Source of the DNA: a virus
DNA: 64,000 nt
IMG/VR virus record: IMGVR_UViG_3300036770_003984
Location: 32,001 to 96,000 of that record
Direction: 5' to 3' (one strand)
A program made the position numbers and the translations under genes. Shown here one piece after another: positions 1 to 64,000 of the stretch; positions within the stretch are counted from its first letter, which is position 1, and each line of letters opens with the position of its first letter. The notes beneath the pieces were generated by a model. The model made no database searches and was not told the origin of the DNA. It saw nothing but the letters and a program-made list of their open reading frames with translations.

Positions 1-1
1 A

Positions 2-706
2 TTTGTTGAGGTTGTAATAGATTTAAATATTCCAGGTTTATGTTTAACTAATCTAAAAATTGAAGTTATTTATGACAAAAGTCCAGCAACGGCAGAATTT
101 CCATGTAGAGGAAAACATAAATGTGATAGAGCAATATTTAATGTAAAATTAAATGGGGTTGTAATAGGTGAGGCTAATTTAAATAATGAGAATGATGGTG
201 GAAGTAGAAACGCGACATTAATAGTTACTTCAGAACAAGCAACAACAATAGGTGGTAATTCTAATCAATTAGTATTAGCATTGGAAGGAATTCATGAAAA
301 ACCCCACGATGATGTTCCTGAAGTAAGAATAACTGACCCTAAAGGTAATGTTATATTTCATGGATGTTGTGCTATTTTATCAGTTGGTAAAGGTCAAGAT
401 AGGACTCTATTAATGTTAGACAAATGTGGAACAAAAGTTTTATCAGCATCAAAAGCGGTTGGTGTTGGTGAACCAACAAAGGATCAACTTGGTAGACCTA
501 CATATGTTATTGGTACTGAAATGCAACTTCGTGACGATATAATACCAATTCTTAGAAAGACTAAAAGTATAACTGAAAATAACGATGGTACTATTACTTT
601 TATTCAAAATTATTCAACAACTAAATTTAGATTTAATGCGGGTCTAACTATAAATCCACAAAAACCAATTATAATATCACCAAATGGTGAAGTCTCACAA
701 AGATAA
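2..706 (+). CDS. Hypothetical protein, 5'-truncated by window edge
   Basis: Frame of the 281..706 ORF is open back to position 2 (FVEVVIDLNIPG...). Confidence 0.75.
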   Translation, partial: FVEVVIDLNIPGLCLTNLKIEVIYDKSPATAEFPCRGKHKCDRAIFNVKLNGVVIGEANLNNENDGGSRNATLIVTSEQATTIGGNSNQLVLALEGIHEKPHDDVPEVRITDPKGNVIFHGCCAILSVGKGQDRTLLMLDKCGTKVLSASKAVGVGEPTKDQLGRPTYVIGTEMQLRDDIIPILRKTKSITENNDGTITFIQNYSTTKFRFNAGLTINPQKPIIISPNGEVSQR

Positions 707-783
707 AAACTACATAAATAGTTTTTTTTTTAAAAGGTAGAAAAATATTTCTACCTTTTTTTGTTTTATAATTAAAACCTTTT

Positions 784-791
784 TATCTTTG
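784..791 (+). promoter_or_regulatory. Bacteroidota sigmaA -7 promoter box
   Basis: TATCTTTG matches TAnnTTTG, 27 nt upstream of the ATG at 818. Confidence 0.5.
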
Positions 792-817
792 TGAAGAATC
801 AAATTAAATTAAACATT

Positions 818-1165
818 ATGAAAAAACTACTCGTATTATTCTCAATCGTATTAGGTCTTGGTCTTAATGCACAATCACAAATTGTTTCTGATGTGTTGAC
901 ATTAGATAATAAAAAAGATTCCACAATTTACGTAAAACATTACATTAAATTGTTTGAACTACAAGATTCCGTTGATGTTAGTGACATTAAATTACTTGAC
1001 GAATCTATTGTTGTGGAAAAACCAATAGATTTTAATTTTAAACCTCGTTATTTTTATGTTATAAGACCAAAATACGAAACTGATGAATATTTGGAAAAAT
1101 TATTGGATAGATGCAAATTTTATTTTCCAAATTCATATATGGTAGCTCAAATCATTAATAATTAA
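818..1165 (+). CDS. Secreted hypothetical protein
   Basis: MKKLLVLFSIVLGLGLNAQSQ is a Bacteroidota-style signal peptide. Confidence 0.7.
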   Translation: MKKLLVLFSIVLGLGLNAQSQIVSDVLTLDNKKDSTIYVKHYIKLFELQDSVDVSDIKLLDESIVVEKPIDFNFKPRYFYVIRPKYETDEYLEKLLDRCKFYFPNSYMVAQIINN

Positions 1166-1183
1166 AAAATTTTAAAAAAAGAT

Positions 1184-1597
1184 ATGAAAAAATTTATTAA
1201 AAGGTTTTTAAAACGTAGTTACGTAAAGTGGGTTCTATTCAATAGAAAAATGAGTAACCCAGACTACAATAAAGTCTCTGAGACACAAAAAAAATGTATG
1301 TCAATTGCAAGATTATTGATTCTACATCCAGATTCTCATTTTCGACTTACTTTCTTAAGTAAAAAAAGATATATTATAAATAAAACTTTGGGTTTATTTC
1401 TAATATTGGATGGAAAATTATTGAGTATAACAAACCATGTTCATCATCATGATATTATTATAAGTGATAGAAATTATGATAGGTTTACCAAAATGTATGA
1501 TGAAAAAGTTGAAACAATACGTCAAAAAGATGAGGATGAAATTATGTCACAAATTGTTCACTCATTGGATGTAATACTTAATAAGATAAAAAGTTAA
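1184..1597 (+). CDS. Hypothetical protein
   Basis: 137 aa ORF with A-rich leader. Confidence 0.7.
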   Translation: MKKFIKRFLKRSYVKWVLFNRKMSNPDYNKVSETQKKCMSIARLLILHPDSHFRLTFLSKKRYIINKTLGLFLILDGKLLSITNHVHHHDIIISDRNYDRFTKMYDEKVETIRQKDEDEIMSQIVHSLDVILNKIKS

Positions 1598-1601
1598 TAT
1601 T

Positions 1602-1970
1602 TTATGTTATCTTAACTAATTTAATATCATTTCCACCATCAGTTTTTCCTAAATCTATTTCTTTTGACCTATTAATTTCTTTCATAATTAAATCAACTTT
1701 ATCTTTTTTAATTATAGATTCAAGTTGTTTCTTATTACTCGGATGTACATATTCCATTTTATAATTCCCATTGGATTGTTTTGTTAAACTTAAAACTTTT
1801 ACATTCCACCACATAAAAGCACCATAAGCTTGCAATTGCCATTTAATTGAATCTATTACAATTTTACCATCTTTATTTACCGAAATACTTGGAGGTGTTT
1901 CCATCTCAACAATTACACGTTTAATTAATCTTGTTAAATCACTTTCTGTTAGTCTAATAATTTTTTTCAT
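1602..1970 (-). CDS. Hypothetical, candidate internal head protein
   Basis: True start probably 1970 (MKKIIRLTESDLTRLIKRVI); the upstream in-frame part overlaps the next gene. Confidence 0.7.
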   Translation of the reverse strand: MKKIIRLTESDLTRLIKRVIVEMETPPSISVNKDGKIVIDSIKWQLQAYGAFMWWNVKVLSLTKQSNGNYKMEYVHPSNKKQLESIIKKDKVDLIMKEINRSKEIDLGKTDGGNDIKLVKIT

Positions 1971-1971
1971 T

Positions 1972-2862
1972 TTATTTTTTATTTTTATATGACACCATTG
2001 TCGGTTTATTTCCAGTTCCAATTTTTGGATTTTTCTTTTCTTCTCTACGTTTTTGAGCACATGCGGATTTCTTTTCAGAATCTGACATCTTACCAGCAAC
2101 TCCTGCAGCCCTACATTTAGGATAACTCTTGGTATCAGCTTCACTCCTCCCACAAGGAGGATGTTTACCATCAACCTTTCTACATATATTAACCCAAGGT
2201 CCTTTTGGTTGTGATGACCCCTTGGGTTTTTTCTTTGTCCCAAACCATACCGCCAAATCTTCAGTAATTATTGGAGCTTCTTCATACCCCCATTCATTAA
2301 TAGTGTGAACATAATGTTTATCTATTTTATAACTTCCATCCTTCCCCTTTTCCCACATTCCAACAGTTCTTCTTATATTATCTTTGGTTGTTGATTTAAC
2401 TTTAATTTTATTTGCTTCAGTATCAACAAAATCTGAAAATGGTTGTAATTCAGGGTTCTTCCATTTTTTCATCCCAATTTCAATTGGTGCGTTATATTCA
2501 CCACCATATCCAAATGTTGCCTCATTTATTTTTTTTGATTTACCCTTTGGGTAGGGGTTAATTAGGTCACCATCGTCATCATTTTGTACTGGATGATTCT
2601 TGGCATAGATTGAAGATTTTTTTGCCTTAGATTCAATTTTTTTAATGTCTTTCTTTGGTGTATCCATTTTACCATCATAACTATCAGTAGCTAATTGTTG
2701 ACTATAATATTTTGATACAGAATCTTGATATGCACCCAATTCTGATTTTTTAAATATTCTTTTTCCTGGTCTAAGAGGAACAACAAATGAACCTCTTGAA
2801 CCAGATTCACTTGTCGCCTCTTTTAATATTTGTTTGACTATATTTTTTATTTTACTTATCAT
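1972..2862 (-). CDS. Hypothetical, candidate head-associated protein
   Basis: N-terminal IVKQILKE motif, several x-x-E sites, Cys-containing C-terminal domain (VNICRK..CGRS..YPKCR). Confidence 0.7.
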   Translation of the reverse strand: MISKIKNIVKQILKEATSESGSRGSFVVPLRPGKRIFKKSELGAYQDSVSKYYSQQLATDSYDGKMDTPKKDIKKIESKAKKSSIYAKNHPVQNDDDGDLINPYPKGKSKKINEATFGYGGEYNAPIEIGMKKWKNPELQPFSDFVDTEANKIKVKSTTKDNIRRTVGMWEKGKDGSYKIDKHYVHTINEWGYEEAPIITEDLAVWFGTKKKPKGSSQPKGPWVNICRKVDGKHPPCGRSEADTKSYPKCRAAGVAGKMSDSEKKSACAQKRREEKKNPKIGTGNKPTMVSYKNKK

Positions 2863-2882
2863 TATCTTATAAAATTAATAAT

Positions 2883-3092
2883 ATGGAAGAAAAAGAATTA
2901 TTTGGTAATTTATTTAATACAATTCCTCTTCATACTGAAGAACATTTGGAAACTATCCTAAACACCATTGATAAAGAACAAGCAGTTTTTTTTATAGTTC
3001 AAGCTGTAAAATATGCTTATCATCAAGGTTCTTATTCTATTGGTGAATCTGAAGTAATTTCAAAATGTATTAGACTTTTAAGTAAAGGTTAG
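2883..3092 (+). CDS. Hypothetical protein
   Basis: 69 aa ORF filling the gap between minus-strand genes. Confidence 0.6.
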   Translation: MEEKELFGNLFNTIPLHTEEHLETILNTIDKEQAVFFIVQAVKYAYHQGSYSIGESEVISKCIRLLSKG

Positions 3093-3117
3093 GTTATTTA
3101 TTTCCTTCCTCTTTCTT

Positions 3118-4620
3118 TTACTTGTGTATTATTTCACCATTAGCTCCACATGCAAAATCCTTCATATTACCTAAATCACTTAGATATTCATAAGTATTAT
3201 TAGGAAAGTAATATTTGTTATTTAATTGTACCAGAGCCATTGGTTTTGTTTGTCTATTAACATTACTATTAACAGTTTTAGTATCTATAAAAATATTATA
3301 TGTATTATTTTTTGGATCTTTTTTGTAAGTATCAAGAACACAAGCCAAATTAGGGTGTCCCCAACGTGGTTCTTTTTGAATTAAACAATCTATAGTTCCA
3401 TTACCACTAGGAGCTTCACAATTATCTATAGGAGGTTTTGTTGTTTTTGTATCTGTTGAACCTTTTGCTTCTTTTTCTGTCTCTATCTTAGCTTTACCTA
3501 AATCTACACTCGATTCACCCTTCCAACGCGCAAACTTACTCTCTAACGGAATTGTAACATATACTCTATAATAATTGAATTCCCAATGTGTAGGTGACCA
3601 TCCACCGGCAAAATGATAATTCATAAGTCTAACAAATTTATAACCAATATAACTAGACATATCGGTTAAAATAGCTGGTGCTTTTTTACTAATGGTTAAG
3701 TCTTTATATGAGTACATTGCAAGACAAAAAGTTGTATAGCTATTTAAGTCTGAAATAGCCGCAGCAATTGCATCTTCATCAGTTCCCCATTCCGATGAAG
3801 TAGCACGTTGAATTTTCTCATTAAAAGCTGCAGCCTCTGGAGCAAACAAAGGTGATTGTGCTAATTTGTTATATTGTTCTTCTTTGGGAAATTTTGTAGT
3901 ACAAAAAGTATTTATTGCATTTAGAAAATCTTCACTTGTTTGTTCTGAAGAAGTTTTTACAAGACCTATTTTATGTAATGCTTCGTGCATAGTTGCTATT
4001 GTAGTATAAGCAATTAAAGCTCCCGACATAAATAATGCTGGTCTACCCATACTACTAATTTTTTCAGTAGTTTTTTTAACTATACCATCAGATTTAGGCT
4101 TATTGGTTTCCCACCATTTATTAGTTCTTAACTGTTTTAATTCTTTATTAAGAACATCACTTAAGTTAGTAAGGCCGCCATTTTGATAAATATCTATATT
4201 TGGCAATTGTCTAGTAAATTTGTCTATATCAGCATCAGTTGGTATTTTATCAGGTTTAAAATATTTTTCAATCTCGTTAGCTAACATCTCAATTGTATAA
4301 TAGTAATTTTGAGATGTCATAAATCCACCTTCTTGACCTTGTTTATCTACTTTAAAAGTTTTTACATCAACATTTTTTAAAATATTATCAAGGCCAGTTA
4401 CAACTAAAGGATTATGTTTTTCATATTGTATAAAAGTTGTTAATGGCTTTCCGTGAAATTTTCCTACTGCTAATCTTGGTAAACCTATCATTTTTTGAAT
4501 TATTGGCCAATTTTCATTCAAAATTTTTTTATTAACCAAATATTGTTGTTTTGTTGCTTCAGTATGGAGATTCAAGATTCGTTTTTTTTCTTGTTCATCC
4601 AAAAAATATAGTTTTTTCAT
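3118..4620 (-). CDS. Hypothetical, candidate internal head/ejection protein
   Basis: Directly downstream of the capsid gene; N-terminus LDEQEKKRILNLH...ILNE; TATTTATA motif upstream. Confidence 0.7.
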   Translation of the reverse strand: MKKLYFLDEQEKKRILNLHTEATKQQYLVNKKILNENWPIIQKMIGLPRLAVGKFHGKPLTTFIQYEKHNPLVVTGLDNILKNVDVKTFKVDKQGQEGGFMTSQNYYYTIEMLANEIEKYFKPDKIPTDADIDKFTRQLPNIDIYQNGGLTNLSDVLNKELKQLRTNKWWETNKPKSDGIVKKTTEKISSMGRPALFMSGALIAYTTIATMHEALHKIGLVKTSSEQTSEDFLNAINTFCTTKFPKEEQYNKLAQSPLFAPEAAAFNEKIQRATSSEWGTDEDAIAAAISDLNSYTTFCLAMYSYKDLTISKKAPAILTDMSSYIGYKFVRLMNYHFAGGWSPTHWEFNYYRVYVTIPLESKFARWKGESSVDLGKAKIETEKEAKGSTDTKTTKPPIDNCEAPSGNGTIDCLIQKEPRWGHPNLACVLDTYKKDPKNNTYNIFIDTKTVNSNVNRQTKPMALVQLNNKYYFPNNTYEYLSDLGNMKDFACGANGEIIHK

Positions 4621-4638
4621 ATTTTAAAAAGTTTTTAT

Positions 4639-4646
4639 TATAAATA
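4639..4646 (-). promoter_or_regulatory. Putative phage late-promoter motif TATTTATA (representative copy)
   Basis: The same sense-strand octamer lies about 10-30 nt before many genes (8212, 9353, 10823, 14633, 18938, 50328, 54229 on minus; 59099, 60803, 61466, 63794 on plus). Confidence 0.55.
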
Positions 4647-4740
4647 TCAATAAAGAATAAAAAGTATTATTACTTAAATTATAATTGAAAAAAAAGAGGG
4701 ACAAAAACTTGTCCCTCTCGTCATTTTTTATTAAGATTTA

Positions 4741-6582
4741 CTATCTCAATTCTTGTAAGTCAAATGTTCTAACACCATCAACTGTAATTCTCGCATAGAA
4801 GCGGTTGTTCACCATTTTTTTAGCGTATCTAGTCATAATACCCTTGATAGGAGTAAAGTTGAATGGATTATACATTGTTGGAGTTAATTGAAGTGGAACA
4901 TACGGAGCGTAGATGTAACCAGTATCAAGAAGTGAAGTACCTTTATGTCCGATTAACACTTGGTTAGGTGGGAAGTAAGGGTCACGATATACTTGGTATC
5001 TACCTGCTAATGTACCTACTCTTTCAATACCCATATTGTATTGGTCTTGCTCAGGAGAAGCATTTGATACGTGGAAGTATTCCAAGTCATCAAAGATTGC
5101 AGAAACCTCAGAAGAAACAACAATCCAGTTAGCACCACCTCTAAGAGTTGATTTGTGGATTTGAGCTGAAAGTTGGTTGATAGCTGTGATAAGAGTTTGG
5201 TTCCAGTCTTTTTGAGTGTAAGAAGTGTTATTTTGTAATCTTCTCCATCCGTTGTAGTCCCATCTCAAGTTCCAAGCCGCACCTTTTCTAAGGTCACGTA
5301 GGATTTCTCTATCGATTTCAGCTGCAACTTGTTCAGAAAGAAGGGCAGTTAATTCAGCCTCAGCATCAATGTTATGGAATGCTGCAACGTCTTGAGCAAG
5401 TTCAGGAGACCATTGAGCTCTAAGTTTTCTTTCAGTTACAGAAACAGTTACTGATTCAAGGTCAAAAGAAACTTCACCAATTTTATCTTCAAATTCAAGT
5501 TCTTCGTATCTTCTATATACAACAGTAAATGAAGACGCTGAAGAAGCTGAGAAAATTGTAGTACCAGTGTAACCATCTAAAGATGAAGCGTTACAATCAG
5601 CACATACTGGACAAGATAAGTCAACCTCAATTAACATACAACCATCTTGGATACAAGTGTCATTATATGTACCACCACCATTTGTTGGCCATAAAGTTGA
5701 TGTTGATTTTGAAGTAGGTTGAACAAGACCTTTACCATATTGTTGAGTTACAACTCTAAACAATAAGTTGGGTAAAGTACTAGTACCAATACCCATAGTA
5801 TCACAAGGAGTAGTACTAGCAGAAATACCACCATTATTTCTAATTACTTTAAGGTCAGATAAGAATGTTTCAGTATCAACTTCAGAACCATCAGGTGCAA
5901 TAAGTTTACCTACACCATCATATGCGAAACCACACACTTTGATTAAAAGTTTTCTAACATTTGGTGTTTCTTCAGTTATTTCTAAAGGAACAACTTGACC
6001 ATTTGACCAAGTCATAGTTGTTGCACTAGCTGTAATTGCTGACCAACGACCTTTAGAATAATCAAATAAACCAGCAGGATTTAAACCAGGTTCAGCACCT
6101 TCATAGAATAAATCATAAAGATTTTTTTGATAAGCATTAGAATCCGTACCATAACCAGCATTTGGGTCACCAGGATAATTACCAGGACTACCTATTGGTG
6201 CATGATGATTACCAGAAAAAGTACCTCCATTAGTGTCACCACTATAACCTTGAATTTTAGGTATAAAGTAGAACAATTTACCGATAGGTAAGTTCATAGC
6301 TTGTACAGATACGATGTCATTTGCTAATAATTTAGAGAATACACGTCTAACGATTGGAAATACAACTGTTTCAAATGAACCAGAACTTCCATCAGATGTT
6401 GCTTCGTTGATTAAGAATGATGCTTGATTTTCATATAATTGTGCAACATTTTCTTTTAGATGACCTCTAAGGCCTTCAAGGAATCCTAATCTATCCCATT
6501 TGTTAATAGTATCTTCTTTGATAACTTTAAGGTGTTTCAAACCAATGTTACCAACAAGACCGCTTTCTAATAATGCTCCCAT
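4741..6582 (-). CDS. Major capsid protein, T4 gp23-like
   Basis: PIVRRVF, VSVQAM..PIGKLFY, RKLRAQWSPELAQD..AFH.IDAEAELT..LSEQ..AEIDREI, YAPYVPL, GIMTRY motifs. Confidence 0.95.
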   Translation of the reverse strand: MGALLESGLVGNIGLKHLKVIKEDTINKWDRLGFLEGLRGHLKENVAQLYENQASFLINEATSDGSSGSFETVVFPIVRRVFSKLLANDIVSVQAMNLPIGKLFYFIPKIQGYSGDTNGGTFSGNHHAPIGSPGNYPGDPNAGYGTDSNAYQKNLYDLFYEGAEPGLNPAGLFDYSKGRWSAITASATTMTWSNGQVVPLEITEETPNVRKLLIKVCGFAYDGVGKLIAPDGSEVDTETFLSDLKVIRNNGGISASTTPCDTMGIGTSTLPNLLFRVVTQQYGKGLVQPTSKSTSTLWPTNGGGTYNDTCIQDGCMLIEVDLSCPVCADCNASSLDGYTGTTIFSASSASSFTVVYRRYEELEFEDKIGEVSFDLESVTVSVTERKLRAQWSPELAQDVAAFHNIDAEAELTALLSEQVAAEIDREILRDLRKGAAWNLRWDYNGWRRLQNNTSYTQKDWNQTLITAINQLSAQIHKSTLRGGANWIVVSSEVSAIFDDLEYFHVSNASPEQDQYNMGIERVGTLAGRYQVYRDPYFPPNQVLIGHKGTSLLDTGYIYAPYVPLQLTPTMYNPFNFTPIKGIMTRYAKKMVNNRFYARITVDGVRTFDLQELR

Positions 6583-6618
6583 TTTGTATTTGATTTTTGT
6601 TTTAGTTTTGTTTATTGT

Positions 6619-8184
6619 TTATTTTAATTTTGACATTAAATCCTTCATTCTCATAAATTGAGGATTTTCATAAGTTTTTGATTCAATTAAGTTAATTGCT
6701 GAACCATTAGTTGGAACTTTATTAATTGTTCTTTCAATTGATTCGTTAACTTGTTGTGGTTTAGATGATGTTAATTCATCTTTAATAATTTTGTAAAGAG
6801 TCTTAGATTCTTTAAGAGATTCTACATCGTCAAATCTTTTAAGGATATTAATTTTTTCTTGTTTTGAAGTTGAATGTTCAGTAAACAATCTAGTTGCGTA
6901 CGCTAGGTTTGAATTGAATACTGCCACTTCATTCAATTTATTTCTGAAAATATTAAGTGCCTTTCTGTATTCTTCGTTTTTCTCTCTTAAAATTTCCATT
7001 TCTTGTAAATCAATAGATTCTTCTCTTAGATGACGAGGAGCTGTTCTTGGTTTTGGAAGACCATCTCTACCCCAATATTTACCATTTCCAAGTGTACGTG
7101 AAGCTTCTTTTGTTTCCACCTTTTTAGGTTTCATTTTCATACTTCCTTTAGTTTCTTTTGATTTGGTTGGTTTTTTAGAGAATTCACCATCAAAACTTGG
7201 AGAATCAGATTTGTAGATATCTTTTTTAACTTTACCCATACCTACACCTCTAGTACCTTGTTTCATATCTTCTTTAAAACCACCTTCTTGATTTGGTTTT
7301 TTAGAATATTTGAATTTTGAAGCTGAACCCATACCCATTCCTTTTGGTTTCATAGATTTTTTAGCTTCGTATAAAGATTCATAAAATTCTTCTTCTTCTT
7401 CTTCTTCTTCCATTTCAATTTCGTAAATAGTATCTTCATCAAATTTACTAAGAATGTCTTTATATTTATCTTCACGTTCAAAATCTTCTTCGTCCATAGT
7501 ACTCATATAATCTTCGTCCATAGTACTCATATAATCTTCGTCCATAGTACTCATATAATCTTCGTCCATAGTACTCATATAATCTTCGTCCATATAGTTT
7601 TCGTCCATTTCGTGATACATACCTTCGTCCATATAGTCACTTTCCATATATTCTTCTTCATCCATATGATAATTTTCTCTGACAATCATATATTCAGTAT
7701 CGTTTTCCTCATCTTTTAAACGAATATTACCAGCTGGGTCTTCTTCAACTTGGACTTTATCTTGAGGTCCCATTGATTTAAATACTTTGAAAAGAACGTC
7801 ACTTTGTTCCTCTTTACTCATACCTGTTTGGTCTAGATTTCTTAAGTCAAGGACTTCCTCATCCTCTTCATCATCTTCTTCTTCATCAGAATATTCATCA
7901 GTATAGTCCCCTTCTTCGTAATCTTCTTCGTAATCTTCTTCGTCATCAACTTCTTCTTCGTCATCAGGGAATTCAACATCAGCAACATCTGAATCCATAT
8001 CAATCTCTTCTTCGTCCTCGACTTCTTCTTCGTCATCTTGTTCGTTAAGAGATTCTTTTACCAATTGTTTGATTTCTTGTTTCATAGTTGAAGCAAGTAT
8101 TCCTTTTGCATTTTCAGCAACCGCTTCCTCCAAATTTTTCATTTGGATGATTGCCTCTTCTAAAATATTATTTTCTTTAGCCAT
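6619..8184 (-). CDS. Prohead core/scaffolding protein
   Basis: Lies between protease and capsid genes; very acidic; C-terminal coiled coil (LNEVAVFNSNLAYATRLF...KINILKRFD). Confidence 0.8.
   Translation of the reverse strand: MAKENNILEEAIIQMKNLEEAVAENAKGILASTMKQEIKQLVKESLNEQDDEEEVEDEEEIDMDSDVADVEFPDDEEEVDDEEDYEEDYEEGDYTDEYSDEEEDDEEDEEVLDLRNLDQTGMSKEEQSDVLFKVFKSMGPQDKVQVEEDPAGNIRLKDEENDTEYMIVRENYHMDEEEYMESDYMDEGMYHEMDENYMDEDYMSTMDEDYMSTMDEDYMSTMDEDYMSTMDEEDFEREDKYKDILSKFDEDTIYEIEMEEEEEEEEFYESLYEAKKSMKPKGMGMGSASKFKYSKKPNQEGGFKEDMKQGTRGVGMGKVKKDIYKSDSPSFDGEFSKKPTKSKETKGSMKMKPKKVETKEASRTLGNGKYWGRDGLPKPRTAPRHLREESIDLQEMEILREKNEEYRKALNIFRNKLNEVAVFNSNLAYATRLFTEHSTSKQEKINILKRFDDVESLKESKTLYKIIKDELTSSKPQQVNESIERTINKVPTNGSAINLIESKTYENPQFMRMKDLMSKLK
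7487..7594. repeat. 24-bp tandem repeat x4.5 (MDEDYMST)
   Basis: tcttcgtccatagtactcatataa at 7487, 7511, 7535, 7559 and a partial copy at 7583. Confidence 0.9.
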
Positions 8185-8342
8185 TTTCTTGGTTTTTTGT
8201 TTATTTTATTATATAAATATATACGATGTTAAAAAAAGTTAGTTAAATTAATTTTTAACCAAATATTTTTAACAATTATAAATATTTGAATAATGGCAAA
8301 AAAAAAGGGAGACATATGTCTCCCAAAATAATTTGTGATTTT

Positions 8343-8558
8343 TTATTCAATCACTTCATCAATTTTACTTTCTACTATTGCGGTAATTCTCCAATCAAAA
8401 GTATAGTGTTCATAAATTTTAGTTATTTTTGTCTCAACATCTGTTGGTGAGTAACCCATAACTAATTTTTCTAATTTTAACTTTTTTTTCTTTCCAGTTT
8501 CTTCGTCAACAAACTCTTCAGAGATTTTTGCAATAAAATATTTTTGTCCTTCTTCCAT
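8343..8558 (-). CDS. Hypothetical protein
   Basis: 71 aa ORF in the head module. Confidence 0.65.
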   Translation of the reverse strand: MEEGQKYFIAKISEEFVDEETGKKKKLKLEKLVMGYSPTDVETKITKIYEHYTFDWRITAIVESKIDEVIE

Positions 8559-8617
8559 TTTATTTAAATTTTTTAATTAATTAATTAAAAAAATAATAAG
8601 AAGATTAAATATAAAAA

Positions 8618-9337
8618 TCAATATCCGTATAAAGATAATTTTTTCATTAGTTCTAAAGATTTATTTCCACTTTCTCCAACATTCCTTTCTACTGCCATTT
8701 TCCTATCATCATCTAAATTTTCTTCAAACATATGTTTATCATCTTTGTTTAAGAAAAGATAAGCACCAGGTGTTGATGGTGATGAAACTAAATCAAAACA
8801 TATTAATTCAAAATCATCTTGTACTTCATTTTGTTCTCCAACTTTTTTTAATGAACCAACACCACGAGAAGATATACCAAGAGTAACACCTTGTCTTAAA
8901 TAATTTGCGGCCATATCACCCTTAGTTGATACTATACCTCTTTCGTGGAATCCTGGGGATGTTAACAATTTGAGTTTACCCATTAAAACTGGTCCTTCCC
9001 ACCAAACTTCATTTATAATATGAGATACTCTATCAAGGTCAATTAAAGATGATTCAGGATGATTTAATTCTGATAATGATGTTCCTTTTTGAATCATCTT
9101 TTTATAATTCTCAGCTTCCCTTTTTAATATCTTTTCTGGGTAGATTCTACCATTTCTATTTGGTGTATTGTATTTTTGTAATACAGCATAGAATTCAAAT
9201 GGTTTTGAATGGTCTAACATTTGTTTGGATTCTTGTAACATTTTAGAGTTAAATCCATCTGTTGGGGAAACCCACCCATCATTTTCAATTAAAATACCTC
9301 TACCTAACTCACCAGGGTTTAAAATTTTTAAGCTCAT
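8618..9337 (-). CDS. Prohead protease, T4 gp21-like
   Basis: NRNGRIYP, ELNHP, LGISSRGVGS, FDLVSSPSTPGAY motifs. Confidence 0.93.
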   Translation of the reverse strand: MSLKILNPGELGRGILIENDGWVSPTDGFNSKMLQESKQMLDHSKPFEFYAVLQKYNTPNRNGRIYPEKILKREAENYKKMIQKGTSLSELNHPESSLIDLDRVSHIINEVWWEGPVLMGKLKLLTSPGFHERGIVSTKGDMAANYLRQGVTLGISSRGVGSLKKVGEQNEVQDDFELICFDLVSSPSTPGAYLFLNKDDKHMFEENLDDDRKMAVERNVGESGNKSLELMKKLSLYGY

Positions 9338-9375
9338 TGTATGATTTTATTATATAAATATTTAAAAATATATAT

Positions 9376-9831
9376 TTATATTTTGACATTAGTTTTTTTG
9401 TCGTTTTTTGTTAAAAAAAAACTAAAATGTTCATTCCTTAAAAAATTATAATGTAATATATTTTTGGTAAGTTCTTTGAGACTTTCTTTTAATTTTGAAG
9501 ATTTAAAATCTATTTGTGTTGGATTAAGATATAAATTTATTTCTAAATTTAGGAATGATTTTTTACCTAATGTTATTCCACTTGAACGTAAATCCAAATC
9601 AGATATAAAATTTTCTTTAAAAATAACCTTGTCTAAATTTTGATAAATTGTGTGTTTTATTGACCTAGATAAGTTTAAAATAATTCGATTCCAATTTTCT
9701 TCTTCCTCTTTTGGTTCAACCCAAGTTTGTATGTTTAAGTAAATTGATTTTAATTCAAAAGAATCTGTTGTACCATATATTACTTTTATAGTCTTAAAAC
9801 CTTGGATTTTAGAGGTTTTGCCTTTTTTCAT
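9376..9831 (-). CDS. Hypothetical protein
   Basis: 151 aa ORF. Confidence 0.7.
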   Translation of the reverse strand: MKKGKTSKIQGFKTIKVIYGTTDSFELKSIYLNIQTWVEPKEEEENWNRIILNLSRSIKHTIYQNLDKVIFKENFISDLDLRSSGITLGKKSFLNLEINLYLNPTQIDFKSSKLKESLKELTKNILHYNFLRNEHFSFFLTKNDKKTNVKI

Positions 9832-9906
9832 TAATTTTAATAGTTTATCAGTTTATTTTTTATAAAAAGTAACTGATATTTTAATAAATGTCAAAAAAAT
9901 AAAATT

Positions 9907-10098
9907 ATGTTGATTGTAAAAGTTGATCAAAACACAAACATTGAGAAAGCCTTAAAACTCTTTAAAAGTAAGGTAATTAAAACTAAACTAATGAGTGAAT
10001 TACGAAATCGAAAAGAATTCACAAAAAAATCAGTAACAAGACGAACTACTGTTAATAAAGCAAAATATGTGCAACAAATAAAATCAAAAGAAGATTAG
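9907..10098 (+). CDS. rpsU: Ribosomal protein bS21
   Basis: MLIVKV..NIEKALKLFK.KV.KT....ELRNRKEFTKKSV.RR....KAKY matches the Bacteroidota-type bS21 pattern. Confidence 0.88.
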   Translation: MLIVKVDQNTNIEKALKLFKSKVIKTKLMSELRNRKEFTKKSVTRRTTVNKAKYVQQIKSKED

Positions 10099-10811
10099 AG
10101 ATTTTCTTTTAGATTTTTTAACTTGAAATAAGTTAATTTATCATATTTTTCTGTGGTTATTTTTTCAATTGATTCATCAATTCTTTTTGATGTTTCAATG
10201 TCAGATGTTTTTTTAATTTCATTTAATTTTGAAATTATATCTATTTTCAATATATCAAACTCACTATTTAATTTATTATCGTCTTCTTTTAATAAACTAA
10301 TTAAACTTTTCTTATCCGATTCGTTTAACTCTGAGATATATTTGTTAATTGTTTGGTTTGCTATATTAACCATTGTTGAAATGGGTAAATTAATAACATC
10401 ACTATTTTCATCTTTTGATTTTTTAATCAAAGATTCTGAAATTATTTTTCTACTTTTTATTTTGTTTTCTAATGTCAGAATATTTGTTGAAAATAAATTA
10501 TCAATATCATCATATTGATTTTCACTCTTAACATCATCAACCCATAATTCTAACACTTTTAAATCTTTTGGATTTATTTTGTTAATAGTATTTTCATATA
10601 TTGTAATACATTCATTTATGAATTGGTCTGCAATATCTTTAGTGTACCCTTTATTTGTATTCAATTCATCGTAGACAAAAAACAATTTTTTCAAATTTTT
10701 GTTTTCCAAAACAAGTTTTTTGAATATCTTTAACTCATCCTTAAATAAATTTCTACCATAGGATTCTAACAAGTATTTTTCTATTTTTGATTTTAAAAGT
10801 CCAAATTTCAT
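10095..10811 (-). CDS. Hypothetical head-module protein
   Basis: Start MKFGLL at 10811 follows a TATTTATA motif. Confidence 0.75.
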   Translation of the reverse strand: MKFGLLKSKIEKYLLESYGRNLFKDELKIFKKLVLENKNLKKLFFVYDELNTNKGYTKDIADQFINECITIYENTINKINPKDLKVLELWVDDVKSENQYDDIDNLFSTNILTLENKIKSRKIISESLIKKSKDENSDVINLPISTMVNIANQTINKYISELNESDKKSLISLLKEDDNKLNSEFDILKIDIISKLNEIKKTSDIETSKRIDESIEKITTEKYDKLTYFKLKNLKENL

Positions 10812-10830
10812 AGTTTTTTTATTATAAATA

Positions 10831-12642
10831 TCAATCATCTAAAAGTTTTTTCAGATGTACTTCCATTTCACCCAAATAATTTCTTACTTTTGACAAATCA
10901 ATATAAGAATCATCCTCAGTTAATGAATCACTTTCCAATAGAATATTTAAATTATTTTTATTAATTGATTCTGGTGCTAAACCTGGAGGTGGGGGTGATT
11001 CTTCACCTCCAGGAGGTGGTGGTGGCATTCCTCCACTTTCTTCTCCTCCTCCACCGGGTGGTGGTGGTGCTCCACCTTCAGTTGTACCTGACTTAGTTCC
11101 ATAAAGTTTATCAATATTATCAAATAAACCAGTATGTGTTATAATTGTCGCAGTATTTGTTAATTCAGCACCAACAGCCTTTTCAATCCTTTGTTGTTGT
11201 AAATCAAGTTTAATTTCCTCTTCAGAGAATCCCATAATATGTTTCTTAGCCCATGTAACTGATGTTGGTGAAATACCTTCAATTGCCGTAACACATTCTT
11301 TATAAAGTGCGACTTTCTCTTTCCATATATCAATTTTAAGTAAATCAGCCTGACTTGATGGATTTGTCAAACCTAAAGTGAAGTTACCTAACTCATCTTC
11401 AAAACCTAAAAGGAATAAATGTATAATGGCGATTTTATTTAATTCGGCAACCATACATTTTTGTATTCTATTGATTGTTCTAGCAAATCTTATATCAATC
11501 AAAGAAAGATTTTTACCATCACCAACAGGTTCTTCAAAACCTAAGAATGCTTTAGGTACACGTAGAGCGGTTAATAATTTCTTTTGGATATATTCAATAT
11601 CGGCAATTTCACCTAAATTCGCACCACCAGGTAATGTTTCAATTGGCATAGTTTGAGCTGGGTCTCTAACAGGAATAAAATAATCTTGGTCAACAGCCAT
11701 TTGATTAAATCTCATATCAACATTACCAGTCTGAGAATCAACAACTTGACTACGTTTAAACTTATTTGCAACACGTTGTACATAAGCTTCAACATCTTTA
11801 TCATCCATATTTCCAACAAAGACTTTGAACACCCTTCTTTCTGGTGCTCTTGAAGTTCTATATATCAACATTGCATCCTCAGATAATAATAATTGTTTCC
11901 AAATACGTCTTGCCTTTTCCAACATTGATGTACCATATGGAAGTTTTCTATCATCACCAAATAAACGGAAATGAGCAATTTCCCAAGAATTAAACTCCAT
12001 GTCTTTAACTTTCCATTTGAATCTTAAACCTTTGTTTTCAACGGGGTCTTCAACATTTTGTCTACCAGCTTGCGTAGGAGCACCTCGTTCCAAACGTTCA
12101 ATTTCAATGTTTGGTAGTTGCATACAACCAACAATACCTTTTTCTGGATCAAGTTTAAGGTAAACAAAATTATCACCATACTTACAAGTATTTCTTGTCC
12201 ACATTGGTAAGTTTGTGTTAATATCCAAAATATTATTAAATAAATCAGCTAAAATAGATTTAATCCTTTTTGACTCTGAATATATCTGTAACATATTACC
12301 ATTTTGGTCAACAGTTGTTGATTCCTCACCATAAATGTCTAGTGCTGCAGATATTTCTGGTGTATACTCCATAGATTCGTAATCGTAAAATGAGGCCAAT
12401 CTAGTTGGTTCGTAATATACTGCTTGGGTATATAGATTACTTTCAATTTTAGTCCATTGATTAGCTAAATAATATGTTTGTTGAGCTTGTAATAACTCTT
12501 TATCATATTCTTGTTTGGATGTTGTACGTAATAATTCTTTTCTATCAAACTTATATGTTGGATAGTCTTGATTTAAAAGTTCATTAGGTCCGAAGGCTTG
12601 AGATAATCTTTGCCATACGGTATATTTGTTATTATTTTCCAT
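10831..12642 (-). CDS. Portal protein, T4 gp20-like
   Basis: YTPEISAALDIY, EDAMLIYRTSRAPERRVF, DYFIPVR, LPGGANLGEIADIEY..KKLLTALRVP; Pro/Gly-rich tail. Confidence 0.95.
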   Translation of the reverse strand: MENNNKYTVWQRLSQAFGPNELLNQDYPTYKFDRKELLRTTSKQEYDKELLQAQQTYYLANQWTKIESNLYTQAVYYEPTRLASFYDYESMEYTPEISAALDIYGEESTTVDQNGNMLQIYSESKRIKSILADLFNNILDINTNLPMWTRNTCKYGDNFVYLKLDPEKGIVGCMQLPNIEIERLERGAPTQAGRQNVEDPVENKGLRFKWKVKDMEFNSWEIAHFRLFGDDRKLPYGTSMLEKARRIWKQLLLSEDAMLIYRTSRAPERRVFKVFVGNMDDKDVEAYVQRVANKFKRSQVVDSQTGNVDMRFNQMAVDQDYFIPVRDPAQTMPIETLPGGANLGEIADIEYIQKKLLTALRVPKAFLGFEEPVGDGKNLSLIDIRFARTINRIQKCMVAELNKIAIIHLFLLGFEDELGNFTLGLTNPSSQADLLKIDIWKEKVALYKECVTAIEGISPTSVTWAKKHIMGFSEEEIKLDLQQQRIEKAVGAELTNTATIITHTGLFDNIDKLYGTKSGTTEGGAPPPPGGGGEESGGMPPPPPGGEESPPPPGLAPESINKNNLNILLESDSLTEDDSYIDLSKVRNYLGEMEVHLKKLLDD

Positions 12643-12680
12643 AAATTAAATCTAAATTTATTTGATAAAAATTAAATACT

Positions 12681-12830
12681 TTACTGTTTAGTACCATTAT
12701 TAGTGTTACCTTTTTTTTGATTAATATCAGTGTTTCCACCAGGATTAACCATTATTGGTTTTTGACCGGGTACTATCAATCTTCCATTAGCATTTATTTT
12801 ACCAGATGTTTTTCTTTTTTCAAATCCCAT
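12681..12830 (-). CDS. Small hypothetical protein (49 aa), not in ORF track
   Basis: MGFEKRKTSGKINANGRLIVPGQ... between terL and portal; TATTTATT upstream. Confidence 0.55.
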   Translation of the reverse strand: MGFEKRKTSGKINANGRLIVPGQKPIMVNPGGNTDINQKKGNTNNGTKQ

Positions 12831-12850
12831 AATCTTTTATTTAATAAATA

Positions 12851-14620
12851 TTATCTTCTTTGATTTCCAAATAACCAAGAGTATTTCATATAATCTTCCT
12901 TTGAAACATTTTGATTTCTTTGTTGTAATCTATCATGCCCATATGGTATTACTGGATTAAATTCTAATTGTTTTCCCATATTTTCATTATTACTTACAGC
13001 CCAAGATTCCAACATTGCCTTTGTTTGTTCAGTGACTTTTTCCAAACTGCTGAAAGATGATTCAGCAATATAAGTCGCCATTGCAATTGACATTATTAAG
13101 TCATCGTGTTGTCCCTTTTGGTGGTCTGGTCTTCCATTGACATAAATAAAGGTGTTCATCTCATCAAATAACCTTGAACTATATATCTTAAATTCATGTC
13201 TCATTGCTTCCTCAAATGATGCAATTATCTGAACACGTTTATTATTAAAATTAAGTCCAGGAATTTTATCCAATGCCTTGGGGTCATATTTCCATTTGTT
13301 TGCCAAATCTACCCCATCCACATATAAATTTTTATAACCCAACTCTTGTAACTTCCTTGAGGTTGAAACCCCCATACCACCAGTTATATCTATCACAATA
13401 AAACAATTATACATATTACCCCACTTATAACATATTTCAGCCATTGTATCTGGAGGTAACTTTCCAACATATTCTGCAACTTGTTCTCTTGTATCAAAAT
13501 CAATAATTTGGAATGAACTAAAGTCTTCACTATCCCCTCTACTGACATCCACACCCATAACGTATTTATGTCCCATAATAGGTTCTTTCCATATCCATAG
13601 AGAATTACCTATCATTTTATTTTGGGGTTCTTTAATCATATTTTCTTTAACTCTTTGCATTAAAAGAGAATCAAATACGTTATCACCAGAACCCAAGAAG
13701 TTACACTCTAACTCTTGTGAAACTTTTCTCTTATCATATTTAAGTTTCTTTACCATTCCCTCAAACCAAGATGAACAAGGTTTGTACCCTGAATTCATCA
13801 TTAATTTAAGTTCCTCGTAATTTCTTTCATCAAATGGAATATGTCCCCAACTTATAATATCATTACTACTATATTCTGTTTTATTAAGGAGATAATGAAT
13901 AACATCTTGTGTTTTGACTAAAAATAAATCTTTGGTATATCTTGGGTCTCTAAACCAAAACATCTCAGATATTTTAAAGTCATTCATTCCCCTATTTGCT
14001 TGATTATATATTTCATAATAAATTGGGTCATAACCATTTGGTGTTGACACTACAATAACTTTACCCCCAGTTGATAGTGAGGCCATACAAGCCGCCCAAA
14101 AGTCTGAATCCGCGTCAATAAATGCCGCCTCGTCAAATACTAGGATTGTTGGTGTAAAACCACGTAGAGCATCCTTTGAGGTTGCCACAGCTTTTACTTC
14201 ACATCCATTGTTTGTCTTATAATGTTTTTGTGAATTTTTATCAACAGAAAAATCAATTCCAACCCAACTTGGCCATTGACCAATAAACATTCTTATTTTA
14301 TTTGCCATCTCTTGTGATGTATCTAATTTGTTGGCAATGATTAGAATCTTTTCAGGTTTTGTCTTTTTGGCAAAAGCTATTTTTAATGATACCCAAGCCG
14401 CAGTTACTGTTGATACACCAGCTTGTCTGTACTTTAATGCAATGTTTTCATTGTAATTTTCATAGTCATTAAGTAATGAAATTTGGTCTGGAAATAACTC
14501 TAATGGGACATATTTTGATACAGTATTATCATAGGTTTCCAGATATGTTCTTAACGCGTATGGGGTATCTTTCATACACTTAAGATATTCAATCATTACT
14601 TGTTCTTTTGTTAAACTCAT
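12851..14620 (-). CDS. Terminase large subunit, T4 gp17-like
   Basis: LKYRQAGVST (Walker A), LVFDEAAF (Walker B), VSTPNG, MGVDVSRGDSEDFS nuclease, HDDLIM. Confidence 0.95.
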   Translation of the reverse strand: MSLTKEQVMIEYLKCMKDTPYALRTYLETYDNTVSKYVPLELFPDQISLLNDYENYNENIALKYRQAGVSTVTAAWVSLKIAFAKKTKPEKILIIANKLDTSQEMANKIRMFIGQWPSWVGIDFSVDKNSQKHYKTNNGCEVKAVATSKDALRGFTPTILVFDEAAFIDADSDFWAACMASLSTGGKVIVVSTPNGYDPIYYEIYNQANRGMNDFKISEMFWFRDPRYTKDLFLVKTQDVIHYLLNKTEYSSNDIISWGHIPFDERNYEELKLMMNSGYKPCSSWFEGMVKKLKYDKRKVSQELECNFLGSGDNVFDSLLMQRVKENMIKEPQNKMIGNSLWIWKEPIMGHKYVMGVDVSRGDSEDFSSFQIIDFDTREQVAEYVGKLPPDTMAEICYKWGNMYNCFIVIDITGGMGVSTSRKLQELGYKNLYVDGVDLANKWKYDPKALDKIPGLNFNNKRVQIIASFEEAMRHEFKIYSSRLFDEMNTFIYVNGRPDHQKGQHDDLIMSIAMATYIAESSFSSLEKVTEQTKAMLESWAVSNNENMGKQLEFNPVIPYGHDRLQQRNQNVSKEDYMKYSWLFGNQRR

Positions 14621-14641
14621 ATAATCTTTTTATATAAATAT

Positions 14642-14678
14642 AAAAACCCCCACTTATTTCTAAATGGGGGTTTTTATT
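14642..14678. terminator. Intrinsic terminator (bidirectional-looking)
   Basis: AAAAACCCCCA...TGGGGGTTTTT inverted repeat flanked by A/T tracts. Confidence 0.7.
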
Positions 14679-16298
14679 TTAATCTTCAACATCTAACCAA
14701 CCTAAATCAATTGGTCCATCATCTGTTGACTTTTGGTCGTATTTTTTCTTTGAATATGATGGGAAATCCTTTTTTAAATTTGTTGTCATCTCTCTTGCCT
14801 TTTCAATTATTTCTTCAACAAATGACTCTGCGTATGGGTCTAAATCTTTACCAATAGTTAAAGATTGAACTAATTTTTTTAATTTACCTTTATTTGCAAT
14901 ATCTTCATCTTCTACTTCTGAGAAGTATTTTAAAACCCCTGGAATTAATTCTCTCTGTTCGTCTTCATTAGGTACAATTTCATTAAATATTTCATAAAAT
15001 CTTTTGAAGAAAACTTCAGAGAATACTAAATCATATGCTTCAATTTCAAGTGAAGTTGCCGCACGTTTAGCTAAAGCTCTTTGTTCGTCACTAGTAGTTC
15101 CTCCACCAGCGGCAGAAGTGAAAAACATTATTGTACCTTTAACTAATTCGTGTACTAAAAGAGGTAAAGTAGATGCTCTTGCTCTTACTGTGAATGCACC
15201 CCCAAAATCAAGTTCTTCTTCATCTTCTTCATCTTCATAATCACCACCCATATCACCACCTGTTTCACCAGTTTCTTCAGGAGATAATACCTCAACTTGT
15301 CCTATTTGTCCACCACCTGATGTACCTATTCCCCCAATGTCATCAAATAACCAATACATATGTAACATAATTGGTTGTATTACGTTAGAAATTTCTAATA
15401 TTCTTTCACCTCCAGGTAATTCTTGTATTTTTCTCATACAAATTTTGTATGCGTCAGCGTAATACAATGCCATACCTCTTCTAAAATAATTTATTATCAT
15501 TCTGTTTGTTACGGCATCAGAAAATTCTTCTTTTGCTTTTTCTAATGTTTCAGGTGAAATTTTGAATGTGGATTGTATTGCTTCTTTAGCTTTTTCTTCA
15601 TCAAACTCAATACCCATTGATTCAAAATCATTTTTTAAATCTTCTAATTTTTGAGTTTTTTCAGCATCAATATCTGCGAATTTGTCTAAAATTTCTTCAT
15701 CACTTATTTTATCAGCTTTAGCTTTCATACTTGAAAGTTTTGGCAGGAATCCATAACTTAATTCCCCATCCAATTGTATCATTTTTGTAAAAAACTTGTT
15801 ATCAATACCCATAGCTTTTTCAACAGATTCCATAGCTATTTGTTCAAGTTCTTCTTTGTTTCCCATTTGTAACCTTGTTAATTCACCCATAAGTTTTTGT
15901 ACAATAGTCATAAGAGTTCTAAACGCGGTTACAGAATCAGATTTAAAATTAGGATTTGAAATATTCAAACGTCTTGCGATATCAGAATCACGACCAATTA
16001 ATTCTTCTAGTCGTTGTATTGAAAACTTAAAAGCTTCTGAGGTAAAAAAATCAACTTGAGGTTGAGTAAGACCAAATTTATTCAAAGGTAATTCACCCCT
16101 TTCAATTTTTGATTGTAAAGTTCTACTTGGACGTGCACCACCAACTTCAGGTCCAAATGTCATTTCATCTTCTTTAATTAAAGATTCAATTTCATTTAAA
16201 ATTTGATTTTCTTTTTTTGTTAAACCTTCACTTAAAAGTTTATATTTTAAACCTTGTCTGGTTTCTTTTAAAAGAGATATTTTATTTTTTAAGCTCAT
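14679..16298 (-). CDS. Hypothetical, candidate head-associated protein
   Basis: 539 aa; LLKE/LSE/LIKE N-terminal sites. Confidence 0.75.
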   Translation of the reverse strand: MSLKNKISLLKETRQGLKYKLLSEGLTKKENQILNEIESLIKEDEMTFGPEVGGARPSRTLQSKIERGELPLNKFGLTQPQVDFFTSEAFKFSIQRLEELIGRDSDIARRLNISNPNFKSDSVTAFRTLMTIVQKLMGELTRLQMGNKEELEQIAMESVEKAMGIDNKFFTKMIQLDGELSYGFLPKLSSMKAKADKISDEEILDKFADIDAEKTQKLEDLKNDFESMGIEFDEEKAKEAIQSTFKISPETLEKAKEEFSDAVTNRMIINYFRRGMALYYADAYKICMRKIQELPGGERILEISNVIQPIMLHMYWLFDDIGGIGTSGGGQIGQVEVLSPEETGETGGDMGGDYEDEEDEEELDFGGAFTVRARASTLPLLVHELVKGTIMFFTSAAGGGTTSDEQRALAKRAATSLEIEAYDLVFSEVFFKRFYEIFNEIVPNEDEQRELIPGVLKYFSEVEDEDIANKGKLKKLVQSLTIGKDLDPYAESFVEEIIEKAREMTTNLKKDFPSYSKKKYDQKSTDDGPIDLGWLDVED

Positions 16299-16307
16299 AT
16301 TTTTTTT

Positions 16308-17255
16308 TTAGATTAAACGATGTTTTTTAACTTGTGACATAAAATAGTCTAAACCTTCAGATTGTTCACCTTTTCTTTTTGCTTCAGCTGGGTCTTTATC
16401 TGGTTTTTTAAAAGGATTACCAGTTTTTTTCTTTTCTTCCTTTTCTGTTTCAGTTTCCTTTTCAGTTTCTGTTTCAGTATTACCTTTATATTTTTTTCTT
16501 CTTGCTTCAGCTGGGTCTTTATCTGGTTTTTTAAAAGGATTACCAGTTTTTTTCTTTTCTTCCTTTTCTGTTTCAGTCTCAGTTTCTTTTTCTTTGGTAT
16601 CACCCATTGTTGTTTCAATCAATCGGATTAAATCTCTCTTAGTCATAGTTGGTTTTAAATTTTTTTCGATTATATTTTCTAAATGATTACGAAGTTTTGA
16701 TTCACTAGTCAACTTAGGATTTAATAAACTACCCATATTTGATTTCATTTGACCTGTTATTGCTGCTGTAAGTGCTTTATTATAATCAACAACTTCATTT
16801 GTTTCTTTCTTCTTATATTTTACAGTCTTTTCAGGATGTTTTTTTTCTGGCATTTTTTCATATTGTTTTTTTGATGTACTCTTTGAAAATTCTTTTGCCA
16901 TTTTACACCATTTACAATCGTCATCTTTACACTTATTACATCTAGCCCAAAATAATCCTTGTTGAGCCTTAGACTCAAATTTTTCTTTTATTTCAGATTC
17001 CATAGGAGTTATTGTTGTTTTTCCACCTGTAGTATCTACTTCCATATTACCAATCGTAGTTTTAGAATTATCTTTTACAACATAACCTGTTTTAGTAACT
17101 GGTGTTGTATTTGGTGGTGTTGTTGTCTGTTCGGTTGTTTCCTTCCTTGACATTTTTTCAAACAACAAATTTATTTTACCCTCATTAAGGGTTGATATAA
17201 ATTGGGGATTTAATCCTCTATCCAACAAAAATCCAATTTTTTTATTTAGATTCAT
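16308..17255 (-). CDS. Hypothetical, candidate head-associated protein
   Basis: FESKAQQ motif; internal duplication TETETEKEEKKKTGNPFKKPDKDPAEA. Confidence 0.75.
   Translation of the reverse strand: MNLNKKIGFLLDRGLNPQFISTLNEGKINLLFEKMSRKETTEQTTTPPNTTPVTKTGYVVKDNSKTTIGNMEVDTTGGKTTITPMESEIKEKFESKAQQGLFWARCNKCKDDDCKWCKMAKEFSKSTSKKQYEKMPEKKHPEKTVKYKKKETNEVVDYNKALTAAITGQMKSNMGSLLNPKLTSESKLRNHLENIIEKNLKPTMTKRDLIRLIETTMGDTKEKETETETEKEEKKKTGNPFKKPDKDPAEARRKKYKGNTETETEKETETEKEEKKKTGNPFKKPDKDPAEAKRKGEQSEGLDYFMSQVKKHRLI
16378..16580. repeat. Intragenic direct repeat, about 78 bp at 123-bp period
   Basis: gcttcagctgggtctttatctgg... at 16381 and 16504. Confidence 0.85.
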
Positions 17256-17655
17256 AACTCAATTTTTTTTCGTATTCAAGGACAATGTCCCTCGCGTATA
17301 ACTTATTTTTTATAGATTCTTCACTCTCACCAAATCTAAATACCAATCTTTTAACCAAATCAAAATTTATATATTCACTTTCATTCTCCCAAGCCAAAGC
17401 AATAACATCATCAATTGAATCTTGCATTGAAAAATAATCAGACTTTTGAATTACAGAAAAAGAAATTTCATCATTTTTCAAAACTCCAACTTTTTTTATA
17501 TGTAAAATATCTGGGGGTAAAGGATAACCATTAGCTGGTTTTGATTCCCAATATTCCCCCCAAATATCATCAACTTTATCTGAAAAAATAAATTCGTAAA
17601 TATTATCACCTTTATAATTTGGTCCTAATTCATTAACAAAAATTAAAAACATCAT
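17242..17655 (-). CDS. Hypothetical protein
   Basis: 137 aa ORF overlapping its neighbours operon-style. Confidence 0.7.
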   Translation of the reverse strand: MMFLIFVNELGPNYKGDNIYEFIFSDKVDDIWGEYWESKPANGYPLPPDILHIKKVGVLKNDEISFSVIQKSDYFSMQDSIDDVIALAWENESEYINFDLVKRLVFRFGESEESIKNKLYARDIVLEYEKKLSYESK

Positions 17656-18917
17656 TTTACATTACCATTTGGAGAAATATAAAATCTTTCATTGTACATT
17701 TCAAATACTAATTGACCTTTTGTATCCTTACCCAATAATTTAGCTTTTGGATACTTGTTCAAAAATCTATGAGCAGAATCTTCTTGTTCATAACTCTCAC
17801 TTATTTTTTGAATTGTATTTGATTTTTTATTTGTTGTTTTTGGAATAAAATAATTACTCAAAACTTTATCAATTTTAGATTCAGAATATAATGATTGTCT
17901 ATTGAATGATTGTCTATTTTTCATACTTCTAGCATCTCTTCCCATTGGAAAATCTTCGCCCATTTCACCTTGAGGTTGTCTTGGCGGTGTTTGTGGTGCT
18001 GATTGTCCACCCATCATACCTTCTTCATCCCCCATCATTCCTTCTTCATCACCCATCATTCCTTCTTCATCACCCATCATTCCTTGTTCGTCATCTACTT
18101 CCAATTCGTATTCAGTTTCACCACCTTCAAACTTAGACATTACTTTTTCTTTATCTTCAGCCTCAAGATTATCTATAGGTAGTGCTGAAATAACTGAATT
18201 CAAAATATAAAGAACATCTTGTGATGTTAATTGATTTTCTTCATCTTGCAAGAATTGTCTTACTTTTTGAGCTAATTTACCAGTGTATTTTTGTAAAACC
18301 TTAATTGTGACTTGTTCATCGTCATCTTCTGGATTTTCGTCCATTCCCATATCATCCATTGGCATATCTTCATCACCCATATCATCCATTGGCATATCAT
18401 CCATTCCCATATCTTCACCACCCATATCACCTTCAGGTGAGCCTTGTGGTGCTTGAGCTGGTTGTGGCGCGGGTGCTGGTTGTTGTGGTGCTGGTTGTGG
18501 AGCGGGTCTTTGTTGTTGCTGTTGTGGTTGTTCATCCAAAGTTAAATAATATTTTTCTTCAGAATCACCTTCAAACAAAGATATGTTATGTTCGTACCCT
18601 TCAATAGAATTTACTTCTTTAGTTATAATATTTAATCTTTTTAGGGCTTGTGAATATGATGGATAAAATTTCCTATTTTTCATAGGGTCAATATATTCAC
18701 TTGTTGATTCATTTAAACCTTTTTTGATTACATATCCAACTTTCTCTTTAACAATAAAATATGTTTCGTTATCTGCTAAAGTTTTTTTATAATCAAAAGA
18801 ATGTGTTTCATTTATTGGTTTTGGAATGTTCAAATTATAGTTTGAAATTTCAATCATACGTCTGATTGCATCCATTCCTTGTAACTTTTCACTACCTATT
18901 GGTCTTAATTTTCCCAT
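17652..18917 (-). CDS. Hypothetical low-complexity head-associated protein
   Basis: Q/P-rich and DEEGMMG repeats; multiple I/L-x-E sites. Confidence 0.75.
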   Translation of the reverse strand: MGKLRPIGSEKLQGMDAIRRMIEISNYNLNIPKPINETHSFDYKKTLADNETYFIVKEKVGYVIKKGLNESTSEYIDPMKNRKFYPSYSQALKRLNIITKEVNSIEGYEHNISLFEGDSEEKYYLTLDEQPQQQQQRPAPQPAPQQPAPAPQPAQAPQGSPEGDMGGEDMGMDDMPMDDMGDEDMPMDDMGMDENPEDDDEQVTIKVLQKYTGKLAQKVRQFLQDEENQLTSQDVLYILNSVISALPIDNLEAEDKEKVMSKFEGGETEYELEVDDEQGMMGDEEGMMGDEEGMMGDEEGMMGGQSAPQTPPRQPQGEMGEDFPMGRDARSMKNRQSFNRQSLYSESKIDKVLSNYFIPKTTNKKSNTIQKISESYEQEDSAHRFLNKYPKAKLLGKDTKGQLVFEMYNERFYISPNGNVK

Positions 18918-18952
18918 AATATTTTTTGTTTTTATAATATAAATATACAGAA

Positions 18953-19699
18953 TTATTTAATTCTTAATTTTTCATCCAAAGAAAGTTTTTTATCAATAAG
19001 TTTTGTTGGTATATTATATAATTTCTCAATATAACCATTACGTCTCAAAACTTTAAAGACTAAATTTTCTAATCCCAATTCACCAGATTTATCTAAACCA
19101 CTTATTCTATATTTTTTTAATTTATCTTTAATCACTTTTACACCATTACGAATTGTTTCAATATCTTCACCTTCCAAATGTTTAATTAAATTATCAATAA
19201 TTCGCATCCATTTTTTAACGTTAATTGTAATGTCTTCATTACTAGCTTTCATTTTTTCTTTGATTGGTTTTTTAATCCATTCATCATTTAGAATAGAATA
19301 AATACCACCACTAACACCTTTATCATCAATACCCTCAACATATGCTTCAACATCATAACCAAAAATTTTTATGTTTCTTTTTTGATTAAAAACTATTTTT
19401 TTTAAATCAAAATATTCAACATACATATCTTTAAGTTTATCTGAAAATTGTTTGTAATCTACTAATATGTGTAAATCAACATCCGAATATTCTGACCAAT
19501 TATAATTCGCAATTGAACCTTTAACAATAATATCATCAATTACAACATCCACCCCAAAAGAATCAATGAATTGATTTGCAATTTCTAGTAAATGCTTTCT
19601 AACATTTGGATTCATTATTGAACCACCATCAACCCAAATTTTTGGTTGTAATGTTGAATTTAATTTAAAACTAGATATAACTTTATTTAAACTTTCCAT
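18953..19699 (-). CDS. Pol-beta-superfamily nucleotidyltransferase
   Basis: GSIANYNWSEYSDVDLH (GS..DxD) plus a third acidic residue in DVEAY. Confidence 0.8.
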   Translation of the reverse strand: MESLNKVISSFKLNSTLQPKIWVDGGSIMNPNVRKHLLEIANQFIDSFGVDVVIDDIIVKGSIANYNWSEYSDVDLHILVDYKQFSDKLKDMYVEYFDLKKIVFNQKRNIKIFGYDVEAYVEGIDDKGVSGGIYSILNDEWIKKPIKEKMKASNEDITINVKKWMRIIDNLIKHLEGEDIETIRNGVKVIKDKLKKYRISGLDKSGELGLENLVFKVLRRNGYIEKLYNIPTKLIDKKLSLDEKLRIK

Positions 19700-19731
19700 A
19701 AATGATAAATATTAGTGCACCACTATAATTA

Positions 19732-19974
19732 TCACAATTTTCTATATTGGTATGATTTTGCTATTTTGGAATTAAAAAACTTACCTTGAGATTCCGACAT
19801 CCTAAATTGGGTATACACTTGATGGGGGACATTTTCATAGGAGTATCTGAGTCCGTTGTTAAATTCCACAACTAACTCTTTTGTTTCTGTATCAAATTCT
19901 GTCTTTTTAATATTACTTGACTGAATTTCATTAATAATTTTTGTACCTCTGATTTCTTCTCTTAAAATTGCCAT
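19732..19974 (-). CDS. KTSC-domain protein
   Basis: SSNI....FD....EL.VEFNNG..Y.Y.NVP..VY..F..SES.GKFFN. Confidence 0.88.
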   Translation of the reverse strand: MAILREEIRGTKIINEIQSSNIKKTEFDTETKELVVEFNNGLRYSYENVPHQVYTQFRMSESQGKFFNSKIAKSYQYRKL

Positions 19975-20017
19975 AATATTTTAAATTTAAAAACCCCTCT
20001 AAACTGAGGGGTTATAA

Positions 20018-20452
20018 TTAGTTTATTTTTTTTAATTCATCTCGGATTTCAATCGCTCTTTCAAAATTTTGTTCTTTAATCGCGACATCCAACTCTTTTT
20101 TCAAATCTTTAACCTTAGATGAGTTATTCTCAAGTTCTTTAATTTTATCTCTTAATCTTGCAGCTTCCTCAAAATCTTGATTTGATACACATTCATCTAG
20201 TTTAGATTTCAACTCATTAACTTCACTCTTATCATTAAATGGTGGATTAGTAAAAATGAAACTAATAGTTGTGAATAATCCATCATTTGATTCTTTAATT
20301 GACTTTCTATATTTTTTAATTTCTTTTGAAATGTCATCTGGGTTTAACCCTTTTAAAAATCCATCCATAGGAGTATTAAATTTCTGATTGTCTTGATTGA
20401 AAATTTCATTTAAAATTTCCTCAAATCTTTTATAAAAATCTTTACTGTTCAT
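20018..20452 (-). CDS. Tandem UVR-domain protein (McsA-like coiled coils)
   Basis: LDECVSNQDFEEAARLRDKI and LDVAIKEQNFERAIEIRDEL. Confidence 0.8.
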   Translation of the reverse strand: MNSKDFYKRFEEILNEIFNQDNQKFNTPMDGFLKGLNPDDISKEIKKYRKSIKESNDGLFTTISFIFTNPPFNDKSEVNELKSKLDECVSNQDFEEAARLRDKIKELENNSSKVKDLKKELDVAIKEQNFERAIEIRDELKKIN

Positions 20453-20608
20453 AATATTATATTTTTTAAAGTTTATTTTCATTTTTATAATCCAATTATA
20501 TACCAATTAAATTAACTAGTCAAGAATTAAAAAAAATACTGACAATTTGTCAGTTTAACATAGTTGAAAATGTAAAAATAAATATTATAATTAGTTAAAA
20601 ACAAAAAT

Positions 20609-22639
20609 ATGATAGAATCAAAAGATGGAGATTACTCAACAAAAGGTAAAGGTGATACCCCAGTGTTAAATAATTTTGCAAAAGATTTAATCAAACTTGC
20701 CGAAGAAGGAAAATTAGACCCTGTTGTAGGTAGAGATAGAGAAATAACAAGAATCGCCCAAATATTATCAAGAAGAAAAAAGAATAACCCAATCATAATA
20801 GGTGAACCTGGTTGTGGTAAAACTGCCATAGTAGAAGGTTTGGCCTTAAAAATATTGAATGGTGAATGTCCAAGAAATCTAATGGATAAAAGAATTATGT
20901 CCTTGGATATGACATCAATTGTTGCGGGAACAAAATATCGTGGACAATTTGAGGAAAGAATGAAAGTTATTATTGAAGAACTTCAATCAGCCCCAAATAT
21001 AATTCTTTTCATTGATGAAATACACCAAATCGTTGGTGCTGGAAATTCATCAGGTTCATTGGATGCGTCAAACATTTTTAAACCAGCTTTGGCAAGGGGT
21101 GAAATACAATGTATTGGTGCAACAACATTAGATGAATATAGAAAGAATTTTGAAAAAGATGGGGCATTAGAAAGACGTTTCCAAAAAGTAATTGTTGACC
21201 CTTCTTCAAAAGAAGAAACCTTACAGATTTTAATCAATGTTAAAGACAAATATGAAAATTATCATAAAGTAAGTTATAGTGATGATATTCTAAAACTTTG
21301 TGTTGATTTGGCTGAAAGATATATTACAGATAGAGAATTCCCAGATAAAGCATTTGATATTATTGATGAGGTTGGAGCTAGAAGTCAAGTTGACACTAAG
21401 ATGCCACAAATCATTGAAGACTTGAAACAAAAAGCTCAAGATATCAAACAACAAAAGATTGAAGTTGTTAAAAGTCAGAACTATGAATTAGCCGCAGATT
21501 TACGTGATAAAGAAACAAAAATATTGGATAAATTAGAATCTGAAAAGAAAAAATTTGAATCTGACTTATTAACCAAAAAGAAAGAAATTTCAGTTGAATT
21601 GGTATATGAAGTGGTATCTAATATGACCAAAATACCAGTATCAAAAATGAACTCAGATGAAACAAATAAACTTTCATCATTAGCTGATAATCTTTCATCT
21701 AAAGTCATTGGTCAATCTGAAGCGGTATCCAAAATTGCTAAATCAATCCGTAGAAACAGACTTGGTATTAAAGACCCAAGTAAACCTATAGGTTCATTTA
21801 TTTTCTTAGGTTCAACTGGTGTTGGTAAAACATATTTAGCAAAACAATTGGCAAAAGAAATATTTGGTAGTGAAGATAATCTTATCCGAGTTGATATGTC
21901 AGAATTCCAAGAAAAACATTCAATATCAAGATTGATTGGTTCTCCTCCAGGTTATGTTGGTTATGATGAGGGTGGGCAATTAACTGAACAAGTTAAAAAT
22001 AAACCATATTCGGTTATTCTATTTGACGAAATTGAAAAGGCTAATAAAGATGTATTCTCGACATTACTTCAGGTATTAGATGATGGACATCTTACTGATG
22101 GATTGGGAAGAAAAATTAACTTCAAAAATTGTATCATAATTATGACCTCCAATCTTGGGGTTAAAAAATTCCAAGAATTTGGAACTGGTGTTGGATTCAA
22201 AACAAGTACAAATTCTTATATTGAGGAAGAAGAAAAAAGAGATATTCTCAAGAAAGAACTTAAAAAGTTTTTTGCTCCTGAGTTCTTAAATCGTATTGAT
22301 GAAATTATTGTATTTAATACATTGAAAGAAGAAGAAGTTAAACAAATTGTAAAACTTGAAATTGAAAAATTAATGAATAGATTAAATGGATTAAATTACA
22401 ATATAACTTGTGATGAATCTGTTTACGATTTAATTTCAAAAGTTGGGTTTGATGAAACATATGGTGCAAGACCAATAAAACGAGCCATACAAGACAAAAT
22501 TGAAGATTTCATATCAGAGGAAGTACTTAACGGAAATGTTGTTGAGAATCAAAATTATGAACTCACAACCAATGAAGAAAACATAGTGTTTAAAGAAAAA
22601 GAAGTTAAAAAATCAAAAAAGAAAAAAGGGACTGAATAG
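20609..22639 (+). CDS. clpC: ClpC-type Hsp100 AAA+ ATPase lacking the N-terminal domain
   Basis: GEPGCGKT, LFIDEIH, UVR-type M domain, GSTGVGKT, LFDEIEKA, GVGF ClpP-docking loop, YGARP. Confidence 0.9.
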   Translation: MIESKDGDYSTKGKGDTPVLNNFAKDLIKLAEEGKLDPVVGRDREITRIAQILSRRKKNNPIIIGEPGCGKTAIVEGLALKILNGECPRNLMDKRIMSLDMTSIVAGTKYRGQFEERMKVIIEELQSAPNIILFIDEIHQIVGAGNSSGSLDASNIFKPALARGEIQCIGATTLDEYRKNFEKDGALERRFQKVIVDPSSKEETLQILINVKDKYENYHKVSYSDDILKLCVDLAERYITDREFPDKAFDIIDEVGARSQVDTKMPQIIEDLKQKAQDIKQQKIEVVKSQNYELAADLRDKETKILDKLESEKKKFESDLLTKKKEISVELVYEVVSNMTKIPVSKMNSDETNKLSSLADNLSSKVIGQSEAVSKIAKSIRRNRLGIKDPSKPIGSFIFLGSTGVGKTYLAKQLAKEIFGSEDNLIRVDMSEFQEKHSISRLIGSPPGYVGYDEGGQLTEQVKNKPYSVILFDEIEKANKDVFSTLLQVLDDGHLTDGLGRKINFKNCIIIMTSNLGVKKFQEFGTGVGFKTSTNSYIEEEEKRDILKKELKKFFAPEFLNRIDEIIVFNTLKEEEVKQIVKLEIEKLMNRLNGLNYNITCDESVYDLISKVGFDETYGARPIKRAIQDKIEDFISEEVLNGNVVENQNYELTTNEENIVFKEKEVKKSKKKKGTE

Positions 22640-22648
22640 TCCCTTTTT

Positions 22649-23464
22649 TTATAGTAAAAATTTACTTGGTTTAACCTCTTCAAAATATTTCACATTCCCC
22701 AAATCATTAATCATTTTCTTTGCAATTTCCAATGTATTAAAAACATCCTCAACAATTACATATTCGTGTTTTGTGTGGTAGTTATAATACCCTACAGCAA
22801 AATTTATACAAGAGAAATCAAATTGGTTTTTAAGTGCATAAACATCAGTATAAGGGTGTGATTGATATTTGTTTCGGTTATCAAATCCCTCAGTTAACAC
22901 CTTATCACATTTGCTGAAGAATTCTGACTTCTTATCAAATAATTTTGTCCCCATACAATATTCACTAACCATCCAATTACCTGGGGCATCAAATTGAATA
23001 ACATATCCAACATTTGAGAAAAACTCTTTATCAGCATTCTTTGAACCATGACAACCAGTTTCTTCAGAGACAAAAAATGCCGCTTTAACATTTGGTAAAT
23101 TTTTTAATAATTCCAAACATACATAAACACCACATTTGTCATCCCCACCTATCCCTGTTGGTTGATTGTTATCGTTATATGCCTTTAATGCCAATTTTAA
23201 TTCCTTTTGGTCATTGGGTAACATCATTTCTTTAATGTTGATTGTATCCAATTCGTGGACTGTGTCGGTATGTGCAACAACACAAGGGAAATATTCAATA
23301 TCATCCGTTTGTTTGGTTGCATAAACATTACCCATCTTATCAACTTGATAAGGGATATTGTTTTCAGTTAACCATTCACATAGGAATTGAATCATTAAGT
23401 CCTCTTTGTATGTCTTGGTAGGTATGGACAAAACCTTTTTGAGTAAATCGTAATTGTGTTTCAT
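22649..23464 (-). CDS. Zn-dependent peptidase, M20/M28 clan
   Basis: AHTDTV, GGDDKCG, SEETGC, QFD, YHT metal-ligand motifs. Confidence 0.8.
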   Translation of the reverse strand: MKHNYDLLKKVLSIPTKTYKEDLMIQFLCEWLTENNIPYQVDKMGNVYATKQTDDIEYFPCVVAHTDTVHELDTINIKEMMLPNDQKELKLALKAYNDNNQPTGIGGDDKCGVYVCLELLKNLPNVKAAFFVSEETGCHGSKNADKEFFSNVGYVIQFDAPGNWMVSEYCMGTKLFDKKSEFFSKCDKVLTEGFDNRNKYQSHPYTDVYALKNQFDFSCINFAVGYYNYHTKHEYVIVEDVFNTLEIAKKMINDLGNVKYFEEVKPSKFLL

Positions 23465-23473
23465 GACACAATA

Positions 23474-24844
23474 TTACAACATTCTTTTTAATTTTCTAAC
23501 TAAATGTTCAAATAATTCACCCATTGATAAAAAATTATTAAATTCTTCAAAACTGAAACTCTTATATATTGTTTCACCACTCTTTTTAATGTGTGTTACA
23601 AGAAGTTTTCCATCTTTAATTCCTGTGATAATAAATGAACCTCTTTCATCATCAATTTTGACAGGAGTATTCAATTGATACTTTTTAAGTAATCCCATTA
23701 ATTTTAAATTCTCACTAATATTCTTGGAATATTTTTCAGGATTTTCTTCAATCTTATCAATTATTTTTTCAAATTCGTATTCAACTTCTCTGTTAAAAGA
23801 TTCTGTGTCAAATTGACCACGATATGGATACTCGTAAATCTCAGATTTTAAACCACCACCAACGAACTCAGATAATTTTGTCATCAACTCTTCAATAGTG
23901 TTTGTTTTAGTCGCTATTAATAAATCTTTTAATTGTGAAACCCAAGTGCGATATTCATAAAAACATCTATCTATATTACTTCTTTTAACTACATGTATTT
24001 GATATCTTTCAAATGGATTACAAAAATCACTATATAATTCTTCTTTTAGTGCATTAATCCCAGCTTGTTCATTATGATTATCATAATCGTCTAGTATTCT
24101 ACTTATTTCATTATCAAATTGATTATATAATAATTCACATAATTTACCCTTTATATTATAATCATCCCTCCAATTAAAAAATTCAGGTTTAATATATGAA
24201 ACAATTTTATCCAAAAGTTTATTACTACCATCATTAAAATAATTTAATAAATTACCTTCTAGCCAATCGTAATTTGTATCTCCTTCCCATAAATTAGAAC
24301 TATATCCGTATGTACTTAAAACGGCCTCAATATAATAAAGATCGTTACTATCAAAATCCATTAAACTCAAAACACCTGCGTTACCCCCAAATTCTAAATA
24401 AATTTTACTATTACCTGGTACTTTTTTATTATATTGTATATAATCAATATTAGAATCTATCCTCTGTAATTTATATTTATCAAATTCTTTTCCATTCTCA
24501 ATCAAGACTAATGTTGTTATTAAATCAATATTACCGACTATGTCTGTAATTGTTTTATCTAAATCTGGAAAATAATAGAAAGCATCCGTTAAATGAATAT
24601 CATCACCATAATTATCATAGACTTCAAAATATTCTCCATATGCTAGAGTTATAATTCCATATCTAGTATCTTTTTCTTCTTTATTAATGAAAAAGTATAC
24701 AGTTCTATTATTATAGACATTTTTACCATGTCTTGTTGTAGTCAAGAATTCTGGACCTACTTTTAAACCCTCTTCCATATTTGGAGATTTAATGGCCAAG
24801 TATTTGTCATTTTCAAACAATATATCGTTATTAGAATAATCCAT
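23474..24844 (-). CDS. Hypothetical protein
   Basis: 456 aa from MDYSN. Confidence 0.75.
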   Translation of the reverse strand: MDYSNNDILFENDKYLAIKSPNMEEGLKVGPEFLTTTRHGKNVYNNRTVYFFINKEEKDTRYGIITLAYGEYFEVYDNYGDDIHLTDAFYYFPDLDKTITDIVGNIDLITTLVLIENGKEFDKYKLQRIDSNIDYIQYNKKVPGNSKIYLEFGGNAGVLSLMDFDSNDLYYIEAVLSTYGYSSNLWEGDTNYDWLEGNLLNYFNDGSNKLLDKIVSYIKPEFFNWRDDYNIKGKLCELLYNQFDNEISRILDDYDNHNEQAGINALKEELYSDFCNPFERYQIHVVKRSNIDRCFYEYRTWVSQLKDLLIATKTNTIEELMTKLSEFVGGGLKSEIYEYPYRGQFDTESFNREVEYEFEKIIDKIEENPEKYSKNISENLKLMGLLKKYQLNTPVKIDDERGSFIITGIKDGKLLVTHIKKSGETIYKSFSFEEFNNFLSMGELFEHLVRKLKRML

Positions 24845-24923
24845 ACATTTTTTTATTAAAATAAATATAATCAAAACTTGGAATTATCAATCATTATATT
24901 TATTATTGTATTACTTTACAAAA

Positions 24924-25304
24924 GGGGAGTAACTGGTATCGATTGACATTGTTGGTTATTAGGGGCATGTCAGACCTAAACTAAGTCTGTTAAACTGGTT
25001 TGAAACGATAGACGGCAACGTTATCAACAAACTTTCTGCAGTAGGTTTAATCCGTGCTGAAGAAGCAGTAGTAGCCTAGTCAATAGGGTATTACTTTCGA
25101 GTCGGGGTGCATTAACTCAGGAACAGGAGCACTATAGGGTTGTCTAATCAATTCTCATCCCTAAAAATGAATTGACCGATTTTGTTGATTTTGGGTGTAT
25201 AAAAATCAAATAGCTCGGAACATTGCGAATAATGTTGTCCTAAGCATGTAGTCCTTAGTAATTGAGATGGGCAAGAATTGGGTTCGATTCCCAAACTCTC
25301 CACC
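24924..25304 (+). ncRNA. ssrA: tmRNA
   Basis: GGGGAGU/ACUCUCC acceptor with G3:U70, T-arm TTGGG-TTCGATT-CCCAA, resume context ATAGAC-GGC, tag frame 25014..25079; 381 nt. Confidence 0.9.
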
Positions 25305-25312
25305 TTTAAAAA

Positions 25313-25344
25313 AGAAAACCCCTCCGTTAAGAAGGGGTTTTTTG
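25313..25344. terminator. Intrinsic terminator after tmRNA
   Basis: AAAACCCCT...AGGGGTTTTT. Confidence 0.7.
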
Positions 25345-25346
25345 TT

Positions 25347-25661
25347 TTACTGAATTTCTTTTTGATTTAATGCTTTATCAATTCTTTTGTCGGTATAACG
25401 TATTGATTCATCAAACTTGGTAGTAATATCTCTCCACAAGTTGTCCATAGCCTTATTTGAATCATCTCTTTGGTCACCAATAGTTCTATACACATTATCA
25501 AATTGACGTTGAACATTATCAACATCAAATCTTTGATTTTCTTTTATGGCAACAATCTGCCTTTCAATTCTTAATACCTTAACCAAACCCCAAACAATAA
25601 CTCCAACAAATACTAGAGCCAACATCGAGAGCATACCTAAAGCGAAATAAGTAATTCCCAT
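25347..25661 (-). CDS. Membrane-anchored coiled-coil protein
   Basis: N-terminal TM helix followed by heptads. Confidence 0.65.
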   Translation of the reverse strand: MGITYFALGMLSMLALVFVGVIVWGLVKVLRIERQIVAIKENQRFDVDNVQRQFDNVYRTIGDQRDDSNKAMDNLWRDITTKFDESIRYTDKRIDKALNQKEIQ

Positions 25662-25714
25662 AATAATAAATTATTTAAATTTTATGTCATATAGACATAC
25701 TAATTTTAAATTAC

Positions 25715-26206
25715 TTATTTTAAAAGTAAAAGGATGATTGAAGTAAACCCCACTGAAACACCTCCAATGGTTAATCCTGTTAACCATTTATTCCTATTTT
25801 TTACTTTACGGAATTCAGTATTCAAATCTGTAATAATCTTTTTTTGGGACTCTTCAATTGTCTTATATCCTTGAACAATTTGGTCTTTGGTTTCAGCCTC
25901 TCTTTTTAACATATTTGTAATATCCATTGATTTATCAAAGGCTACCTTATATTGGTCTTTTACTTTAACACAATCATCTAATACAATTTTATACTCAGAT
26001 AGTCTAGTAGTTACAATTTTCAATGAATCATATTGTATAGCAATTTTCTCAGCAAATTTTCTATTGATAATAAAAGAGGTATCACCATTGACAACTATTA
26101 AGTCAATTTTGGGTTTAATTGTGTCTGTGTTATTGGTTAAACCTTGTGCGTAAACCATCCAAGAGCTGGTCATTAGAACTATTAATAATAGCGTCAATCT
26201 TAACAT
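25715..26206 (-). CDS. Signal-peptide coiled-coil protein with C-terminal TM (spanin-like?)
   Basis: SPase I-type leader, coiled coil, hydrophobic C-terminus; overlaps the upstream gene. Confidence 0.55.
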   Translation of the reverse strand: MLRLTLLLIVLMTSSWMVYAQGLTNNTDTIKPKIDLIVVNGDTSFIINRKFAEKIAIQYDSLKIVTTRLSEYKIVLDDCVKVKDQYKVAFDKSMDITNMLKREAETKDQIVQGYKTIEESQKKIITDLNTEFRKVKNRNKWLTGLTIGGVSVGFTSIILLLLK

Positions 26207-26483
26207 TGTTTTGAATTTTTAATTGGTTTATTTTTGATGTTAGATTACTTTCACTTATTTGAATGCTTGTAGTTAAGATATCCAACTGTGATTCCATTTT
26301 TTCTCTCTCAGATTTCATTACATCCAATTTTTTATATAGAGAATCTATGGCTTTCTTTTCAGCATCAATAATTTGTTGTTGTAATTTCTTGTTATCTTGA
26401 TGATTTGTATTCATCATATAACCCAAAATAATCCCAATCAATAATATTGATACCACGATAATTAGGGTGTGTTTCCAATTCAT
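26130..26483 (-). CDS. N-terminal TM coiled-coil protein (i-spanin-like?)
   Basis: TM residues 6-22, then coiled coil. Confidence 0.55.
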   Translation of the reverse strand: MNWKHTLIIVVSILLIGIILGYMMNTNHQDNKKLQQQIIDAEKKAIDSLYKKLDVMKSEREKMESQLDILTTSIQISESNLTSKINQLKIQNNVKIDAIINSSNDQLLDGLRTRFNQ

Positions 26484-26617
26484 ATTTTATGTTTTATTTA
26501 TAATTATATTTTTTTTTAAAAAAATGTTAAAACCATTTGACTTCTCTGAAAATATTGCCTATTTATTGTTTATAAAAAATAACAAATCAATTTTAAAACA
26601 TTTAAAAACAACAAAAA

Positions 26618-26803
26618 ATGAAAAAAGTAATTTTTGGAGCAGCATTGGTACTTGGTACTATTTTCACATCTTGTGATTCACAATCTAAACCTGATGAAGT
26701 TAAACCAACTGAAGATTCTACTAAGGTTGAAACAACTACAGTAACAACACCATCTGTTGATTCCGCAAAAGTAGAAGAAACAAAACCTGAAGGTAAAAAA
26801 TAG
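26618..26803 (+). CDS. Small lipoprotein
   Basis: Lipobox FTSC after a hydrophobic leader; low-complexity T/E/K body. Confidence 0.75.
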   Translation: MKKVIFGAALVLGTIFTSCDSQSKPDEVKPTEDSTKVETTTVTTPSVDSAKVEETKPEGKK

Positions 26804-26854
26804 TATTTAGGTTAAAAATTAAAATCCCCACTCTTAATTGAAATGGGGATTTTT

Positions 26855-27487
26855 TTATTTCATTAATTTTTTAATTCTATTAACTTCTTCTTTTAATGCT
26901 CCTTGGATTACATCTGGTATTAGTGTAAATGGTGTCGCAAAAAGAAATTTACTTTGTGATGTTATTTTTCCACTTGTTGGTGTTGTTGAATCACTTTTAA
27001 GACTTGATGGTTCTTTTTTATTTTCTTTCTTGTTTTCTTTTTTATTTTCTTTTTTATTTTCTTTCTTGTCTTCTTTTTTATCTTCTTTTTTATCTTCTTT
27101 TTTATTGGTAGTTGTTGAGGGTTTAAATCCTCTAAAGAACGAATTAATATCTTGTTTTTCTTTTTTTTTATTTGTAATCCAATATTCTAAGTGTTCTGTA
27201 GTTGTCTCACCAATTTTATTATTTTGTTTAACTAATTGACCAACAGAATATTTTTGTTTTTGCAAGTTACAAAAATTAGAATAAAAAATTTCAATATTAC
27301 CATCACGAGAAATTTCATGTTTAATCTTATAACTACCATTGCAATTTAACCCATAAGAATCAACAACCTCACCATCATAAGGACAAAGTACATTTGTTGA
27401 GTTTTGTACAATATATTTTCCTTTTTGCACACTTATATCATCAATTTTTATCCTTTCTCCTTCAATAGGACTAATAAATCTATCCAT
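26855..27487 (-). CDS. M23-peptidase-fold protein, probably catalytically degenerate
   Basis: CPYDGEV, VGQLVKQ..KIG, HLEY; lacks HxxxD and the second His of HxH; KKEN/KKED repeats. Confidence 0.55.
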   Translation of the reverse strand: MDRFISPIEGERIKIDDISVQKGKYIVQNSTNVLCPYDGEVVDSYGLNCNGSYKIKHEISRDGNIEIFYSNFCNLQKQKYSVGQLVKQNNKIGETTTEHLEYWITNKKKEKQDINSFFRGFKPSTTTNKKEDKKEDKKEDKKENKKENKKENKKENKKEPSSLKSDSTTPTSGKITSQSKFLFATPFTLIPDVIQGALKEEVNRIKKLMK

Positions 27488-28022
27488 TACTCATAATTTC
27501 TTTAATTCTATTTATTTCTTCTAATATAAGATTTGAATCAATTTCATTAGATTCTGCAACCGCCAAAGGTTGTAAATCTTTTGTACCAGTTTTTATTGAA
27601 GGATTAGTAAAAAAAGTTGTTTTTTTCCAAAGAGCGTTAGCAATTGCTTGTTTTCTACTTTCAGTATTTTGTGAATTTGAAGATATTGATTCCAAAGTCA
27701 TTTCCAATGTATTAGTACTTATTTTTTTTGCCTTATTTGAAGTTCCGTATAATTTTATCATATTGTCAATCAAATTATCTGCGTGATTCAGATTACCTGC
27801 AGTATTAGTAATATTTATTGATACAATATCCCTAATTTTTTTTAAATCACTTAATTTTATATTTTCATATTTGTGATTAGTTAAATAATAATCAATCCCA
27901 TCTAATAATAGACCATATTGTTCGCTGTCATTACCTCCAAGACTTGTGAAATCAACTTTTGATGTAGCATTTGGTTTATTTAGGTTATCTTTAAATTCTT
28001 TTAAAGTTAAATGATTTGGCAT
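27480..28022 (-). CDS. Hypothetical, candidate head-associated protein
   Basis: C-terminal ILEEINRIKEIM motif. Confidence 0.65.
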   Translation of the reverse strand: MPNHLTLKEFKDNLNKPNATSKVDFTSLGGNDSEQYGLLLDGIDYYLTNHKYENIKLSDLKKIRDIVSINITNTAGNLNHADNLIDNMIKLYGTSNKAKKISTNTLEMTLESISSNSQNTESRKQAIANALWKKTTFFTNPSIKTGTKDLQPLAVAESNEIDSNLILEEINRIKEIMSNG

Positions 28023-28071
28023 TGTTTTATTTTTATTAATAAATACCACAATAAAATAAAAAAAGTACAAC

Positions 28072-28365
28072 TTAGGTTGTACTTTTTTTATTTTCAAATT
28101 TCAAACCCCAATTAGCACCAATCATTGACATTTGTCTTTCGGCATAAACATCAGTATAATTAAGTTTTTTCTTGATTTGTTTAGTACCCCATTCTTTCCA
28201 TTTGTCATATTGTTCTTCAGTAATTGTCCAATCATTGTACCAAGCATCCTTACGGTCTTTGATATCCTCATATGTAACCTTATGACCAGCAAATTCAAAC
28301 ATTTTATTCAATATTTCAATTACTAGTTTGTCTCTTTTTTCTTGATATGAAAGTCTCTTAGCCAT
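28072..28365 (-). CDS. Hypothetical protein
   Basis: 97 aa ORF. Confidence 0.7.
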   Translation of the reverse strand: MAKRLSYQEKRDKLVIEILNKMFEFAGHKVTYEDIKDRKDAWYNDWTITEEQYDKWKEWGTKQIKKKLNYTDVYAERQMSMIGANWGLKFENKKSTT

Positions 28366-28373
28366 AATTTTAT

Positions 28374-29384
28374 TTATTTTTCGTTTAACAAAAATTTGTT
28401 TGATATAACTTTGAATGATATTGTTCTATCATATGCTCTTATAACAACACCTTCCCTATCAAAGTTCCCATTAAGTTGAGATTTATCTTCAGCAAATAAC
28501 AATAATTCATCAATTGATTTTGGAAGTACAAATCCGTAATCTAATATTGGAACAGTTTTTAAACCCAAATCTTCCATTAACATTAGGAATTTAGTAAATG
28601 GGATATTTTTTTGTTCATCAATATTAAATGCGTTGAAGAATTTAACTGTTTGACCTTTTATCTTGTATGGGTTACCCTGGATTCCTTCTCCGATGATTTC
28701 ACCTTGAACACACATATTATAACCCAATTTAGATAAAGATTCCTCCAGATTCAATTCTCTTGCAACTTTCCAAAAGGAGTTACCCTCAGTCTCCAATAGC
28801 TCAAGATTTCTTGAACACACCCCAAATACACCATCCTTGTAATAGAATGTAGCACTTGATCCATCCAACTTCTCAGTGACATAAAATGCCTTACCAGACA
28901 ACCTAATATTTTCGTATTCACTTGATAAGTTTTGAATACGTTCTTCATCTGTTTTTCTTATAAAAGATGGAAACATACCTTTAACTTTACCTTGAAGTTC
29001 CGCTGGAATTGGGGGTTCGTATTTAAATATACCCAACATTTCAGTAACATCTTCTCCTTCAGTTATTTCCATAACAATTGGAAGAACACTTATTGGTAAT
29101 AATAGACCTTGACTTAATTGTCCTCTTAATCTTATTGTTTTCAATCTAAATCCTTCACTACCATCAGACATTTTTTTGTATGATGTTTTTCTTAAGAATT
29201 CAAATTCTTCTTTGATTGGTAAGAAGGAGTCAATCTCACAATAGATACAAAAGTCCCCAACTTTGTATTCTCCTTTTTTGGATACAACATCCCAGTTGTT
29301 TATTCTAACAACTTCTATAACGTCAGCCCCAACTATAGGTCTAACTTCTTTTACTATTTGTATACTCGCTAATTTTCTTTCCAT
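28374..29384 (-). CDS. ATP-dependent RNA ligase, DRB0094/Rnl-type family
   Basis: RKLASIQ N-domain, TEKLDGSS (motif I), QGEIIG, FFN, REGVV, FKVIS. Confidence 0.88.
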   Translation of the reverse strand: MERKLASIQIVKEVRPIVGADVIEVVRINNWDVVSKKGEYKVGDFCIYCEIDSFLPIKEEFEFLRKTSYKKMSDGSEGFRLKTIRLRGQLSQGLLLPISVLPIVMEITEGEDVTEMLGIFKYEPPIPAELQGKVKGMFPSFIRKTDEERIQNLSSEYENIRLSGKAFYVTEKLDGSSATFYYKDGVFGVCSRNLELLETEGNSFWKVARELNLEESLSKLGYNMCVQGEIIGEGIQGNPYKIKGQTVKFFNAFNIDEQKNIPFTKFLMLMEDLGLKTVPILDYGFVLPKSIDELLLFAEDKSQLNGNFDREGVVIRAYDRTISFKVISNKFLLNEK

Positions 29385-29385
29385 A

Positions 29386-29832
29386 TTAACTAAATTCATT
29401 ATTTGGTGAAACTCTTAATCCATCTATATATTCTTCTTTTACTTCAAAATCGTAGTGGTACTGACGTGGATGTTCTCTACGATATTTTTCATGATCATAA
29501 CCATCAGGTTGTCCCCATACTAACGCCATTGTAATAAACTCCTCAACATCCATTTCTTTACCATACTCATCTATAACTCTACCTGTTCTTATAAAGTTCA
29601 ATAATTCTTCTTTATTTGAATAAAATTTTTTGTCATTGAAATTCCATAAAAACTTCCAACCACTACTACGTTTACCTAAATGAATGTTTGTTCCATCAGT
29701 AAACAAATCCCAAATTGAATTACTTTCAATTGAAAGTTGTGAAATATCAATAGAATTAATATTATTAATCAATTCTTGTTTTCTTTTCTCCATTTCTTCC
29801 ACACTTGGAATTCTGTAGTAGTTTGTTCCCAT
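29386..29832 (-). CDS. Hypothetical protein
   Basis: MGTNYY...HLGKRSSGWKF; 148 aa. Confidence 0.7.
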   Translation of the reverse strand: MGTNYYRIPSVEEMEKRKQELINNINSIDISQLSIESNSIWDLFTDGTNIHLGKRSSGWKFLWNFNDKKFYSNKEELLNFIRTGRVIDEYGKEMDVEEFITMALVWGQPDGYDHEKYRREHPRQYHYDFEVKEEYIDGLRVSPNNEFS

Positions 29833-29907
29833 TGTTTTATTAGTTTTAATTGTTTCACAAAATTAAGAAATCCCCACCTAATATCAAAATTAAATGGGGA
29901 TTTTTTT

Positions 29908-30213
29908 TTAAGGATTTAATCTAAATGACCAATCTATTTCCCAGTCTCGTTGGACTTTACCAAACCTAGTATCAAAATAAATCCCAACCATTTTACACAG
30001 ATTTTCCATATCGTGAATTTTCTTTACATCACTTTCATTTTCCAAGTTGAATGCGATATTAACCCACTTATCAACTGGTAATCTGTTTGGTTTATCATAT
30101 TTCTCAATCAATATTGGAGTTTTAATTGATTCATTCATCGTGTAATCAATCCCCTCATTTTTCAATCTTTCAAGTTTGTTTAGTACAAACTCATACGCTT
30201 CATTAATGGTCAT
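29908..30213 (-). CDS. Hypothetical protein
   Basis: 101 aa ORF. Confidence 0.6.
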   Translation of the reverse strand: MTINEAYEFVLNKLERLKNEGIDYTMNESIKTPILIEKYDKPNRLPVDKWVNIAFNLENESDVKKIHDMENLCKMVGIYFDTRFGKVQRDWEIDWSFRLNP

Positions 30214-30217
30214 TTTT

Positions 30218-30457
30218 TTAATTTAAATTTTCTAAAAATTTTACGAATTCAGTTATATTTTTTTCCTCAAAAATTATTGTATTGTCTTGTGTTATTGAAA
30301 CTTCTTTTTTGGGAAAAATTTTAATTGTAAATTTAGAATCTCTGGTTATTACAAATTCGTCATCAAATGTCAAATTAACTTGATAAGATTCTTTTTTAAT
30401 TATTGGTTCAATTGTTTGCCAAACCTTAGTTTGAAACTTTGTTAATTTTTCTTTCAT
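30218..30457 (-). CDS. Hypothetical protein
   Basis: 79 aa ORF. Confidence 0.55.
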   Translation of the reverse strand: MKEKLTKFQTKVWQTIEPIIKKESYQVNLTFDDEFVITRDSKFTIKIFPKKEVSITQDNTIIFEEKNITEFVKFLENLN

Positions 30458-30547
30458 GCCTTCCTCCTTTTTCTAATTGTAAATAAAAATAGAAGAAATA
30501 GTATAAACCAAATTCCTGTCATTATTTTATTGAATATATTCATAGTT

Positions 30548-30808
30548 TTATTTTTTTTCAAATTCTTCCTTTAAAACAGATAATTCATCTTGTACATTTT
30601 TTCTTTCAGTTTCTAAAACTGATTTAATTAAATCATCCCCACCTATATATAAAAATCTTGATATTTTAAACTTACAATCAGACATCCCCGTAATTTTCAT
30701 ATCTAAATTATTATATTTCAGTAGAGAATCAATAATATGGAGTCTCATTTCCATATTTTCAATTTTATCCATAAAGGATTTTAACTCAAAAAATTTTTCT
30801 TCTGTCAT
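30548..30808 (-). CDS. Hypothetical protein
   Basis: 86 aa ORF. Confidence 0.6.
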   Translation of the reverse strand: MTEEKFFELKSFMDKIENMEMRLHIIDSLLKYNNLDMKITGMSDCKFKISRFLYIGGDDLIKSVLETERKNVQDELSVLKEEFEKK

Positions 30809-30814
30809 AATTTT

Positions 30815-31306
30815 TTATACCAATTCTAAGTGATTTTCTTCACAAAACCAATAGGGAACATCACGATTTTTCCAAGAAACAAAATCTTTTTTTGCCCAAA
30901 TGTAATAGTTTCTATAAGATTGGATAACATCTTTAACCTTATATTCATCAGGCATTGCTTTGGGTGGTTCAGTGAAACCTTTGTCACAAATATTGACAAA
31001 ATTTGTTACGCACCACTCAATAACATCTTGGGACTTATGACGTTTTCCATATCTATAAGTATACTCCTTACACAATTCCAATCCAAGTTCACATAGATAT
31101 AAATAGTTAGATAATGATTCTCTAACCCATATTGAACAAGGGTGATTTTTGTGGGATAATTTATAAGGGATATCCAATTTGGAATTTGTTACGTGGTGGG
31201 CAGAACATAATAGTTGAGCCGTTTCCAATATCATCTTAACAACGTGTTTGTCACAATGGTATTTAGCACATTTGACAACATCATAATCCAAAAAGAAAAT
31301 GTTCAT
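30815..31306 (-). CDS. Pyrimidine-dimer DNA glycosylase / endonuclease V family
   Basis: MNIFFLD....CA.YHCDKHVVKMILETAQLL, HKNHPCSIW, YRNYY. Confidence 0.8.
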   Translation of the reverse strand: MNIFFLDYDVVKCAKYHCDKHVVKMILETAQLLCSAHHVTNSKLDIPYKLSHKNHPCSIWVRESLSNYLYLCELGLELCKEYTYRYGKRHKSQDVIEWCVTNFVNICDKGFTEPPKAMPDEYKVKDVIQSYRNYYIWAKKDFVSWKNRDVPYWFCEENHLELV

Positions 31307-31365
31307 TTTTATTTATGTTGAATGGTGAAAGGTTCTACTTTGGGTAATAAGGAATTTCATCAAAA

Positions 31366-31953
31366 TCATTTTCCTCCCTCAAGAGTTTTTAAAGCTTCCA
31401 AATAAACTTCTATTGCTTTCAAGTAAAGATTAAAATTTCCACCCCTCATATTCTTAAGTAACTCTTTTTTCTCTTGAAGATAAGTAACAGCGAAAGATTT
31501 ATCATACTCAACAATAGATGAAATGTTCTCAATCAAGTCAGCATATTTAACTGTTTGACAATAAGCAGGAATTCTACCAAGTCTTTCAACTTCCATAGCT
31601 TTTCTTTTGGCTCTATTGACTTTAGGATAAGCTTCTTTGGTGTAGGTGTCGGTTAAATGACCAATACCTGAAACAATCATCTCAGTACTTAAATAGGGAT
31701 AACCAATCTCACTTAATTTTTTTCTTAAAGTTTCAATAGTACAAGGAGTATCTTCCAATAAATCATGACCTAACGATATTTCTATTGCAAATACTTCACC
31801 ATTACTAAAAGAATCTGATTTATATTTATTTACTAATTCTGCGACAGCCAATGGATGAGTCCAATAAGGTTCGCCCGTATATTTTCTCACTTGAGTGCCA
31901 TGTTGTTCTTTGACAAACTCAAGAAATTTTTCTTGTTGTTCTGTTAATACCAT
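31366..31953 (-). CDS. Stand-alone HD-domain protein, (p)ppGpp hydrolase-like
   Basis: H.TQVRKYTGEPY.THP..VA, HDLLEDT, VKYAD.IEN. Confidence 0.8.
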   Translation of the reverse strand: MVLTEQQEKFLEFVKEQHGTQVRKYTGEPYWTHPLAVAELVNKYKSDSFSNGEVFAIEISLGHDLLEDTPCTIETLRKKLSEIGYPYLSTEMIVSGIGHLTDTYTKEAYPKVNRAKRKAMEVERLGRIPAYCQTVKYADLIENISSIVEYDKSFAVTYLQEKKELLKNMRGGNFNLYLKAIEVYLEALKTLEGGK

Positions 31954-32187
31954 AATTCTTTTTTGCTTTTATTTTTACGTGAATATTGTTTTGAACTTTT
32001 GTGTACCTTAGTTACTGATACAAATCCGTGGGGATGTTTCTCCAAATATTCCAATCTAGCACCATTACCAATGGCATCAATAGTTATTCGTATTTTAGTC
32101 TTTGATTTCATAATATGTTTGGAATAAAGTTAATTTATGGTTTCTGATAATAGAACCAAACATACTAAAATAAAGTTCCTAAATAGG

Positions 32188-32910
32188 TTAAAATTTTGTT
32201 GTTTGTTTGGGTGGTAATGGTGGTGGTACTACAGAACTACCTTTTATCTGACTATATTCTGCTCTACTACTTAGTGGTACCCATCCTGTATCTTGCATAT
32301 CTTTTGTCCAAACTAATGTATTACCATTTATTTCACCTCTTTGGTACATAAGTTTTAACTTATTAAAATCAATTGGAGTTTTTGGGTTTGTGGAAATATA
32401 CCAATTACCACCTATAACATCACTTAACTCAGCTTGGGATTTTGGTATACCTTGTCCTTTTCTTGTATCCCTATTATCCTTACAAAATGTTGTAGAATAA
32501 TAGTCATAAATTTTAGGTACATAAACGTCCTCCATCCATTTAGGAATAACATTCATATCCTTACCAGTTTTACAAGAAAAAACAATAGTAAATTTATTTT
32601 TACTATGTATATCACCAGTAAGAGTAACACTATTTACAAAATTTGTTACATTTCTTCTAATATCACGACCAAGTCTAGTATTGAATCCCTCTATAGTTTC
32701 AACATCAAATTTAGCAATACCCATTAACGGATTTTCATCAATTTTTTTAATTCTAGCATACCCTAATAATTTATTTCCACCAATACCTTGGTATACCTCA
32801 ACCCTATCATTTATTTGTGGAGGGTTAGTATTTTCTTTCAATAAATTACGTAATTCCAATCTTTGATTTGCTTCTTGGATATGTCTTATTTTACTATAAC
32901 TTCTATTCAT
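32188..32910 (-). CDS. Hypothetical, candidate head protein with C-terminal GYF_2-like domain
   Basis: N-terminal SYSKIRHIQEANQRLE..LLKE; C-terminal INGNTLVWTKDMQDTGWVP. Confidence 0.6.
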   Translation of the reverse strand: MNRSYSKIRHIQEANQRLELRNLLKENTNPPQINDRVEVYQGIGGNKLLGYARIKKIDENPLMGIAKFDVETIEGFNTRLGRDIRRNVTNFVNSVTLTGDIHSKNKFTIVFSCKTGKDMNVIPKWMEDVYVPKIYDYYSTTFCKDNRDTRKGQGIPKSQAELSDVIGGNWYISTNPKTPIDFNKLKLMYQRGEINGNTLVWTKDMQDTGWVPLSSRAEYSQIKGSSVVPPPLPPKQTTKF

Positions 32911-32953
32911 AAACTTTTTTTTAAATAAATATCACATTATGAATTAAAATTTA

Positions 32954-33259
32954 TCAAATTTTCTTTCTAACAAATTCTCCCAAGTCATAATCATTTGGAT
33001 GATTCAAAATTTCTTTTTTGGTTACACAAATAATATCATTATTCAAAGGTAAATCTTCAGCATTCATATTATACATATCCAATATTTCAATCGGTGATAA
33101 TACCCTATGTGTAAAATCTCCAGAATCACCCCACTCTGATATAACGTGATATTTTTCTTTCCAACCAGATTTTATAAATGTAACACAAAAAGGTTCATTA
33201 TTTCCGTGTGGGAAATAATATGTTATATTCAATCCTTTTTTAATAATTTTTGGTTCCAT
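32954..33259 (-). CDS. Hypothetical protein
   Basis: 101 aa ORF. Confidence 0.6.
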   Translation of the reverse strand: MEPKIIKKGLNITYYFPHGNNEPFCVTFIKSGWKEKYHVISEWGDSGDFTHRVLSPIEILDMYNMNAEDLPLNNDIICVTKKEILNHPNDYDLGEFVRKKI

Positions 33260-33266
33260 AATATAT

Positions 33267-33515
33267 TCAATTTTTATTACAATCTTTTATCCCATCTTTA
33301 TAACCTTGCAAATAAATTGAATCCACATTAATTACCTTGTTTGATTTAATCTCAATTGGTTTTGGGTATTGTTTTGGGACAATCATAAAACCAAGAATAA
33401 ATAATATAAACCCAACAATAAATAAATAAAAACCTCGATTATCTATAAAAGAGAAAGAAGAAAAACAAGCAAATAATCCAATAACCATAAAAATTGAACC
33501 AAATAATAAATCCAT
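33267..33515 (-). CDS. Hypothetical membrane protein
   Basis: Two TM helices. Confidence 0.6.
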   Translation of the reverse strand: MDLLFGSIFMVIGLFACFSSFSFIDNRGFYLFIVGFILFILGFMIVPKQYPKPIEIKSNKVINVDSIYLQGYKDGIKDCNKN

Positions 33516-33539
33516 AATTTCTTTTTTTTAAAATGTTAG

Positions 33540-33566
33540 TACCCAAGGTGGGACTCGAACCCACAC
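33540..33566 (-). pseudogene. 3' remnant of a tRNA-Leu-type gene (T-arm plus acceptor strand)
   Basis: GTGGG-TTCGAGT-CCCAC-CTTGGGT-A with no 5' half; abuts the HNH stop. Confidence 0.7.
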
Positions 33567-33583
33567 AAATATTTTAATAAATT

Positions 33584-34264
33584 TTATTCAAAAGTTGTTA
33601 ACCATTTTCTTATTGTGTTATCACTCACACCATATTTTCTTCCAGTACCTGAATACCCCAACTCAGTAACTTCACTCAATAATTGATTAAATGGAGGGCG
33701 ATTTACTTTTCTGTTTTTAATACTCCAACACTTTTCACACATTTTTGACTTCAAATTAATTTCCTTTCCACAATCACAAGTCTTTTCTACTTTTATTTTT
33801 TCAGTTTTAATTTTACTTTTTAATTTATTTGATTTCTTAATATTTGAATAATTATGTTCTTGCATATGACAATTAGAACACAAAATCCTCAAGTTATCTA
33901 ACTTATTATTAAATCTGTTTCCATCAATATGGTGAAGTTCTAATGGTATAGGTTTTCCCATCCATTCATCCAACTTACAACATTCACATTTTTTTTCCTT
34001 TATTCCATCATTAATCAATAAATTTCTCAATTTGGACGTAACCACAACATCTTTCTTTATATAATCCAATACATTAGATTTTCTATTTGATGTTTTTTTA
34101 CCTTTTAGTCCTTGATTACCATTATACGTTATCCCAAGTTTTTTCAAATATGAATTTAAAGTTTCAGGTTTACACTCTAAAAATTTACAAATATTTGATT
34201 TAGATTCATTATTCTTAATCATAGAAAGGATTATTTCCTTTTTTTCTATTATGTCATTTCTCAT
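33584..34264 (-). CDS. HNH homing endonuclease
   Basis: CECC...LELHHIDGNRFNNKLDNLRILCSNCH; HTH-like ends. Confidence 0.88.
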   Translation of the reverse strand: MRNDIIEKKEIILSMIKNNESKSNICKFLECKPETLNSYLKKLGITYNGNQGLKGKKTSNRKSNVLDYIKKDVVVTSKLRNLLINDGIKEKKCECCKLDEWMGKPIPLELHHIDGNRFNNKLDNLRILCSNCHMQEHNYSNIKKSNKLKSKIKTEKIKVEKTCDCGKEINLKSKMCEKCWSIKNRKVNRPPFNQLLSEVTELGYSGTGRKYGVSDNTIRKWLTTFE

Positions 34265-34331
34265 AGTAATATTTATTATATAAATATATTATACACTATG
34301 AAAAGTATAATAGTAAGTATACTATTTTTTG

Positions 34332-34415
34332 TACCTAAGAAGAGATTCGAACTCTTACTCCTTTAAACGGAATTTGGGTCTAAGCCAAACGTGTCTACCA
34401 TTCCACCACTCAGGT
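34332..34415 (-). tRNA. tRNA-Leu(TAG)
   Basis: ACCTGAG/CTTAGGT acceptor, TTTGG-CT-TAG-AC-CCAAA, long variable arm. Confidence 0.85.
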
Positions 34416-34549
34416 AATTTTTTAAAGGTTAAATCCAAATTTAATTAGATAAACCAATCCCAATACAATAAGAGCAAGCATTGCACCAGAGAACATAACC
34501 ATTGCAAATTCTTTTTGTGCGTTTGTTTTACCTTGATTTTCGTTTTTCA

Positions 34550-34810
34550 TTATAAAAATTTTTTGTAATCTATAAAATGTTTATTTACCCACATATTACC
34601 TGTTATTTGAGTTGTATGTTCTTTTTTACTTTTCTCAAAAACATCAACCATAGTTTTTCTTTCATTGTCAAGTTCGTCCCAAAGATAAGAAATAACTATG
34701 TTTAATTTTCTTTTTTCCTCTGTATTATGTTTAGCTTCTCTAGTAAGTTTTTCAACTTTATCTATAACGTTTTGAAGAGGTGTTTTATTTTGTGTTAATT
34801 TAGAATTCAT
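34550..34810 (-). CDS. Hypothetical protein
   Basis: 86 aa ORF. Confidence 0.6.
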   Translation of the reverse strand: MNSKLTQNKTPLQNVIDKVEKLTREAKHNTEEKRKLNIVISYLWDELDNERKTMVDVFEKSKKEHTTQITGNMWVNKHFIDYKKFL

Positions 34811-34828
34811 ATCTTAATAATGATTTAT

Positions 34829-35002
34829 TTAGTTTATATCAAGTTCAAGCTGACTCTCACTAAATATATGCAACATACCATTATTTATTAATTCTGCCAC
34901 AATTCTTGTTTCACCAGATGTGGTTTGGAATACCGCAACAACAATACCTGGGAATTTGTAACCTTTCGGTTTGTAAACTTTGTCTCCTACTTTAAATTTC
35001 AT
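34829..35002 (-). CDS. Small SH3-like protein resembling the DfrB/R67 fold (57 aa, not in ORF track)
   Basis: FKVGDKVYKPKGYKFPGIVVAVF...GMLHIFSESQLE; LHIF at the position of R67 VQIY. Confidence 0.45.
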   Translation of the reverse strand: MKFKVGDKVYKPKGYKFPGIVVAVFQTTSGETRIVAELINNGMLHIFSESQLELDIN

Positions 35003-35027
35003 AATTTTTTTTAAATAATATAATGAT

Positions 35028-35418
35028 TTATTTGTAAGATGAAAAATATTTTTCAGTGTAATGTTTTAGAATACTATCACTATTGGTGTATTTGGTATTA
35101 ATTGTATTACTGAAGAAAAAACTATTATCATCCAATATAAGCAAGTATTCGTCTCTAATGGACTCAAAATTTGTTAATCCATCTGTGTTGAATTGATTAA
35201 CACGACTTTTAAAATTTTCCAATTTTTCTTTAATACAATTTAAATCAATATTTGGAAAAAGATATGTTAATCGTGTCAATAAATTTGGATAGATGAATTG
35301 TAGTTTTGAATCTTCTTTAAGAAAGATTAAAATACCAACATTTACTTGTTCATCCAATACCACTGAAGGTCGGAATTTTAATAAACTATATTCTGCGTTT
35401 TTGAAAGCCGTTAGATTT
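35028..35418 (-). CDS. DUF3037-like protein (start uncertain)
   Basis: Frame extends above the GTG at 35363 to give YSLLKFRPSVVLDEQVNVGILIF; no clean ATG. Confidence 0.55.
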
Positions 35419-35464
35419 TAAGTTATCAATTTACATAGAACTCTTGTACTTCTTTAAAATTTAG

Positions 35465-35537
35465 TACACCCAACAGGATTCGAACCTGTAACCTATTGCT
35501 TAGAAGGCAATTGCTCTTCCAGTTGAGCTATGGGTGC
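35465..35537 (-). tRNA. tRNA-Arg(TCT)
   Basis: Canonical cloverleaf, ATTGC-CT-TCT-AA-GCAAT. Confidence 0.9.
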
Positions 35538-35659
35538 GAATATTCCGCCACTTGACCATATTAATTAAAACATCTTGTTTAGGGTAGGTGGGTGCACGTC
35601 ACCTTTAATCTAAACCTCTTTGCCATCATTTTCTTTACGAGTTGATGTTTTAAATATTG

Positions 35660-35806
35660 TAGTCCTAATAGGATTTGAACCTATACGTAGATTTTGTATG
35701 TGCTTTTATCTTTGAAATCATCTACTAATTCCCGTTAATAGCGTTACACGAACCTAACAGAGCCATACACATACTCTCACAGCGTCTTCCATTCCGCCAC
35801 AGGACT
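35660..35806 (-). ncRNA. tRNA-scaffold RNA A (147 nt)
   Basis: AGTCCTG/TAGGACT-A acceptor, Leu-type D arm, T arm; anticodon arm replaced by an insert of about 97 nt. Confidence 0.75.
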
Positions 35807-35817
35807 TTGTTAAGTCA

Positions 35818-36105
35818 TTACCAACTATTCACAAATCGAATTTTATGTACTCCATCAGGTATTTCAGAAACAATAATCTCAAAACCTTCTACTTCATCTC
35901 CAAAATATTCGTGTTTTGGTATATTAATCTCCAATTTTTCTTCTAATAGATACCTTCCTGGATATCTACTACCAAAATATTCTGCAGTTTCTTTTGGAAG
36001 CTCTTGTATTTCCGCTTCAATACAAGCAATTACAACTTTAGCGTGTTTCTTATAATTTTCATTTTCAGGTGAAACAAAACCTATAATATGTGTTGACATT
36101 CCCAT
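35818..36105 (-). CDS. Hypothetical protein
   Basis: 95 aa ORF. Confidence 0.7.
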   Translation of the reverse strand: MGMSTHIIGFVSPENENYKKHAKVVIACIEAEIQELPKETAEYFGSRYPGRYLLEEKLEINIPKHEYFGDEVEGFEIIVSEIPDGVHKIRFVNSW

Positions 36106-36129
36106 TTTATTATATTTTTTAATTTTTAG

Positions 36130-36275
36130 TAGTCCTGACAGGAATCGAACCTGTATTTACAACAACACCAATCTGACACATCCGTACCAGTAGAGGAATC
36201 GAACCTCAATATATTGTAACCCCCTTTGGGCTAATGGGATTTGCACCCAAACGTCTTCCATTCCGCCACAGGACT
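36130..36275 (-). ncRNA. tRNA-scaffold RNA B (146 nt)
   Basis: Same ends as A; insert with internal T-arm-like hairpins. Confidence 0.75.
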
Positions 36276-36280
36276 AAATT

Positions 36281-36553
36281 TTAATTTAAACTATCTAATT
36301 CCATACAATATCTTATGAATCTTTGTTCACCATCTTCAGTCTTATATTTGTATTCACCTTCATAAGGTGTATAATAACCTCTGTCATCAAATGGTTCAAA
36401 ACCTATATACTCAACACTTTCATCAAATATAGGACCTTCAACACCCATATATTGATTCAAAAGTAATTCAGCTTTTTCAATAGTACTTGCAGTTAGAATA
36501 GGAAGTCTATCGTTGCTATCTAAGATTATATAAATAAGTGCCATAATATTCAA
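36281..36553 (-). CDS. Hypothetical protein
   Basis: 90 aa ORF. Confidence 0.6.
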   Translation of the reverse strand: MNIMALIYIILDSNDRLPILTASTIEKAELLLNQYMGVEGPIFDESVEYIGFEPFDDRGYYTPYEGEYKYKTEDGEQRFIRYCMELDSLN

Positions 36554-36709
36554 AGTTTTAAAAGTTTTAAAAGTTTTCGGTTTTTCTATTCCAAACCTTA
36601 AAGTCAGGTAACATTCTAAGTGTCAACCACTACTTGTGAATTATTAGGTGTCACAACCAATTTATTAACAATTAAAAAGAAGATAAAGTTCAAAATAAGA
36701 CCTTCATTT

Positions 36710-36928
36710 TTAGAAATATTTTCTTGACGCGTCTTCAATTGTTCCATATTCACCCCCAACACCATTTATAAATTTAAATCCTTTATAAACATTTGACTTA
36801 AGAAGAATATGTTCTAACATACCACACATAACATACTTTTCAGCTGCATTGTGATAATCTGAAGCCAACATTTCATTTACATAAGTTTTATATTCTTCAA
36901 TATTAAATGTTTTTTTCTCTTTAGCCAT
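36710..36928 (-). CDS. Hypothetical protein
   Basis: 72 aa ORF with TATCTTTG promoter upstream. Confidence 0.65.
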   Translation of the reverse strand: MAKEKKTFNIEEYKTYVNEMLASDYHNAAEKYVMCGMLEHILLKSNVYKGFKFINGVGGEYGTIEDASRKYF

Positions 36929-37017
36929 TGTGATTATGTGTTTCAGTGATTAATAAGACAAAGATAGTTGTTCTTCCTGAATTATTCACTTTTTCCTATG
37001 TTTTTTTTTTAAAATTT

Positions 37018-37250
37018 TGGGGTATCTTCCAAGTTAGCTACACTTTTTCAACACCCCCTCATCCTGTAGAAATGGACTAGTGTTTTTTGCCTTTTGTAGA
37101 AAATGCGAGTGACTATCTCGTGTAAACTGCCAACGTCTGGTCTTGGCAACCCTGGTTATAGTGACATATTAACCATAATACGTGGTTGTGTTAACATATT
37201 AACCAAATACGGCAGTTGAGGGCTAGCTGACCACCCAATCTATCTACATC
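37018..37250 (-). ncRNA. Candidate structured ncRNA
   Basis: GC-enriched, ORF-free; four nested long-range helices. Confidence 0.45.
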
Positions 37251-37262
37251 AATTGGGATTTT

Positions 37263-37337
37263 TGGAGCTGGTATGAGGAATCGAACCCCATTATCTTGAT
37301 TACAAGTCAAGTGCATCACCACTTATGCTTTACCAGC
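37263..37337 (-). tRNA. tRNA-Thr(TGT)
   Basis: CTTGA-CT-TGT-AA-TCAAG; encoded CCA. Confidence 0.9.
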
Positions 37338-37344
37338 CAATGTA

Positions 37345-37596
37345 TTATCTTCTTTTATAAACGTAGGTTATTGTATCCCCTATTTTATATACATCACTTC
37401 TTCTTGTCATTATCAATTCATCACAATCGGTTTTATAATTATATCTCTTACCAAATTCAATTGTGGATGGAGATTCTGTTATATACATCGTATCAATCAC
37501 ACACTTCTTAACAATATCACCAGGTTCTATTGTGGGGTGTTTGTTACAGGATACAAAGATAGTGATTAAAGTTGAAAACCAAAATATTTTTTTCAT
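37345..37596 (-). CDS. Putative lipoprotein
   Basis: MKKIFWFSTLITIFVSC lipobox. Confidence 0.6.
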   Translation of the reverse strand: MKKIFWFSTLITIFVSCNKHPTIEPGDIVKKCVIDTMYITESPSTIEFGKRYNYKTDCDELIMTRRSDVYKIGDTITYVYKRR

Positions 37597-38198
37597 TTTT
37601 CCATATGTTTTATAACCCAATTAGCAAATTTTCTATGACCACTCGCAGCAAAATGAATTCCATCACCAGTATCACTATAAAACATTGTAGTGTCCATTGG
37701 AATTATCTTACAATTTTTTAAACCAGTTTTCTCGTGAACCATCAACTTTTGAAACTCAATGTATCTTCCAACACATCTCTTGGTTGTTTCCGCGTCATAG
37801 ACAGTCTTTGTTGTTACTTGAGCTGGATTAAAACCAACAATTACAATTGGTTCAATTCCTCTTCTATTACAACTATCAACCATCATTTGAATGTTATTAA
37901 CAGCACCTTGGAGATTTACATAAGAGAAAGCATCATTACATCCACCATAGATAAAAACACTTGAAAAAGCTGAATCGTTTTTAAAACAAGCGTTTAGGGT
38001 TGTCCTCATATAATCCGTTCTAACACCACCTTTTGATAGATTCACCCTTTGATATCCAAAATGTTTTGAAACTTGATCCTGCCATCCACCAGTCGCACAG
38101 GTTAAACTATCACCGATAAATAATACCCTACGTGGGGGTGTATATGACCAAGATGTCAATAATACAAATAATACTAAAAATACTAAAAATTTTTTCAT
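37593..38198 (-). CDS. Secreted SGNH/GDSL hydrolase
   Basis: Signal peptide; FIGDSL, GGCND, DGIH. Confidence 0.82.
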   Translation of the reverse strand: MKKFLVFLVLFVLLTSWSYTPPRRVLFIGDSLTCATGGWQDQVSKHFGYQRVNLSKGGVRTDYMRTTLNACFKNDSAFSSVFIYGGCNDAFSYVNLQGAVNNIQMMVDSCNRRGIEPIVIVGFNPAQVTTKTVYDAETTKRCVGRYIEFQKLMVHEKTGLKNCKIIPMDTTMFYSDTGDGIHFAASGHRKFANWVIKHMEK

Positions 38199-38229
38199 AA
38201 ATTAAATTTAAAAAATGTTTATTGTTTAG

Positions 38230-38303
38230 TGGAGGATGTCGGCTTTGCTCCGACCACCTCTTGTGTGCAAAACAAGTGCTCTTGCTGAATGAGCTAATCC
38301 CCC
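38230..38303 (-). tRNA. tRNA-Ala(TGC) with atypical D and T loops
   Basis: G3:U70 acceptor GGGGGAT/ATCCTCC; T-loop AGCAAAG. Confidence 0.8.
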
Positions 38304-38376
38304 TTTTTGTATTATGTAATCGTGCTTAAATTTTAGACGTAAGGAAGCTATACACCAACCGACTTACTTTCTCCTA

Positions 38377-38589
38377 TTACATAATTTTTCTCCATAAACC
38401 ACCAGCCAAACATTTGAAATCATCAAAACTTGTTACTCTGATTGGATTTTCTTCATATTGCCATATTTTGCAGGTTATATGAATTTCACCACTTCTAAAG
38501 TCTTTTTTTAAGAAGGTATATAAACCATCACGAGACTTAATATGGATTTTATCCCCAGTTCTAAGATTTCTAAATTCAGACTGATTCAT
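38377..38589 (-). CDS. Hypothetical protein
   Basis: 70 aa ORF between tRNAs. Confidence 0.6.
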   Translation of the reverse strand: MNQSEFRNLRTGDKIHIKSRDGLYTFLKKDFRSGEIHITCKIWQYEENPIRVTSFDDFKCLAGGLWRKIM

Positions 38590-38605
38590 AATGAATTTTT
38601 AAATT

Positions 38606-38680
38606 TGGAGCAGTAAGCGAGACTCGAACTCGCAACATCTTGTTTGGAAGACAAGAACTCTACCATTGAGCTATTACTGC
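38606..38680 (-). tRNA. tRNA-Gly(TCC)
   Basis: Canonical; U73; encoded CCA. Confidence 0.9.
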
Positions 38681-38689
38681 AAATTAGAA

Positions 38690-38886
38690 ATGAAAGTCCT
38701 TCCATAAGTATTATATGGGCAAGAGTTTTACGATGGTTTGTTCCCCATAGCCTGATACCGTGCACAGTAGAGCAGGGTCTCCTACATAACAACTTGGGTC
38801 ATTATTACTCTCGATTTAGGTTGCGATCCTCTGAGAGCCAAGTTCTCTTTCAATGGTGCTAATCCATCCTATGTAAGGTTTCATTT
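38690..38886 (-). ncRNA. Candidate structured ncRNA
   Basis: Closing AAATGAAA/TTTCATTT; internal AACTTGG/CCAAGTT and CTCTC/GAGAG helices. Confidence 0.45.
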
Positions 38887-38892
38887 CTTTTG

Positions 38893-38978
38893 TGGGTGCC
38901 GAGGGATTCGAACCCCCAAGTTTAGCATGTAGCAACTGATTTACAGTCAGCATCCTTCACCAATTTGGATAGACACCC
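38893..38978 (-). tRNA. tRNA-Tyr(GTA)
   Basis: CTGA-CT-GTA-AA-TCAG; long variable arm. Confidence 0.88.
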
Positions 38979-38992
38979 TTTTTAATAATTTG

Positions 38993-39078
38993 ACGCAAGG
39001 TCCAGATTCGAACTGGAGTTCCACTTTCGCAGAAGAGGCTTATGAGACCCCTGACATTGACCACTCGTCCACCTTGCG
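38993..39078 (-). tRNA. tRNA-Met/Ile2(CAT) with long variable arm
   Basis: CGCAAGG/CCTTGCG, GGGGT-CT-CAT-AA-GCCTC, variable arm TTCTGC-GAAA-GTGGAA. Confidence 0.75.
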
Positions 39079-39087
39079 TGATGTTTG

Positions 39088-39220
39088 TTGATTAAAAAGG
39101 ATTCGAACCTTAATCCACAGTCCCTTGCTTCTATCGTTGCCAGCTATTGTCTCCTATTAGGGATATCGTTGCCAGCTATTGTCGACATGGAGTACCGAGT
39201 GCTACCATACACCATAATCA
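39088..39220 (-). ncRNA. Degenerate tRNA-like RNA with tandem-repeat insert
   Basis: TGATTA/TAATCA ends, GTG-TATGGTAG-CAC D arm, AAGG-TTCGAAT-CCTT T arm; insert has ACAATAGCTGGCAACGATA twice. Confidence 0.5.
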
Positions 39221-39272
39221 TTTCCGAGAGTTTCGAACCTCTCAGCCCCAGATTAATTACTTCTGAGATTTG

Positions 39273-39345
39273 TACACCATACGGGATTCGAACCCGTGAC
39301 TCCTCCGTGAAAGGGAGGTGACTTATACCCCTTGTCGAATGGTGC
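39273..39345 (-). tRNA. tRNA-Glu(TTC)
   Basis: CCTCC-CT-TTC-AC-GGAGG. Confidence 0.9.
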
Positions 39346-39467
39346 GTTTTTAAAAATTTGAGGATGAGAAATCCTCTGTGTTGTAGTGTACGATTATGTT
39401 ACTATTCCATAATTCAAGTAATGTCACTCATCTTTATATTTCCTTTCTCAAGGGAACAACACATTTG

Positions 39468-39574
39468 TAGTCCTGACAGGAGTCGAACCTGTATGATGAG
39501 TAGTAATGTTATTTAAGTGACAAGGTACTTACTCATCTATTCACTTCTAGCGTCTTCCATTCCGCCACAAGACT
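39468..39574 (-). ncRNA. tRNA-scaffold RNA C (107 nt)
   Basis: AGTCTTG/CAGGACT-A; pseudoknot-compatible insert; TAATTTTG box 9 nt upstream. Confidence 0.75.
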
Positions 39575-39583
39575 ATTGTCTCA

Positions 39584-39591
39584 CAAAATTA
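39584..39591 (-). promoter_or_regulatory. Bacteroidota -7 promoter box for scaffold RNA C
   Basis: TAATTTTG with TTTG upstream; same spacing at 40155 and 48870. Confidence 0.6.
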
Positions 39592-39637
39592 CGATTTGAT
39601 TTTCTTAATTCCAAATCTTTTTTAAACTTTTTTTTTG

Positions 39638-39730
39638 TAGTCAGGATAGGATTCGAACCTATAACAGATTTGGTACTAATTTAATAGTTTGTAAAACCTC
39701 CCCCGTTTTCACCAGTTAAACTACCTAACT
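39638..39730 (-). ncRNA. tRNA-like RNA D (93 nt), no canonical anticodon arm
   Basis: AGTTAGG/CCTGACT-A, D arm GTTT/AAAC, T arm ATAGG/CCTAT. Confidence 0.6.
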
Positions 39731-39841
39731 ATAATTTAAACCTTTTTACCTTTCATTTAGTTCCAAGAACTAAAACTTTTTTTTAATAATCGGGCTACCC
39801 TCCTTTCGTCACAATCGCCCGACCATTGTGATTTCAGATTG

Positions 39842-39918
39842 TAGTCCTGACAGGATTCGAACCTGTAAACTTCCCCTTCACTTAAGGAGGGGTCACGTGT
39901 GCCTTCCGCCACAAGACT
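39842..39918 (-). ncRNA. tRNA-scaffold RNA E (77 nt), 10-nt anticodon loop
   Basis: Same acceptor/T arm as the family; CCCCT-CCTTAAGTGA-AGGGG. Confidence 0.65.
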
Positions 39919-40038
39919 ATTTAAAAATTTGAGGATGAGAAATCCTCTGTGTTGTAGTGTACGATTATGTTACTATTCCATAATTCAAGTAATGTCACTC
40001 ATCTTTATATTTCCTTTCTCAAGGGAACAACACATTTG

Positions 40039-40145
40039 TAGTCCTGACAGGAGTCGAACCTGTATGATGAGTAGTAATGTTATTTAAGTGACAAGGTACT
40101 TACTCATCTATTCACTTCTAGCGTCTTCCATTCCGCCACAAGACT
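40039..40145 (-). ncRNA. tRNA-scaffold RNA F (copy of C)
   Basis: Identical to 39468..39574. Confidence 0.75.
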
Positions 40146-40224
40146 ATTGTCTCACAAAATTACGATTTGTTTTTCTTAATTCCAAATCTTTTTTAAACTT
40201 TTTTTTTGTAGTCCCAACAAGATT

Positions 40225-40413
40225 CTAATGTAGAATCCATACAGAAGTTAATACACCTGCAATAACCATAACTAATGTTGCTATCCAACAAGTGTTTGAA
40301 ATCTTGTACCATAAATCACTTCTTTTAGTATCGCTATTCATAAGCGACCCAGTAACTCCAGCAACTATGATTGTGATAAGAAGTAGTGTAAAGTAAATTT
40401 TAAAATATATCAT
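40225..40413 (-). CDS. Small membrane protein
   Basis: Two TM helices; its stop runs into a tRNA 3' remnant at 40208-40226. Confidence 0.6.
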   Translation of the reverse strand: MIYFKIYFTLLLITIIVAGVTGSLMNSDTKRSDLWYKISNTCWIATLVMVIAGVLTSVWILH

Positions 40414-40429
40414 GTTTTTTATTTTTTTG

Positions 40430-40513
40430 TACCCAGGGCGGGACTCGAACCCGCACGACCTTACTGGTCACAAGATTTTAAGTCTTGCGTGGCTACCATT
40501 ACACCACCTAGGT
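40430..40513 (-). tRNA. tRNA-Leu(TAA)
   Basis: CAAGA-CT-TAA-AA-TCTTG; long variable arm. Confidence 0.9.
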
Positions 40514-40740
40514 AAATTTAAATACTTTTTTAATGTGGGGGAGTTGTATCCGTTAAATCATCCCATATTCTACCTAACCAAGAGTTTGGATATTTCTTAA
40601 CTACCCAATTACCAAAAAGTGTTAGAAGAATAAATAAAACTATAAACACAATCCAATTAATCATAATCTTTTTTAATTTAAGTTACATTATTATAAACCA
40701 ACCTTCATCTCATTTAGTTCCAACTTTTAAAACTTTTTTT

Positions 40741-40815
40741 TGGCGGTACCAAGGGGAATCGAACCCCTACCATAAGAGTGACAACCTTATATTCTTGCCG
40801 TTAAACTATGGTACC
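40741..40815 (-). tRNA. tRNA-Asp(GTC)
   Basis: G73; encoded CCA. Confidence 0.88.
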
Positions 40816-40862
40816 AAATATTTTTCCCTCAATTTCAATGAACATCACAAAAGTAGGTAATC

Positions 40863-41342
40863 TTATCCAATTTTCCAAGCTCCATAGATAGTTTTTTTTC
40901 TCTTTGTTGCATCATCTGGATTTCCAATCACCACCCCATCTTTAATTGTAAAAGCGTGACCTTTGACTGTGACTATGTAAGTTCCTTTGGGATAATCCTC
41001 CAAAAACTTTGCAGTTGTCATACTTCTCAAAGTGTTTACACCTTTAACCTTAATCCAATAAGAAAGGTTCACATCTTTACTTATTGTTTTAATTTTTTTT
41101 CTATTAACACTAATTCCTTTACTTTCCAAAGTCCTCATCACCAAACTAAAACAATAAGTTCCTTGTCCGTTTTTTCTTCCAAATATTTCAGCAACCTTTT
41201 TGTGAGCAAAATCATAAGTCACGTTGAAAGCTGAAGCAAAAGCTCTAACTACACAATCGTTTGTTTCAGACTTTGCAAGTCCTGAATCATTAATCCCTTT
41301 TATGGCGACCGAAGAGGATATGTATGGTGTTTGTTTTCTCAT
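40863..41342 (-). CDS. Hypothetical protein
   Basis: NDCVVRA...GHAF motifs (possible Cys-His dyad); own TAACTTTG promoter. Confidence 0.7.
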   Translation of the reverse strand: MRKQTPYISSSVAIKGINDSGLAKSETNDCVVRAFASAFNVTYDFAHKKVAEIFGRKNGQGTYCFSLVMRTLESKGISVNRKKIKTISKDVNLSYWIKVKGVNTLRSMTTAKFLEDYPKGTYIVTVKGHAFTIKDGVVIGNPDDATKRKKTIYGAWKIG

Positions 41343-41390
41343 ACCACAAAGTTACAAAACCATTTCTAATTCCCAAACTCTGTGACAAAA

Positions 41391-41423
41391 AAAAATCCAT
41401 CTTTTTTTTAGGAAGATGGATTT
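41391..41423 (-). terminator. Intrinsic terminator
   Basis: AAATCCATCT/AGATGGATTT followed by a U tract. Confidence 0.7.
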
Positions 41424-41450
41424 GATTTTATTAACAATTAAAACCTTATA

Positions 41451-41522
41451 TCATACCATCTCCATCCGAGGATTTCTACCCTCAGCTCCAGTCGTTAAGT
41501 CCATATAGAGATTGTGTTTCAT
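41451..41522 (-). CDS. Candidate leader peptide (23 aa)
   Basis: MKHNLYMDLTTGAEGRNPRMEMV*, directly upstream of the terminator. Confidence 0.4.
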   Translation of the reverse strand: MKHNLYMDLTTGAEGRNPRMEMV

Positions 41523-41583
41523 TTGTGAAGTTTTTACTATTTTTTTATTAAATATAACGATATAATACAAAAGGTCAAGTTAG

Positions 41584-41901
41584 TTACAAAAATTGTGAAA
41601 TAATTTGTGCTACTTTATATCCAGTGAATGCCCCCAATGCCGCTGAACCAGGTAAAACAATGAATTTACCAAAATTACTTTCATATTTTGCACGATTAAC
41701 AATATAAGATATTAAGATATAATATAAGAAAAAATTAATCAATACGGCAAGATCAATTTCTTTGGCCATAAACACAACAATTGAGTTACCAAAGAATCCC
41801 CAACTGAAGTTAATCAATGTTTCTCTTATTAATTCACTAACAGATGTCTTAGCATCGGCTACCTTAATTTCTTTTGTAAATATATTTTTTTTCTTTTTCA
41901 T
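41584..41901 (-). CDS. Hypothetical membrane protein
   Basis: Three hydrophobic segments. Confidence 0.65.
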   Translation of the reverse strand: MKKKKNIFTKEIKVADAKTSVSELIRETLINFSWGFFGNSIVVFMAKEIDLAVLINFFLYYILISYIVNRAKYESNFGKFIVLPGSAALGAFTGYKVAQIISQFL

Positions 41902-41903
41902 AA

Positions 41904-42143
41904 CTATTCTAAAATATCCCCAAATCCGTTTTCATCATTTATGTCTTTTATTTTTATTTTAGTACTCCATGACAATTTAAAATAATTAGTTTTTGATATT
42001 TCATCATATTGATTAAAACAAAATGCTGATAATGGGTACATACTTTCGATATCTATTTCATCAACAATAAGTTCAATAATTATTTTATCTCCTTTTTTAA
42101 TTGTTTCATCTTGCAATGCTTTTAATACGCCTATTGTTTTCAT
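41904..42143 (-). CDS. Hypothetical protein
   Basis: Ends DENGFGDILE, like the upstream gene. Confidence 0.55.
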   Translation of the reverse strand: MKTIGVLKALQDETIKKGDKIIIELIVDEIDIESMYPLSAFCFNQYDEISKTNYFKLSWSTKIKIKDINDENGFGDILE

Positions 42144-42158
42144 ATTATTATCTTTTTT

Positions 42159-42674
42159 TTATTCTAAAATATCACCAAATCCGTTCTCATCCAACCAATC
42201 TTTGTCATCATCAATTTCTTTTAATTCATATTCAAACGCGAATATATTACATACAACATCATCAGCACTTGAAAAAGTTTCGTGAATGAAATCAAAATCA
42301 TCTGGTTCTAATTGAAACTTTTCTTTGTTTAAACATTTGAATAATTCTTTTGATGTTTTAAAAACATTTGGAGTTGTATAAGTTTTTAATCTACCCTCCA
42401 TTTCCATATGTTCAAATTTCTTATAGAATTTATCATTAAACACCAAGATGTTTTCAGTTCCCCATTCATTTAGAACTTGCATTATAAATGTTTTTAATCC
42501 TTGAAAACAAGCTGTACGATAGTCATCAAATTGTTGTTGAACGGAGACATCTCCAAATTCAACTTCACTTGTTTCCTTTTCGTGTTCGGCAATTTTATCC
42601 AATGCCATTAGTTGGAGTTGTTCCCAAGTTGTATCATAGGGTTTATAGAAATTTACAATTACCATTGGTGTCAT
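42159..42674 (-). CDS. Hypothetical protein
   Basis: 171 aa. Confidence 0.7.
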   Translation of the reverse strand: MTPMVIVNFYKPYDTTWEQLQLMALDKIAEHEKETSEVEFGDVSVQQQFDDYRTACFQGLKTFIMQVLNEWGTENILVFNDKFYKKFEHMEMEGRLKTYTTPNVFKTSKELFKCLNKEKFQLEPDDFDFIHETFSSADDVVCNIFAFEYELKEIDDDKDWLDENGFGDILE

Positions 42675-42683
42675 ATTTAAAAA

Positions 42684-43325
42684 TTATTTATTTTCATTTG
42701 TATCATAAAACATATACTCAGAATCTTCGGTTGCCCACTTATCATAACCCTCACAATTATAATAATCCTTATTAACCAAATAATCAGGTCTCTCAGGGAA
42801 AGATTTTGTGACAAAGGATGGTTCTGACCATCTTATTCTATTATTCGGTTGTAGGGCAATCTGGCCATTATCTAGTAGTATTATATGATGTGACTTATGT
42901 TCCATTGGGTCTTCTGCCAAAGTAAAGTCACTATTCAAATCACTAGAACCCCAATTTATTGTTGCATAATAACTTCCATCATACCATTTCTTATCTTTCA
43001 TAAAGACTGAAACTCTGGTATCATAGACATAACTTAAATGATGTACCGAGAAATTATATGAAAAACAATTCCATATTTGAAGATAATGGAATGGTAAATC
43101 AACATCAGGTAATTTGGGTTCAGTTAATAATGCGTGAGATGGAAGTTTATCTCTCATAACACCATTATTAAATAATACTTGGAATAATGCCGCTTGTCCT
43201 GGTAAACATCTAACTGAGATTATAACACCCTCAGTAAATTCACCAAATCCCTTCTTATTTTGATATAGATATTCATTTCGAACATATACCTTTAATGGGA
43301 AAAAATTACCTTCAATATAAGCCAT
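42684..43325 (-). CDS. Hypothetical phage protein
   Basis: 213 aa; W/H/C-rich globular sequence. Confidence 0.75.
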   Translation of the reverse strand: MAYIEGNFFPLKVYVRNEYLYQNKKGFGEFTEGVIISVRCLPGQAALFQVLFNNGVMRDKLPSHALLTEPKLPDVDLPFHYLQIWNCFSYNFSVHHLSYVYDTRVSVFMKDKKWYDGSYYATINWGSSDLNSDFTLAEDPMEHKSHHIILLDNGQIALQPNNRIRWSEPSFVTKSFPERPDYLVNKDYYNCEGYDKWATEDSEYMFYDTNENK

Positions 43326-44663
43326 TTAAATTAATATTATTTTTTTAATAATTGTATTCTCATCAATATTAATCTTAACTATATAAATTCCTTTTGACAA
43401 TGAGGATAAATCAATTTGAGATGTCGGATTCTCAATAACAAATTCAACCCCAAGTTCATTAAATAGTGAAATTCTATTAATATTTTTGGTTGTTTTTATA
43501 TTCAATATATCTTTTGTTGGATTGGGATATATTAATATATCATCGTTAATTTTATTTGAGATATTAATAATATTACTATAAGTTATATCACCACTATATT
43601 CAACAATTTTAAGTCTATAATAATTTTCTGAGTAAGTCAAATCATCAATATAATTCATTGTTAAATCATAAGGATAAATCTCAGAAATGGGATACAAATC
43701 ATAACCATTTGAACTCTTCTCCAACTCAATATAATTGACCTCTGTGACATCATCAAGTGTCCATTGAAGATTGACATCATCGTTGATTTTTGTCCCCTTA
43801 AATTCAATTATACCAATTGGTAATATTGTCCCACAATCAACCAATGTTGTTGATGAACCAATATTAATTGGGTCTAATAAGTTTGAATAATTATAAGTCC
43901 CCATTCTTAATGAATTTATAAAATATCTATTGGCATCATTATTTGGTTGACCTGGAGTTTCATTTGTTGGGGTAACACCTCTACTGAAATTGACTTTTGC
44001 TCCAAAACTACCACTATTGAAAAAATAATTTCTTTGCAATCCACTCCCTGTTATAATATTAAAAGATGAACCACCAAATGGAAAAGTGGGAAATGGGGTT
44101 GACACATCACCATATGAAAATCCGTGAAAAAATGAACCATTTGGACTTCTAACTTGTGCGGCATCACCATCATTTCTAAATCCAACCCTATCCCAAATTC
44201 TTGTTGCGGCATAACTAACTGGAGTATACAATGGATTTGTTGTTGTTGGTAAATTTGATGTATTATCCAAACACAAATCACTTATTGGTAAAATATAAAC
44301 ACAATCACCATCAAAATCTAATGGGTCTGGAGTTATCCCAAAAGTGGGATTAACATCAGCGCTATTATAAATTAAAATAATTGACCCAGGTTTTACATTG
44401 GATAAACATCCTGGTTTAATTCTTATATGACCTTGAGCAGTACCAACCCCACTTAAAACACCTTCAAAATCTCCATTATTATCATCTATTATCCATCCAC
44501 CCAAGTCTACACTTATTGTAGGGTTTGAAGTCGAGCCAATAACAACTAACTCAAAATATTCTCTGTTTCCAGAATCACCATTTGATATTTCATTTATTAT
44601 AAGACCTTGGGAATAAATTAAAAAAGGTAAAAAGATTAGTAAAATTAAATAGAAAATTTTCAT
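43326..44663 (-). CDS. T9SS type-A CTD protein with lamin-tail-like domain
   Basis: Signal peptide; LIINEI N-domain; ILPI..I.FKG linker; IYPNPT....NI...IDLSSLSKGIYIVKI......KII. Confidence 0.85.
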   Translation of the reverse strand: MKIFYLILLIFLPFLIYSQGLIINEISNGDSGNREYFELVVIGSTSNPTISVDLGGWIIDDNNGDFEGVLSGVGTAQGHIRIKPGCLSNVKPGSIILIYNSADVNPTFGITPDPLDFDGDCVYILPISDLCLDNTSNLPTTTNPLYTPVSYAATRIWDRVGFRNDGDAAQVRSPNGSFFHGFSYGDVSTPFPTFPFGGSSFNIITGSGLQRNYFFNSGSFGAKVNFSRGVTPTNETPGQPNNDANRYFINSLRMGTYNYSNLLDPINIGSSTTLVDCGTILPIGIIEFKGTKINDDVNLQWTLDDVTEVNYIELEKSSNGYDLYPISEIYPYDLTMNYIDDLTYSENYYRLKIVEYSGDITYSNIINISNKINDDILIYPNPTKDILNIKTTKNINRISLFNELGVEFVIENPTSQIDLSSLSKGIYIVKINIDENTIIKKIILI

Positions 44664-44674
44664 AGTTTAAACGA

Positions 44675-44986
44675 TTATTCATTAATAGAGCTGTACTCTC
44701 TCAATAAATAGTCGGTAAAATCTTCCACACTTTCAACATTAACTTCAATTTCATCATACCAAATCTTTTTTTCAATATTTTCATACAACCACCAACCAAC
44801 TAAATCCTGTATCCATCCGTATTGTTCGTCTTTTTCTTTTCTGAGAATGGTCGGAATAGACTTCTCAAGCTGGGACGTGGTATTGTTAAAGTCAAGTAAA
44901 TCAACTCCCATATCATACAACTTGTGCACTTTTTCATCGTGTTCCTTGATTTTCTTTAATGTTTCGATTATGTAATCCCTTACCAT
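44675..44986 (-). CDS. Hypothetical protein
   Basis: 103 aa. Confidence 0.65.
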   Translation of the reverse strand: MVRDYIIETLKKIKEHDEKVHKLYDMGVDLLDFNNTTSQLEKSIPTILRKEKDEQYGWIQDLVGWWLYENIEKKIWYDEIEVNVESVEDFTDYLLREYSSINE

Positions 44987-45022
44987 AATAAATATTATTT
45001 AATTGTTAAATTTTTAAATTTG

Positions 45023-45097
45023 CGAGAACGATAGGACTTGAACCTATAACCTGTGGGTCTGGAATCCACTGCTCTAATCCAATTGAGCTACATTCCC
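45023..45097 (-). tRNA. tRNA-Trp(CCA)
   Basis: Loop TT-CCA-GA, G73; one mismatch in the anticodon stem. Confidence 0.82.
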
Positions 45098-45125
45098 ATA
45101 TGTTTTGTAAAGATAATAATAACTT

Positions 45126-45875
45126 TTAAATATTTCCGTATTTCTTATTCCAAATTTCAATATTTTCAAGTAGTTCGGATAATGTTAAAGACGATTTACC
45201 ATTTTTAGACGAATTATCCGAAAATAAAAGTAATTCACAATTTGCTGGATGAGATAAAATATTAGGGTCTATTTTATTTCTATAACCTTCCATCACTGAA
45301 TATTTATGGTCTTTTGTGACACCAACCAAATTATTTTTTTTATTTGTTGGGGAATACCATCCATATTGTTCAATTAAAATTAAATCAAATTCTTGTGGAT
45401 AATCCTTTACATTAAATTGAAAAGTACAAGAAGGTCTATAATATTGATAATACTCTAACCTACAATTAGTACAAACAATTTTGTACTTTTCAATAACTTT
45501 ATTATTACAAATCCTACAAGTTTTTATTTTTCCAACTTTAGGTTTAGTAGGGTTTGTCGGTTTAGTTGGTTTACTTTTTAATGTTTTTGAGATTTTATTT
45601 TTAGTTTCTTCACTATGTTTACGTTTTTTATTATTAAACGTTGTTGAACAAGATGAATTACAAAATAATTTGTTTTTACTTAAATAAGACTCAAATGTAT
45701 TTCCACAATTTTTACAAGTTTTATTTGTTGTATAAACTACTTGTAAACCTAATCTAAACATTTTGTTAGTTATCGTTTTATACGTAACTCCAAAAATTTC
45801 AGCAATCCTATTTGGTTTTAAACCTTGATTAACCAAATCAATTAATTTTTCAATATCGTTATCATTCCATTTCAT
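45126..45875 (-). CDS. Putative homing endonuclease (HTH + Zn finger + His-Me-like C-domain)
   Basis: HTH N-terminus, CKNC...CNSSC, C-terminal TKDHKYSV...HPANC...NSSK; sits between two tRNAs. Confidence 0.65.
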   Translation of the reverse strand: MKWNDNDIEKLIDLVNQGLKPNRIAEIFGVTYKTITNKMFRLGLQVVYTTNKTCKNCGNTFESYLSKNKLFCNSSCSTTFNNKKRKHSEETKNKISKTLKSKPTKPTNPTKPKVGKIKTCRICNNKVIEKYKIVCTNCRLEYYQYYRPSCTFQFNVKDYPQEFDLILIEQYGWYSPTNKKNNLVGVTKDHKYSVMEGYRNKIDPNILSHPANCELLLFSDNSSKNGKSSLTLSELLENIEIWNKKYGNI

Positions 45876-45927
45876 AAATATAAATATCAACAAAATGAGT
45901 AAAAATAACTAACTGAACTATTTTTTG

Positions 45928-46013
45928 AGGTCGGGGAGGGATTTGAACCCACGATGAATTTTTCATTCGATAGTTTTGCAGACTAGTGCCTTAACCAACT
46001 CGGCCACCCGACC
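45928..46013 (-). tRNA. tRNA-Cys(GCA) with long variable arm
   Basis: GGTCGGG/CCCGACC, U73, loop CT-GCA-AA, variable arm ATGAA-AAA-TTCAT. Confidence 0.78.
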
Positions 46014-46029
46014 CTATTGTTTCTTTTTT

Positions 46030-46238
46030 AATCCCCCAACTTCACCCCACTCGTCAGTGGGGGATTGGTTGAGTTAAGCTTCCTAACTTATACCTTGGGC
46101 TATTCGTTTACAAGCAACAAGACCACAGCAGTGAGCAGTTCTTATGGGATGCCTCGTGGTACTATTATAACATAAAGAACAATTACCTACTAGCACCTCA
46201 CACCGAAATTGTAGGCAGGCTCGGTCCCTTAATTGTTC
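46030..46238 (-). ncRNA. Candidate structured ncRNA
   Basis: GAACAATTA/TAATTGTTC domain with crossed helices, ACCAC/GTGGT domain, GC-rich 3' hairpin. Confidence 0.4.
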
Positions 46239-46244
46239 AAATCT

Positions 46245-46493
46245 TTATTTCACGATTGTTTGTATTTCAAAATTTTTGGAGTTTTTATCATTACTCTTGT
46301 GAGTCACAGAACCATTACAAGTTGTAAAATACTTGTACCCATTATCCCAAAATCGATATACTTTACACCCATCGACCTCAAATAGAAGTTCAACTCTATA
46401 ATTCACATTATCTGTTTTTAGTTCTTCTAAACCTTCTCTTTGACAACTAAGGAATAATACAGATACCAAACCAAGAAATAATATTTTTTTCAT
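46245..46493 (-). CDS. Lipoprotein (DUF4884-like)
   Basis: FLSC lipobox; LLFEVDGCKVYRF..NG..YFT.C. Confidence 0.65.
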   Translation of the reverse strand: MKKILFLGLVSVLFLSCQREGLEELKTDNVNYRVELLFEVDGCKVYRFWDNGYKYFTTCNGSVTHKSNDKNSKNFEIQTIVK

Positions 46494-46522
46494 TTTTTTT
46501 ATATTTTAAAAATCATTTAATG

Positions 46523-46607
46523 TGTCCTTACCTAGATTCGAACTAGGATTATACTTCTCGTCTCCACTTTGTAAGAGTGGGATGTTTAACCATTACACCA
46601 TAAGGAC
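46523..46607 (-). tRNA. tRNA-Val(TAC) with 16-nt variable region
   Basis: GTCCTTA/TAAGGAC-A, CCACT-CT-TAC-AA-AGTGG. Confidence 0.78.
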
Positions 46608-46809
46608 TATTTATAAAAGAATGATTGGGCTATACTGATAATTGTACTCCAATAGAACCGAGACCGCGTATCTTAGTTACCTTTCCTAGTTTACAGTCAA
46701 AGTCCTGAACTTTCGTTCCATTCTTAATTTTTATTTTCAGACCCATAATGTCAAAAAATATTTCTACTATTTTATAATAACACCTTTCGATAAGTGACTT
46801 ATTGTGTTG

Positions 46810-46884
46810 TGACCCTGGGGAGATTCGAACTCCCGCTCCCAATATTAAAAGTATTGTGCTTTAAACCAGCTAAGCTACAGGGTC
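46810..46884 (-). tRNA. tRNA-Lys(TTT)
   Basis: CAATA-CT-TTT-AA-TATTG. Confidence 0.88.
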
Positions 46885-46957
46885 ATTTTCTTGTTTCTTA
46901 ATGTAGTTGTTGTACTTATTTCTAAGCATTTCATAAAACTTGGATGAACTTGGTTTT

Positions 46958-47185
46958 CTAATTGTCCGTTTCATTTGTTATTTTTTTAAGTGAGTTACAT
47001 CTACATAACACATTGAAGTAATGAATTGGTTCCATATGGTAGTTATTTTTGTCATCCAAATAAATCACCACCTCCATATCCACAATTGCCCTAATTTCGA
47101 TGTGTTTATTGTTTGGATTATCTTCACTATAATCAATAAACAACTTATCACCAACCTTAAATTCACCAATTTTTACATTAACCAT
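46958..47185 (-). CDS. Hypothetical protein
   Basis: 75 aa. Confidence 0.55.
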   Translation of the reverse strand: MVNVKIGEFKVGDKLFIDYSEDNPNNKHIEIRAIVDMEVVIYLDDKNNYHMEPIHYFNVLCRCNSLKKITNETDN

Positions 47186-47201
47186 AATTTATTAAAATTT
47201 G

Positions 47202-47274
47202 CGTCCCAGGTAGGATTCGAACCTACGACAACTTGATTAACAGTCAAGGGCTACTACCACTGAGCTACTGAGAC
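47202..47274 (-). tRNA. tRNA-Asn(GTT)
   Basis: CTTGA-CT-GTT-AA-TCAAG, G73. Confidence 0.88.
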
Positions 47275-47282
47275 ATTTGTTG

Positions 47283-47359
47283 TCGGCAAGATAGGAATCG
47301 AACCTATATGTAACCAATTAACCTTTCTACCGTGTATCAGACGGAGGGTATACTTGCCG
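47283..47359 (-). tRNA. Rearranged tRNA-Ile(GAT)-like RNA
   Basis: 7-bp acceptor, A73, loop CT-GAT-AC, canonical T arm; no D arm 5' of the anticodon; D-loop-like AATTGGTTA lies 3' of it. Confidence 0.7.
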
Positions 47360-47372
47360 TATTATAATTCTG

Positions 47373-47449
47373 TAGGAAAGATGGGGTTCGAACCCATATG
47401 TTACCAGTTACCCTTTCTACGGCGTATAAGGCTGAGGGGATACTTTCCT
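47373..47449 (-). tRNA. Rearranged tRNA-Ile(TAT)-like RNA
   Basis: Paralog of 47283..47359 with compensatory changes; loop CT-TAT-AC. Confidence 0.7.
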
Positions 47450-47457
47450 AAATGTTG

Positions 47458-47542
47458 TAGAGTAGACAGGACTTGAACCTGCAGCGTCACTATGACCCTT
47501 GTTCCCAAAACAAGACGGCTTCCATTTACCGGGTACTACTCT
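47458..47542 (-). tRNA. tRNA-Pro(TGG) with long variable arm
   Basis: AGAGTAG/CTACTCT-A, CTTGT-TT-TGG-GA-ACAAG, variable hairpin GTCA-TAG-TGAC. Confidence 0.75.
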
Positions 47543-47881
47543 ATATTATTAAACCATATATAAATCCAAACAAAAGAACAATTAGAAATATAATTCCAAC
47601 TATAAACAAGTCTGAGTTCTTTGTTTTGTAAGACAAAATTAAGAATAAGATTCCAATAATCAAAAATAAAAGACCAATAATTACTAACATTTTTTAATTA
47701 TTTTTATCATATAAAATCCAAAAACGTAAACTAACCATAAACCAAATTTGAGAACCTAATAGCCAAAACCAAGTCATTAAATCTCGGTCATATTCTATTT
47801 CGTAGACAAATAGACAAAAATATCCTATACCTATTAAAAGCGAAAAAAGTGCAGAAATTTTATTTTTCATATTAGTTTGTT

Positions 47882-48094
47882 TTAATTTTCATCTTTAATT
47901 AAATCTAATACCCATTGTAAGAGTAATATTTTTTCTTTAAAAGAATGTTCAAAATCTTGACACATTACAAAAGATGGGTCACCCTCTTTTATAGTTTCTT
48001 CTGTCCATTTAAAATTTATTTGTCTATCTTTCCAATACTTCACACGTTTTTCAAACTCTTCTATTTTTTCAAGTATTTTTTTTCTTGCGTTCAT
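47882..48094 (-). CDS. Hypothetical protein
   Basis: 70 aa. Confidence 0.6.
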   Translation of the reverse strand: MNARKKILEKIEEFEKRVKYWKDRQINFKWTEETIKEGDPSFVMCQDFEHSFKEKILLLQWVLDLIKDEN

Positions 48095-48121
48095 TATATT
48101 TTAATTTTATAGTTTAAAAAA

Positions 48122-48248
48122 TAGTCCTGACAGGATTCGAACCTGTATTATGTGTGGACTCGAACCACTTTGAAAGGTGTTTCCTTTCCTGTAAACCCAG
48201 TACAGCTCCCAATATCTGAGAGGCGTCTACCAATTCCGCCACAGGACT
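48122..48248 (-). ncRNA. tRNA-scaffold RNA H (127 nt)
   Basis: AGTCCTG/CAGGACT-A; insert with GTGG-TTCGAGT-CCAC. Confidence 0.75.
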
Positions 48249-48416
48249 AAAATTCTACCATCTTACATATACACTAAAAAATAATAGTGCAATTGTGAAC
48301 ACTCGTTTTGTCCGACTGTGTGGGGTTCGTTGATATGACAATCCCAAATCGAACCACCATTCTTTATTGTCTAGTGTATTTAATGTGATTTCAACTTTCA
48401 TAACTTTTAATTTTTG

Positions 48417-48546
48417 TAGTCCTGACAGGATTCGAACCCGTATTAAGCTACATATTGTTTATGTTAGACCTTTCGCTCCAATCCTAGTATTAAGGAGTGT
48501 CTGAACATTCAATCTTCACTCTACCCTTAGCTTTCGCCACAGGACT
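48417..48546 (-). ncRNA. tRNA-scaffold RNA I (130 nt), D arm eroded
   Basis: Acceptor and T arm intact; AAGCTA/TAGCTT closes the insert. Confidence 0.6.
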
Positions 48547-48712
48547 AAATTTATTTAAAGTACACCAATTGCTTTTAATACAAATGGCGTTATTGCACAA
48601 GTAAGAACCAATAAATAAAACCACATTGGCATTACTCCGCTAATTTCGTTTCCTACTTTTCTATTTAAAAACTCTTTAAGCTCTTTCATAACTTTTATTT
48701 TTTAATTTTTTG

Positions 48713-48860
48713 TAGTCCTGACAGGATTCGAACCTGTAAAAATTAAGCATGTACTCGTCACTCGGATAATCTGTACAACACTATGACTTTGCATATTTAC
48801 TCCGAGAAAATATACTGCCTTAGTTATCTTAATAGCGTCTACCAATTCCGCCATAGGACT
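48713..48860 (-). ncRNA. tRNA-scaffold RNA J (148 nt)
   Basis: Family ends; ATTAAG/CTTAAT and CTCGGA/TCCGAG helices; TTTG...TAATTTTG promoter 9 nt upstream. Confidence 0.75.
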
Positions 48861-49016
48861 ATTGTATCACAAAATTACGATTTCATTTTCTAATTTCCAA
48901 ACACTTTGGAATATTTTTTTATTCATTTAAAATGATTAGGTGGGTCGCTCATCTCCACTGTCTGCATTCCTTTGAGTTATGAACTCAACTGCTCTAATCT
49001 TATTAAGATTTTTCTG

Positions 49017-49103
49017 CGGAGGACAGAGGACACGAACCCCACACCATACTTGGTGCCACTCGCTTAGCAGGCGGTGGTAACGACCCTGATTACTTTATCC
49101 TCC
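49017..49103 (-). tRNA. tRNA-Ser(GCT)
   Basis: G73, long arm, loop CT-GCT-AA. Confidence 0.82.
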
Positions 49104-49108
49104 AATTG

Positions 49109-49339
49109 TTAACGTATGTGAACTCTGTCGTGGTCAGTTCCAACTATAACTGATACCTCATTTATAGTGTCATAATCTCCACCATAATCAATATCAATGG
49201 TTACTTCATAGTCATTATAACCTTCATCAGCTAATTCTTGTAATTTATCAATTAACCATTTTACAGTCTTAACTTTAGGTTTCACTGGTGTTTTTTCGGG
49301 TACATACCACACCCCATTTATTTGAATCCTATTTTCCAT
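49109..49339 (-). CDS. Hypothetical protein
   Basis: 76 aa. Confidence 0.6.
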   Translation of the reverse strand: MENRIQINGVWYVPEKTPVKPKVKTVKWLIDKLQELADEGYNDYEVTIDIDYGGDYDTINEVSVIVGTDHDRVHIR

Positions 49340-49422
49340 ATTTTTAATTATTTTTGTTTAAGGTTATCATTTACATAAACCTATCCAATAATTATTTAGT
49401 TCCAAGATTTAAATTTTTTTTG

Positions 49423-49545
49423 TAGTCTTGATAGGATTTGAACCTATACGATAACTGAGAACTGATTTACCCTGCTAATAGTTTAAAGGAGATTCACCTT
49501 CCAGCTAAGTTATCACAGCTGCGTCTACCATTCCGCCACAAGACT
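49423..49545 (-). ncRNA. tRNA-scaffold RNA K (123 nt)
   Basis: AGTCTTG/CAAGACT-A; insert closed by GATAACT/AGTTATC. Confidence 0.75.
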
Positions 49546-49553
49546 GAGTTTTG

Positions 49554-49626
49554 TAGTCCCAGCCCGATTTGAACGGGCATCTTATCATCCGTAGTGATAG
49601 ATTCTAATCCATTGAACTATGGGACT
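49554..49626 (-). tRNA. tRNA-Arg(ACG)
   Basis: TATCA-CT-ACG-GA-TGATA. Confidence 0.88.
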
Positions 49627-49635
49627 AAATATTTG

Positions 49636-49722
49636 CGGAAAGCTGAGGTGTCGATCCCCATACAATACAATTGTACCTATCGTTTTCAAGACGTAGACTC
49701 GGGCCGCCGAGCTTAACTTTCC
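49636..49722 (-). tRNA. tRNA-Ser(TGA)
   Basis: G73, long arm; T-loop ATCGACA is atypical. Confidence 0.78.
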
Positions 49723-49732
49723 AATTTGTTTG

Positions 49733-49807
49733 GTGGTATGATGGGATTTGAACCCACACATACATCATCCACAATGATGCCCCTCTACCAGTTGGGGTAC
49801 ATACCAC
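49733..49807 (-). tRNA. tRNA-His(GTG)
   Basis: G-1:C73, loop TT-GTG-GA. Confidence 0.85.
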
Positions 49808-49818
49808 ATATAATTGTT

Positions 49819-49894
49819 TGGTGGTGGGAGTAGGAATCGAACCTACATTAAATAATCTTCAGCTATTCGCCTTGACCAACTTGGCAATCCCACC
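49819..49894 (-). tRNA. tRNA-Phe(GAA)
   Basis: Canonical; encoded CCA. Confidence 0.88.
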
Positions 49895-50054
49895 ATAAAT
49901 TAGAGTAAGTATCCACCACGTTTAAGGCTGGTTGTGGACAGTGCTACCTACGACCTTTCCTTACTCTCCCACAAAATTACGACCCTTCATTCTTATTTCC
50001 AAATGTTTTATCAAGTTTTTTTTTAAAGTGGTCAAATTTCACCACTTTAGATTG

Positions 50055-50127
50055 TTCCCCCTGATGGAATTGAACCACCATCCTCAGATTCAAAATCTGA
50101 TGTAATCAACCTTTATACCAAGGGGGA
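50055..50127 (-). tRNA. tRNA-Gln(TTG)
   Basis: TCAGA-TT-TTG-AA-TCTGA. Confidence 0.85.
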
Positions 50128-50143
50128 TTATATTTTACCAACG

Positions 50144-50155
50144 ATGTCAAAGAAC
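50144..50155 (-). promoter_or_regulatory. boxA-like antitermination element
   Basis: GTTCTTTGACAT between the terminator and the first tRNA of the array. Confidence 0.45.
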
Positions 50156-50158
50156 ACA

Positions 50159-50190
50159 AAAAAACCCTGAACGTCTTTTGTCCAGGGTTT
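50159..50190 (-). terminator. Intrinsic terminator / attenuator
   Basis: AAACCCTG/CAGGGTTT followed by a U tract. Confidence 0.75.
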
Positions 50191-50217
50191 GTATAAAAAA
50201 TTAATATTTTTTTACCA

Positions 50218-50313
50218 TCAAGAGATTCCACCTGAACCATAAGAATCCGCTGACCAACAATTTTTAAATTGCGGTTGTACTGACTTACTAATATGGTTTA
50301 TCGATGTTCTCAT
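50218..50313 (-). CDS. Candidate leader peptide (31 aa)
   Basis: MRTSINHISKSVQPQFKNCWSADSYGSGGIS*; TATTTATA motif upstream, terminator downstream. Confidence 0.5.
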   Translation of the reverse strand: MRTSINHISKSVQPQFKNCWSADSYGSGGIS

Positions 50314-50356
50314 TTTTGTTATTTGTTTATAAATATTACTAAATTATTAAAAAGTT

Positions 50357-50421
50357 TGGTTCGGAATGATTTTTTAAGATGTGCTGTCTTTTTTAAGTTG
50401 CTGAAGTCATTCGTTATAACC
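50357..50421 (-). ncRNA. Y-RNA-like element 3 (minimal)
   Basis: GGTT/AACC, internal loop, GAATGA/TCATTC, then CTTCAGCAA. Confidence 0.55.
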
Positions 50422-50423
50422 TT

Positions 50424-50497
50424 AATTGTCAGGATAGTTTTTGTTCAAATTTACAAGTTTTGATTTTTTTAGTTTGCTGAATCTATCCTTTGTTCTA
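50424..50497 (-). ncRNA. Y-RNA-like element 2 (minimal)
   Basis: GGATAG/CTATCC followed by ATTCAGCAA; 3' TG after the helix. Confidence 0.5.
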
Positions 50498-50544
50498 TAT
50501 AACGTAAAATTAATTTAAAAGTTTCATTAAGTCAAGAAAAAATA

Positions 50545-50727
50545 GGAAAAATTGGTTTCAGAATGGGTTTTGGTTAGTAATTTATTTCCGTGCGATTAGA
50601 AAAGTGAGACTAACCCCCCTCCTTATCAGAGGGTGACAGGGTTTGAACCTATCCTCGGCCACCATTTTGATTAATTGATTTGTTGTGTTAACTTTGCAGT
50701 AATCATTCCTTTTAAACCAATTTTTCC
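50545..50727 (-). ncRNA. Y-RNA-like element 1 with tRNA-like domain (YrlA-like)
   Basis: 14-bp terminal stem, GAATG/CATTC, internal T arm ATAGG-TTCAAAC-CCTGT, then a loop-closed acceptor-like helix. Confidence 0.65.
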
Positions 50728-50733
50728 ATTTTT

Positions 50734-52137
50734 TTAAACTTCTATCATCTTGTATCTTTCGGACTCGATGGTTTCGGTCATAATTAATACTGGTGATAGT
50801 TCTTTTCCACCAAGAATTGACTTCAAGATTGATGGACTAAAACCAGATATTAACGCTGTACCACTTTCATTAAAACGAACTGGGAAGTTATCTCCTCTTG
50901 ATTGTATGTTCCAAAAGATAATACCAGGTAGTTGATATCCACTATTCTCATATTCTTCACGAATCATTTGAATTGCGGAATTATTACGCCCAGTTGCTTG
51001 ATTAAATTCCATATCCGATAAGATAAGGATTTTAGTCGGCATTTCACTTTGAGGTACATTGTGTTTAATTGATTGGTTTAGAATCAATTTGAACACAGAC
51101 TCCAAGTTTGTACTCATACCCCAATCAGCAGTACGTAGTTGTATGTATCTATTATATAGATTACCACTCAACTTTTGTAATTTTGGTTTTTCAGAGAATG
51201 TAATGAAAGAGTCTTTAAAAGAACCTTCATTTCTTTCTGAAATGTACAATCCCAATGATACTGCAACATCCATACAAGATAGATTATTGTTGTTACCAGC
51301 ACTAGTAGACATTGAACCTGATACATCAACTACTGGTAAAATTCTTTCGGTACTTCCTTCCATAAAGTTGGGAAGAGCTTTCCATTGTTCTACAGCCAAA
51401 TCTTTGACACCTTGCCCCAAAGTTTTAACTATATCATATGGATATACAGCCCCAGCATTTACTTTAGTTTCACCTTTTTTCAATGATTCCAAGTATACTC
51501 CAAAACCAGTTAAATCGTGTTTAGAGAATGCTTTGGTGTATCGAGCCATAGCTAAAGATGGTACTTTTGAGTATTCAATATTTGTCCACTCGTTAGCACA
51601 CATCTTTTGCTCGACCGTTTTGGAAAGAACAACCAACATTTTACGTAATGTTTTTGGTGTAAGACCCATAACCTTCCTGATTGAGTTAAAAATAACTCCT
51701 TTTCTTGGCATCCACTTTGCACATAGTCCATTTTTGGCTTCTAAACCTTGTACTATTGTGTCAATCGCATCGTCATTCACTTTTGTATTGAATAGGACTG
51801 TAAGATCGTCCCAACGACCGAATTCAGGGATGAATTTGATATTCTTTGCCAATACTTCTGGTGCCACCTCTGCTAAGAGTTGGATTATATCACGGAATAT
51901 TTGTCTTTCACCAGCACCACCACGAACATCTCTTACCCAAAATAATATACGCAATGCTGTCTGAGGATTCTCAATGAAAGCCTTTGAGAATAGACTTAAC
52001 AATCTTTCTTTGTCTTGTCCTCTCATTGCTCCAATGGTGAAGAATAGATTCACACACTCGTTAAGAGTTGATGAATTTGTAACCATACCATTTTCAGTTA
52101 AGGTATCTTCTGTTTGTAATGCGTCTAAGAAGTTCAT
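50734..52137 (-). CDS. TROVE/Ro60-like protein with vWA domain (DUF2828 family)
   Basis: TENG..SST, FWVRDVRGGAGER, GRWDD, AKWMPR, VVDVSGSM (MIDAS), ILSDMEF, FWN, SGFSP. Confidence 0.8.
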   Translation of the reverse strand: MNFLDALQTEDTLTENGMVTNSSTLNECVNLFFTIGAMRGQDKERLLSLFSKAFIENPQTALRILFWVRDVRGGAGERQIFRDIIQLLAEVAPEVLAKNIKFIPEFGRWDDLTVLFNTKVNDDAIDTIVQGLEAKNGLCAKWMPRKGVIFNSIRKVMGLTPKTLRKMLVVLSKTVEQKMCANEWTNIEYSKVPSLAMARYTKAFSKHDLTGFGVYLESLKKGETKVNAGAVYPYDIVKTLGQGVKDLAVEQWKALPNFMEGSTERILPVVDVSGSMSTSAGNNNNLSCMDVAVSLGLYISERNEGSFKDSFITFSEKPKLQKLSGNLYNRYIQLRTADWGMSTNLESVFKLILNQSIKHNVPQSEMPTKILILSDMEFNQATGRNNSAIQMIREEYENSGYQLPGIIFWNIQSRGDNFPVRFNESGTALISGFSPSILKSILGGKELSPVLIMTETIESERYKMIEV

Positions 52138-52203
52138 AATATTCTGTTTTTGAATTTGTTTTGAAAGTATATAATTAATACTTTGGTTTGTCAAGGGTTT
52201 TGA

Positions 52204-52476
52204 TTAAAATCTTTTTGCTATTTTTTCAATTAATTCAGTTTCTTCATCACTTAGTAGAAATCTATTACTTCTTATCTTTTCAATGGTTTCATACCAAGTA
52301 ACTTCACTAAGAGATAGACTTTGAGTCTTACTATAAGTTGTCAATGTTTTAGGTAATTTACCTTCCTCAACCAAACATTTGATTATTTTCTCAATATCTC
52401 TATCGGAACATTGATAAATGAAGTCTTCAACATCTATGTCAACTTCAGCTTCTACTTCTTGATAAAATCTAGGCAT
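52204..52476 (-). CDS. Hypothetical protein
   Basis: 90 aa. Confidence 0.65.
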   Translation of the reverse strand: MPRFYQEVEAEVDIDVEDFIYQCSDRDIEKIIKCLVEEGKLPKTLTTYSKTQSLSLSEVTWYETIEKIRSNRFLLSDEETELIEKIAKRF

Positions 52477-52480
52477 AATT

Positions 52481-52858
52481 TTAATTTTTTAAATCTTGTA
52501 TTTGAATTAAATAATCTGTTACTTCTTTTGGACTTAGAAATCCAAGAACATCATTTGTAACTGGTGTATCATAAGTTAAATTACCTTCATTATCAAGAAC
52601 TGCTAATTCATAAAGACCTTTTTTACCACCATATGAATGTTCATGACGAATTACCGAAGCACCATACCCATTTTTAAACATAATTTTACCTGCAACACCT
52701 CCATAATGGGGCATAAAGTTAATATCCTCAAATGTTTTGTAATGTAAATCACAAAGTTCAATTAATTTATTGACACTTAGTCCAAATAGTTCTGATGTCT
52801 TGATTAAACCATCAGTTTCAATATTTGATTTTATTGCTTCAAGTGTTTTCTGTTTCAT
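52481..52858 (-). CDS. Hypothetical phage protein
   Basis: FKNGYGASVI...SYGG..GLYELAV motif. Confidence 0.7.
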   Translation of the reverse strand: MKQKTLEAIKSNIETDGLIKTSELFGLSVNKLIELCDLHYKTFEDINFMPHYGGVAGKIMFKNGYGASVIRHEHSYGGKKGLYELAVLDNEGNLTYDTPVTNDVLGFLSPKEVTDYLIQIQDLKN

Positions 52859-53002
52859 TGGGATTAATTTTACACAAAAATATGGTTTAATATTCAAACA
52901 AACAAATTTTTCATTCAAAAATGAATAAAATATTTTTTCTTATTTGATAATATGTAAAAGAGTATTTAGATTTGATTGAAATGTATAATCAACAAAACAA
53001 AT

Positions 53003-53494
53003 ATGGAAAAAGTATTAGTATTAAATGCGGATTTCACCCCAATAAATGTAACATCTGTATATAAAGGATTTATCTTGGTTAATAAAGGTAAGGCTGAAGT
53101 TATCAAAGCAAGTGATAAACCAATTTTATCTGGTGTTAATCAGTTTGTACGACCATTAATAATTAGATTATTAAATTTTGTTAAGTTTAGAGTCAACAAA
53201 TTAAGAATCAATAGACAAAGAATTTACAAAAGAGATAATAATGAATGTACTTATTGTGGTAGTAAGAAAAATTTAACAATTGATCACATTATACCCAAAT
53301 CAAAAGGAGGACAAAACACTTGGATGAATTTAATTACTTGTTGTTCAAGTTGTAATAGATTAAAAGGAGATAGAACACCAGAAGAAGCAAATATGAGATT
53401 AAATATTAGACCTTATGAACCAACAATTTTTTCAGAGATATTAAATTCATCAGTTGGTGAGGTTTGGAAAGAATTTAAAAACACAATCTACTAA
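53003..53494 (+). CDS. HNH endonuclease (McrA-like)
   Basis: VLVLNA...IYKRDNNECTYCG...TIDHIIPKSKGG.NTWMNL...C..CN..KG.RTPEEA. Confidence 0.9.
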   Translation: MEKVLVLNADFTPINVTSVYKGFILVNKGKAEVIKASDKPILSGVNQFVRPLIIRLLNFVKFRVNKLRINRQRIYKRDNNECTYCGSKKNLTIDHIIPKSKGGQNTWMNLITCCSSCNRLKGDRTPEEANMRLNIRPYEPTIFSEILNSSVGEVWKEFKNTIY

Positions 53495-53599
53495 AACACA
53501 AAAGGACGTTTTCACGTCCTTTTGGTAGATGTTGGATACCTCCCTTTCTTTTAGTCGAGTTTATCCCATGTAAGCACTACCTTACAGGTATCTTTAAAA

Positions 53600-54217
53600 T
53601 TATTTGTTTTTTTCCATTGATTCAAATCCATTGCCAAACTTTTTTATTGTTGGACAAATGCTTCCAAGTAATTTTTCTTTCATTTTTTCTAGTAACTCAC
53701 CTTGTTCAAGCGTTTCTACCAAAGCATTTCTAATTAAATCGGATATACCACTAGTAAATCCCATTTGTCTTTTAACATGTTCAAGTGACCCCTCAACAAT
53801 TGATTTAGCTAATTGAGTTGTAACGAATTCACAATTACCTAATTTAGGTATTTCATTTATATCAATATCACCCAAACCCGTAACAATTACATTGGCCGCC
53901 CAAGAATCTTTTTTTGATGGTGCTACTGTATTTATAATTCCTCTAATTACTTTTTCTTTTATTGTGTCCCATAACCATGTTGGAAATCCTTTCCAAGAAT
54001 CTTCATTAATTAGTTTTGAATAATGTCCATTTGATTCTAGTATGATTAACTCATTGAACACCTTCATTGCGATATTTTCTTTTTCTCTTTTAGATTCAAA
54101 AATATTATCATAAACCTCAAATTGCAATCTTTTTAACTTATGTAGTGATTTTTGATAATTTTGTTTTTCAAGTTTAACACCTAAAAGATTTTCTTTAATT
54201 ATATTTTTGAGTTCCAT
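53600..54217 (-). CDS. Hypothetical, candidate head-associated protein
   Basis: MELKNIIKENLL N-terminus. Confidence 0.7.
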   Translation of the reverse strand: MELKNIIKENLLGVKLEKQNYQKSLHKLKRLQFEVYDNIFESKREKENIAMKVFNELIILESNGHYSKLINEDSWKGFPTWLWDTIKEKVIRGIINTVAPSKKDSWAANVIVTGLGDIDINEIPKLGNCEFVTTQLAKSIVEGSLEHVKRQMGFTSGISDLIRNALVETLEQGELLEKMKEKLLGSICPTIKKFGNGFESMEKNK

Positions 54218-54239
54218 ATTTTTTTATTTATAAATAGTC

Positions 54240-54494
54240 TCATAATAGAGTATTTGCCTTACCTCGTGTAACTTTTACAATATCTCTCCATTTTGTTAAT
54301 CCAATTTGATTTGCTGGACCTCTAGTAACCCCAGATTCCCATTTTGTAACTGTTGGGTATTTAGTTCCCCCTCCTGTTGTTGCTCCACCAGTAGCTGGTG
54401 GAGCGTCTTGTTCATCCAATTCGCCATCAATACCTTTTTTTGTTGTATATCGTTTCATTAGACTAATTAAGTCATCAATTTCATAATTTTCCAT
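54240..54494 (-). CDS. Hypothetical protein
   Basis: 84 aa. Confidence 0.65.
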   Translation of the reverse strand: MENYEIDDLISLMKRYTTKKGIDGELDEQDAPPATGGATTGGGTKYPTVTKWESGVTRGPANQIGLTKWRDIVKVTRGKANTLL

Positions 54495-54787
54495 TATAAC
54501 AATTCCGATTTTGGTAATTTATCTGTGAATAAAACATAATATTCATTTAAAAAAGATAAAATTTCATTTTCATCAATAAATAAATCATCATCAATATCAT
54601 CATAATCATCACTTGAAGTAAATTCATCTATATTCATATGGAAATTATACCCAAAATCATCAATTTCAATAAATGGTATTTTACCCTCCCTACATTCTTC
54701 ATCAGAATCAGAATTAGTTCTAAATGTGACTTCTAAAACTTCTTCTAACTTGTTAATATGAAATGTTATTACTTCTATGATTTCCAT
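54494..54787 (-). CDS. Hypothetical acidic protein
   Basis: 97 aa. Confidence 0.65.
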   Translation of the reverse strand: MEIIEVITFHINKLEEVLEVTFRTNSDSDEECREGKIPFIEIDDFGYNFHMNIDEFTSSDDYDDIDDDLFIDENEILSFLNEYYVLFTDKLPKSELL

Positions 54788-54789
54788 TT

Positions 54790-55287
54790 TTAATAATTTT
54801 TAAAACGTTTAAACATATCTAAAGTCTTATTAACTTGCTCTTGTAATTGTTCTTCCTCAACATCAAATTCGTCACCAAGTTCATATATGTCAATATCGGT
54901 AAATTTTGGTTCATCTGTTAGTTCTAATTCAAATTCAGTTTTGTCATCAAATGTACCATATTCCATATGAGGAGGATTGCCAATCATATCTTCACCAGTA
55001 AATTTTTCTTTAGTTGGTGTCATATACGTGTCTTCTTCCTCAGAAAATAATCCAGTACTTTTACCATCATACCTCATTTCATTTATTCTCATATTAGTAT
55101 ATGTTTTAACTTCACCTTTATTATTAACTGTTAATCCACCTTTATCATTGGCATAATCTTGGACATAAAGTGGTTGTTGATTTATTTGTTGTCCATATGT
55201 TGTCACAAATCCATCATAGACTTGTCTGTGTTGGTCAAGAATGTCATTCCTTTCCGCTTTGTTCATTTTAAAAAAATATGCGTTCAT
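54790..55287 (-). CDS. Hypothetical, candidate head-associated protein
   Basis: KAERNDILDQH N-terminal motif; LQEQVNKTLDMFKRF C-terminus. Confidence 0.7.
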   Translation of the reverse strand: MNAYFFKMNKAERNDILDQHRQVYDGFVTTYGQQINQQPLYVQDYANDKGGLTVNNKGEVKTYTNMRINEMRYDGKSTGLFSEEEDTYMTPTKEKFTGEDMIGNPPHMEYGTFDDKTEFELELTDEPKFTDIDIYELGDEFDVEEEQLQEQVNKTLDMFKRFKNY

Positions 55288-55335
55288 GTTCTTTTTATTT
55301 ATAAATATTATGTATTTATTTAAATATTTATTGAT

Positions 55336-55995
55336 ATGAGAATTATAATTACAGAAAGTCAAAAAAGAATGTTGTTATTCGAAATTGAAGAAAAACAATT
55401 GAATGATGAGATTGAAAATTCAATTGAGAATAACATTGACTTTACAAAAGAAATAGTAAAAGAAGCTGAAAAATTAGTAGAAGAGGGGAAGCTTCAAATT
55501 GGCCTTAATTTAAGATTTTTATTGACTTGGGGTGCTGGTGTTGGTGGGTTTATAAAACCAATATATGATTTTATTACTAATAATTTTTCTGATATAAGTG
55601 AAAAAGATAAAATCTTAATTATCATTGCAATAATGGCAACTTATTATTTTGATAATAAAGAAAAATTAATAAAAATAAAAGACGAAATTAGAAAGAGAGG
55701 GTTAAGTGAAATTATTCAAACTATCTTCACAAAAGCGGATGAATTAATAAAGGTATTTTCACAATTTTTACTTAGTTTAGGTAAAACTTTTCATAGTATT
55801 ACGAACTTATTAAGTTATGCCTTTTTGATACCAATTTTAGATAAATTAATAATTTTAATTAAAAATAGTACATTATCAACCAATGACTTGACTGAATCCC
55901 TAATGAGTTTATTAGGTTTCGGTACTTTAACCTTTGTAGGTATAGGTGTTAAAAATTTAATAGAAAATATGGTAAGAAGATTTAAGGGTAAATAA
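55336..55995 (+). CDS. Hypothetical, candidate head-associated protein
   Basis: MRIIITESQKRMLL N-terminus; hydrophobic helices. Confidence 0.7.
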   Translation: MRIIITESQKRMLLFEIEEKQLNDEIENSIENNIDFTKEIVKEAEKLVEEGKLQIGLNLRFLLTWGAGVGGFIKPIYDFITNNFSDISEKDKILIIIAIMATYYFDNKEKLIKIKDEIRKRGLSEIIQTIFTKADELIKVFSQFLLSLGKTFHSITNLLSYAFLIPILDKLIILIKNSTLSTNDLTESLMSLLGFGTLTFVGIGVKNLIENMVRRFKGK

Positions 55996-56049
55996 TTGAA
56001 TTTCTTAAATTATTAATTTATGTTTTGATTAAACAAATATAAATTACAT

Positions 56050-57075
56050 ATGCCTAAATTTGATTTTAAAGACATCACCTTAGTCCCAGAAACAATCACA
56101 AATATTGATTCAAGAAGTGAAATTAACATTTTAACCAAAAATTTAACCCTACCCATTATAGTCAGCCCAATGGATACTGTGGTAGATAATTCAAATTATA
56201 AAAAGTTTTTGGATAATAATTTAGAAGTTTGTTTACCAAGAGGTGAATATTCAAGTGATAATAATGTTTTTATTTCAATATCATTATCTGATTTTGAAAT
56301 TATGGTATTAAAACATAAAAAATTTGAAAAAGTACCAACATATCAAAAAATTCTTGTTGATATTGCAAATGGTCATATGTCAAAATTATATGACTTATGT
56401 AAATATTTCATTGAAAACATCAAAACTGACCACCAATTAATGATTGGTAATATTGCAAACCCAACAACATACGAAAAGTTTGCTGAACTTGGTGTTGATT
56501 ATATTCGTGTTGGTATTGGTGGTGGTTCAGGATGTCTAACATCAGCGAATACTGGTGTTCATTACCCTATGGCATCACTCATTTCAGAATGTCATCAAAT
56601 CAAAAAGAAACGAGGTTATAAAACCAATATTGTTGCTGATGGTGGATTTAGAAATTATGATGATATAATTAAAGCATTAGCCCTTGGTGCCGATTATATT
56701 ATGTTAGGCGGTGTGTTAAACAAATGTCTTGAATCTTGTTCGCCAATTTATTTCAATAAATGGATTAAATTAAATGATTCTACATCAAATTATATTTGGA
56801 ATAACTTACCATATCTTAGAAAATATATGTATAAAAAGTTTAGAGGTATGAGTACAAAAGAAGTACAAAAAAAATGGGGTAGAGATAAACTAATAACATC
56901 CGAAGGTATATCAAAATATAATAAAGTTGAATATAAATTGGATAAATGGCTTGAGAATCTACAAGATTATCTTAAATCAGCAATGTCATATACTAACTCA
57001 AGGAATTTAGAAGAATTTAAAGACACTGAATATATATTTATTACGGAGAATGCCTTAAAAAGGTATTATAAATAA
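56050..57075 (+). CDS. GMP reductase / IMPDH-family oxidoreductase
   Basis: SPMDTV, VDIANGH, GNIA, RVGIGGGSGCLT, ADGG, LALGADYIMLG, FRGMST, SAMSYT. Confidence 0.88.
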   Translation: MPKFDFKDITLVPETITNIDSRSEINILTKNLTLPIIVSPMDTVVDNSNYKKFLDNNLEVCLPRGEYSSDNNVFISISLSDFEIMVLKHKKFEKVPTYQKILVDIANGHMSKLYDLCKYFIENIKTDHQLMIGNIANPTTYEKFAELGVDYIRVGIGGGSGCLTSANTGVHYPMASLISECHQIKKKRGYKTNIVADGGFRNYDDIIKALALGADYIMLGGVLNKCLESCSPIYFNKWIKLNDSTSNYIWNNLPYLRKYMYKKFRGMSTKEVQKKWGRDKLITSEGISKYNKVEYKLDKWLENLQDYLKSAMSYTNSRNLEEFKDTEYIFITENALKRYYK

Positions 57076-57076
57076 T

Positions 57077-57907
57077 ATGAATAAGAAAACATTAATTAGA
57101 GTTGTTGAAAATGTAGATTATTTTAATGAATCCAATTCACCTCAAGAAATTTATCTAAATCTACGTAGTTATTCTGGTGAACTATTAAATATTTTAGATG
57201 TTATGACTGGTAAAGACGTAATGTTATTTTGTTTTTTAGCTTATGAACAAAGATTTTCAGTTGATTTATCTAAATTATATGACTTTATTAGTAATAACTA
57301 CTCTGAATTTACTATTGGAGAAATTTTAAATCTTAATCCAAACAAAGAATGTTATCAATGTGATGGTAATGGTAATGTAGGTTGTACACAATGTGGTTGG
57401 GATGGAGAAGTAGATTGTTCTGAATGTGGTGGTGATGGTAAAATGGAATGTAATGTCTGTGATGGTGATGGGGTTGATAGTGATGGTGATACTTGTTATG
57501 ATTGTGAAGGTGATGGAGAAGTAAAATGTAGTAATTGTTATGGACGAGGTAGTGAAACTTGTTCTGATTGTGGAGGTGATGGTGATTTAGAATGTGAAAT
57601 ATGTGATGGTAAGGGAGAGATTAAAGCTGTTAATGAAACTTTAGTTAAAATGACTAGATATCTATCTTATGATATTAATTTCACTAAAAAATTTGAAAAT
57701 ATGGAGGAAGATGAAGTTATTTCTCCAGAATTTTATAACCGATTGTTGAGTAGAAAAAAGTTTATAGTAATTAACGATTTTGATCATCTTTTTGAAGACT
57801 ATGAACACCCTAATTATAAAGAAATGAAAGAAGATGATGTATTTTTAGTTCACGAAAAGAATCAACCTGAATTGAAACATAGTTCTGGTAAAATTAGTGT
57901 ATGGTAA
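57077..57907 (+). CDS. Protein with 8 DnaJ-type CxxCxGxG zinc-finger repeats, no J domain
   Basis: CYQCDGNG through CEICDGKG. Confidence 0.8.
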   Translation: MNKKTLIRVVENVDYFNESNSPQEIYLNLRSYSGELLNILDVMTGKDVMLFCFLAYEQRFSVDLSKLYDFISNNYSEFTIGEILNLNPNKECYQCDGNGNVGCTQCGWDGEVDCSECGGDGKMECNVCDGDGVDSDGDTCYDCEGDGEVKCSNCYGRGSETCSDCGGDGDLECEICDGKGEIKAVNETLVKMTRYLSYDINFTKKFENMEEDEVISPEFYNRLLSRKKFIVINDFDHLFEDYEHPNYKEMKEDDVFLVHEKNQPELKHSSGKISVW

Positions 57908-58169
57908 TTTTGACTTTCAAAATACTATTTCCTTTAATAACACGATGATAAACACCCTCTGGAATAAAATATTTCTCCCCAACAATTAATTTGATGGGGA
58001 GTTCATTATCCATTTGTAAATACCAATTATCACTTTCTAAGATTTCAACAAGTCTATTTTCTCTATCTCTATGCCATTTTAATTCTTCATCATCAACATT
58101 TTCATCAAATGTTCTGATTCTAATGTCATCAATTATTTCTTGTTGAAAGGGTAAATTTTCCATTACCAA
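57894..58169 (-). CDS. Cupin-like protein
   Basis: WHRDRENR...W.LQMDNELP......YFIPEGVYHRVIKG. Confidence 0.7.
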   Translation of the reverse strand: MVMENLPFQQEIIDDIRIRTFDENVDDEELKWHRDRENRLVEILESDNWYLQMDNELPIKLIVGEKYFIPEGVYHRVIKGNSILKVKITIH

Positions 58170-58789
58170 CTTTTACTAGATTTTAATCCCAATTTTTTGG
58201 CATGCCTCCCAACATTGCAACTCCAGTACCCGGCCATTGTTCTGTCTTTCTTTTGGTCACAATTATGTCTCGCTCTAAATGATTTTGCAGCCTTTGGATT
58301 TCTATTTCTCACTTTAAGATTTGGATCCCCAAATGTTACTTTTTTAATTGTACCCTTTGGTGTTTTTACATATACTGCAAATTTCTTAGGACCTCCTGGT
58401 GTTCTAAATGGGGAATTTAATTTAACATTCTTTCCATGATGTTTTGCCTCAAATAAAAGTTCTTCAACTTCTTCTTCATACATTGGTGCATCCAACCAAA
58501 CCTCATCACCATTCTCTAATAATACCTTTTTACCCAAGTCAGATTCAACCAACCAAATATCATCTTCGTTTAATCTAATACTACCTTGATTGTATAAATT
58601 TCTTACTTCGTTAATTAATTTAAAATACTTGTCAGAATATATCCTAAAGATATTTTCATTCAACGATATTCTGTTCTCCAAATGATATTTTAAATCTTCA
58701 GATATTATACAAGGTTCGGTTAATGTCATTGGTGGGTTAAGAGATTCTCTCAAAACTTTTTTTATTAAGTTATCTAAACTATTGCTCAT
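58163..58789 (-). CDS. Hypothetical, candidate head-associated basic protein
   Basis: LIKKVLRES N-terminus; KFAVYVK...KKVTFGD...KSFRARHNC...YWSC. Confidence 0.7.
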   Translation of the reverse strand: MSNSLDNLIKKVLRESLNPPMTLTEPCIISEDLKYHLENRISLNENIFRIYSDKYFKLINEVRNLYNQGSIRLNEDDIWLVESDLGKKVLLENGDEVWLDAPMYEEEVEELLFEAKHHGKNVKLNSPFRTPGGPKKFAVYVKTPKGTIKKVTFGDPNLKVRNRNPKAAKSFRARHNCDQKKDRTMAGYWSCNVGRHAKKLGLKSSKSW

Positions 58790-58861
58790 AATTTGTTTTT
58801 TTAGATAAATATTCTTACTTTTATAATCATATATTAACTATCAAACAATTAAACAACTATT

Positions 58862-59050
58862 ATGAAATTTTATCAGTTTTTTCACACGATTATACAAATC
58901 TATATTCTTATTAAAGTTTCTTATCTACTTTTTATGACATCTTATAATCCTGAAGCCTACCCACTATCAATATTAAATTGGTGGATATATTTCCTAATTT
59001 TTGATATTTGGATGAATACTATTCTACCAAATGAAAAAAATAAAGATTAA
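58862..59050 (+). CDS. Small membrane protein
   Basis: Two hydrophobic segments. Confidence 0.55.
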   Translation: MKFYQFFHTIIQIYILIKVSYLLFMTSYNPEAYPLSILNWWIYFLIFDIWMNTILPNEKNKD

Positions 59051-59121
59051 AGACTGCCAAAAACCTCATTTATATATGGGGTTTTTTATTTTAATTTATA
59101 TTTATAAAGAAATATAAATTT

Positions 59122-60774
59122 ATGAAATTAATTATAAATGAAAATCAATTAAAAAAATTGGTTAACGTTATTAAAGAGGAAAATTCAGATGGAAAATTAA
59201 ATGTATTATTTGTTGGGGATAGTTTAAGTTCAGCACCAGGTTATACTTGGAATTATAAATTAGCTGATAAAAATTCTAATAAATGGAATAGTGCCCATTT
59301 AGTTAAAGGTGGGGTTAGGACTGGCTGGATGTTGGATGAATTAAGGTCAAAATTAAATCAAGGTAAAAAATATGATTTAGTTTTTATATATGGTGGTACT
59401 AATGATATGTTTTCATTAGTCACTAAAAATGAAGCAATATCAAATATAAATAAAATGGCGGATTTAGTTGCGGAACAAGGTGGTAAAACCATTGTATTTG
59501 CTGGTTATGACGCTGAAAAAGTAATGTCTGAAAAATCGCATTCAAACGGAGGGAATTTAATGAAAACAAGGTATTGTAGTGAAGAATGTATGTTAAAGAG
59601 TAGAAAAAAAATGATTGAATTTCAAGACGCTCTTCCAAGTGAAATTTCAGGTGAAAATGTAATGGTAATACCAAAAATGCCTGGTGGTAATCCATCTTGG
59701 GCTGGTGATGGTACACACGTTGGACCTAGTGTACATAATGATATGGCTAATTATGTTAATGATAGGATTTCAGGTAAAGTAACTATAAAAGATAAAACTA
59801 AAAAAAAGGATTGGGATTGGGATTTTGGCTTTAACTTTTTAGGCGGGTTAAAAAAATATTTATCTAAATATTTGTCATCAACTTTCGGTTCTTTATTTGG
59901 TGAAAAAAAATTAACAAACAAATTTGTTTCAGATTTGGAAAAAATCACAGAACATAATATTAATAGTAATAGAATTATAAGTGAAAATAAAATTTTAGAG
60001 ATAGGTGATGTTAACGAAAAAGTTGCACTCTTCCAACTAGCGTTACAATTACTAGGATATTCCTTAAACAAATGGGGTGTTGATGGTATATTTGGTCCAG
60101 AAACAAAAAAAGCGGTTAAAGATTTTCAAAGAGATAACAATTTAGAAGAAACTGGTAAAATCACAACAAAGATTAAAAATAAAATTATTAGTATGATAAA
60201 AAATACAATAACTGATGAAGATTTTACTAAAATAAATTTCACAAAAACAGAAAGTTTACCAGCCTCCAATGCTAAAATAAGTGGGAATTCTTTTTCAAAA
60301 GTAACTGGATCTTCTAGTATTGTAGACAAATTTAAAAATGTATTGAAACAAAACAATCTTGATTATTCTAATTTTGTAAACGAATTAAATAACATTGGTC
60401 TAAATCCAAACATTGCAATTAAACAACTTTATGCTGAATCAGGATTCAGGTCAGATGTAATTAGTTGTAAAACAAAATCAAGTGCGGGGGCAGAAGGTAT
60501 TGCTCAATTTATACCATCAACTTGGGATTATTATGGGGCTGGTGGAAGTCCTTGTAATGTTAAAGACTCATTAAAAGCTTATGTTAAATTAATGAAAGAT
60601 TTAATCAAAATGTTTCCAAATAGAATTGATTTGGCTATTGCTGGTTATAATAGTGGCCCTTATTTATCAATTTATAAAAAAGCATTAAATAATGATTTAA
60701 GTTTTGACGATATAAAATATGATATACCTAGTGAAACTAGAGGTTATGTTGAAAAAATATTATTCTCAAATTAA
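59122..60774 (+). CDS. SGNH hydrolase + peptidoglycan-binding + SLT lytic transglycosylase fusion
   Basis: VGDSL/GGTND/DGTH; LQLLGY...VDGIFGPETKKAVKDFQ; YAESGF, GIAQF, AGYNSG, ETRGYV. Confidence 0.85.
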   Translation: MKLIINENQLKKLVNVIKEENSDGKLNVLFVGDSLSSAPGYTWNYKLADKNSNKWNSAHLVKGGVRTGWMLDELRSKLNQGKKYDLVFIYGGTNDMFSLVTKNEAISNINKMADLVAEQGGKTIVFAGYDAEKVMSEKSHSNGGNLMKTRYCSEECMLKSRKKMIEFQDALPSEISGENVMVIPKMPGGNPSWAGDGTHVGPSVHNDMANYVNDRISGKVTIKDKTKKKDWDWDFGFNFLGGLKKYLSKYLSSTFGSLFGEKKLTNKFVSDLEKITEHNINSNRIISENKILEIGDVNEKVALFQLALQLLGYSLNKWGVDGIFGPETKKAVKDFQRDNNLEETGKITTKIKNKIISMIKNTITDEDFTKINFTKTESLPASNAKISGNSFSKVTGSSSIVDKFKNVLKQNNLDYSNFVNELNNIGLNPNIAIKQLYAESGFRSDVISCKTKSSAGAEGIAQFIPSTWDYYGAGGSPCNVKDSLKAYVKLMKDLIKMFPNRIDLAIAGYNSGPYLSIYKKALNNDLSFDDIKYDIPSETRGYVEKILFSN

Positions 60775-60821
60775 ACATTATTAAATTTTTAAACCCTTGA
60801 TATATTTATAAAGAAAAACTT

Positions 60822-61367
60822 ATGAGAAAATATACTATAAATGAATTTAACATTAGAAATTCACTTAAAAAAAATTTATTAAAAGAAATTGAGTCACCTA
60901 AAAAAGATATAAAAAAAGATGGTGAGATTGAGGAAAAACCTAGATGTGTTGCTGGAAATATGATTCCGTTGGATGAAATTGTTGGTTCTGCAGATGAATA
61001 TGAAGATTATGCAACTGGAGTTAATAAAAGAAAATTAGGTGTAAATTCAATGGTTGATACTTTGGGTATTCTTAATAATATAAGACTATTCAAAGATATT
61101 AAAGATGGAGGTTCACATTTGGCATATAAACTTATGCACCATCTTAATAAATTTAGAAATAAAAATTATTTTGACGAAGCTTCAAATGAATGTAAAAAAG
61201 CTATGAACAAAATAACAGAACTTTATAAAGAAAATGAACACGGAACTGAGCTTGTTAAAGACATTGAAAGAGTTTTAAATCTTCAAACAAAAGATGATGA
61301 ATATACACCATCACCAAGAGCAAAAGAATATTTAAAAAGATGTGTTGAACTTGCAAAAGGTAAATAA
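60822..61367 (+). CDS. Hypothetical, candidate head-associated protein
   Basis: INE/LLKE N-terminal sites; TATTTATA motif upstream. Confidence 0.7.
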   Translation: MRKYTINEFNIRNSLKKNLLKEIESPKKDIKKDGEIEEKPRCVAGNMIPLDEIVGSADEYEDYATGVNKRKLGVNSMVDTLGILNNIRLFKDIKDGGSHLAYKLMHHLNKFRNKNYFDEASNECKKAMNKITELYKENEHGTELVKDIERVLNLQTKDDEYTPSPRAKEYLKRCVELAKGK

Positions 61368-61486
61368 TCTAACCTCTTAGGAGGACTTTTAGGACCGTTA
61401 CTAGTTATGGTAACAAAAAAAGGAGAAATTCGCTACTTCTCCTTTTCTTTTTTTTAAAATTAATATATTTATAAATAAAAAAAAAT

Positions 61487-62941
61487 ATGAAGAATAATTT
61501 AAACGAAGAATTAAATAGATTAAAATTCCTATTGGGTTATAAACCCGGACAACTTATGACCGAAAGTCAAGTCAAAGAAACTTATTTAAGTGAACAAAGT
61601 AGAGGATTCAGACGAACTCCTGAACCTACAAATACTCCACAACAACCATTTGACCGACAAGCTGATCTTGACGCATATGAAAGAACACGAGAAGCTCCAC
61701 CTTCAATTACTACTAGAATAAACACAAACCAAGGTGTTCAAAACTTTGAAGTTGATTTTTCTAATTATCCTCAAGACAATACAATAACTACGAAACAAGT
61801 AAGATTTTTTGATAAAATTGGATATCTTAAAATTGATTCAAATATTGTAAGATTTAAACCACCAAAAGAAACAAAAACTATAATTCCTGGTTACACTAAA
61901 GAAAAAACAATTATACCAAAATTTGAATACACAACAATTCAAGGTCAATCATTTAGGGATAATTTTATAGGTATTGATAAAAACGTTACCAATTCTTTAA
62001 TACAAAATGCTAGAGAATTAAATAAAACATTCAGAGAAATTTACCAACTAAAACCAACCGAAGCTTTAGAAAATATTAAAAAATTTCTTAACAGAGGATT
62101 TGAATTAGAAGGTCATGCTGATGGTAATATACCTTCGGCAACAAGATTAAATCAAACAGACCACGCTAATTTTGGAAATGGTCAATTATATGGTGGAAAT
62201 ACAACTCCTAATTCTAAAAATACTTGGTTAGCTGAACAAAGAGCTCGTAATGCTTATAATATCTTTATGAAAGAATTGTCAAGATTATTAAAAACCACAT
62301 TTTATGATAATTCTGAAATAATTGAACTTATTACAAATATTTTAACAATAGGTGGTGGATATACGACATTAAACGTAGTTGATCACTTAAATCAAAATGG
62401 GACTAGGAATTCAAGAGAAATTGGTCCAGAATATAAAAGATTTGAGTTTAAACCAACATTTAAAACAAATATACCAATTCCTATATCAACATTTGTTCCA
62501 CCTACAGAAAAAATTGAAGTAGAAAAAGGCGATGAAGTCGGTAACGTTTCAATATATTTATATGAATATAATCAAGATATTCTTATTCCTGGTATGGTAT
62601 ATTTTGACAACAATCTTTTTAGTCAAAATGATAAATGGGTTGGTGTTACTAAGGATGTTTTAGAAAAATATAAAATTCCAATACTTAGTGATGGTAAGTT
62701 AAATGGTAGTCCTACACATAGAGCTATGATTGATGAAAATATGCGAGCGACAATAGGTGATTTACAATTTGGTACATTTGATAGAAAAAGAGTGAGTGAC
62801 GCTACAAATTTAGCACAAGCTGCAGGCCCTTTAATTCATAATACAACAATAAATAGTGCTAGAAAGGTAATCGAAGGTGTAACATATTACAAGGTATCTT
62901 ATGCTAATTTAATAATTAGTACTATGCCACCTAAAAAGTAG
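61487..62941 (+). CDS. Protein with OmpA-like peptidoglycan-binding motif
   Basis: LEGHADG...NTWLAEQRA; N-terminus MKNNLNEELNRLKFLLGY. Confidence 0.6.
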   Translation: MKNNLNEELNRLKFLLGYKPGQLMTESQVKETYLSEQSRGFRRTPEPTNTPQQPFDRQADLDAYERTREAPPSITTRINTNQGVQNFEVDFSNYPQDNTITTKQVRFFDKIGYLKIDSNIVRFKPPKETKTIIPGYTKEKTIIPKFEYTTIQGQSFRDNFIGIDKNVTNSLIQNARELNKTFREIYQLKPTEALENIKKFLNRGFELEGHADGNIPSATRLNQTDHANFGNGQLYGGNTTPNSKNTWLAEQRARNAYNIFMKELSRLLKTTFYDNSEIIELITNILTIGGGYTTLNVVDHLNQNGTRNSREIGPEYKRFEFKPTFKTNIPIPISTFVPPTEKIEVEKGDEVGNVSIYLYEYNQDILIPGMVYFDNNLFSQNDKWVGVTKDVLEKYKIPILSDGKLNGSPTHRAMIDENMRATIGDLQFGTFDRKRVSDATNLAQAAGPLIHNTTINSARKVIEGVTYYKVSYANLIISTMPPKK

Positions 62942-62978
62942 TAGATAAATATTTAATAAAGAATAACTACAATTGTAG

Positions 62979-63701
62979 TTATTCTTTATTATAAAAAACT
63001 GAACCACTCCATATTGTAAATGAGTTTTTAGTACTTGTTACTTCAATTTTCCAAAAACAAACCATATTGTTTTTTGATGCCATCTCAATTCCAAATCTAT
63101 GCCATACTGATAATATCATAAAGTTAGTATAAATTTCATCAACAATTTTTTCATAAGTAATTAAATCAGAATATAAAGTATTTAAGTCATTTATATGTGT
63201 ATATTTACTAGTATTTACATCATATGTAAAATATAATCTACCATCATTCACTTTTTCAGTCTTAATCATATTTAAATTTCCAAACTTATCGTATTCTTTA
63301 ATATACCATTGTTTTTTTGTTGTGTCTCTAATTGTAAATATTTCAGTAAACTTTGTCGCAACTTCAATACTTAACCCATCAACCCTTTTTTTATTAAAAA
63401 ATTCAATTCTATCTCTTGGAGTAACCAATAGAACGTTTCTAAATGGTTTTTTATTATCGTGATTAACTTCATCTTCATTTTTAAAATGACTCAATTGATA
63501 CTCAATTGCTTTATATGCTATTGAATCTTTTTTTAATGGATGATGTTCTTCAGATATTTTTACTAATTCAGAATTGAATTTTTCGTGTAACAAATTTTCA
63601 GCAAAAACATAATCAAAATTTTTAAAATCAACAATGTCCTTTGGAGATTTTTGAGCTGTCAAATTCAGACTCAACAAAACAAAAATTATTAAGTTTCTCA
63701 T
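62979..63701 (-). CDS. Secreted protein, possibly CAP-domain-like
   Basis: Signal peptide; HDN..PRDRI and WH pattern. Confidence 0.5.
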   Translation of the reverse strand: MRNLIIFVLLSLNLTAQKSPKDIVDFKNFDYVFAENLLHEKFNSELVKISEEHHPLKKDSIAYKAIEYQLSHFKNEDEVNHDNKKPFRNVLLVTPRDRIEFFNKKRVDGLSIEVATKFTEIFTIRDTTKKQWYIKEYDKFGNLNMIKTEKVNDGRLYFTYDVNTSKYTHINDLNTLYSDLITYEKIVDEIYTNFMILSVWHRFGIEMASKNNMVCFWKIEVTSTKNSFTIWSGSVFYNKE

Positions 63702-63813
63702 AGTCGTAAAATTTAAAATGGTGATTAAATGTTATAATAATATAACGAACTAACTTACTATAAAGTTCACTGAAGGACATTTTTTTTTCATTATATTTAT
63801 AAATAAAACTATT

Positions 63814-64000
63814 ATGAAAAAGAAACTATTTTTTGGCTGGGAAAATACCAAATGGTTTATAAGAGAAATTGGTAAAATTTATTCTTCTAAAAACTCAATA
63901 TTTTCCAAAAAAAGAATTGAATCTGGTATTGCTTTTATCGTTGCACAATGGGGTATGATTTTCTTCCTACTTGAAAAACACTCAACATTAACTATGACTG
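63814..64000 (+). CDS. Hypothetical membrane protein, 3'-truncated
   Basis: MKKKLFFGW...SKKRIESGIAFIVAQWG, open to the window end. Confidence 0.6.
   Translation, partial: MKKKLFFGWENTKWFIREIGKIYSSKNSIFSKKRIESGIAFIVAQWGMIFFLLEKHSTLTMT

Follow-up and report, generated by a model that had tools for sequence, protein, structure and literature searches.

The window, by which we mean the whole stretch of 64,000 nucleotides that was analysed, comes from a large phage of Bacteroidota whose structural genes, but no others, are T4-like. It harbours nine elements, E1 to E9, all on the minus strand, in which the outer frame of a tRNA-Leu encloses other sequence in place of the anticodon. The best explanation, to which we give a probability of roughly 0.55, is that these elements encode non-decoding RNAs and derive from a phage class II tRNA-Leu, with the tRNA top half serving as a handle for processing and stability.

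Nine elements on a common tRNA-Leu frame

The frame is present in all nine elements and comprises a 7-bp acceptor stem, U8, T48, A73 and a canonical T arm, with a 5-bp T stem and the loop TTCGAAT. The first acceptor pair is A1-U72, which is unusual. Seven of the nine possess the D arm of bacterial tRNA-Leu; E4 and E7 depart from it. The D and T arms are separated by 25-96 nt, mostly unrelated in sequence from element to element, and total lengths range from 77 to 148 nt (Table 1). E3 and E5 are copies from one 300-nt duplication (98% identity), so the nine elements carry eight distinct inserts.

Searches with the 5′ motif of the frame returned nine matches with 0-1 mismatch, where about 1.4 would be expected by chance when up to 2 mismatches are allowed, and the 3′ motif gave twelve matches against 0.07 expected. 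No further copy of the frame was detected in the remainder of the 128.5-kb record. A covariance model of the constant frame, proposed earlier as a check, placed the nine elements as top matches over their full length with 47-68 bits; a related 94-nt element scored 49 bits, among the nine, and ordinary tRNAs reached at most 41 bits. The motif counts and the covariance ranking thus confirm the nine elements at the places given in the original prediction, whose coordinates are the low (3′) ends. Its length range, the A73 in every copy and the Leu-type D arm, eroded in two, agree with our results, and the architecture, a tRNA-Leu frame in which other sequence takes the place of the decoding part, is supported. 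The inserts had been described as mutually unrelated, which is correct for most of them but not for the identical copies E3 and E5.

Table 1. Elements and associated features in the window
Feature	Position	Strand	Description
E1	35660..35806	-	147 nt; T stem ATAGG/CCTAT; G7-U66 wobble; 95-nt insert; 47.3 bits
E2	36130..36275	-	146 nt; insert with UGCAAAU-loop hairpin, T-arm-like hairpin GAGG-TTCGATT-CCTC and 7-bp hairpin
E3	39468..39574	-	107 nt; in the insert, helix AAGTGA/TCACTT interleaves with GATGAGTA/TACTCATC (pseudoknot predicted)
E4	39842..39918	-	77 nt, shortest member; deviant D arm; 67.8 bits (covariance model)
E5	40039..40145	-	identical copy of E3, within 300-nt direct repeat
E6	48122..48248	-	127 nt; insert of four successive hairpins, the last T-arm-like (GTGG-TTCGAGT-CCAC)
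E7	48417..48546	-	130 nt; GC-GAAA-GC instead of D arm; 78-nt insert
E8	48713..48860	-	148 nt; 96-nt insert closed by ATTAAG/CTTAAT; own promoter block
E9	49423..49545	-	123 nt; helix GATAACT/AGTTATC closes the insert; acceptor pair U5-A68 compensated
Related 94-nt tRNA-like gene	39638..39730	-	T arm and 3′ end (CCTGACTA) similar, D arm different; Val(UAC) by ARAGORN; 49 bits
Truncated frame-like element	40209..40228	-	3′ end only; at duplication edge
Promoter block before E3	39582..39594	-	TCGTAATTTTGTG (Bacteroidota-type -7 element TAnnTTTG); ends 9 nt before E3
Promoter block before E5	40153..40165	-	identical; part of duplication
Promoter block before E8	48868..48880	-	identical; ends 9 nt before E8
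300-nt direct repeat units	39349-39648 and 39920-40219		98% identity
tmRNA	24924-25304		phage tmRNA
Ro60-like gene	50734-52194		just upstream of the array

Decoding and splicing

E1, E3, E5, E7, E8 and E9 lack an anticodon stem whose 7-nt loop includes U33 and an anticodon. At the position of the anticodon arm, E2 and E6 possess a short hairpin with a 7-nt loop that lacks U33. E4 can be drawn by ARAGORN as tRNA-Leu(UAA), with a C-A mismatch in the anticodon stem and G37. Against the Rfam tRNA family RF00005 (gathering score 29 bits), E4 scored 38.2 bits, E3 and E5 31.8 bits, and the best match overlapping E8 20.7 bits; the other five elements had no match even at E = 5. The elements resemble class II tRNA-Leu (RF00005) in the acceptor stem, U8, the common bacterial Leu D arm, the T arm and A73, and three of them (E3, E4 and E5) reach the Rfam gathering score. 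They differ from it by the lack of a canonical anticodon stem-loop, which is doubtful only for E4, and by six scores below threshold.

Group I introns are known in the anticodon loops of bacterial tRNA-Leu, and the phage encodes an RNA ligase, so that the inserts might be introns whose splicing yields ordinary tRNA-Leu. However, no intron family matched even at E = 5, inserts of 25-96 nt are far below the size of a group I core, and the insert flanks provide neither anticodon stem-loop halves nor a Leu anticodon, E4 excepted. Splicing is disfavoured on these grounds, and the window already has an ordinary tRNA-Leu(UAG) and an ordinary tRNA-Leu(UAA), both on other frames. We regard this explanation as barely credible.

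Promoters and proposed processing

As originally predicted, three elements (E3, E5 and E8) have a promoter block, TAATTTTG, exactly 9 nt upstream. Since E3 and E5 are one duplication, these are effectively two independent cases. E9 starts 8 nt past tRNA-Arg(ACG). The promoter blocks and the position of E9 are counted in favour of the preferred explanation, in which transcription would proceed either with the tRNA array or from the elements' own TAnnTTTG promoter. Position -1 is occupied by T in 29 of 44 contexts, compared with a background of 34% (p = 1.6e-5). Bacterial RNase P is known to prefer U(-1), and the excess of T matches what cleavage by this enzyme would favour.

In the proposed pathway, the 5′ end would be cut by host RNase P and the 3′ end after A73 by RNase Z or exonucleases, and a host enzyme would then add CCA. 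The products would build up as stable, L-shaped RNAs; their tRNA top half may act as the handle for processing, stability and host factors, and the insert as the type-specific working part. The target of the insert would probably be a host component, which we infer only because no phage protein is shared and no antisense matches of the inserts to the phage were found. With no such matches, antisense action on the phage has no support. Leucylation may occur in seven of the nine but would not be required for the family as a whole.

Distribution and turnover

Many uncultured freshwater phages carry the frame, combined with dozens of further inserts; the elements form a real family, as had been claimed. 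Contigs from lake metagenomes also have both frame ends joined across many other inserts. The RNA family was not found in Rfam or in the literature searched. Three near-complete frame-bearing phages, 41-54 kb in size (completeness rated at 100% for two and at 95% for one), have 0-1 proteins in common with this phage. Two of them have no tRNA genes, and the third has one dubious ARAGORN call.

Comparison of close relatives shows gain, loss and swapping of elements at four hot spots. The breakpoints lie at the constant ends, and adjacent small ORFs are exchanged together with the elements. HNH endonuclease genes are located within or beside the arrays. E7 was found in 4/4 relatives and is conserved from -7 to A73 between differing flanks, and E2 has orthologues in four relatives, with compensatory changes. 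E1 is present in this genome only, among the relatives compared, and E6 is missing from the close relatives G001 and G002. The A7xC66 mismatch in E8 is likewise confined to this genome. The insert type of E3 was found again in an unrelated 46-kb phage.

Pairing and selection

The family alignment included 103 matches (66 distinct) from 93 sources. Its stem cells pair in 97% of cases, against 30-39% in slid controls, and changes on both sides were found in 7/15 pairs; 0/500 shuffles reached these values. T48 is present in 42/42 distinct elements and A73 in every element extracted without constraint on that base; the D arm deviates in roughly one member in four. Compensatory changes affect the acceptor, T and D stems of the family, and were also seen in E2, E3 and the T stem of E7. 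In the unrelated phage, the helices of the E3-type insert are retained, one pair being compensated, and its loops have diverged.

The insert of E7 shows 0/78 changes against a divergence of 4.4% at third codon positions, and that of E8 0/96 changes against 12.4%. As judged from these sequence comparisons, at least these two inserts are shown to be under purifying selection. Neutral inserts without conserved pairing had been named in the original prediction as the pattern that would speak against it; E7 and E8 are constrained, and the inserts of E9 (3/71 changes) and E2 (about 10%) change at a roughly neutral rate. Folding energies of the inserts do not differ significantly from those of shuffles (z -0.1 to -1.8; best case 8/200 shuffles), and the position of the predicted closing helix showed no regularity beyond shuffled controls. 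A few helices show compensatory changes, but the description of the inserts as structured finds only weak backing in folding energy, and the label of a display system overstates what the inserts are known to be.

The stems are near-invariant in sequence, beyond mere pairing, and this could reflect recent horizontal spread or a role at the DNA level instead of RNA function. The RNAs might then be functionless, the elements being decaying tRNA-Leu duplicates or scars whose constant ends act as DNA homologies for the shuffling of small genes. Promoter-stem-loop cassettes of T4-type phages are offered as a comparable case. Such a reading would account for breakpoints exactly at the frame ends, for the exchange of small ORFs, for the HNH endonuclease genes and for the tRNA-like 3′ ends that bound the 300-nt duplication. 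The weak energies and near-neutral rates of some inserts are in line with it, and the insert of E2 holds an apparent 3′ part of another tRNA, as expected of a recombination scar, which counts against our preferred explanation. Nevertheless, the compensatory changes in three stems indicate selection on an RNA fold, T48 and A73 are invariant, and the inserts of E7 and E8 are far more conserved than third codon positions. The helices of the E3-type insert persist in an unrelated phage, and lone elements occur in small phages that offer neither a tRNA array nor repeats for recombination. We consider functionless scars unlikely.

Leucylation and decoys

Unlike most synthetases, LeuRS does not read the anticodon. 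A73, U8-A14, A15-U48 and G18/G19 facing U55/C56 are all present in E1, E2, E3, E5, E6, E8 and E9. The same elements, G18/G19 with the T loop included, are critical for Aquifex LeuRS, where removing the entire anticodon stem-loop increases Km only 2.5-fold (PMC2377443). The constant part keeps exactly the features reported as needed by bacterial LeuRS, and leucylation appears biochemically plausible for seven of the nine. Charging itself may be the point, with host LeuRS leucylating anticodon-less Leu-tRNA mimics that might, for example, donate aminoacyl groups, compete for LeuRS or EF-Tu, or enter the ribosome in the manner of tmRNA; the tmRNA of the window illustrates the principle. However, in E7, which is conserved better than any other type, a GAAA hairpin takes the place of the D loop and G18/G19 are missing, so leucylation cannot be the common denominator, and the D arm is deviant in E4 and about a quarter of the family. 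The 128-kb record (43% complete) encodes no LeuRS, CCA-adding enzyme or leucyl/phenylalanyl-transferase, and RNA1 of phage T5 has an imperfect acceptor stem and lacks a clear A73 (see below). Charging also gives no reason for inserts that are diverse yet conserved. As the purpose of the whole family it seems possible but rather doubtful. The aminoacyl-donor role suggested originally is unlikely via leucyl/phenylalanyl-transferase, because neither the phage record nor a Bacteroides control genome contains this family.

The decoy for anticodon nucleases that had also been suggested makes little sense for RNAs without an anticodon loop. Decoys or sponges might instead act on host factors or defences that recognise the tRNA top half or 3′ end, such as toxins modifying or cutting the acceptor end or the T loop, with the inserts being secondary. 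All members have only the acceptor-T minihelix with A73 in common, and other phages use this minihelix in real-looking tRNAs of other isotypes as well. The number of copies is high and varies between strains, as it does for counter-defence genes. However, we know of no defence that targets this frame, conserved inserts such as those of E7 and E8 are left unexplained, and ordinary phage tRNAs would do equally well. This role is very unlikely.

Ro60-like protein

For the model of the Ro60-like protein, the 13 best PDB matches are all Ro60/TROVE structures, one of them a Thermus phage Ro60. Bacterial and phage Y RNAs are tRNA mimics encoded within 4 kb on the same strand (PMC4201824). The elements could accordingly be Y-RNA-like partners of this protein: E6 to E9 lie within the reported distance, and the start of E7, GGCGAAAG, fits the reported motif GNCGAAN0-1G. 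However, this motif is at chance level (2 seen against an estimated 3.6 or so expected), five near-complete frame-bearing phages are without the protein, and relatives that have both the protein and a tRNA array are without the frame. Two stem-plus-TTCAGCAA RNAs directly follow the Ro60-like gene, and the CAGCAA handle is found in no frame insert. The partnership is disfavoured by the phages without the protein, the chance-level motif and the missing handle, and we hold it to be highly improbable.

Comparison with known systems

In engineered tRNA scaffolds, the tRNA body gives a passenger RNA processing and protection, the insertion point being the anticodon arm, and the tRNA-miRNA transcripts of herpesvirus MHV68 benefit in the same way. 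The elements are alike in principle, but these systems are artificial or belong to a eukaryotic virus, and there is no homology. tmRNA also joins a tRNA top half to a large non-tRNA body, is charged by an anticodon-ignoring synthetase and is processed by tRNA enzymes. Unlike tmRNA, the elements have no tag reading frame or pseudoknot ring, carry U3-A70 instead of G3-U70 and are built on a Leu, not an Ala, chassis; neither ARAGORN nor Rfam gave a tmRNA match for them. YrlA of Mycobacterium smegmatis is cut by RNase P and receives CCA (PMC4201824). The elements are similar to YrlA and other Ro60 Y RNAs as non-coding RNAs with a tRNA-like module and a Ro60-like gene nearby, but the topology is reversed, since the ends of YrlA form the Ro-binding stem, and the elements have no Ro handle.

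Phage T5 encodes RNA1 and RNA2 (NC_005859, 30501-30644 and 32959-33083), annotated as 'tRNA-like stable RNA with unknown functions'. Similar to these, the elements are located in a phage tRNA cluster with adjoining HNH endonuclease genes, and they have a tRNA-like closing stem with a D or T arm and a long non-tRNA middle, which are the genetic hallmarks of the T5 type. RNA1 possesses U8-G9 followed by a Leu-type D arm (CCGGAATTGGTAGACGG), about 90 nt and a T arm. RNA2 has a closing stem of 7-8 bp and a T arm resembling that of the frame (GCAGGTTCGAATCCTGT); like E2 and E6, it also contains an inner T-arm hairpin. The differences are the lack of sequence similarity in inserts and acceptor stems, the imperfect acceptor stem of RNA1 with no clear A73, the host (E. 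coli) and the presence in T5 of single copies instead of a multi-copy family on one invariant frame. The species 1 and species 2 RNAs of the phage T4 tRNA cluster (rnaC and rnaD) are also small stable RNAs, of unknown function, that are co-transcribed and processed with phage tRNAs. The elements are members of a widespread phage RNA family, and the closest relatives described so far are the tRNA-like stable RNAs of T5.

A constant tRNA-Leu frame with variable inserts

The nine elements of the original prediction (E1 to E9) proved to be real. About 1.4 occurrences of the 5′ motif AGTCYTGTGGCG and about 0.07 of the 3′ motif would be expected by chance; nine and twelve, respectively, are present. 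No further frame copy was found in the remainder of the 128.5-kb record. Each element possesses a 7-bp acceptor stem, followed by U8 and G9. Seven of the nine then have a D arm of the type usual in bacterial tRNA-Leu, GCGGAAT(T)GG(A/T)AGACG(C/T); that of E4 is deviant, and in E7 it is replaced by a GC-GAAA-GC hairpin. Between the D and T arms lie 25-96 nt that are mostly unrelated among the elements (the insert), and the frame is completed by T48, a T arm of sequence A(C/T)AGG-TTCRAWT-CCT(G/A)T, the 3′ strand of the acceptor stem and A73. CCA is not encoded, the DNA after A73 reading CA in most elements. E3 and E5, which lie within a 300-nt direct repeat, are identical, and the number of distinct inserts is therefore eight.

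A covariance model built from 16 short family members, with the acceptor, D and T stems as its only structure, returned E1 to E9 at full length as its top matches (47-68 bits), with a related 94-nt element amid the nine at 49 bits and ordinary tRNAs at 41 bits or less. As predicted, the promoter block TCGTAATTTTGTG ends exactly 9 nt upstream of E3, E5 and E8; a fourth copy is present in the array, and 8 nt separate the 3′ end of a tRNA-Arg from the start of E9.

Features in and around the tRNA array (window coordinates)
Feature	Position	Strand	Remarks
ClpB-like double AAA ATPase	20609-22639	+	upstream of the array
tmRNA, phage-encoded	24924-25304	+	upstream of the array
RNA ligase	28374-29399	-	PF09414 with PHA02142 OB domain; upstream of the array
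HNH endonuclease and NUMOD3-motif protein	33584-34264, 45126-45893	-	within the array, as in T5
E1	35660-35806	-	
E2	36130-36275	-	
freshwater-1 RNA motif match	38726-38786	-	full model, 58.9 bits, below gathering score of 72; between tRNA-Gly and tRNA-Tyr
Class-II-length tRNAs	38992-39078, 45927-46013, 46522-46607, 47457-47542	-	86-87 nt, long variable arm; Met(CAU), Cys(GCA), Val(UAC), Pro(UGG)
E3	39468-39574	-	
E4	39842-39918	-	
E5	40039-40145	-	
Paralogous tRNA-like pair	47283-47359, 47373-47449	-	77 nt each; Rfam tRNA 31.1 and 28.6 bits
E6	48122-48248	-	
E7	48417-48546	-	
E8	48713-48860	-	
Stem-closed sequences between tRNA genes	about 48900-48995, 49640-49720, 49905-49965	-	last one directly follows fourth TCGTAATTTTGTG copy
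E9	49423-49545	-	
Fourth TCGTAATTTTGTG copy	49970-49982		
Two predicted small RNAs	about 50360-50415, 50430-50490	-	directly after the DUF2828/DUF7788 gene
Weak Rfam match, Dictyostelium Class I RNA	50430-50488		21 bits, E = 1.4
DUF2828/DUF7788 gene	50734-52194	-	directly upstream of the array

The elements had been described as lacking an anticodon. This holds for most of them, but E4 is ambiguous, since it can still be drawn as tRNA-Leu(UAA). ARAGORN and Rfam (38 bits) read it in that way; so drawn, it has G37 and its stem contains a C-A mismatch, and an alternative fold closes a 10-nt loop with five perfect base pairs. E2 and E6 possess a short hairpin at the position of the anticodon arm, with 7-nt loops (UGCAAAU and AGAUAUU, respectively) without U33, followed by more hairpins, among them a second T-arm-like hairpin. 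No such hairpin was found in the remaining elements. Comparison of the inserts with Rfam, even at E = 5, detected no intron, ribozyme, riboswitch or other family.

The phage and its tRNA array

The source record, rated 43% complete, encodes T4-like structural genes, including the Gp23 capsid, Gp20 portal and terminase. One encoded protein bears a type IX secretion sorting tail, which together with the TAnnTTTG promoter blocks points to a Bacteroidota host. Public sequencing runs containing DNA of the window are subsurface, freshwater and lake-water metagenomes, and the runs listed for positions 39601-49600 include no RNA dataset. The 16-kb array on the minus strand harbours all RNA genes discussed here and about 24 tRNA genes, and it resembles a general platform from which small structured RNAs are expressed.

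Class-II shape is normally limited to Leu, Ser and Tyr among bacterial tRNAs; four tRNAs of the array with other anticodons have class-II length, and the 'Cys' one has a Ser-like D arm. In the paralogous 77-nt pair the 7-bp acceptor stem, T arm and A73 are present, but neither a D arm nor an anticodon arm is recognisable.

Distribution of the frame in other viral DNA

Exact scans of IMG/VR with the 5′ or 3′ constant end revealed the frame in about 90 viral DNA stretches, with dozens of different inserts and element lengths of 70-212 nt. Over 103 model matches (66 distinct), 97% of the stem cells are paired and 7 of 15 pairs have changes on both sides, in an alignment fitted to a covariance model that favours pairing; raw counts agree. 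None of the shuffles reached the observed values, and a partner-sliding control lowered pairing to 30-39%. Variants of the T stem ACAGG/CCTGT in the raw counts include ATAGG/CCTAT, ACAAG/CTTGT and CCGGG/CCCGG, and the acceptor pair C5-G68 changes to U-A via U-G. T48 is invariant (42 of 42 distinct elements), and A73 is present in all elements extracted without constraint on that base. The constancy of the stem sequences far exceeds what pairing alone demands.

The acceptor and T arm of the frame recur in other phages as parts of tRNAs that look real and are of different kinds, such as a tRNA-Arg(ACG). They are also used, in many estuarine and marine phage contigs (L177-L179, L190, L230-L259 and others), by a 91-nt class-II tRNA that has a UAU anticodon and a covarying anticodon stem and encodes its CCA. 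The metagenome scan for the frame 3′ end followed by CCA, as a sign of non-templated addition, returned genomic copies only, which belong to this tRNA and similar CCA-encoding tRNAs. Lake metagenome contigs placed on the window show very high depth at the frame ends and many junctions at which a 3′ frame end is connected to a 5′ one through different sequence, which indicates further insert types. BLAST of both element regions against GenBank phages found ordinary tRNAs only. A 16-mer scan of bacterial genomes gave at least 120 matches, mostly chance; among the matches listed, the sole real element lies on a mis-binned phage contig.

Several other phage contigs carry the frame alone, with no tRNA gene within kilobases. 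Three near-complete frame-bearing genomes were examined, G017 (three elements in 46 kb), G005 (one in 54 kb) and G016 (one in 41 kb); tRNA genes are absent from G017 and G005, and G016 has one dubious ARAGORN call. These three share at most one weak, endolysin-like protein match with the phage studied here, and G017 and G005 have no protein in common. The RNA gene is therefore not a by-product of tRNA arrays. No consistent protein neighbour was found in the other frame-bearing phages, where an endolysin, an HNH endonuclease and a primase are among those encoded next to the frame; in one stretch (L051) an HNH gene immediately follows the element. No phage protein travels with the frame, and its reader is probably a host component.

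Exchange of elements among close relatives

In four close relatives (G001-G004) the backbone is 85-99% identical and the tRNA order is kept, and the number and type of frame elements vary at four hot spots, Arg(ACG)-Ser, Ser-Pro, Leu(UAA)-Glu and Thr-Arg(UCU). Breakpoints sit at the frame ends. E7 is kept from 7 nt upstream through A73, with both flanks differing between relatives, and the 3′ end of E6 aligns with that of E7 in G002, after which the sequence is common. Between G003 and G004 everything from a 5′ to a 3′ frame end is swapped, a 40-nt insert in one corresponding to about 965 nt with three elements in the other. Small ORFs between elements are exchanged too; pairing of insert type with a neighbouring ORF was rejected, since the neighbours of E7 and E8 differ in relatives. 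At hot spot C, G001 and G002 possess a 93-nt frame element (L030:722-814 and copies) that is nearly a class-II tRNA-Leu(CAA), with a 3-bp anticodon stem and an 8-nt loop, in which ARAGORN reads a four-base anticodon CAAG.

Evidence for insert function

The evidence on whether the inserts are functional points both ways. As a background rate, divergence at third codon positions is 4.4% relative to G002 and 12.4% relative to both G003 and G004. The E7 insert is unchanged in all relatives (0/78), and all four changes elsewhere in the element preserve stems; the E8 insert is likewise unchanged (0/96), and that of E9 has 3/71 changes, which is roughly neutral. About 10% of the E2 insert is changed in G004; four of the changes make up two compensated pairs within the first hairpin, and a further one converts U-G to C-G. 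An E3-type insert is present both here and in the unrelated G017, with both interleaved helices kept (AAGTGA/TCACTT unchanged, GATGAG/CTCATC to GATAAG/CTTATC) and the loops between them diverged. More distant E7-type orthologues were not found by insert-motif search.

The seven distinct long inserts (all but E4) fold slightly better than shuffles, none significantly (z -0.1 to -1.8), and regular closing-helix spacing, as for a variable arm, was the same as in shuffles. The E2 insert holds a T arm and a subsequent strand similar to the 3′ portion of tRNA-Thr, apparently a relic of recombination. No support was obtained for antisense action on the phage itself, because the longest complementarity of inserts to the 128-kb phage record (11-13 nt) equals that of shuffled inserts.

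A Ro60-like protein encoded next to the array

The protein with DUF2828 and DUF7788 encoded upstream of the array has an AlphaFold model of mean pLDDT 73.6, whose 13 best PDB matches are all Ro60/TROVE at full length; the Ro60 of Thermus phage phiLo is one of these 13 (E = 2.5e-8, TM 0.57). The gene likewise lies upstream of a tRNA array in relatives 70-73% identical. A link to the frame RNAs was examined because bacterial and phage Y RNAs mimic tRNA and adjoin Ro60 genes (PMC4201824, PMC12135203). That the frame RNAs are partners of this protein was rejected, since relatives possess the gene and the tRNA array without the frame. Near-complete frame-bearing phages without the gene further counter it, as does the presence, directly after the gene, of two predicted small RNAs with a stem-plus-TTCAGCAA handle that is absent from all frame inserts. 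In these two RNAs TTCAGCAA follows the first strand of the stem, and a loop then leads to the second.

Processing, charging and proposed role

It is the tRNA frame that the host's EF-Tu, RNase P, RNase Z and CCA-adding enzyme and its enzymes for T-loop modification recognise. T occupies position -1 in 29 of the 44 distinct contexts (background 34%), a figure inflated by relatedness, and this excess fits the preference of bacterial RNase P for U(-1). Leucylation, raised in the original prediction, would be plausible for seven of the nine elements, since the reported LeuRS determinants are kept in the frame and removing the entire anticodon stem-loop costs Aquifex LeuRS only 2.5-fold in Km (PMC2377443); E7 shows that charging cannot be general. 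Genes for LeuRS, a CCA-adding enzyme or a leucyl/phenylalanyl-transferase were not found in the record, which is rated 43% complete, and a donor role for the transferase is unlikely in this host group.

We favour a reading in which the tRNA top half would act as a handle for processing, stability and host factors, and the insert would be the working part of each RNA. In a more specific and tentative form, to which we assign a probability of roughly 15%, the universal top half would be a plug-in handle common to unrelated phage lineages that recruits host tRNA processing and possibly LeuRS. The cargo RNAs would be traded by recombination at the constant ends, which would amount to an integron-like system of small-RNA cassettes, and would be aptamer-like or mimic RNAs binding host factors or defence components.

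Comparison with known RNAs

The full-text literature search found no description of a family present in multiple copies that combines a single invariant Leu frame with exchangeable inserts, and Rfam holds no such family. Automatic annotation misses the frame genes, or miscalls them as tRNA-Leu or as tRNAs with odd anticodons. If the RNAs are made and stable, they would add a class of phage non-coding RNAs in which one constant tRNA frame, common to unrelated phages, presents many small RNAs exchanged like cassettes, and in which the tRNA shape, and perhaps leucylation, is used outside decoding. They would then be a natural phage counterpart of the engineered tRNA scaffold. The closest described RNAs are RNA1 and RNA2 of phage T5, annotated as tRNA-like stable RNAs of unassigned function, which have the same build as the elements; the species 1 and 2 RNAs of T4 are presumably similar. 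For these stable RNAs of T4 and T5, unexplained for decades, the frame elements would provide a lead.

Follow-up and report, generated by a model that had tools for sequence, protein, structure and literature searches.

The cloverleaf is treated as universal for tRNAs that work on bacterial ribosomes, and its known exceptions are organellar. The D-armless tRNAs of mitochondria, for example metazoan mt-tRNA-Ser(AGY/UCU) and those of nematodes, form a three-way junction in which the acceptor and anticodon stems are not separated by a D hairpin; they are shortened, have lost the D-loop and T-loop contacts, and are served by dedicated organellar factors (review PMC7609411). In the red alga Cyanidioschyzon merolae, tRNA genes are circularly permuted at their termini, and processing restores normal mature tRNAs. 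That the fold tolerates re-connection of its backbone is known from engineered circularly permuted tRNAs. Bacteria and phages also contain allo-tRNAs and (8/4) and (9/3) tRNAs, with altered acceptor and T stem lengths and long variable arms (Mukai et al., 2017, PMC5389517).

The two phage genes described here share with canonical tRNA-Ile(GAU) and the rarer tRNA-Ile(UAU) a 7-bp acceptor stem, A73, a 5-bp T arm with a standard T loop, a 7-nt anticodon loop with U33, A35, U36 and A37, a location in a phage tRNA array, and equivalents of U8, A14, G18G19, A21 and an R15:Y48-type pair. They differ from canonical tRNA-Ile in lacking a D hairpin between positions 9 and 26. The putative D-stem strands flank the anticodon arm, positions 46-47 are gone, an invariant GAAA connector is added, and 27:43 is U.U. 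As in the D-armless mitochondrial tRNAs, the secondary structure is a three-way junction without a D hairpin between the acceptor and anticodon stems, but here all D-arm elements are kept and merely moved, the length is 77 nt, and ordinary bacterial enzymes must suffice. The C. merolae genes likewise have a segment order that departs from that of the cloverleaf; in the phage genes, however, the permutation is confined to the inner D/anticodon domain and leaves the acceptor ends normal, with no hint of re-joining. Allo-tRNAs and (8/4) and (9/3) tRNAs, which also have a non-standard architecture, occur in metagenomes and phages and are missed by standard annotation, keep cloverleaf connectivity, unlike the rewired genes. 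No published description of the rewired class was found in the open-access literature that we searched (subscription journals were outside the scope), and a 2020 review of non-canonical tRNAs (PMC7609411) makes no mention of phages.

Two tRNA-like genes without a D hairpin in a phage tRNA array

The window analysed here is a stretch of 64,000 nucleotides (positions 32,001 to 96,000 of IMG/VR record IMGVR_UViG_3300036770_003984), and it belongs to a phage, with genes for a major head protein, a portal and a large terminase. On the minus strand of 47283-47449 there are two 77-nt tRNA-like paralogs (47359..47283 and 47449..47373), called the GAU and UAU genes here after their anticodons. Both have a perfect 7-bp acceptor stem (CGGCAAG/CTTGCCG in the GAU gene, AGGAAAG/CTTTCCT in the UAU gene), A as the discriminator, a 5-bp T arm with a TTCGAxx loop, and an anticodon loop reading CTGATAC (anticodon GAU) or CTTATAC (anticodon UAU). 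A D hairpin is absent from both: only 6-7 nt separate position 9 from the anticodon arm, and the 5' connector from the acceptor stem to the 4-bp anticodon stem consists of just TA, T(A/C)CC and CT. The anticodon arm is followed on its 3' side by AGAAA, the strand GG(T/G)T (GGUU or GGGU), AATTGGTTA or AACTGGTAA, CAT and the T arm; the sequence between the GGUU or GGGU strand and the T arm is AAUUGGUUACAU or AACUGGUAACAU in the two genes. At index pair 11:39 the paralogs differ on both sides, with C11:G39 in the UAU gene and A11:U39 in the GAU gene. The coordinates of all elements and of the neighbouring tRNA genes are given in Table 1.

Table 1. Elements of the two rewired genes and their neighbours in the array. 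Positions are those of the window; index 1 corresponds to 47359 in the GAU gene and to 47449 in the UAU gene.
Feature	Position	Strand	Evidence and remarks
Putative rewired tRNA-Ile(GAU), 77 nt	47283..47359	minus	Sequence; Rfam 31.1 bits; R1 97.6 bits; ARAGORN no call
GAU gene, acceptor 5' strand	47353..47359	minus	Pairs with 47284-47290; discriminator A is 47283
GAU gene, UACC, equivalent of D-stem 22-25	47347..47350	minus	Pairs with 47320-47323; directly after U8 A9 (47352-47351)
GAU gene, anticodon arm	47329..47345	minus	4 Watson-Crick pairs, U.U closing pair, loop CUGAUAC
GAU gene, anticodon GAU	47338-47336	minus	
GAU gene, AGAAA connector (positions 44-45 plus AAA linker)	47324..47328	minus	
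GAU gene, GGUU, equivalent of D-stem 10-13	47320..47323	minus	Covariation, MI, RNAalifold
GAU gene, putative relocated D-loop AAUUGGUUACA + U	47308..47319	minus	Equivalents of A14, R15, G18G19 and A21, then Y48
GAU gene, T arm, 5 bp, loop UUCGAUU	47291..47307	minus	
Putative rewired tRNA-Ile(UAU), 77 nt	47373..47449	minus	Rfam 28.6 bits; R1 90.1 bits; ARAGORN no call
UAU gene, UCCC, equivalent of 22-25	47437..47440	minus	Pairs with GGGU at 47410-47413
UAU gene, anticodon arm, loop CUUAUAC	47419..47435	minus	Anticodon UAU at 47428-47426
UAU gene, putative relocated D-loop AACUGGUAACA + U	47398..47409	minus	
UAU gene, T arm	47381..47397	minus	
Canonical tRNA-Asn(GUU)	47201..47274	minus	Downstream neighbour in the same array; ARAGORN and Rfam
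tRNA-Pro(UGG), 86 nt, long variable arm	47457..47542	minus	Upstream neighbour in the same array

A preliminary description, made from the sequence alone, had reported the size and coordinates of the genes, their acceptor stems, A73, T arms, loops and connector, and these held in every detail. Its statement that the genes have no room for a D arm also held; the D-stem strands flank the anticodon arm instead.

Standard tools handle the two genes poorly. ARAGORN called 24 tRNAs and one tmRNA in the window and neither of the 77-nt genes. The Rfam tRNA model RF00005, with a gathering cut-off of 29 bits, places the GAU gene just above and the UAU gene just below that value (Table 1), and its alignment of both deletes the D arm (15 model positions, cmscan) and inserts 18 nt in the variable region. 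Scores with R1, a model of the family described below, are far higher (Table 1). Single-sequence folding was uninformative, with z-scores of -1.0 and -0.4, and the minimum free energy (MFE) structure of the GAU copy includes the 11-13:37-39 helix. The UAU copy has an A:C mismatch within its 4-bp anticodon stem (index 17:29); the same mismatch is seen in its closest relatives, L012, L054 and L115. A weak match to YrlA / Y-RNA (16.5 bits, E = 1) was dismissed as tRNA-likeness. The genes and their layout are nevertheless real, and the pattern is far beyond chance: 132 distinct sequences show it, and every helix has undergone compensatory changes.

A large family that is rarely detected

Members of the family were collected with sequence patterns. 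A 17-base pattern taken from the relocated D-loop region matched more than 116 viral contigs, and all but a handful of the matches were the same 77-nt RNA. Further members came from a second pattern, built on the 5' part and including the GAU anticodon. The Ile family so assembled comprises 132 distinct sequences in 221 places, nearly all on phage contigs, and 120 of the 132 are exactly 77 nt long. Their anticodons are GAU (76) and UAU (56), with a small CAU group (8 places); no others were found, even with the anticodon left free in the search. Collecting members by pattern limits how much variation can be seen at the positions that the patterns fix.

ARAGORN detects the family at 6 of its 221 places, so the expectation that cloverleaf scanners would miss such genes was borne out both in the window, where it found neither, and across the family. 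R1 gives 88-96 bits to members that the model had not seen and at most 26 bits to canonical tRNAs. The preliminary description had proposed as a check that homologs should preserve the helix flanking the anticodon arm. Such homologs exist among the 132 distinct sequences.

Covariation in the acceptor, anticodon, T and relocated helices

Covariation was assessed in an ungapped alignment, A2, of 82 diverse members. Over the whole structure 93.3% of cells are paired, compared with 60.7% in shuffles and at most 47% when the structure is slid along the alignment, and the covariation score is 0.842 compared with 0.203 in shuffles. All seven acceptor pairs covary (97.9% of cells paired), as do all four pairs of the anticodon stem (99.1%) and every pair of the T stem. 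The U.U pair that closes the anticodon stem (27:43) is invariant in the Ile family.

The helix that flanks the anticodon arm is supported pair by pair. At 11:39 all four Watson-Crick types occur (CG 37, AU 34, UA 9, GC 2) and none of the 82 members is unpaired. Pair 12:38 is CG in 78 and UG in 3, with U12:A38 in Kehishuvirus; 13:37 is CG in 82/82, with G13:C37 in a relative, TunaTartare. Position 10:40 is U.U in 81 of the 82, and the relocated 'D stem' thus has three proven pairs only. In an unbiased MI/APC scan, 11:39 ranks fifth of 2926 column pairs. The only pair outside the helices among the top 16 is 42:52, the equivalent of 15:48 (AU 53, GC 14). RNAalifold, unaided, yields the same four helices, including 11-13:37-39. 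The pairing that had been proposed between the 5' segment and the segment 3' of the anticodon arm therefore held for 11-13:37-39 by three approaches (82-member covariation, MI and RNAalifold), while its fourth position, 10:40, is a U.U.

Two other pairings were considered and rejected. In the MFE structure of the GAU copy, 15:32 and 14:33 are paired instead, which makes the helix continuous and leaves U31 and AAA as bulges; covariation does not support this alternative, since N32 is variable and U15 and C14 are invariant. A hairpin within 37-50 has no MI signal.

Mapping onto canonical tRNA and the predicted L-shape

We infer that the layout is very likely [1-9][22-45]-AAA-[10-21][48-76] in canonical numbering, so that the D/anticodon domain is circularly permuted within the molecule. 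Like 22-25 in the cloverleaf, the strand next to U8 A9 enters the anticodon stem in the 5'-to-3' direction. On the 3' side of the anticodon arm, the other strand leads away from the arm, and A, R, N, N, G, G come immediately after it. The order was assigned because these flanking strands behave as 22-25 and 10-13, respectively, the latter with A14, R15 .. G18 G19 coming next.

The residues that this mapping places in the tertiary core are strongly conserved. Invariant columns in A2 are U8, A9, A41 (=A14), G46 (=G19), A51 (=A21), G57, U59, C60 and A77 (=A73), and in the Ile family G45 (=G18) is near-invariant and G33 and A34-A36 of the connector are invariant. The T loop keeps G53, U54, U55, C56 and A58. 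The Levitt-type pair is less uniform: among the 57 members in which the search pattern left the D-loop free, R15:Y48 is found in 37, and about a third have a non-standard 15:48 combination (GG 7, AC 7, others 6).

When the segments were put back into cloverleaf order in silico, ARAGORN reported a tRNA-Ile in 120/120 sequences, compared with 1/120 in the native order. Re-ordering controls were leaky (32-60 of 120 detected), so that we regard this test as supportive and not decisive. Compared with canonical tRNAs, the re-ordered sequences match tRNA-Ile best (median 18, at most 13 for the others), a weak result that owes much to the shared anticodon loop.

Would a chain connected in this way be compatible with the L-shape? 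In tRNA-Phe, positions 8/9 lie close to the 13:22 end of the D stem, 45 is in the same layer as 10:25, and A21 is in the layer under 15:48. The new joins would thus link residues that are already neighbours in the L-shape. In the proposed structure, U8 A9 would lead straight into D-stem strand 22-25 and then the anticodon arm, the GAAA connector would join the anticodon arm to D-stem strand 10-13, and that strand would continue through the D-loop (A14, R15, G18G19, A21) to Y48 and the T arm. The secondary structure would be a three-way junction of a long coaxial D-stem/anticodon-stem arm and an acceptor/T minihelix, in which the relocated D-loop would be able to form the 8:14, 15:48 and G18G19:T-loop contacts that build the L-shape. 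The preliminary description had inferred the same L-shape with permuted connectivity. We find this likely, although the fold itself remains an inference and its support is indirect, coming from the near-invariant core residues (U8, A14, G18G19, A21) and the covariation of 42:52.

A sister class with arginine anticodons

A structure-only descriptor, in which sequence was constrained at U8 A9, U33, R37, GG and the T loop alone, was run over 2.7 Mb of loci. It recovered the Ile family together with members that carry Arg anticodons, and it returned no matches on the reversed sequence compared with more than 130 on the real sequence. Pattern scans gave 18 distinct Arg members with ACG or UCU anticodons and the descriptor added two more; the anticodons of the rewired Arg type are ACG, UCU and UCG. 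Cultured carriers of this type are Microbacterium phage A3Wally, Streptomyces phage TunaTartare and Vibrio phage 1.101.O.

RNAalifold gives the Arg members the topology of the Ile family. ARAGORN finds 0/18 of them in native order and 18/18 after re-ordering, and R1, although built on Ile members, scores them at 44-78 bits, above the ceiling for canonical tRNAs. The two types have in common the UA, a 3-4-nt strand, the anticodon arm, a connector, the complementary strand, a D-loop with GG, and the T arm. The Arg type differs in having A and not U after G18G19, a full 5-bp anticodon stem, a variable discriminator and, in a UCAC/GUGU subgroup, a variable 4-nt connector.

The base after G18G19 is of particular interest. 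It is A in 23/23 Arg members and U in 53/57 Ile members whose D-loop was unconstrained by the pattern, and A3Wally combines an Ile-type scaffold with an ACG anticodon and A20. In bacteria, A20 is a major identity nucleotide for ArgRS. Because the anticodon and the identity base of the relocated loop change together, which would otherwise be hard to explain, synthetases appear to read this loop in its usual place. From this A20/U20 split we argue that host synthetases likely read the moved D-loop; charging itself is inferred.

A probable role in decoding isoleucine codons

The genes, their helices and covariation, the family and its restriction to phage contigs are established. That the two genes are functional phage tRNA-Ile genes, belonging to a widespread phage-borne permuted class, is in our view likely, with the L-shape, processing and CCA addition, expression, charging and decoding all inferred. 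The identity of bacterial tRNA-Ile rests on an Ile anticodon (G34 or a modified 34, A35, U36), A37 and A73. Both genes meet this set, although aminoacylation itself is again an inference. In the family, A73 is present in 132/132 members and the anticodon loop is always C-U-N-A-U-A, with U33, A35 and U36 present and A37 invariant. The GAU gene would read AUU/AUC and the UAU gene AUA. With charging by the host IleRS, the pair would serve the very frequent AUU and AUA codons of this phage, which has 28.9% GC and uses AUU at 47, AUA at 30 and all Ile codons at 85 per 1000 codons.

The tRNA repertoire is consistent with such a role. In the whole 128.5-kb record, the 24 canonical tRNAs serve 19 amino acids and none is a tRNA-Ile, though the record is only ~43% of the genome and the missing part could hold one. 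The preliminary claim that these are the only Ile candidates therefore held for this record; other carriers also have canonical Ile tRNAs. In carriers where a rewired gene and a canonical tRNA-Ile occur in the same locus, the anticodons tend to be complementary: rewired GAU goes with canonical UAU in 29 cases and GAU in 10, and rewired UAU with canonical GAU in 15 and UAU in 2 (canonical tRNAs as found by ARAGORN; Fisher p = 2e-5, uncorrected for phylogeny). Canonical tRNA-Ile(GAU) and (UAU) are both also present in Jay2Jay and in the complete 363-kb phage G001. Because of this, the rewired gene is an extra copy in these two phages and is not generally indispensable.

No IleRS-type class-I synthetase (PF00133) was found in six carriers (the 128.5-kb record, Jay2Jay, Kehishuvirus tikkala, LR756500.1 and two complete huge phages); two of the six are complete genomes and the window's record is incomplete. 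The host enzyme would therefore have to charge the rewired tRNA-Ile. Neither a CCA-adding enzyme nor TilS was found in the incomplete 128.5-kb record. The 3' trailer starts with C in ~124 of the 132 members, and the full CCA is encoded in 15.

Evidence for expression is slight. In a freshwater metatranscriptome, one 204-nt contig is identical to 47327-47530, covering the whole UAU gene and parts of both neighbours. It is possible that this reflects transcription, but the contig is at most a hint and proves neither transcription nor ends nor strand, since contigs from RNA libraries cannot show these and DNA may be present.

Carriers and hosts

Among cultured phages, the Ile type is carried by ~80 members of Streptomyces cluster BE and by the crAss-like Kehishuvirus tikkala, cr130_1 and bajarodcaudo virus 1. 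Nearly all of these records leave the gene unannotated; the EGole record names it tRNA-Leu(UUA), and in Coruscant it lies under a CDS.

An exact-pattern scan of 185,579 species genomes gave 34 matches, of which ~11 are true members, all on MAGs or uncultured contigs and none in an isolate genome; two of the ~11 contigs agree with IMG/VR phage contigs, one having exactly the same length and the other almost the same. Among 151 genomes from the family to which a Flavobacterium isolate belongs, R1 had no matches, while two positive-control MAGs did score. One of these controls has two copies on a 400-kb contig whose phage or prophage nature is unsettled.

A Bacteroidota host had been suggested for the window's phage and is plausible, because the ORF at 43326-44663 has a T9SS sorting domain. 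The window also encodes an RNA ligase at 28374-29399. As context only, we observe that carriers, for example the window's phage and Jay2Jay, often encode RNA ligase, polynucleotide kinase and Ro-like proteins.

Alternative explanations

The weak points of our reading are that there is no direct evidence of a mature RNA, CCA addition, aminoacylation or use by the ribosome, and that the anticodon stem has just four Watson-Crick pairs and the invariant U.U, with the A:C in the window's UAU copy.

The rival that survives best, although we consider it unlikely, is that these RNAs are charged but behave like mitochondrial D-armless tRNAs, as a flexible three-way junction that has an extended anticodon arm and does not rebuild the canonical D-loop/T-loop/Levitt core. 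On this view the D-loop-like motif is a relic or serves synthetase recognition only. In its favour, the secondary structure is formally a three-way junction lacking a D hairpin, the relocated helix has three proven pairs with 10:40 a U.U, 15:48 is non-standard in about a third of unconstrained members, and there is no 3D evidence. Against it, the equivalents of A14, G18G19 and A21 are invariant and stand at canonical spacing right after the 10-13 strand. The 42:52 pair covaries as R:Y, the only non-helix pair among the top MI signals, and the T loop retains G53, U54, U55, C56 and A58. In addition, A20 follows the Arg anticodon in 23/23 members, which is sensible if the loop sits where ArgRS expects it.

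A second rival, which we think very unlikely, is that the genes make tRNA-like decoys or regulators that never deliver isoleucine, such as baits for host or phage anticodon nucleases, competitors for IleRS, or substrates for RNA repair. In its favour, RNA ligase, polynucleotide kinase and Ro-like proteins are frequent in carriers, some carriers have a full canonical Ile set, and there are no charging data. However, a decoy needs no perfect covarying 7-bp acceptor stem, invariant A73, intact T loop or complementary anticodon. The two genes fill the only gap in a 20-amino-acid set in a phage with 85 Ile codons per 1000, and the Arg versions bear the ArgRS identity base A20.

The remaining possibilities, that the genes are decayed pseudogenes, chance tRNA-likes, or precursors cut and re-joined to a cloverleaf, can point to the missing ARAGORN call, the marginal Rfam scores and the stem mismatch of the UAU copy, but they are all but excluded: 132 distinct sequences keep an identical layout with compensatory changes in all helices, this covariation effectively refuting the pseudogene and chance readings, the structure-only descriptor separates real from reversed sequence, no bulge-helix-bulge or intron-like signals are present in these genes, and bacteria are not known to have a pathway for such re-joining, which would take two cuts and a transposition.

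Implications

A bolder reading goes further than the permuted tRNA-Ile genes that we favour. It holds that phages of at least three bacterial phyla (Actinomycetota, Bacteroidota and Pseudomonadota) have a class of Ile and Arg tRNAs (perhaps also Ile2/Met) with the D/anticodon domain circularly permuted inside an unchanged acceptor/T frame, that these take up the normal L-shape, are charged by ordinary host synthetases and decode on bacterial ribosomes, and that phages keep them as poor substrates for host or phage nucleases that destroy canonical tRNAs in infection. We put this forward tentatively; as a joint proposal it is more likely to fail in one of its parts than to stand as a whole. Its last element, the evasion of host tRNA nucleases, had already been suggested in the preliminary description and is speculation, with no supporting evidence.

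If the bolder reading is true, these would be the first natural non-cloverleaf tRNAs in bacterial translation. Phage tRNA repertoires are systematically under-counted, with an unannotated or mis-named copy in ~80 cultured Streptomyces phages and several crAss-like genomes. Orthogonal tRNA design can also draw on the class for natural scaffolds. Both function and any anti-nuclease advantage are directly testable in carriers that are in culture (Streptomyces cluster BE phages, Kehishuvirus tikkala, A3Wally and Vibrio phage 1.101.O). A conserved class of this kind would show that the translation apparatus requires the L-shape and not cloverleaf connectivity.

Related rewired tRNAs

Parallel to the rewired tRNA-Ile genes is a family of rewired tRNA-Arg genes (anticodons ACG, UCU and UCG) with an identical topology, in which the base following the D-loop G18G19 is A in 23/23 members. 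Three cultured phages carry such a gene (A3Wally, L306; TunaTartare, L308; Vibrio phage 1.101.O, L307), and it is unannotated in all three records inspected. The rewired tRNA-Ile(GAU) of Streptomyces phages is labeled tRNA-Leu(UUA) in EGole (gene 108, L119:1495-1571), in Coruscant (MT711976.1, 73031-73099) it is covered by an FtsK-like CDS, and in ~78 further cluster BE records it carries no annotation.

Two variants were found within the Ile scaffold. A small subgroup, present at eight places, has a CAU anticodon in the loop CUCAUAA; it could be either Ile2, a lysidine substrate, or Met. In the other subgroup, Ile(GAU) genes of 76 nt, the D-loop is shorter by a single base, the Levitt-type pair 15:48 is G.G, and the last acceptor pair, 7:66, is a purine-purine mismatch in every member.

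One 400-kb contig from an Erysipelotrichaceae MAG carries two rewired tRNAs, L309 and L311 (G004:C1:322617-323626), adjoined by canonical Trp, Cys, His and Arg tRNAs. This contig might be chromosomal, or it might represent a prophage or a huge phage.

Genomic surroundings and structurally odd tRNAs

The Por_Secre_tail (T9SS) ORF in the window suggests a Bacteroidota host. In the Streptomyces phage Jay2Jay, Ro, RNA ligase and polynucleotide kinase genes occupy a position similar to that of the window's RNA ligase and DUF2828/DUF7788 genes.

Features of the window and members of the rewired tRNA groups
Feature	Location	Strand	Remarks
tmRNA, phage-encoded	window 24924-25304	+	tag peptide GNVINKLSAVGLIRAEEAVVA; Rfam 87.2 bits
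RNA ligase	window 28374-29399	-	PF09414 + OB domain; close to tRNA array
tRNA, CAU anticodon	window 38992-39078		long variable arm; U discriminator
'tRNA-Val(UAC)'	window 39637-39730	-	94 nt; odd-looking structure; Rfam 44 bits (low)
'tRNA-Leu(UAA)'	window 39841-39918	-	78 nt; odd-looking structure; Rfam 38 bits (low)
Por_Secre_tail ORF	window 43326-44663	-	445 aa; T9SS C-terminal sorting domain; amid tRNA genes
tRNA-Cys	window 45927-46013		long variable arm
tRNA-Val	window 46522-46607		long variable arm
tRNA-Pro	window 47457-47542		long variable arm
DUF2828/DUF7788 protein	window 50734-52194	-	486 aa; PHROGs 'RNA-binding protein'; close to tRNA array
Rewired tRNA-Arg	L089:634-709; L158:7912-7987; L284:11740-11815; L010:2864-2942		plus others
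Rewired CAU subgroup	L008:462-538; L251-L257		
76-nt Ile(GAU) subgroup	L180:5865-5940; L195:4713-4788; L227:1078-1153; L231:6997-7072; L234:4683-4758		

Several window tRNAs of normally class I kinds bear class-II-like long variable arms. The complete 363-kb phage genome G001 (loci L258-L276) encodes long Pro, Gln, Glu, Val, Trp, Thr, Cys and Met tRNAs beside normal-size copies, and may be keeping a second, structurally odd tRNA set.
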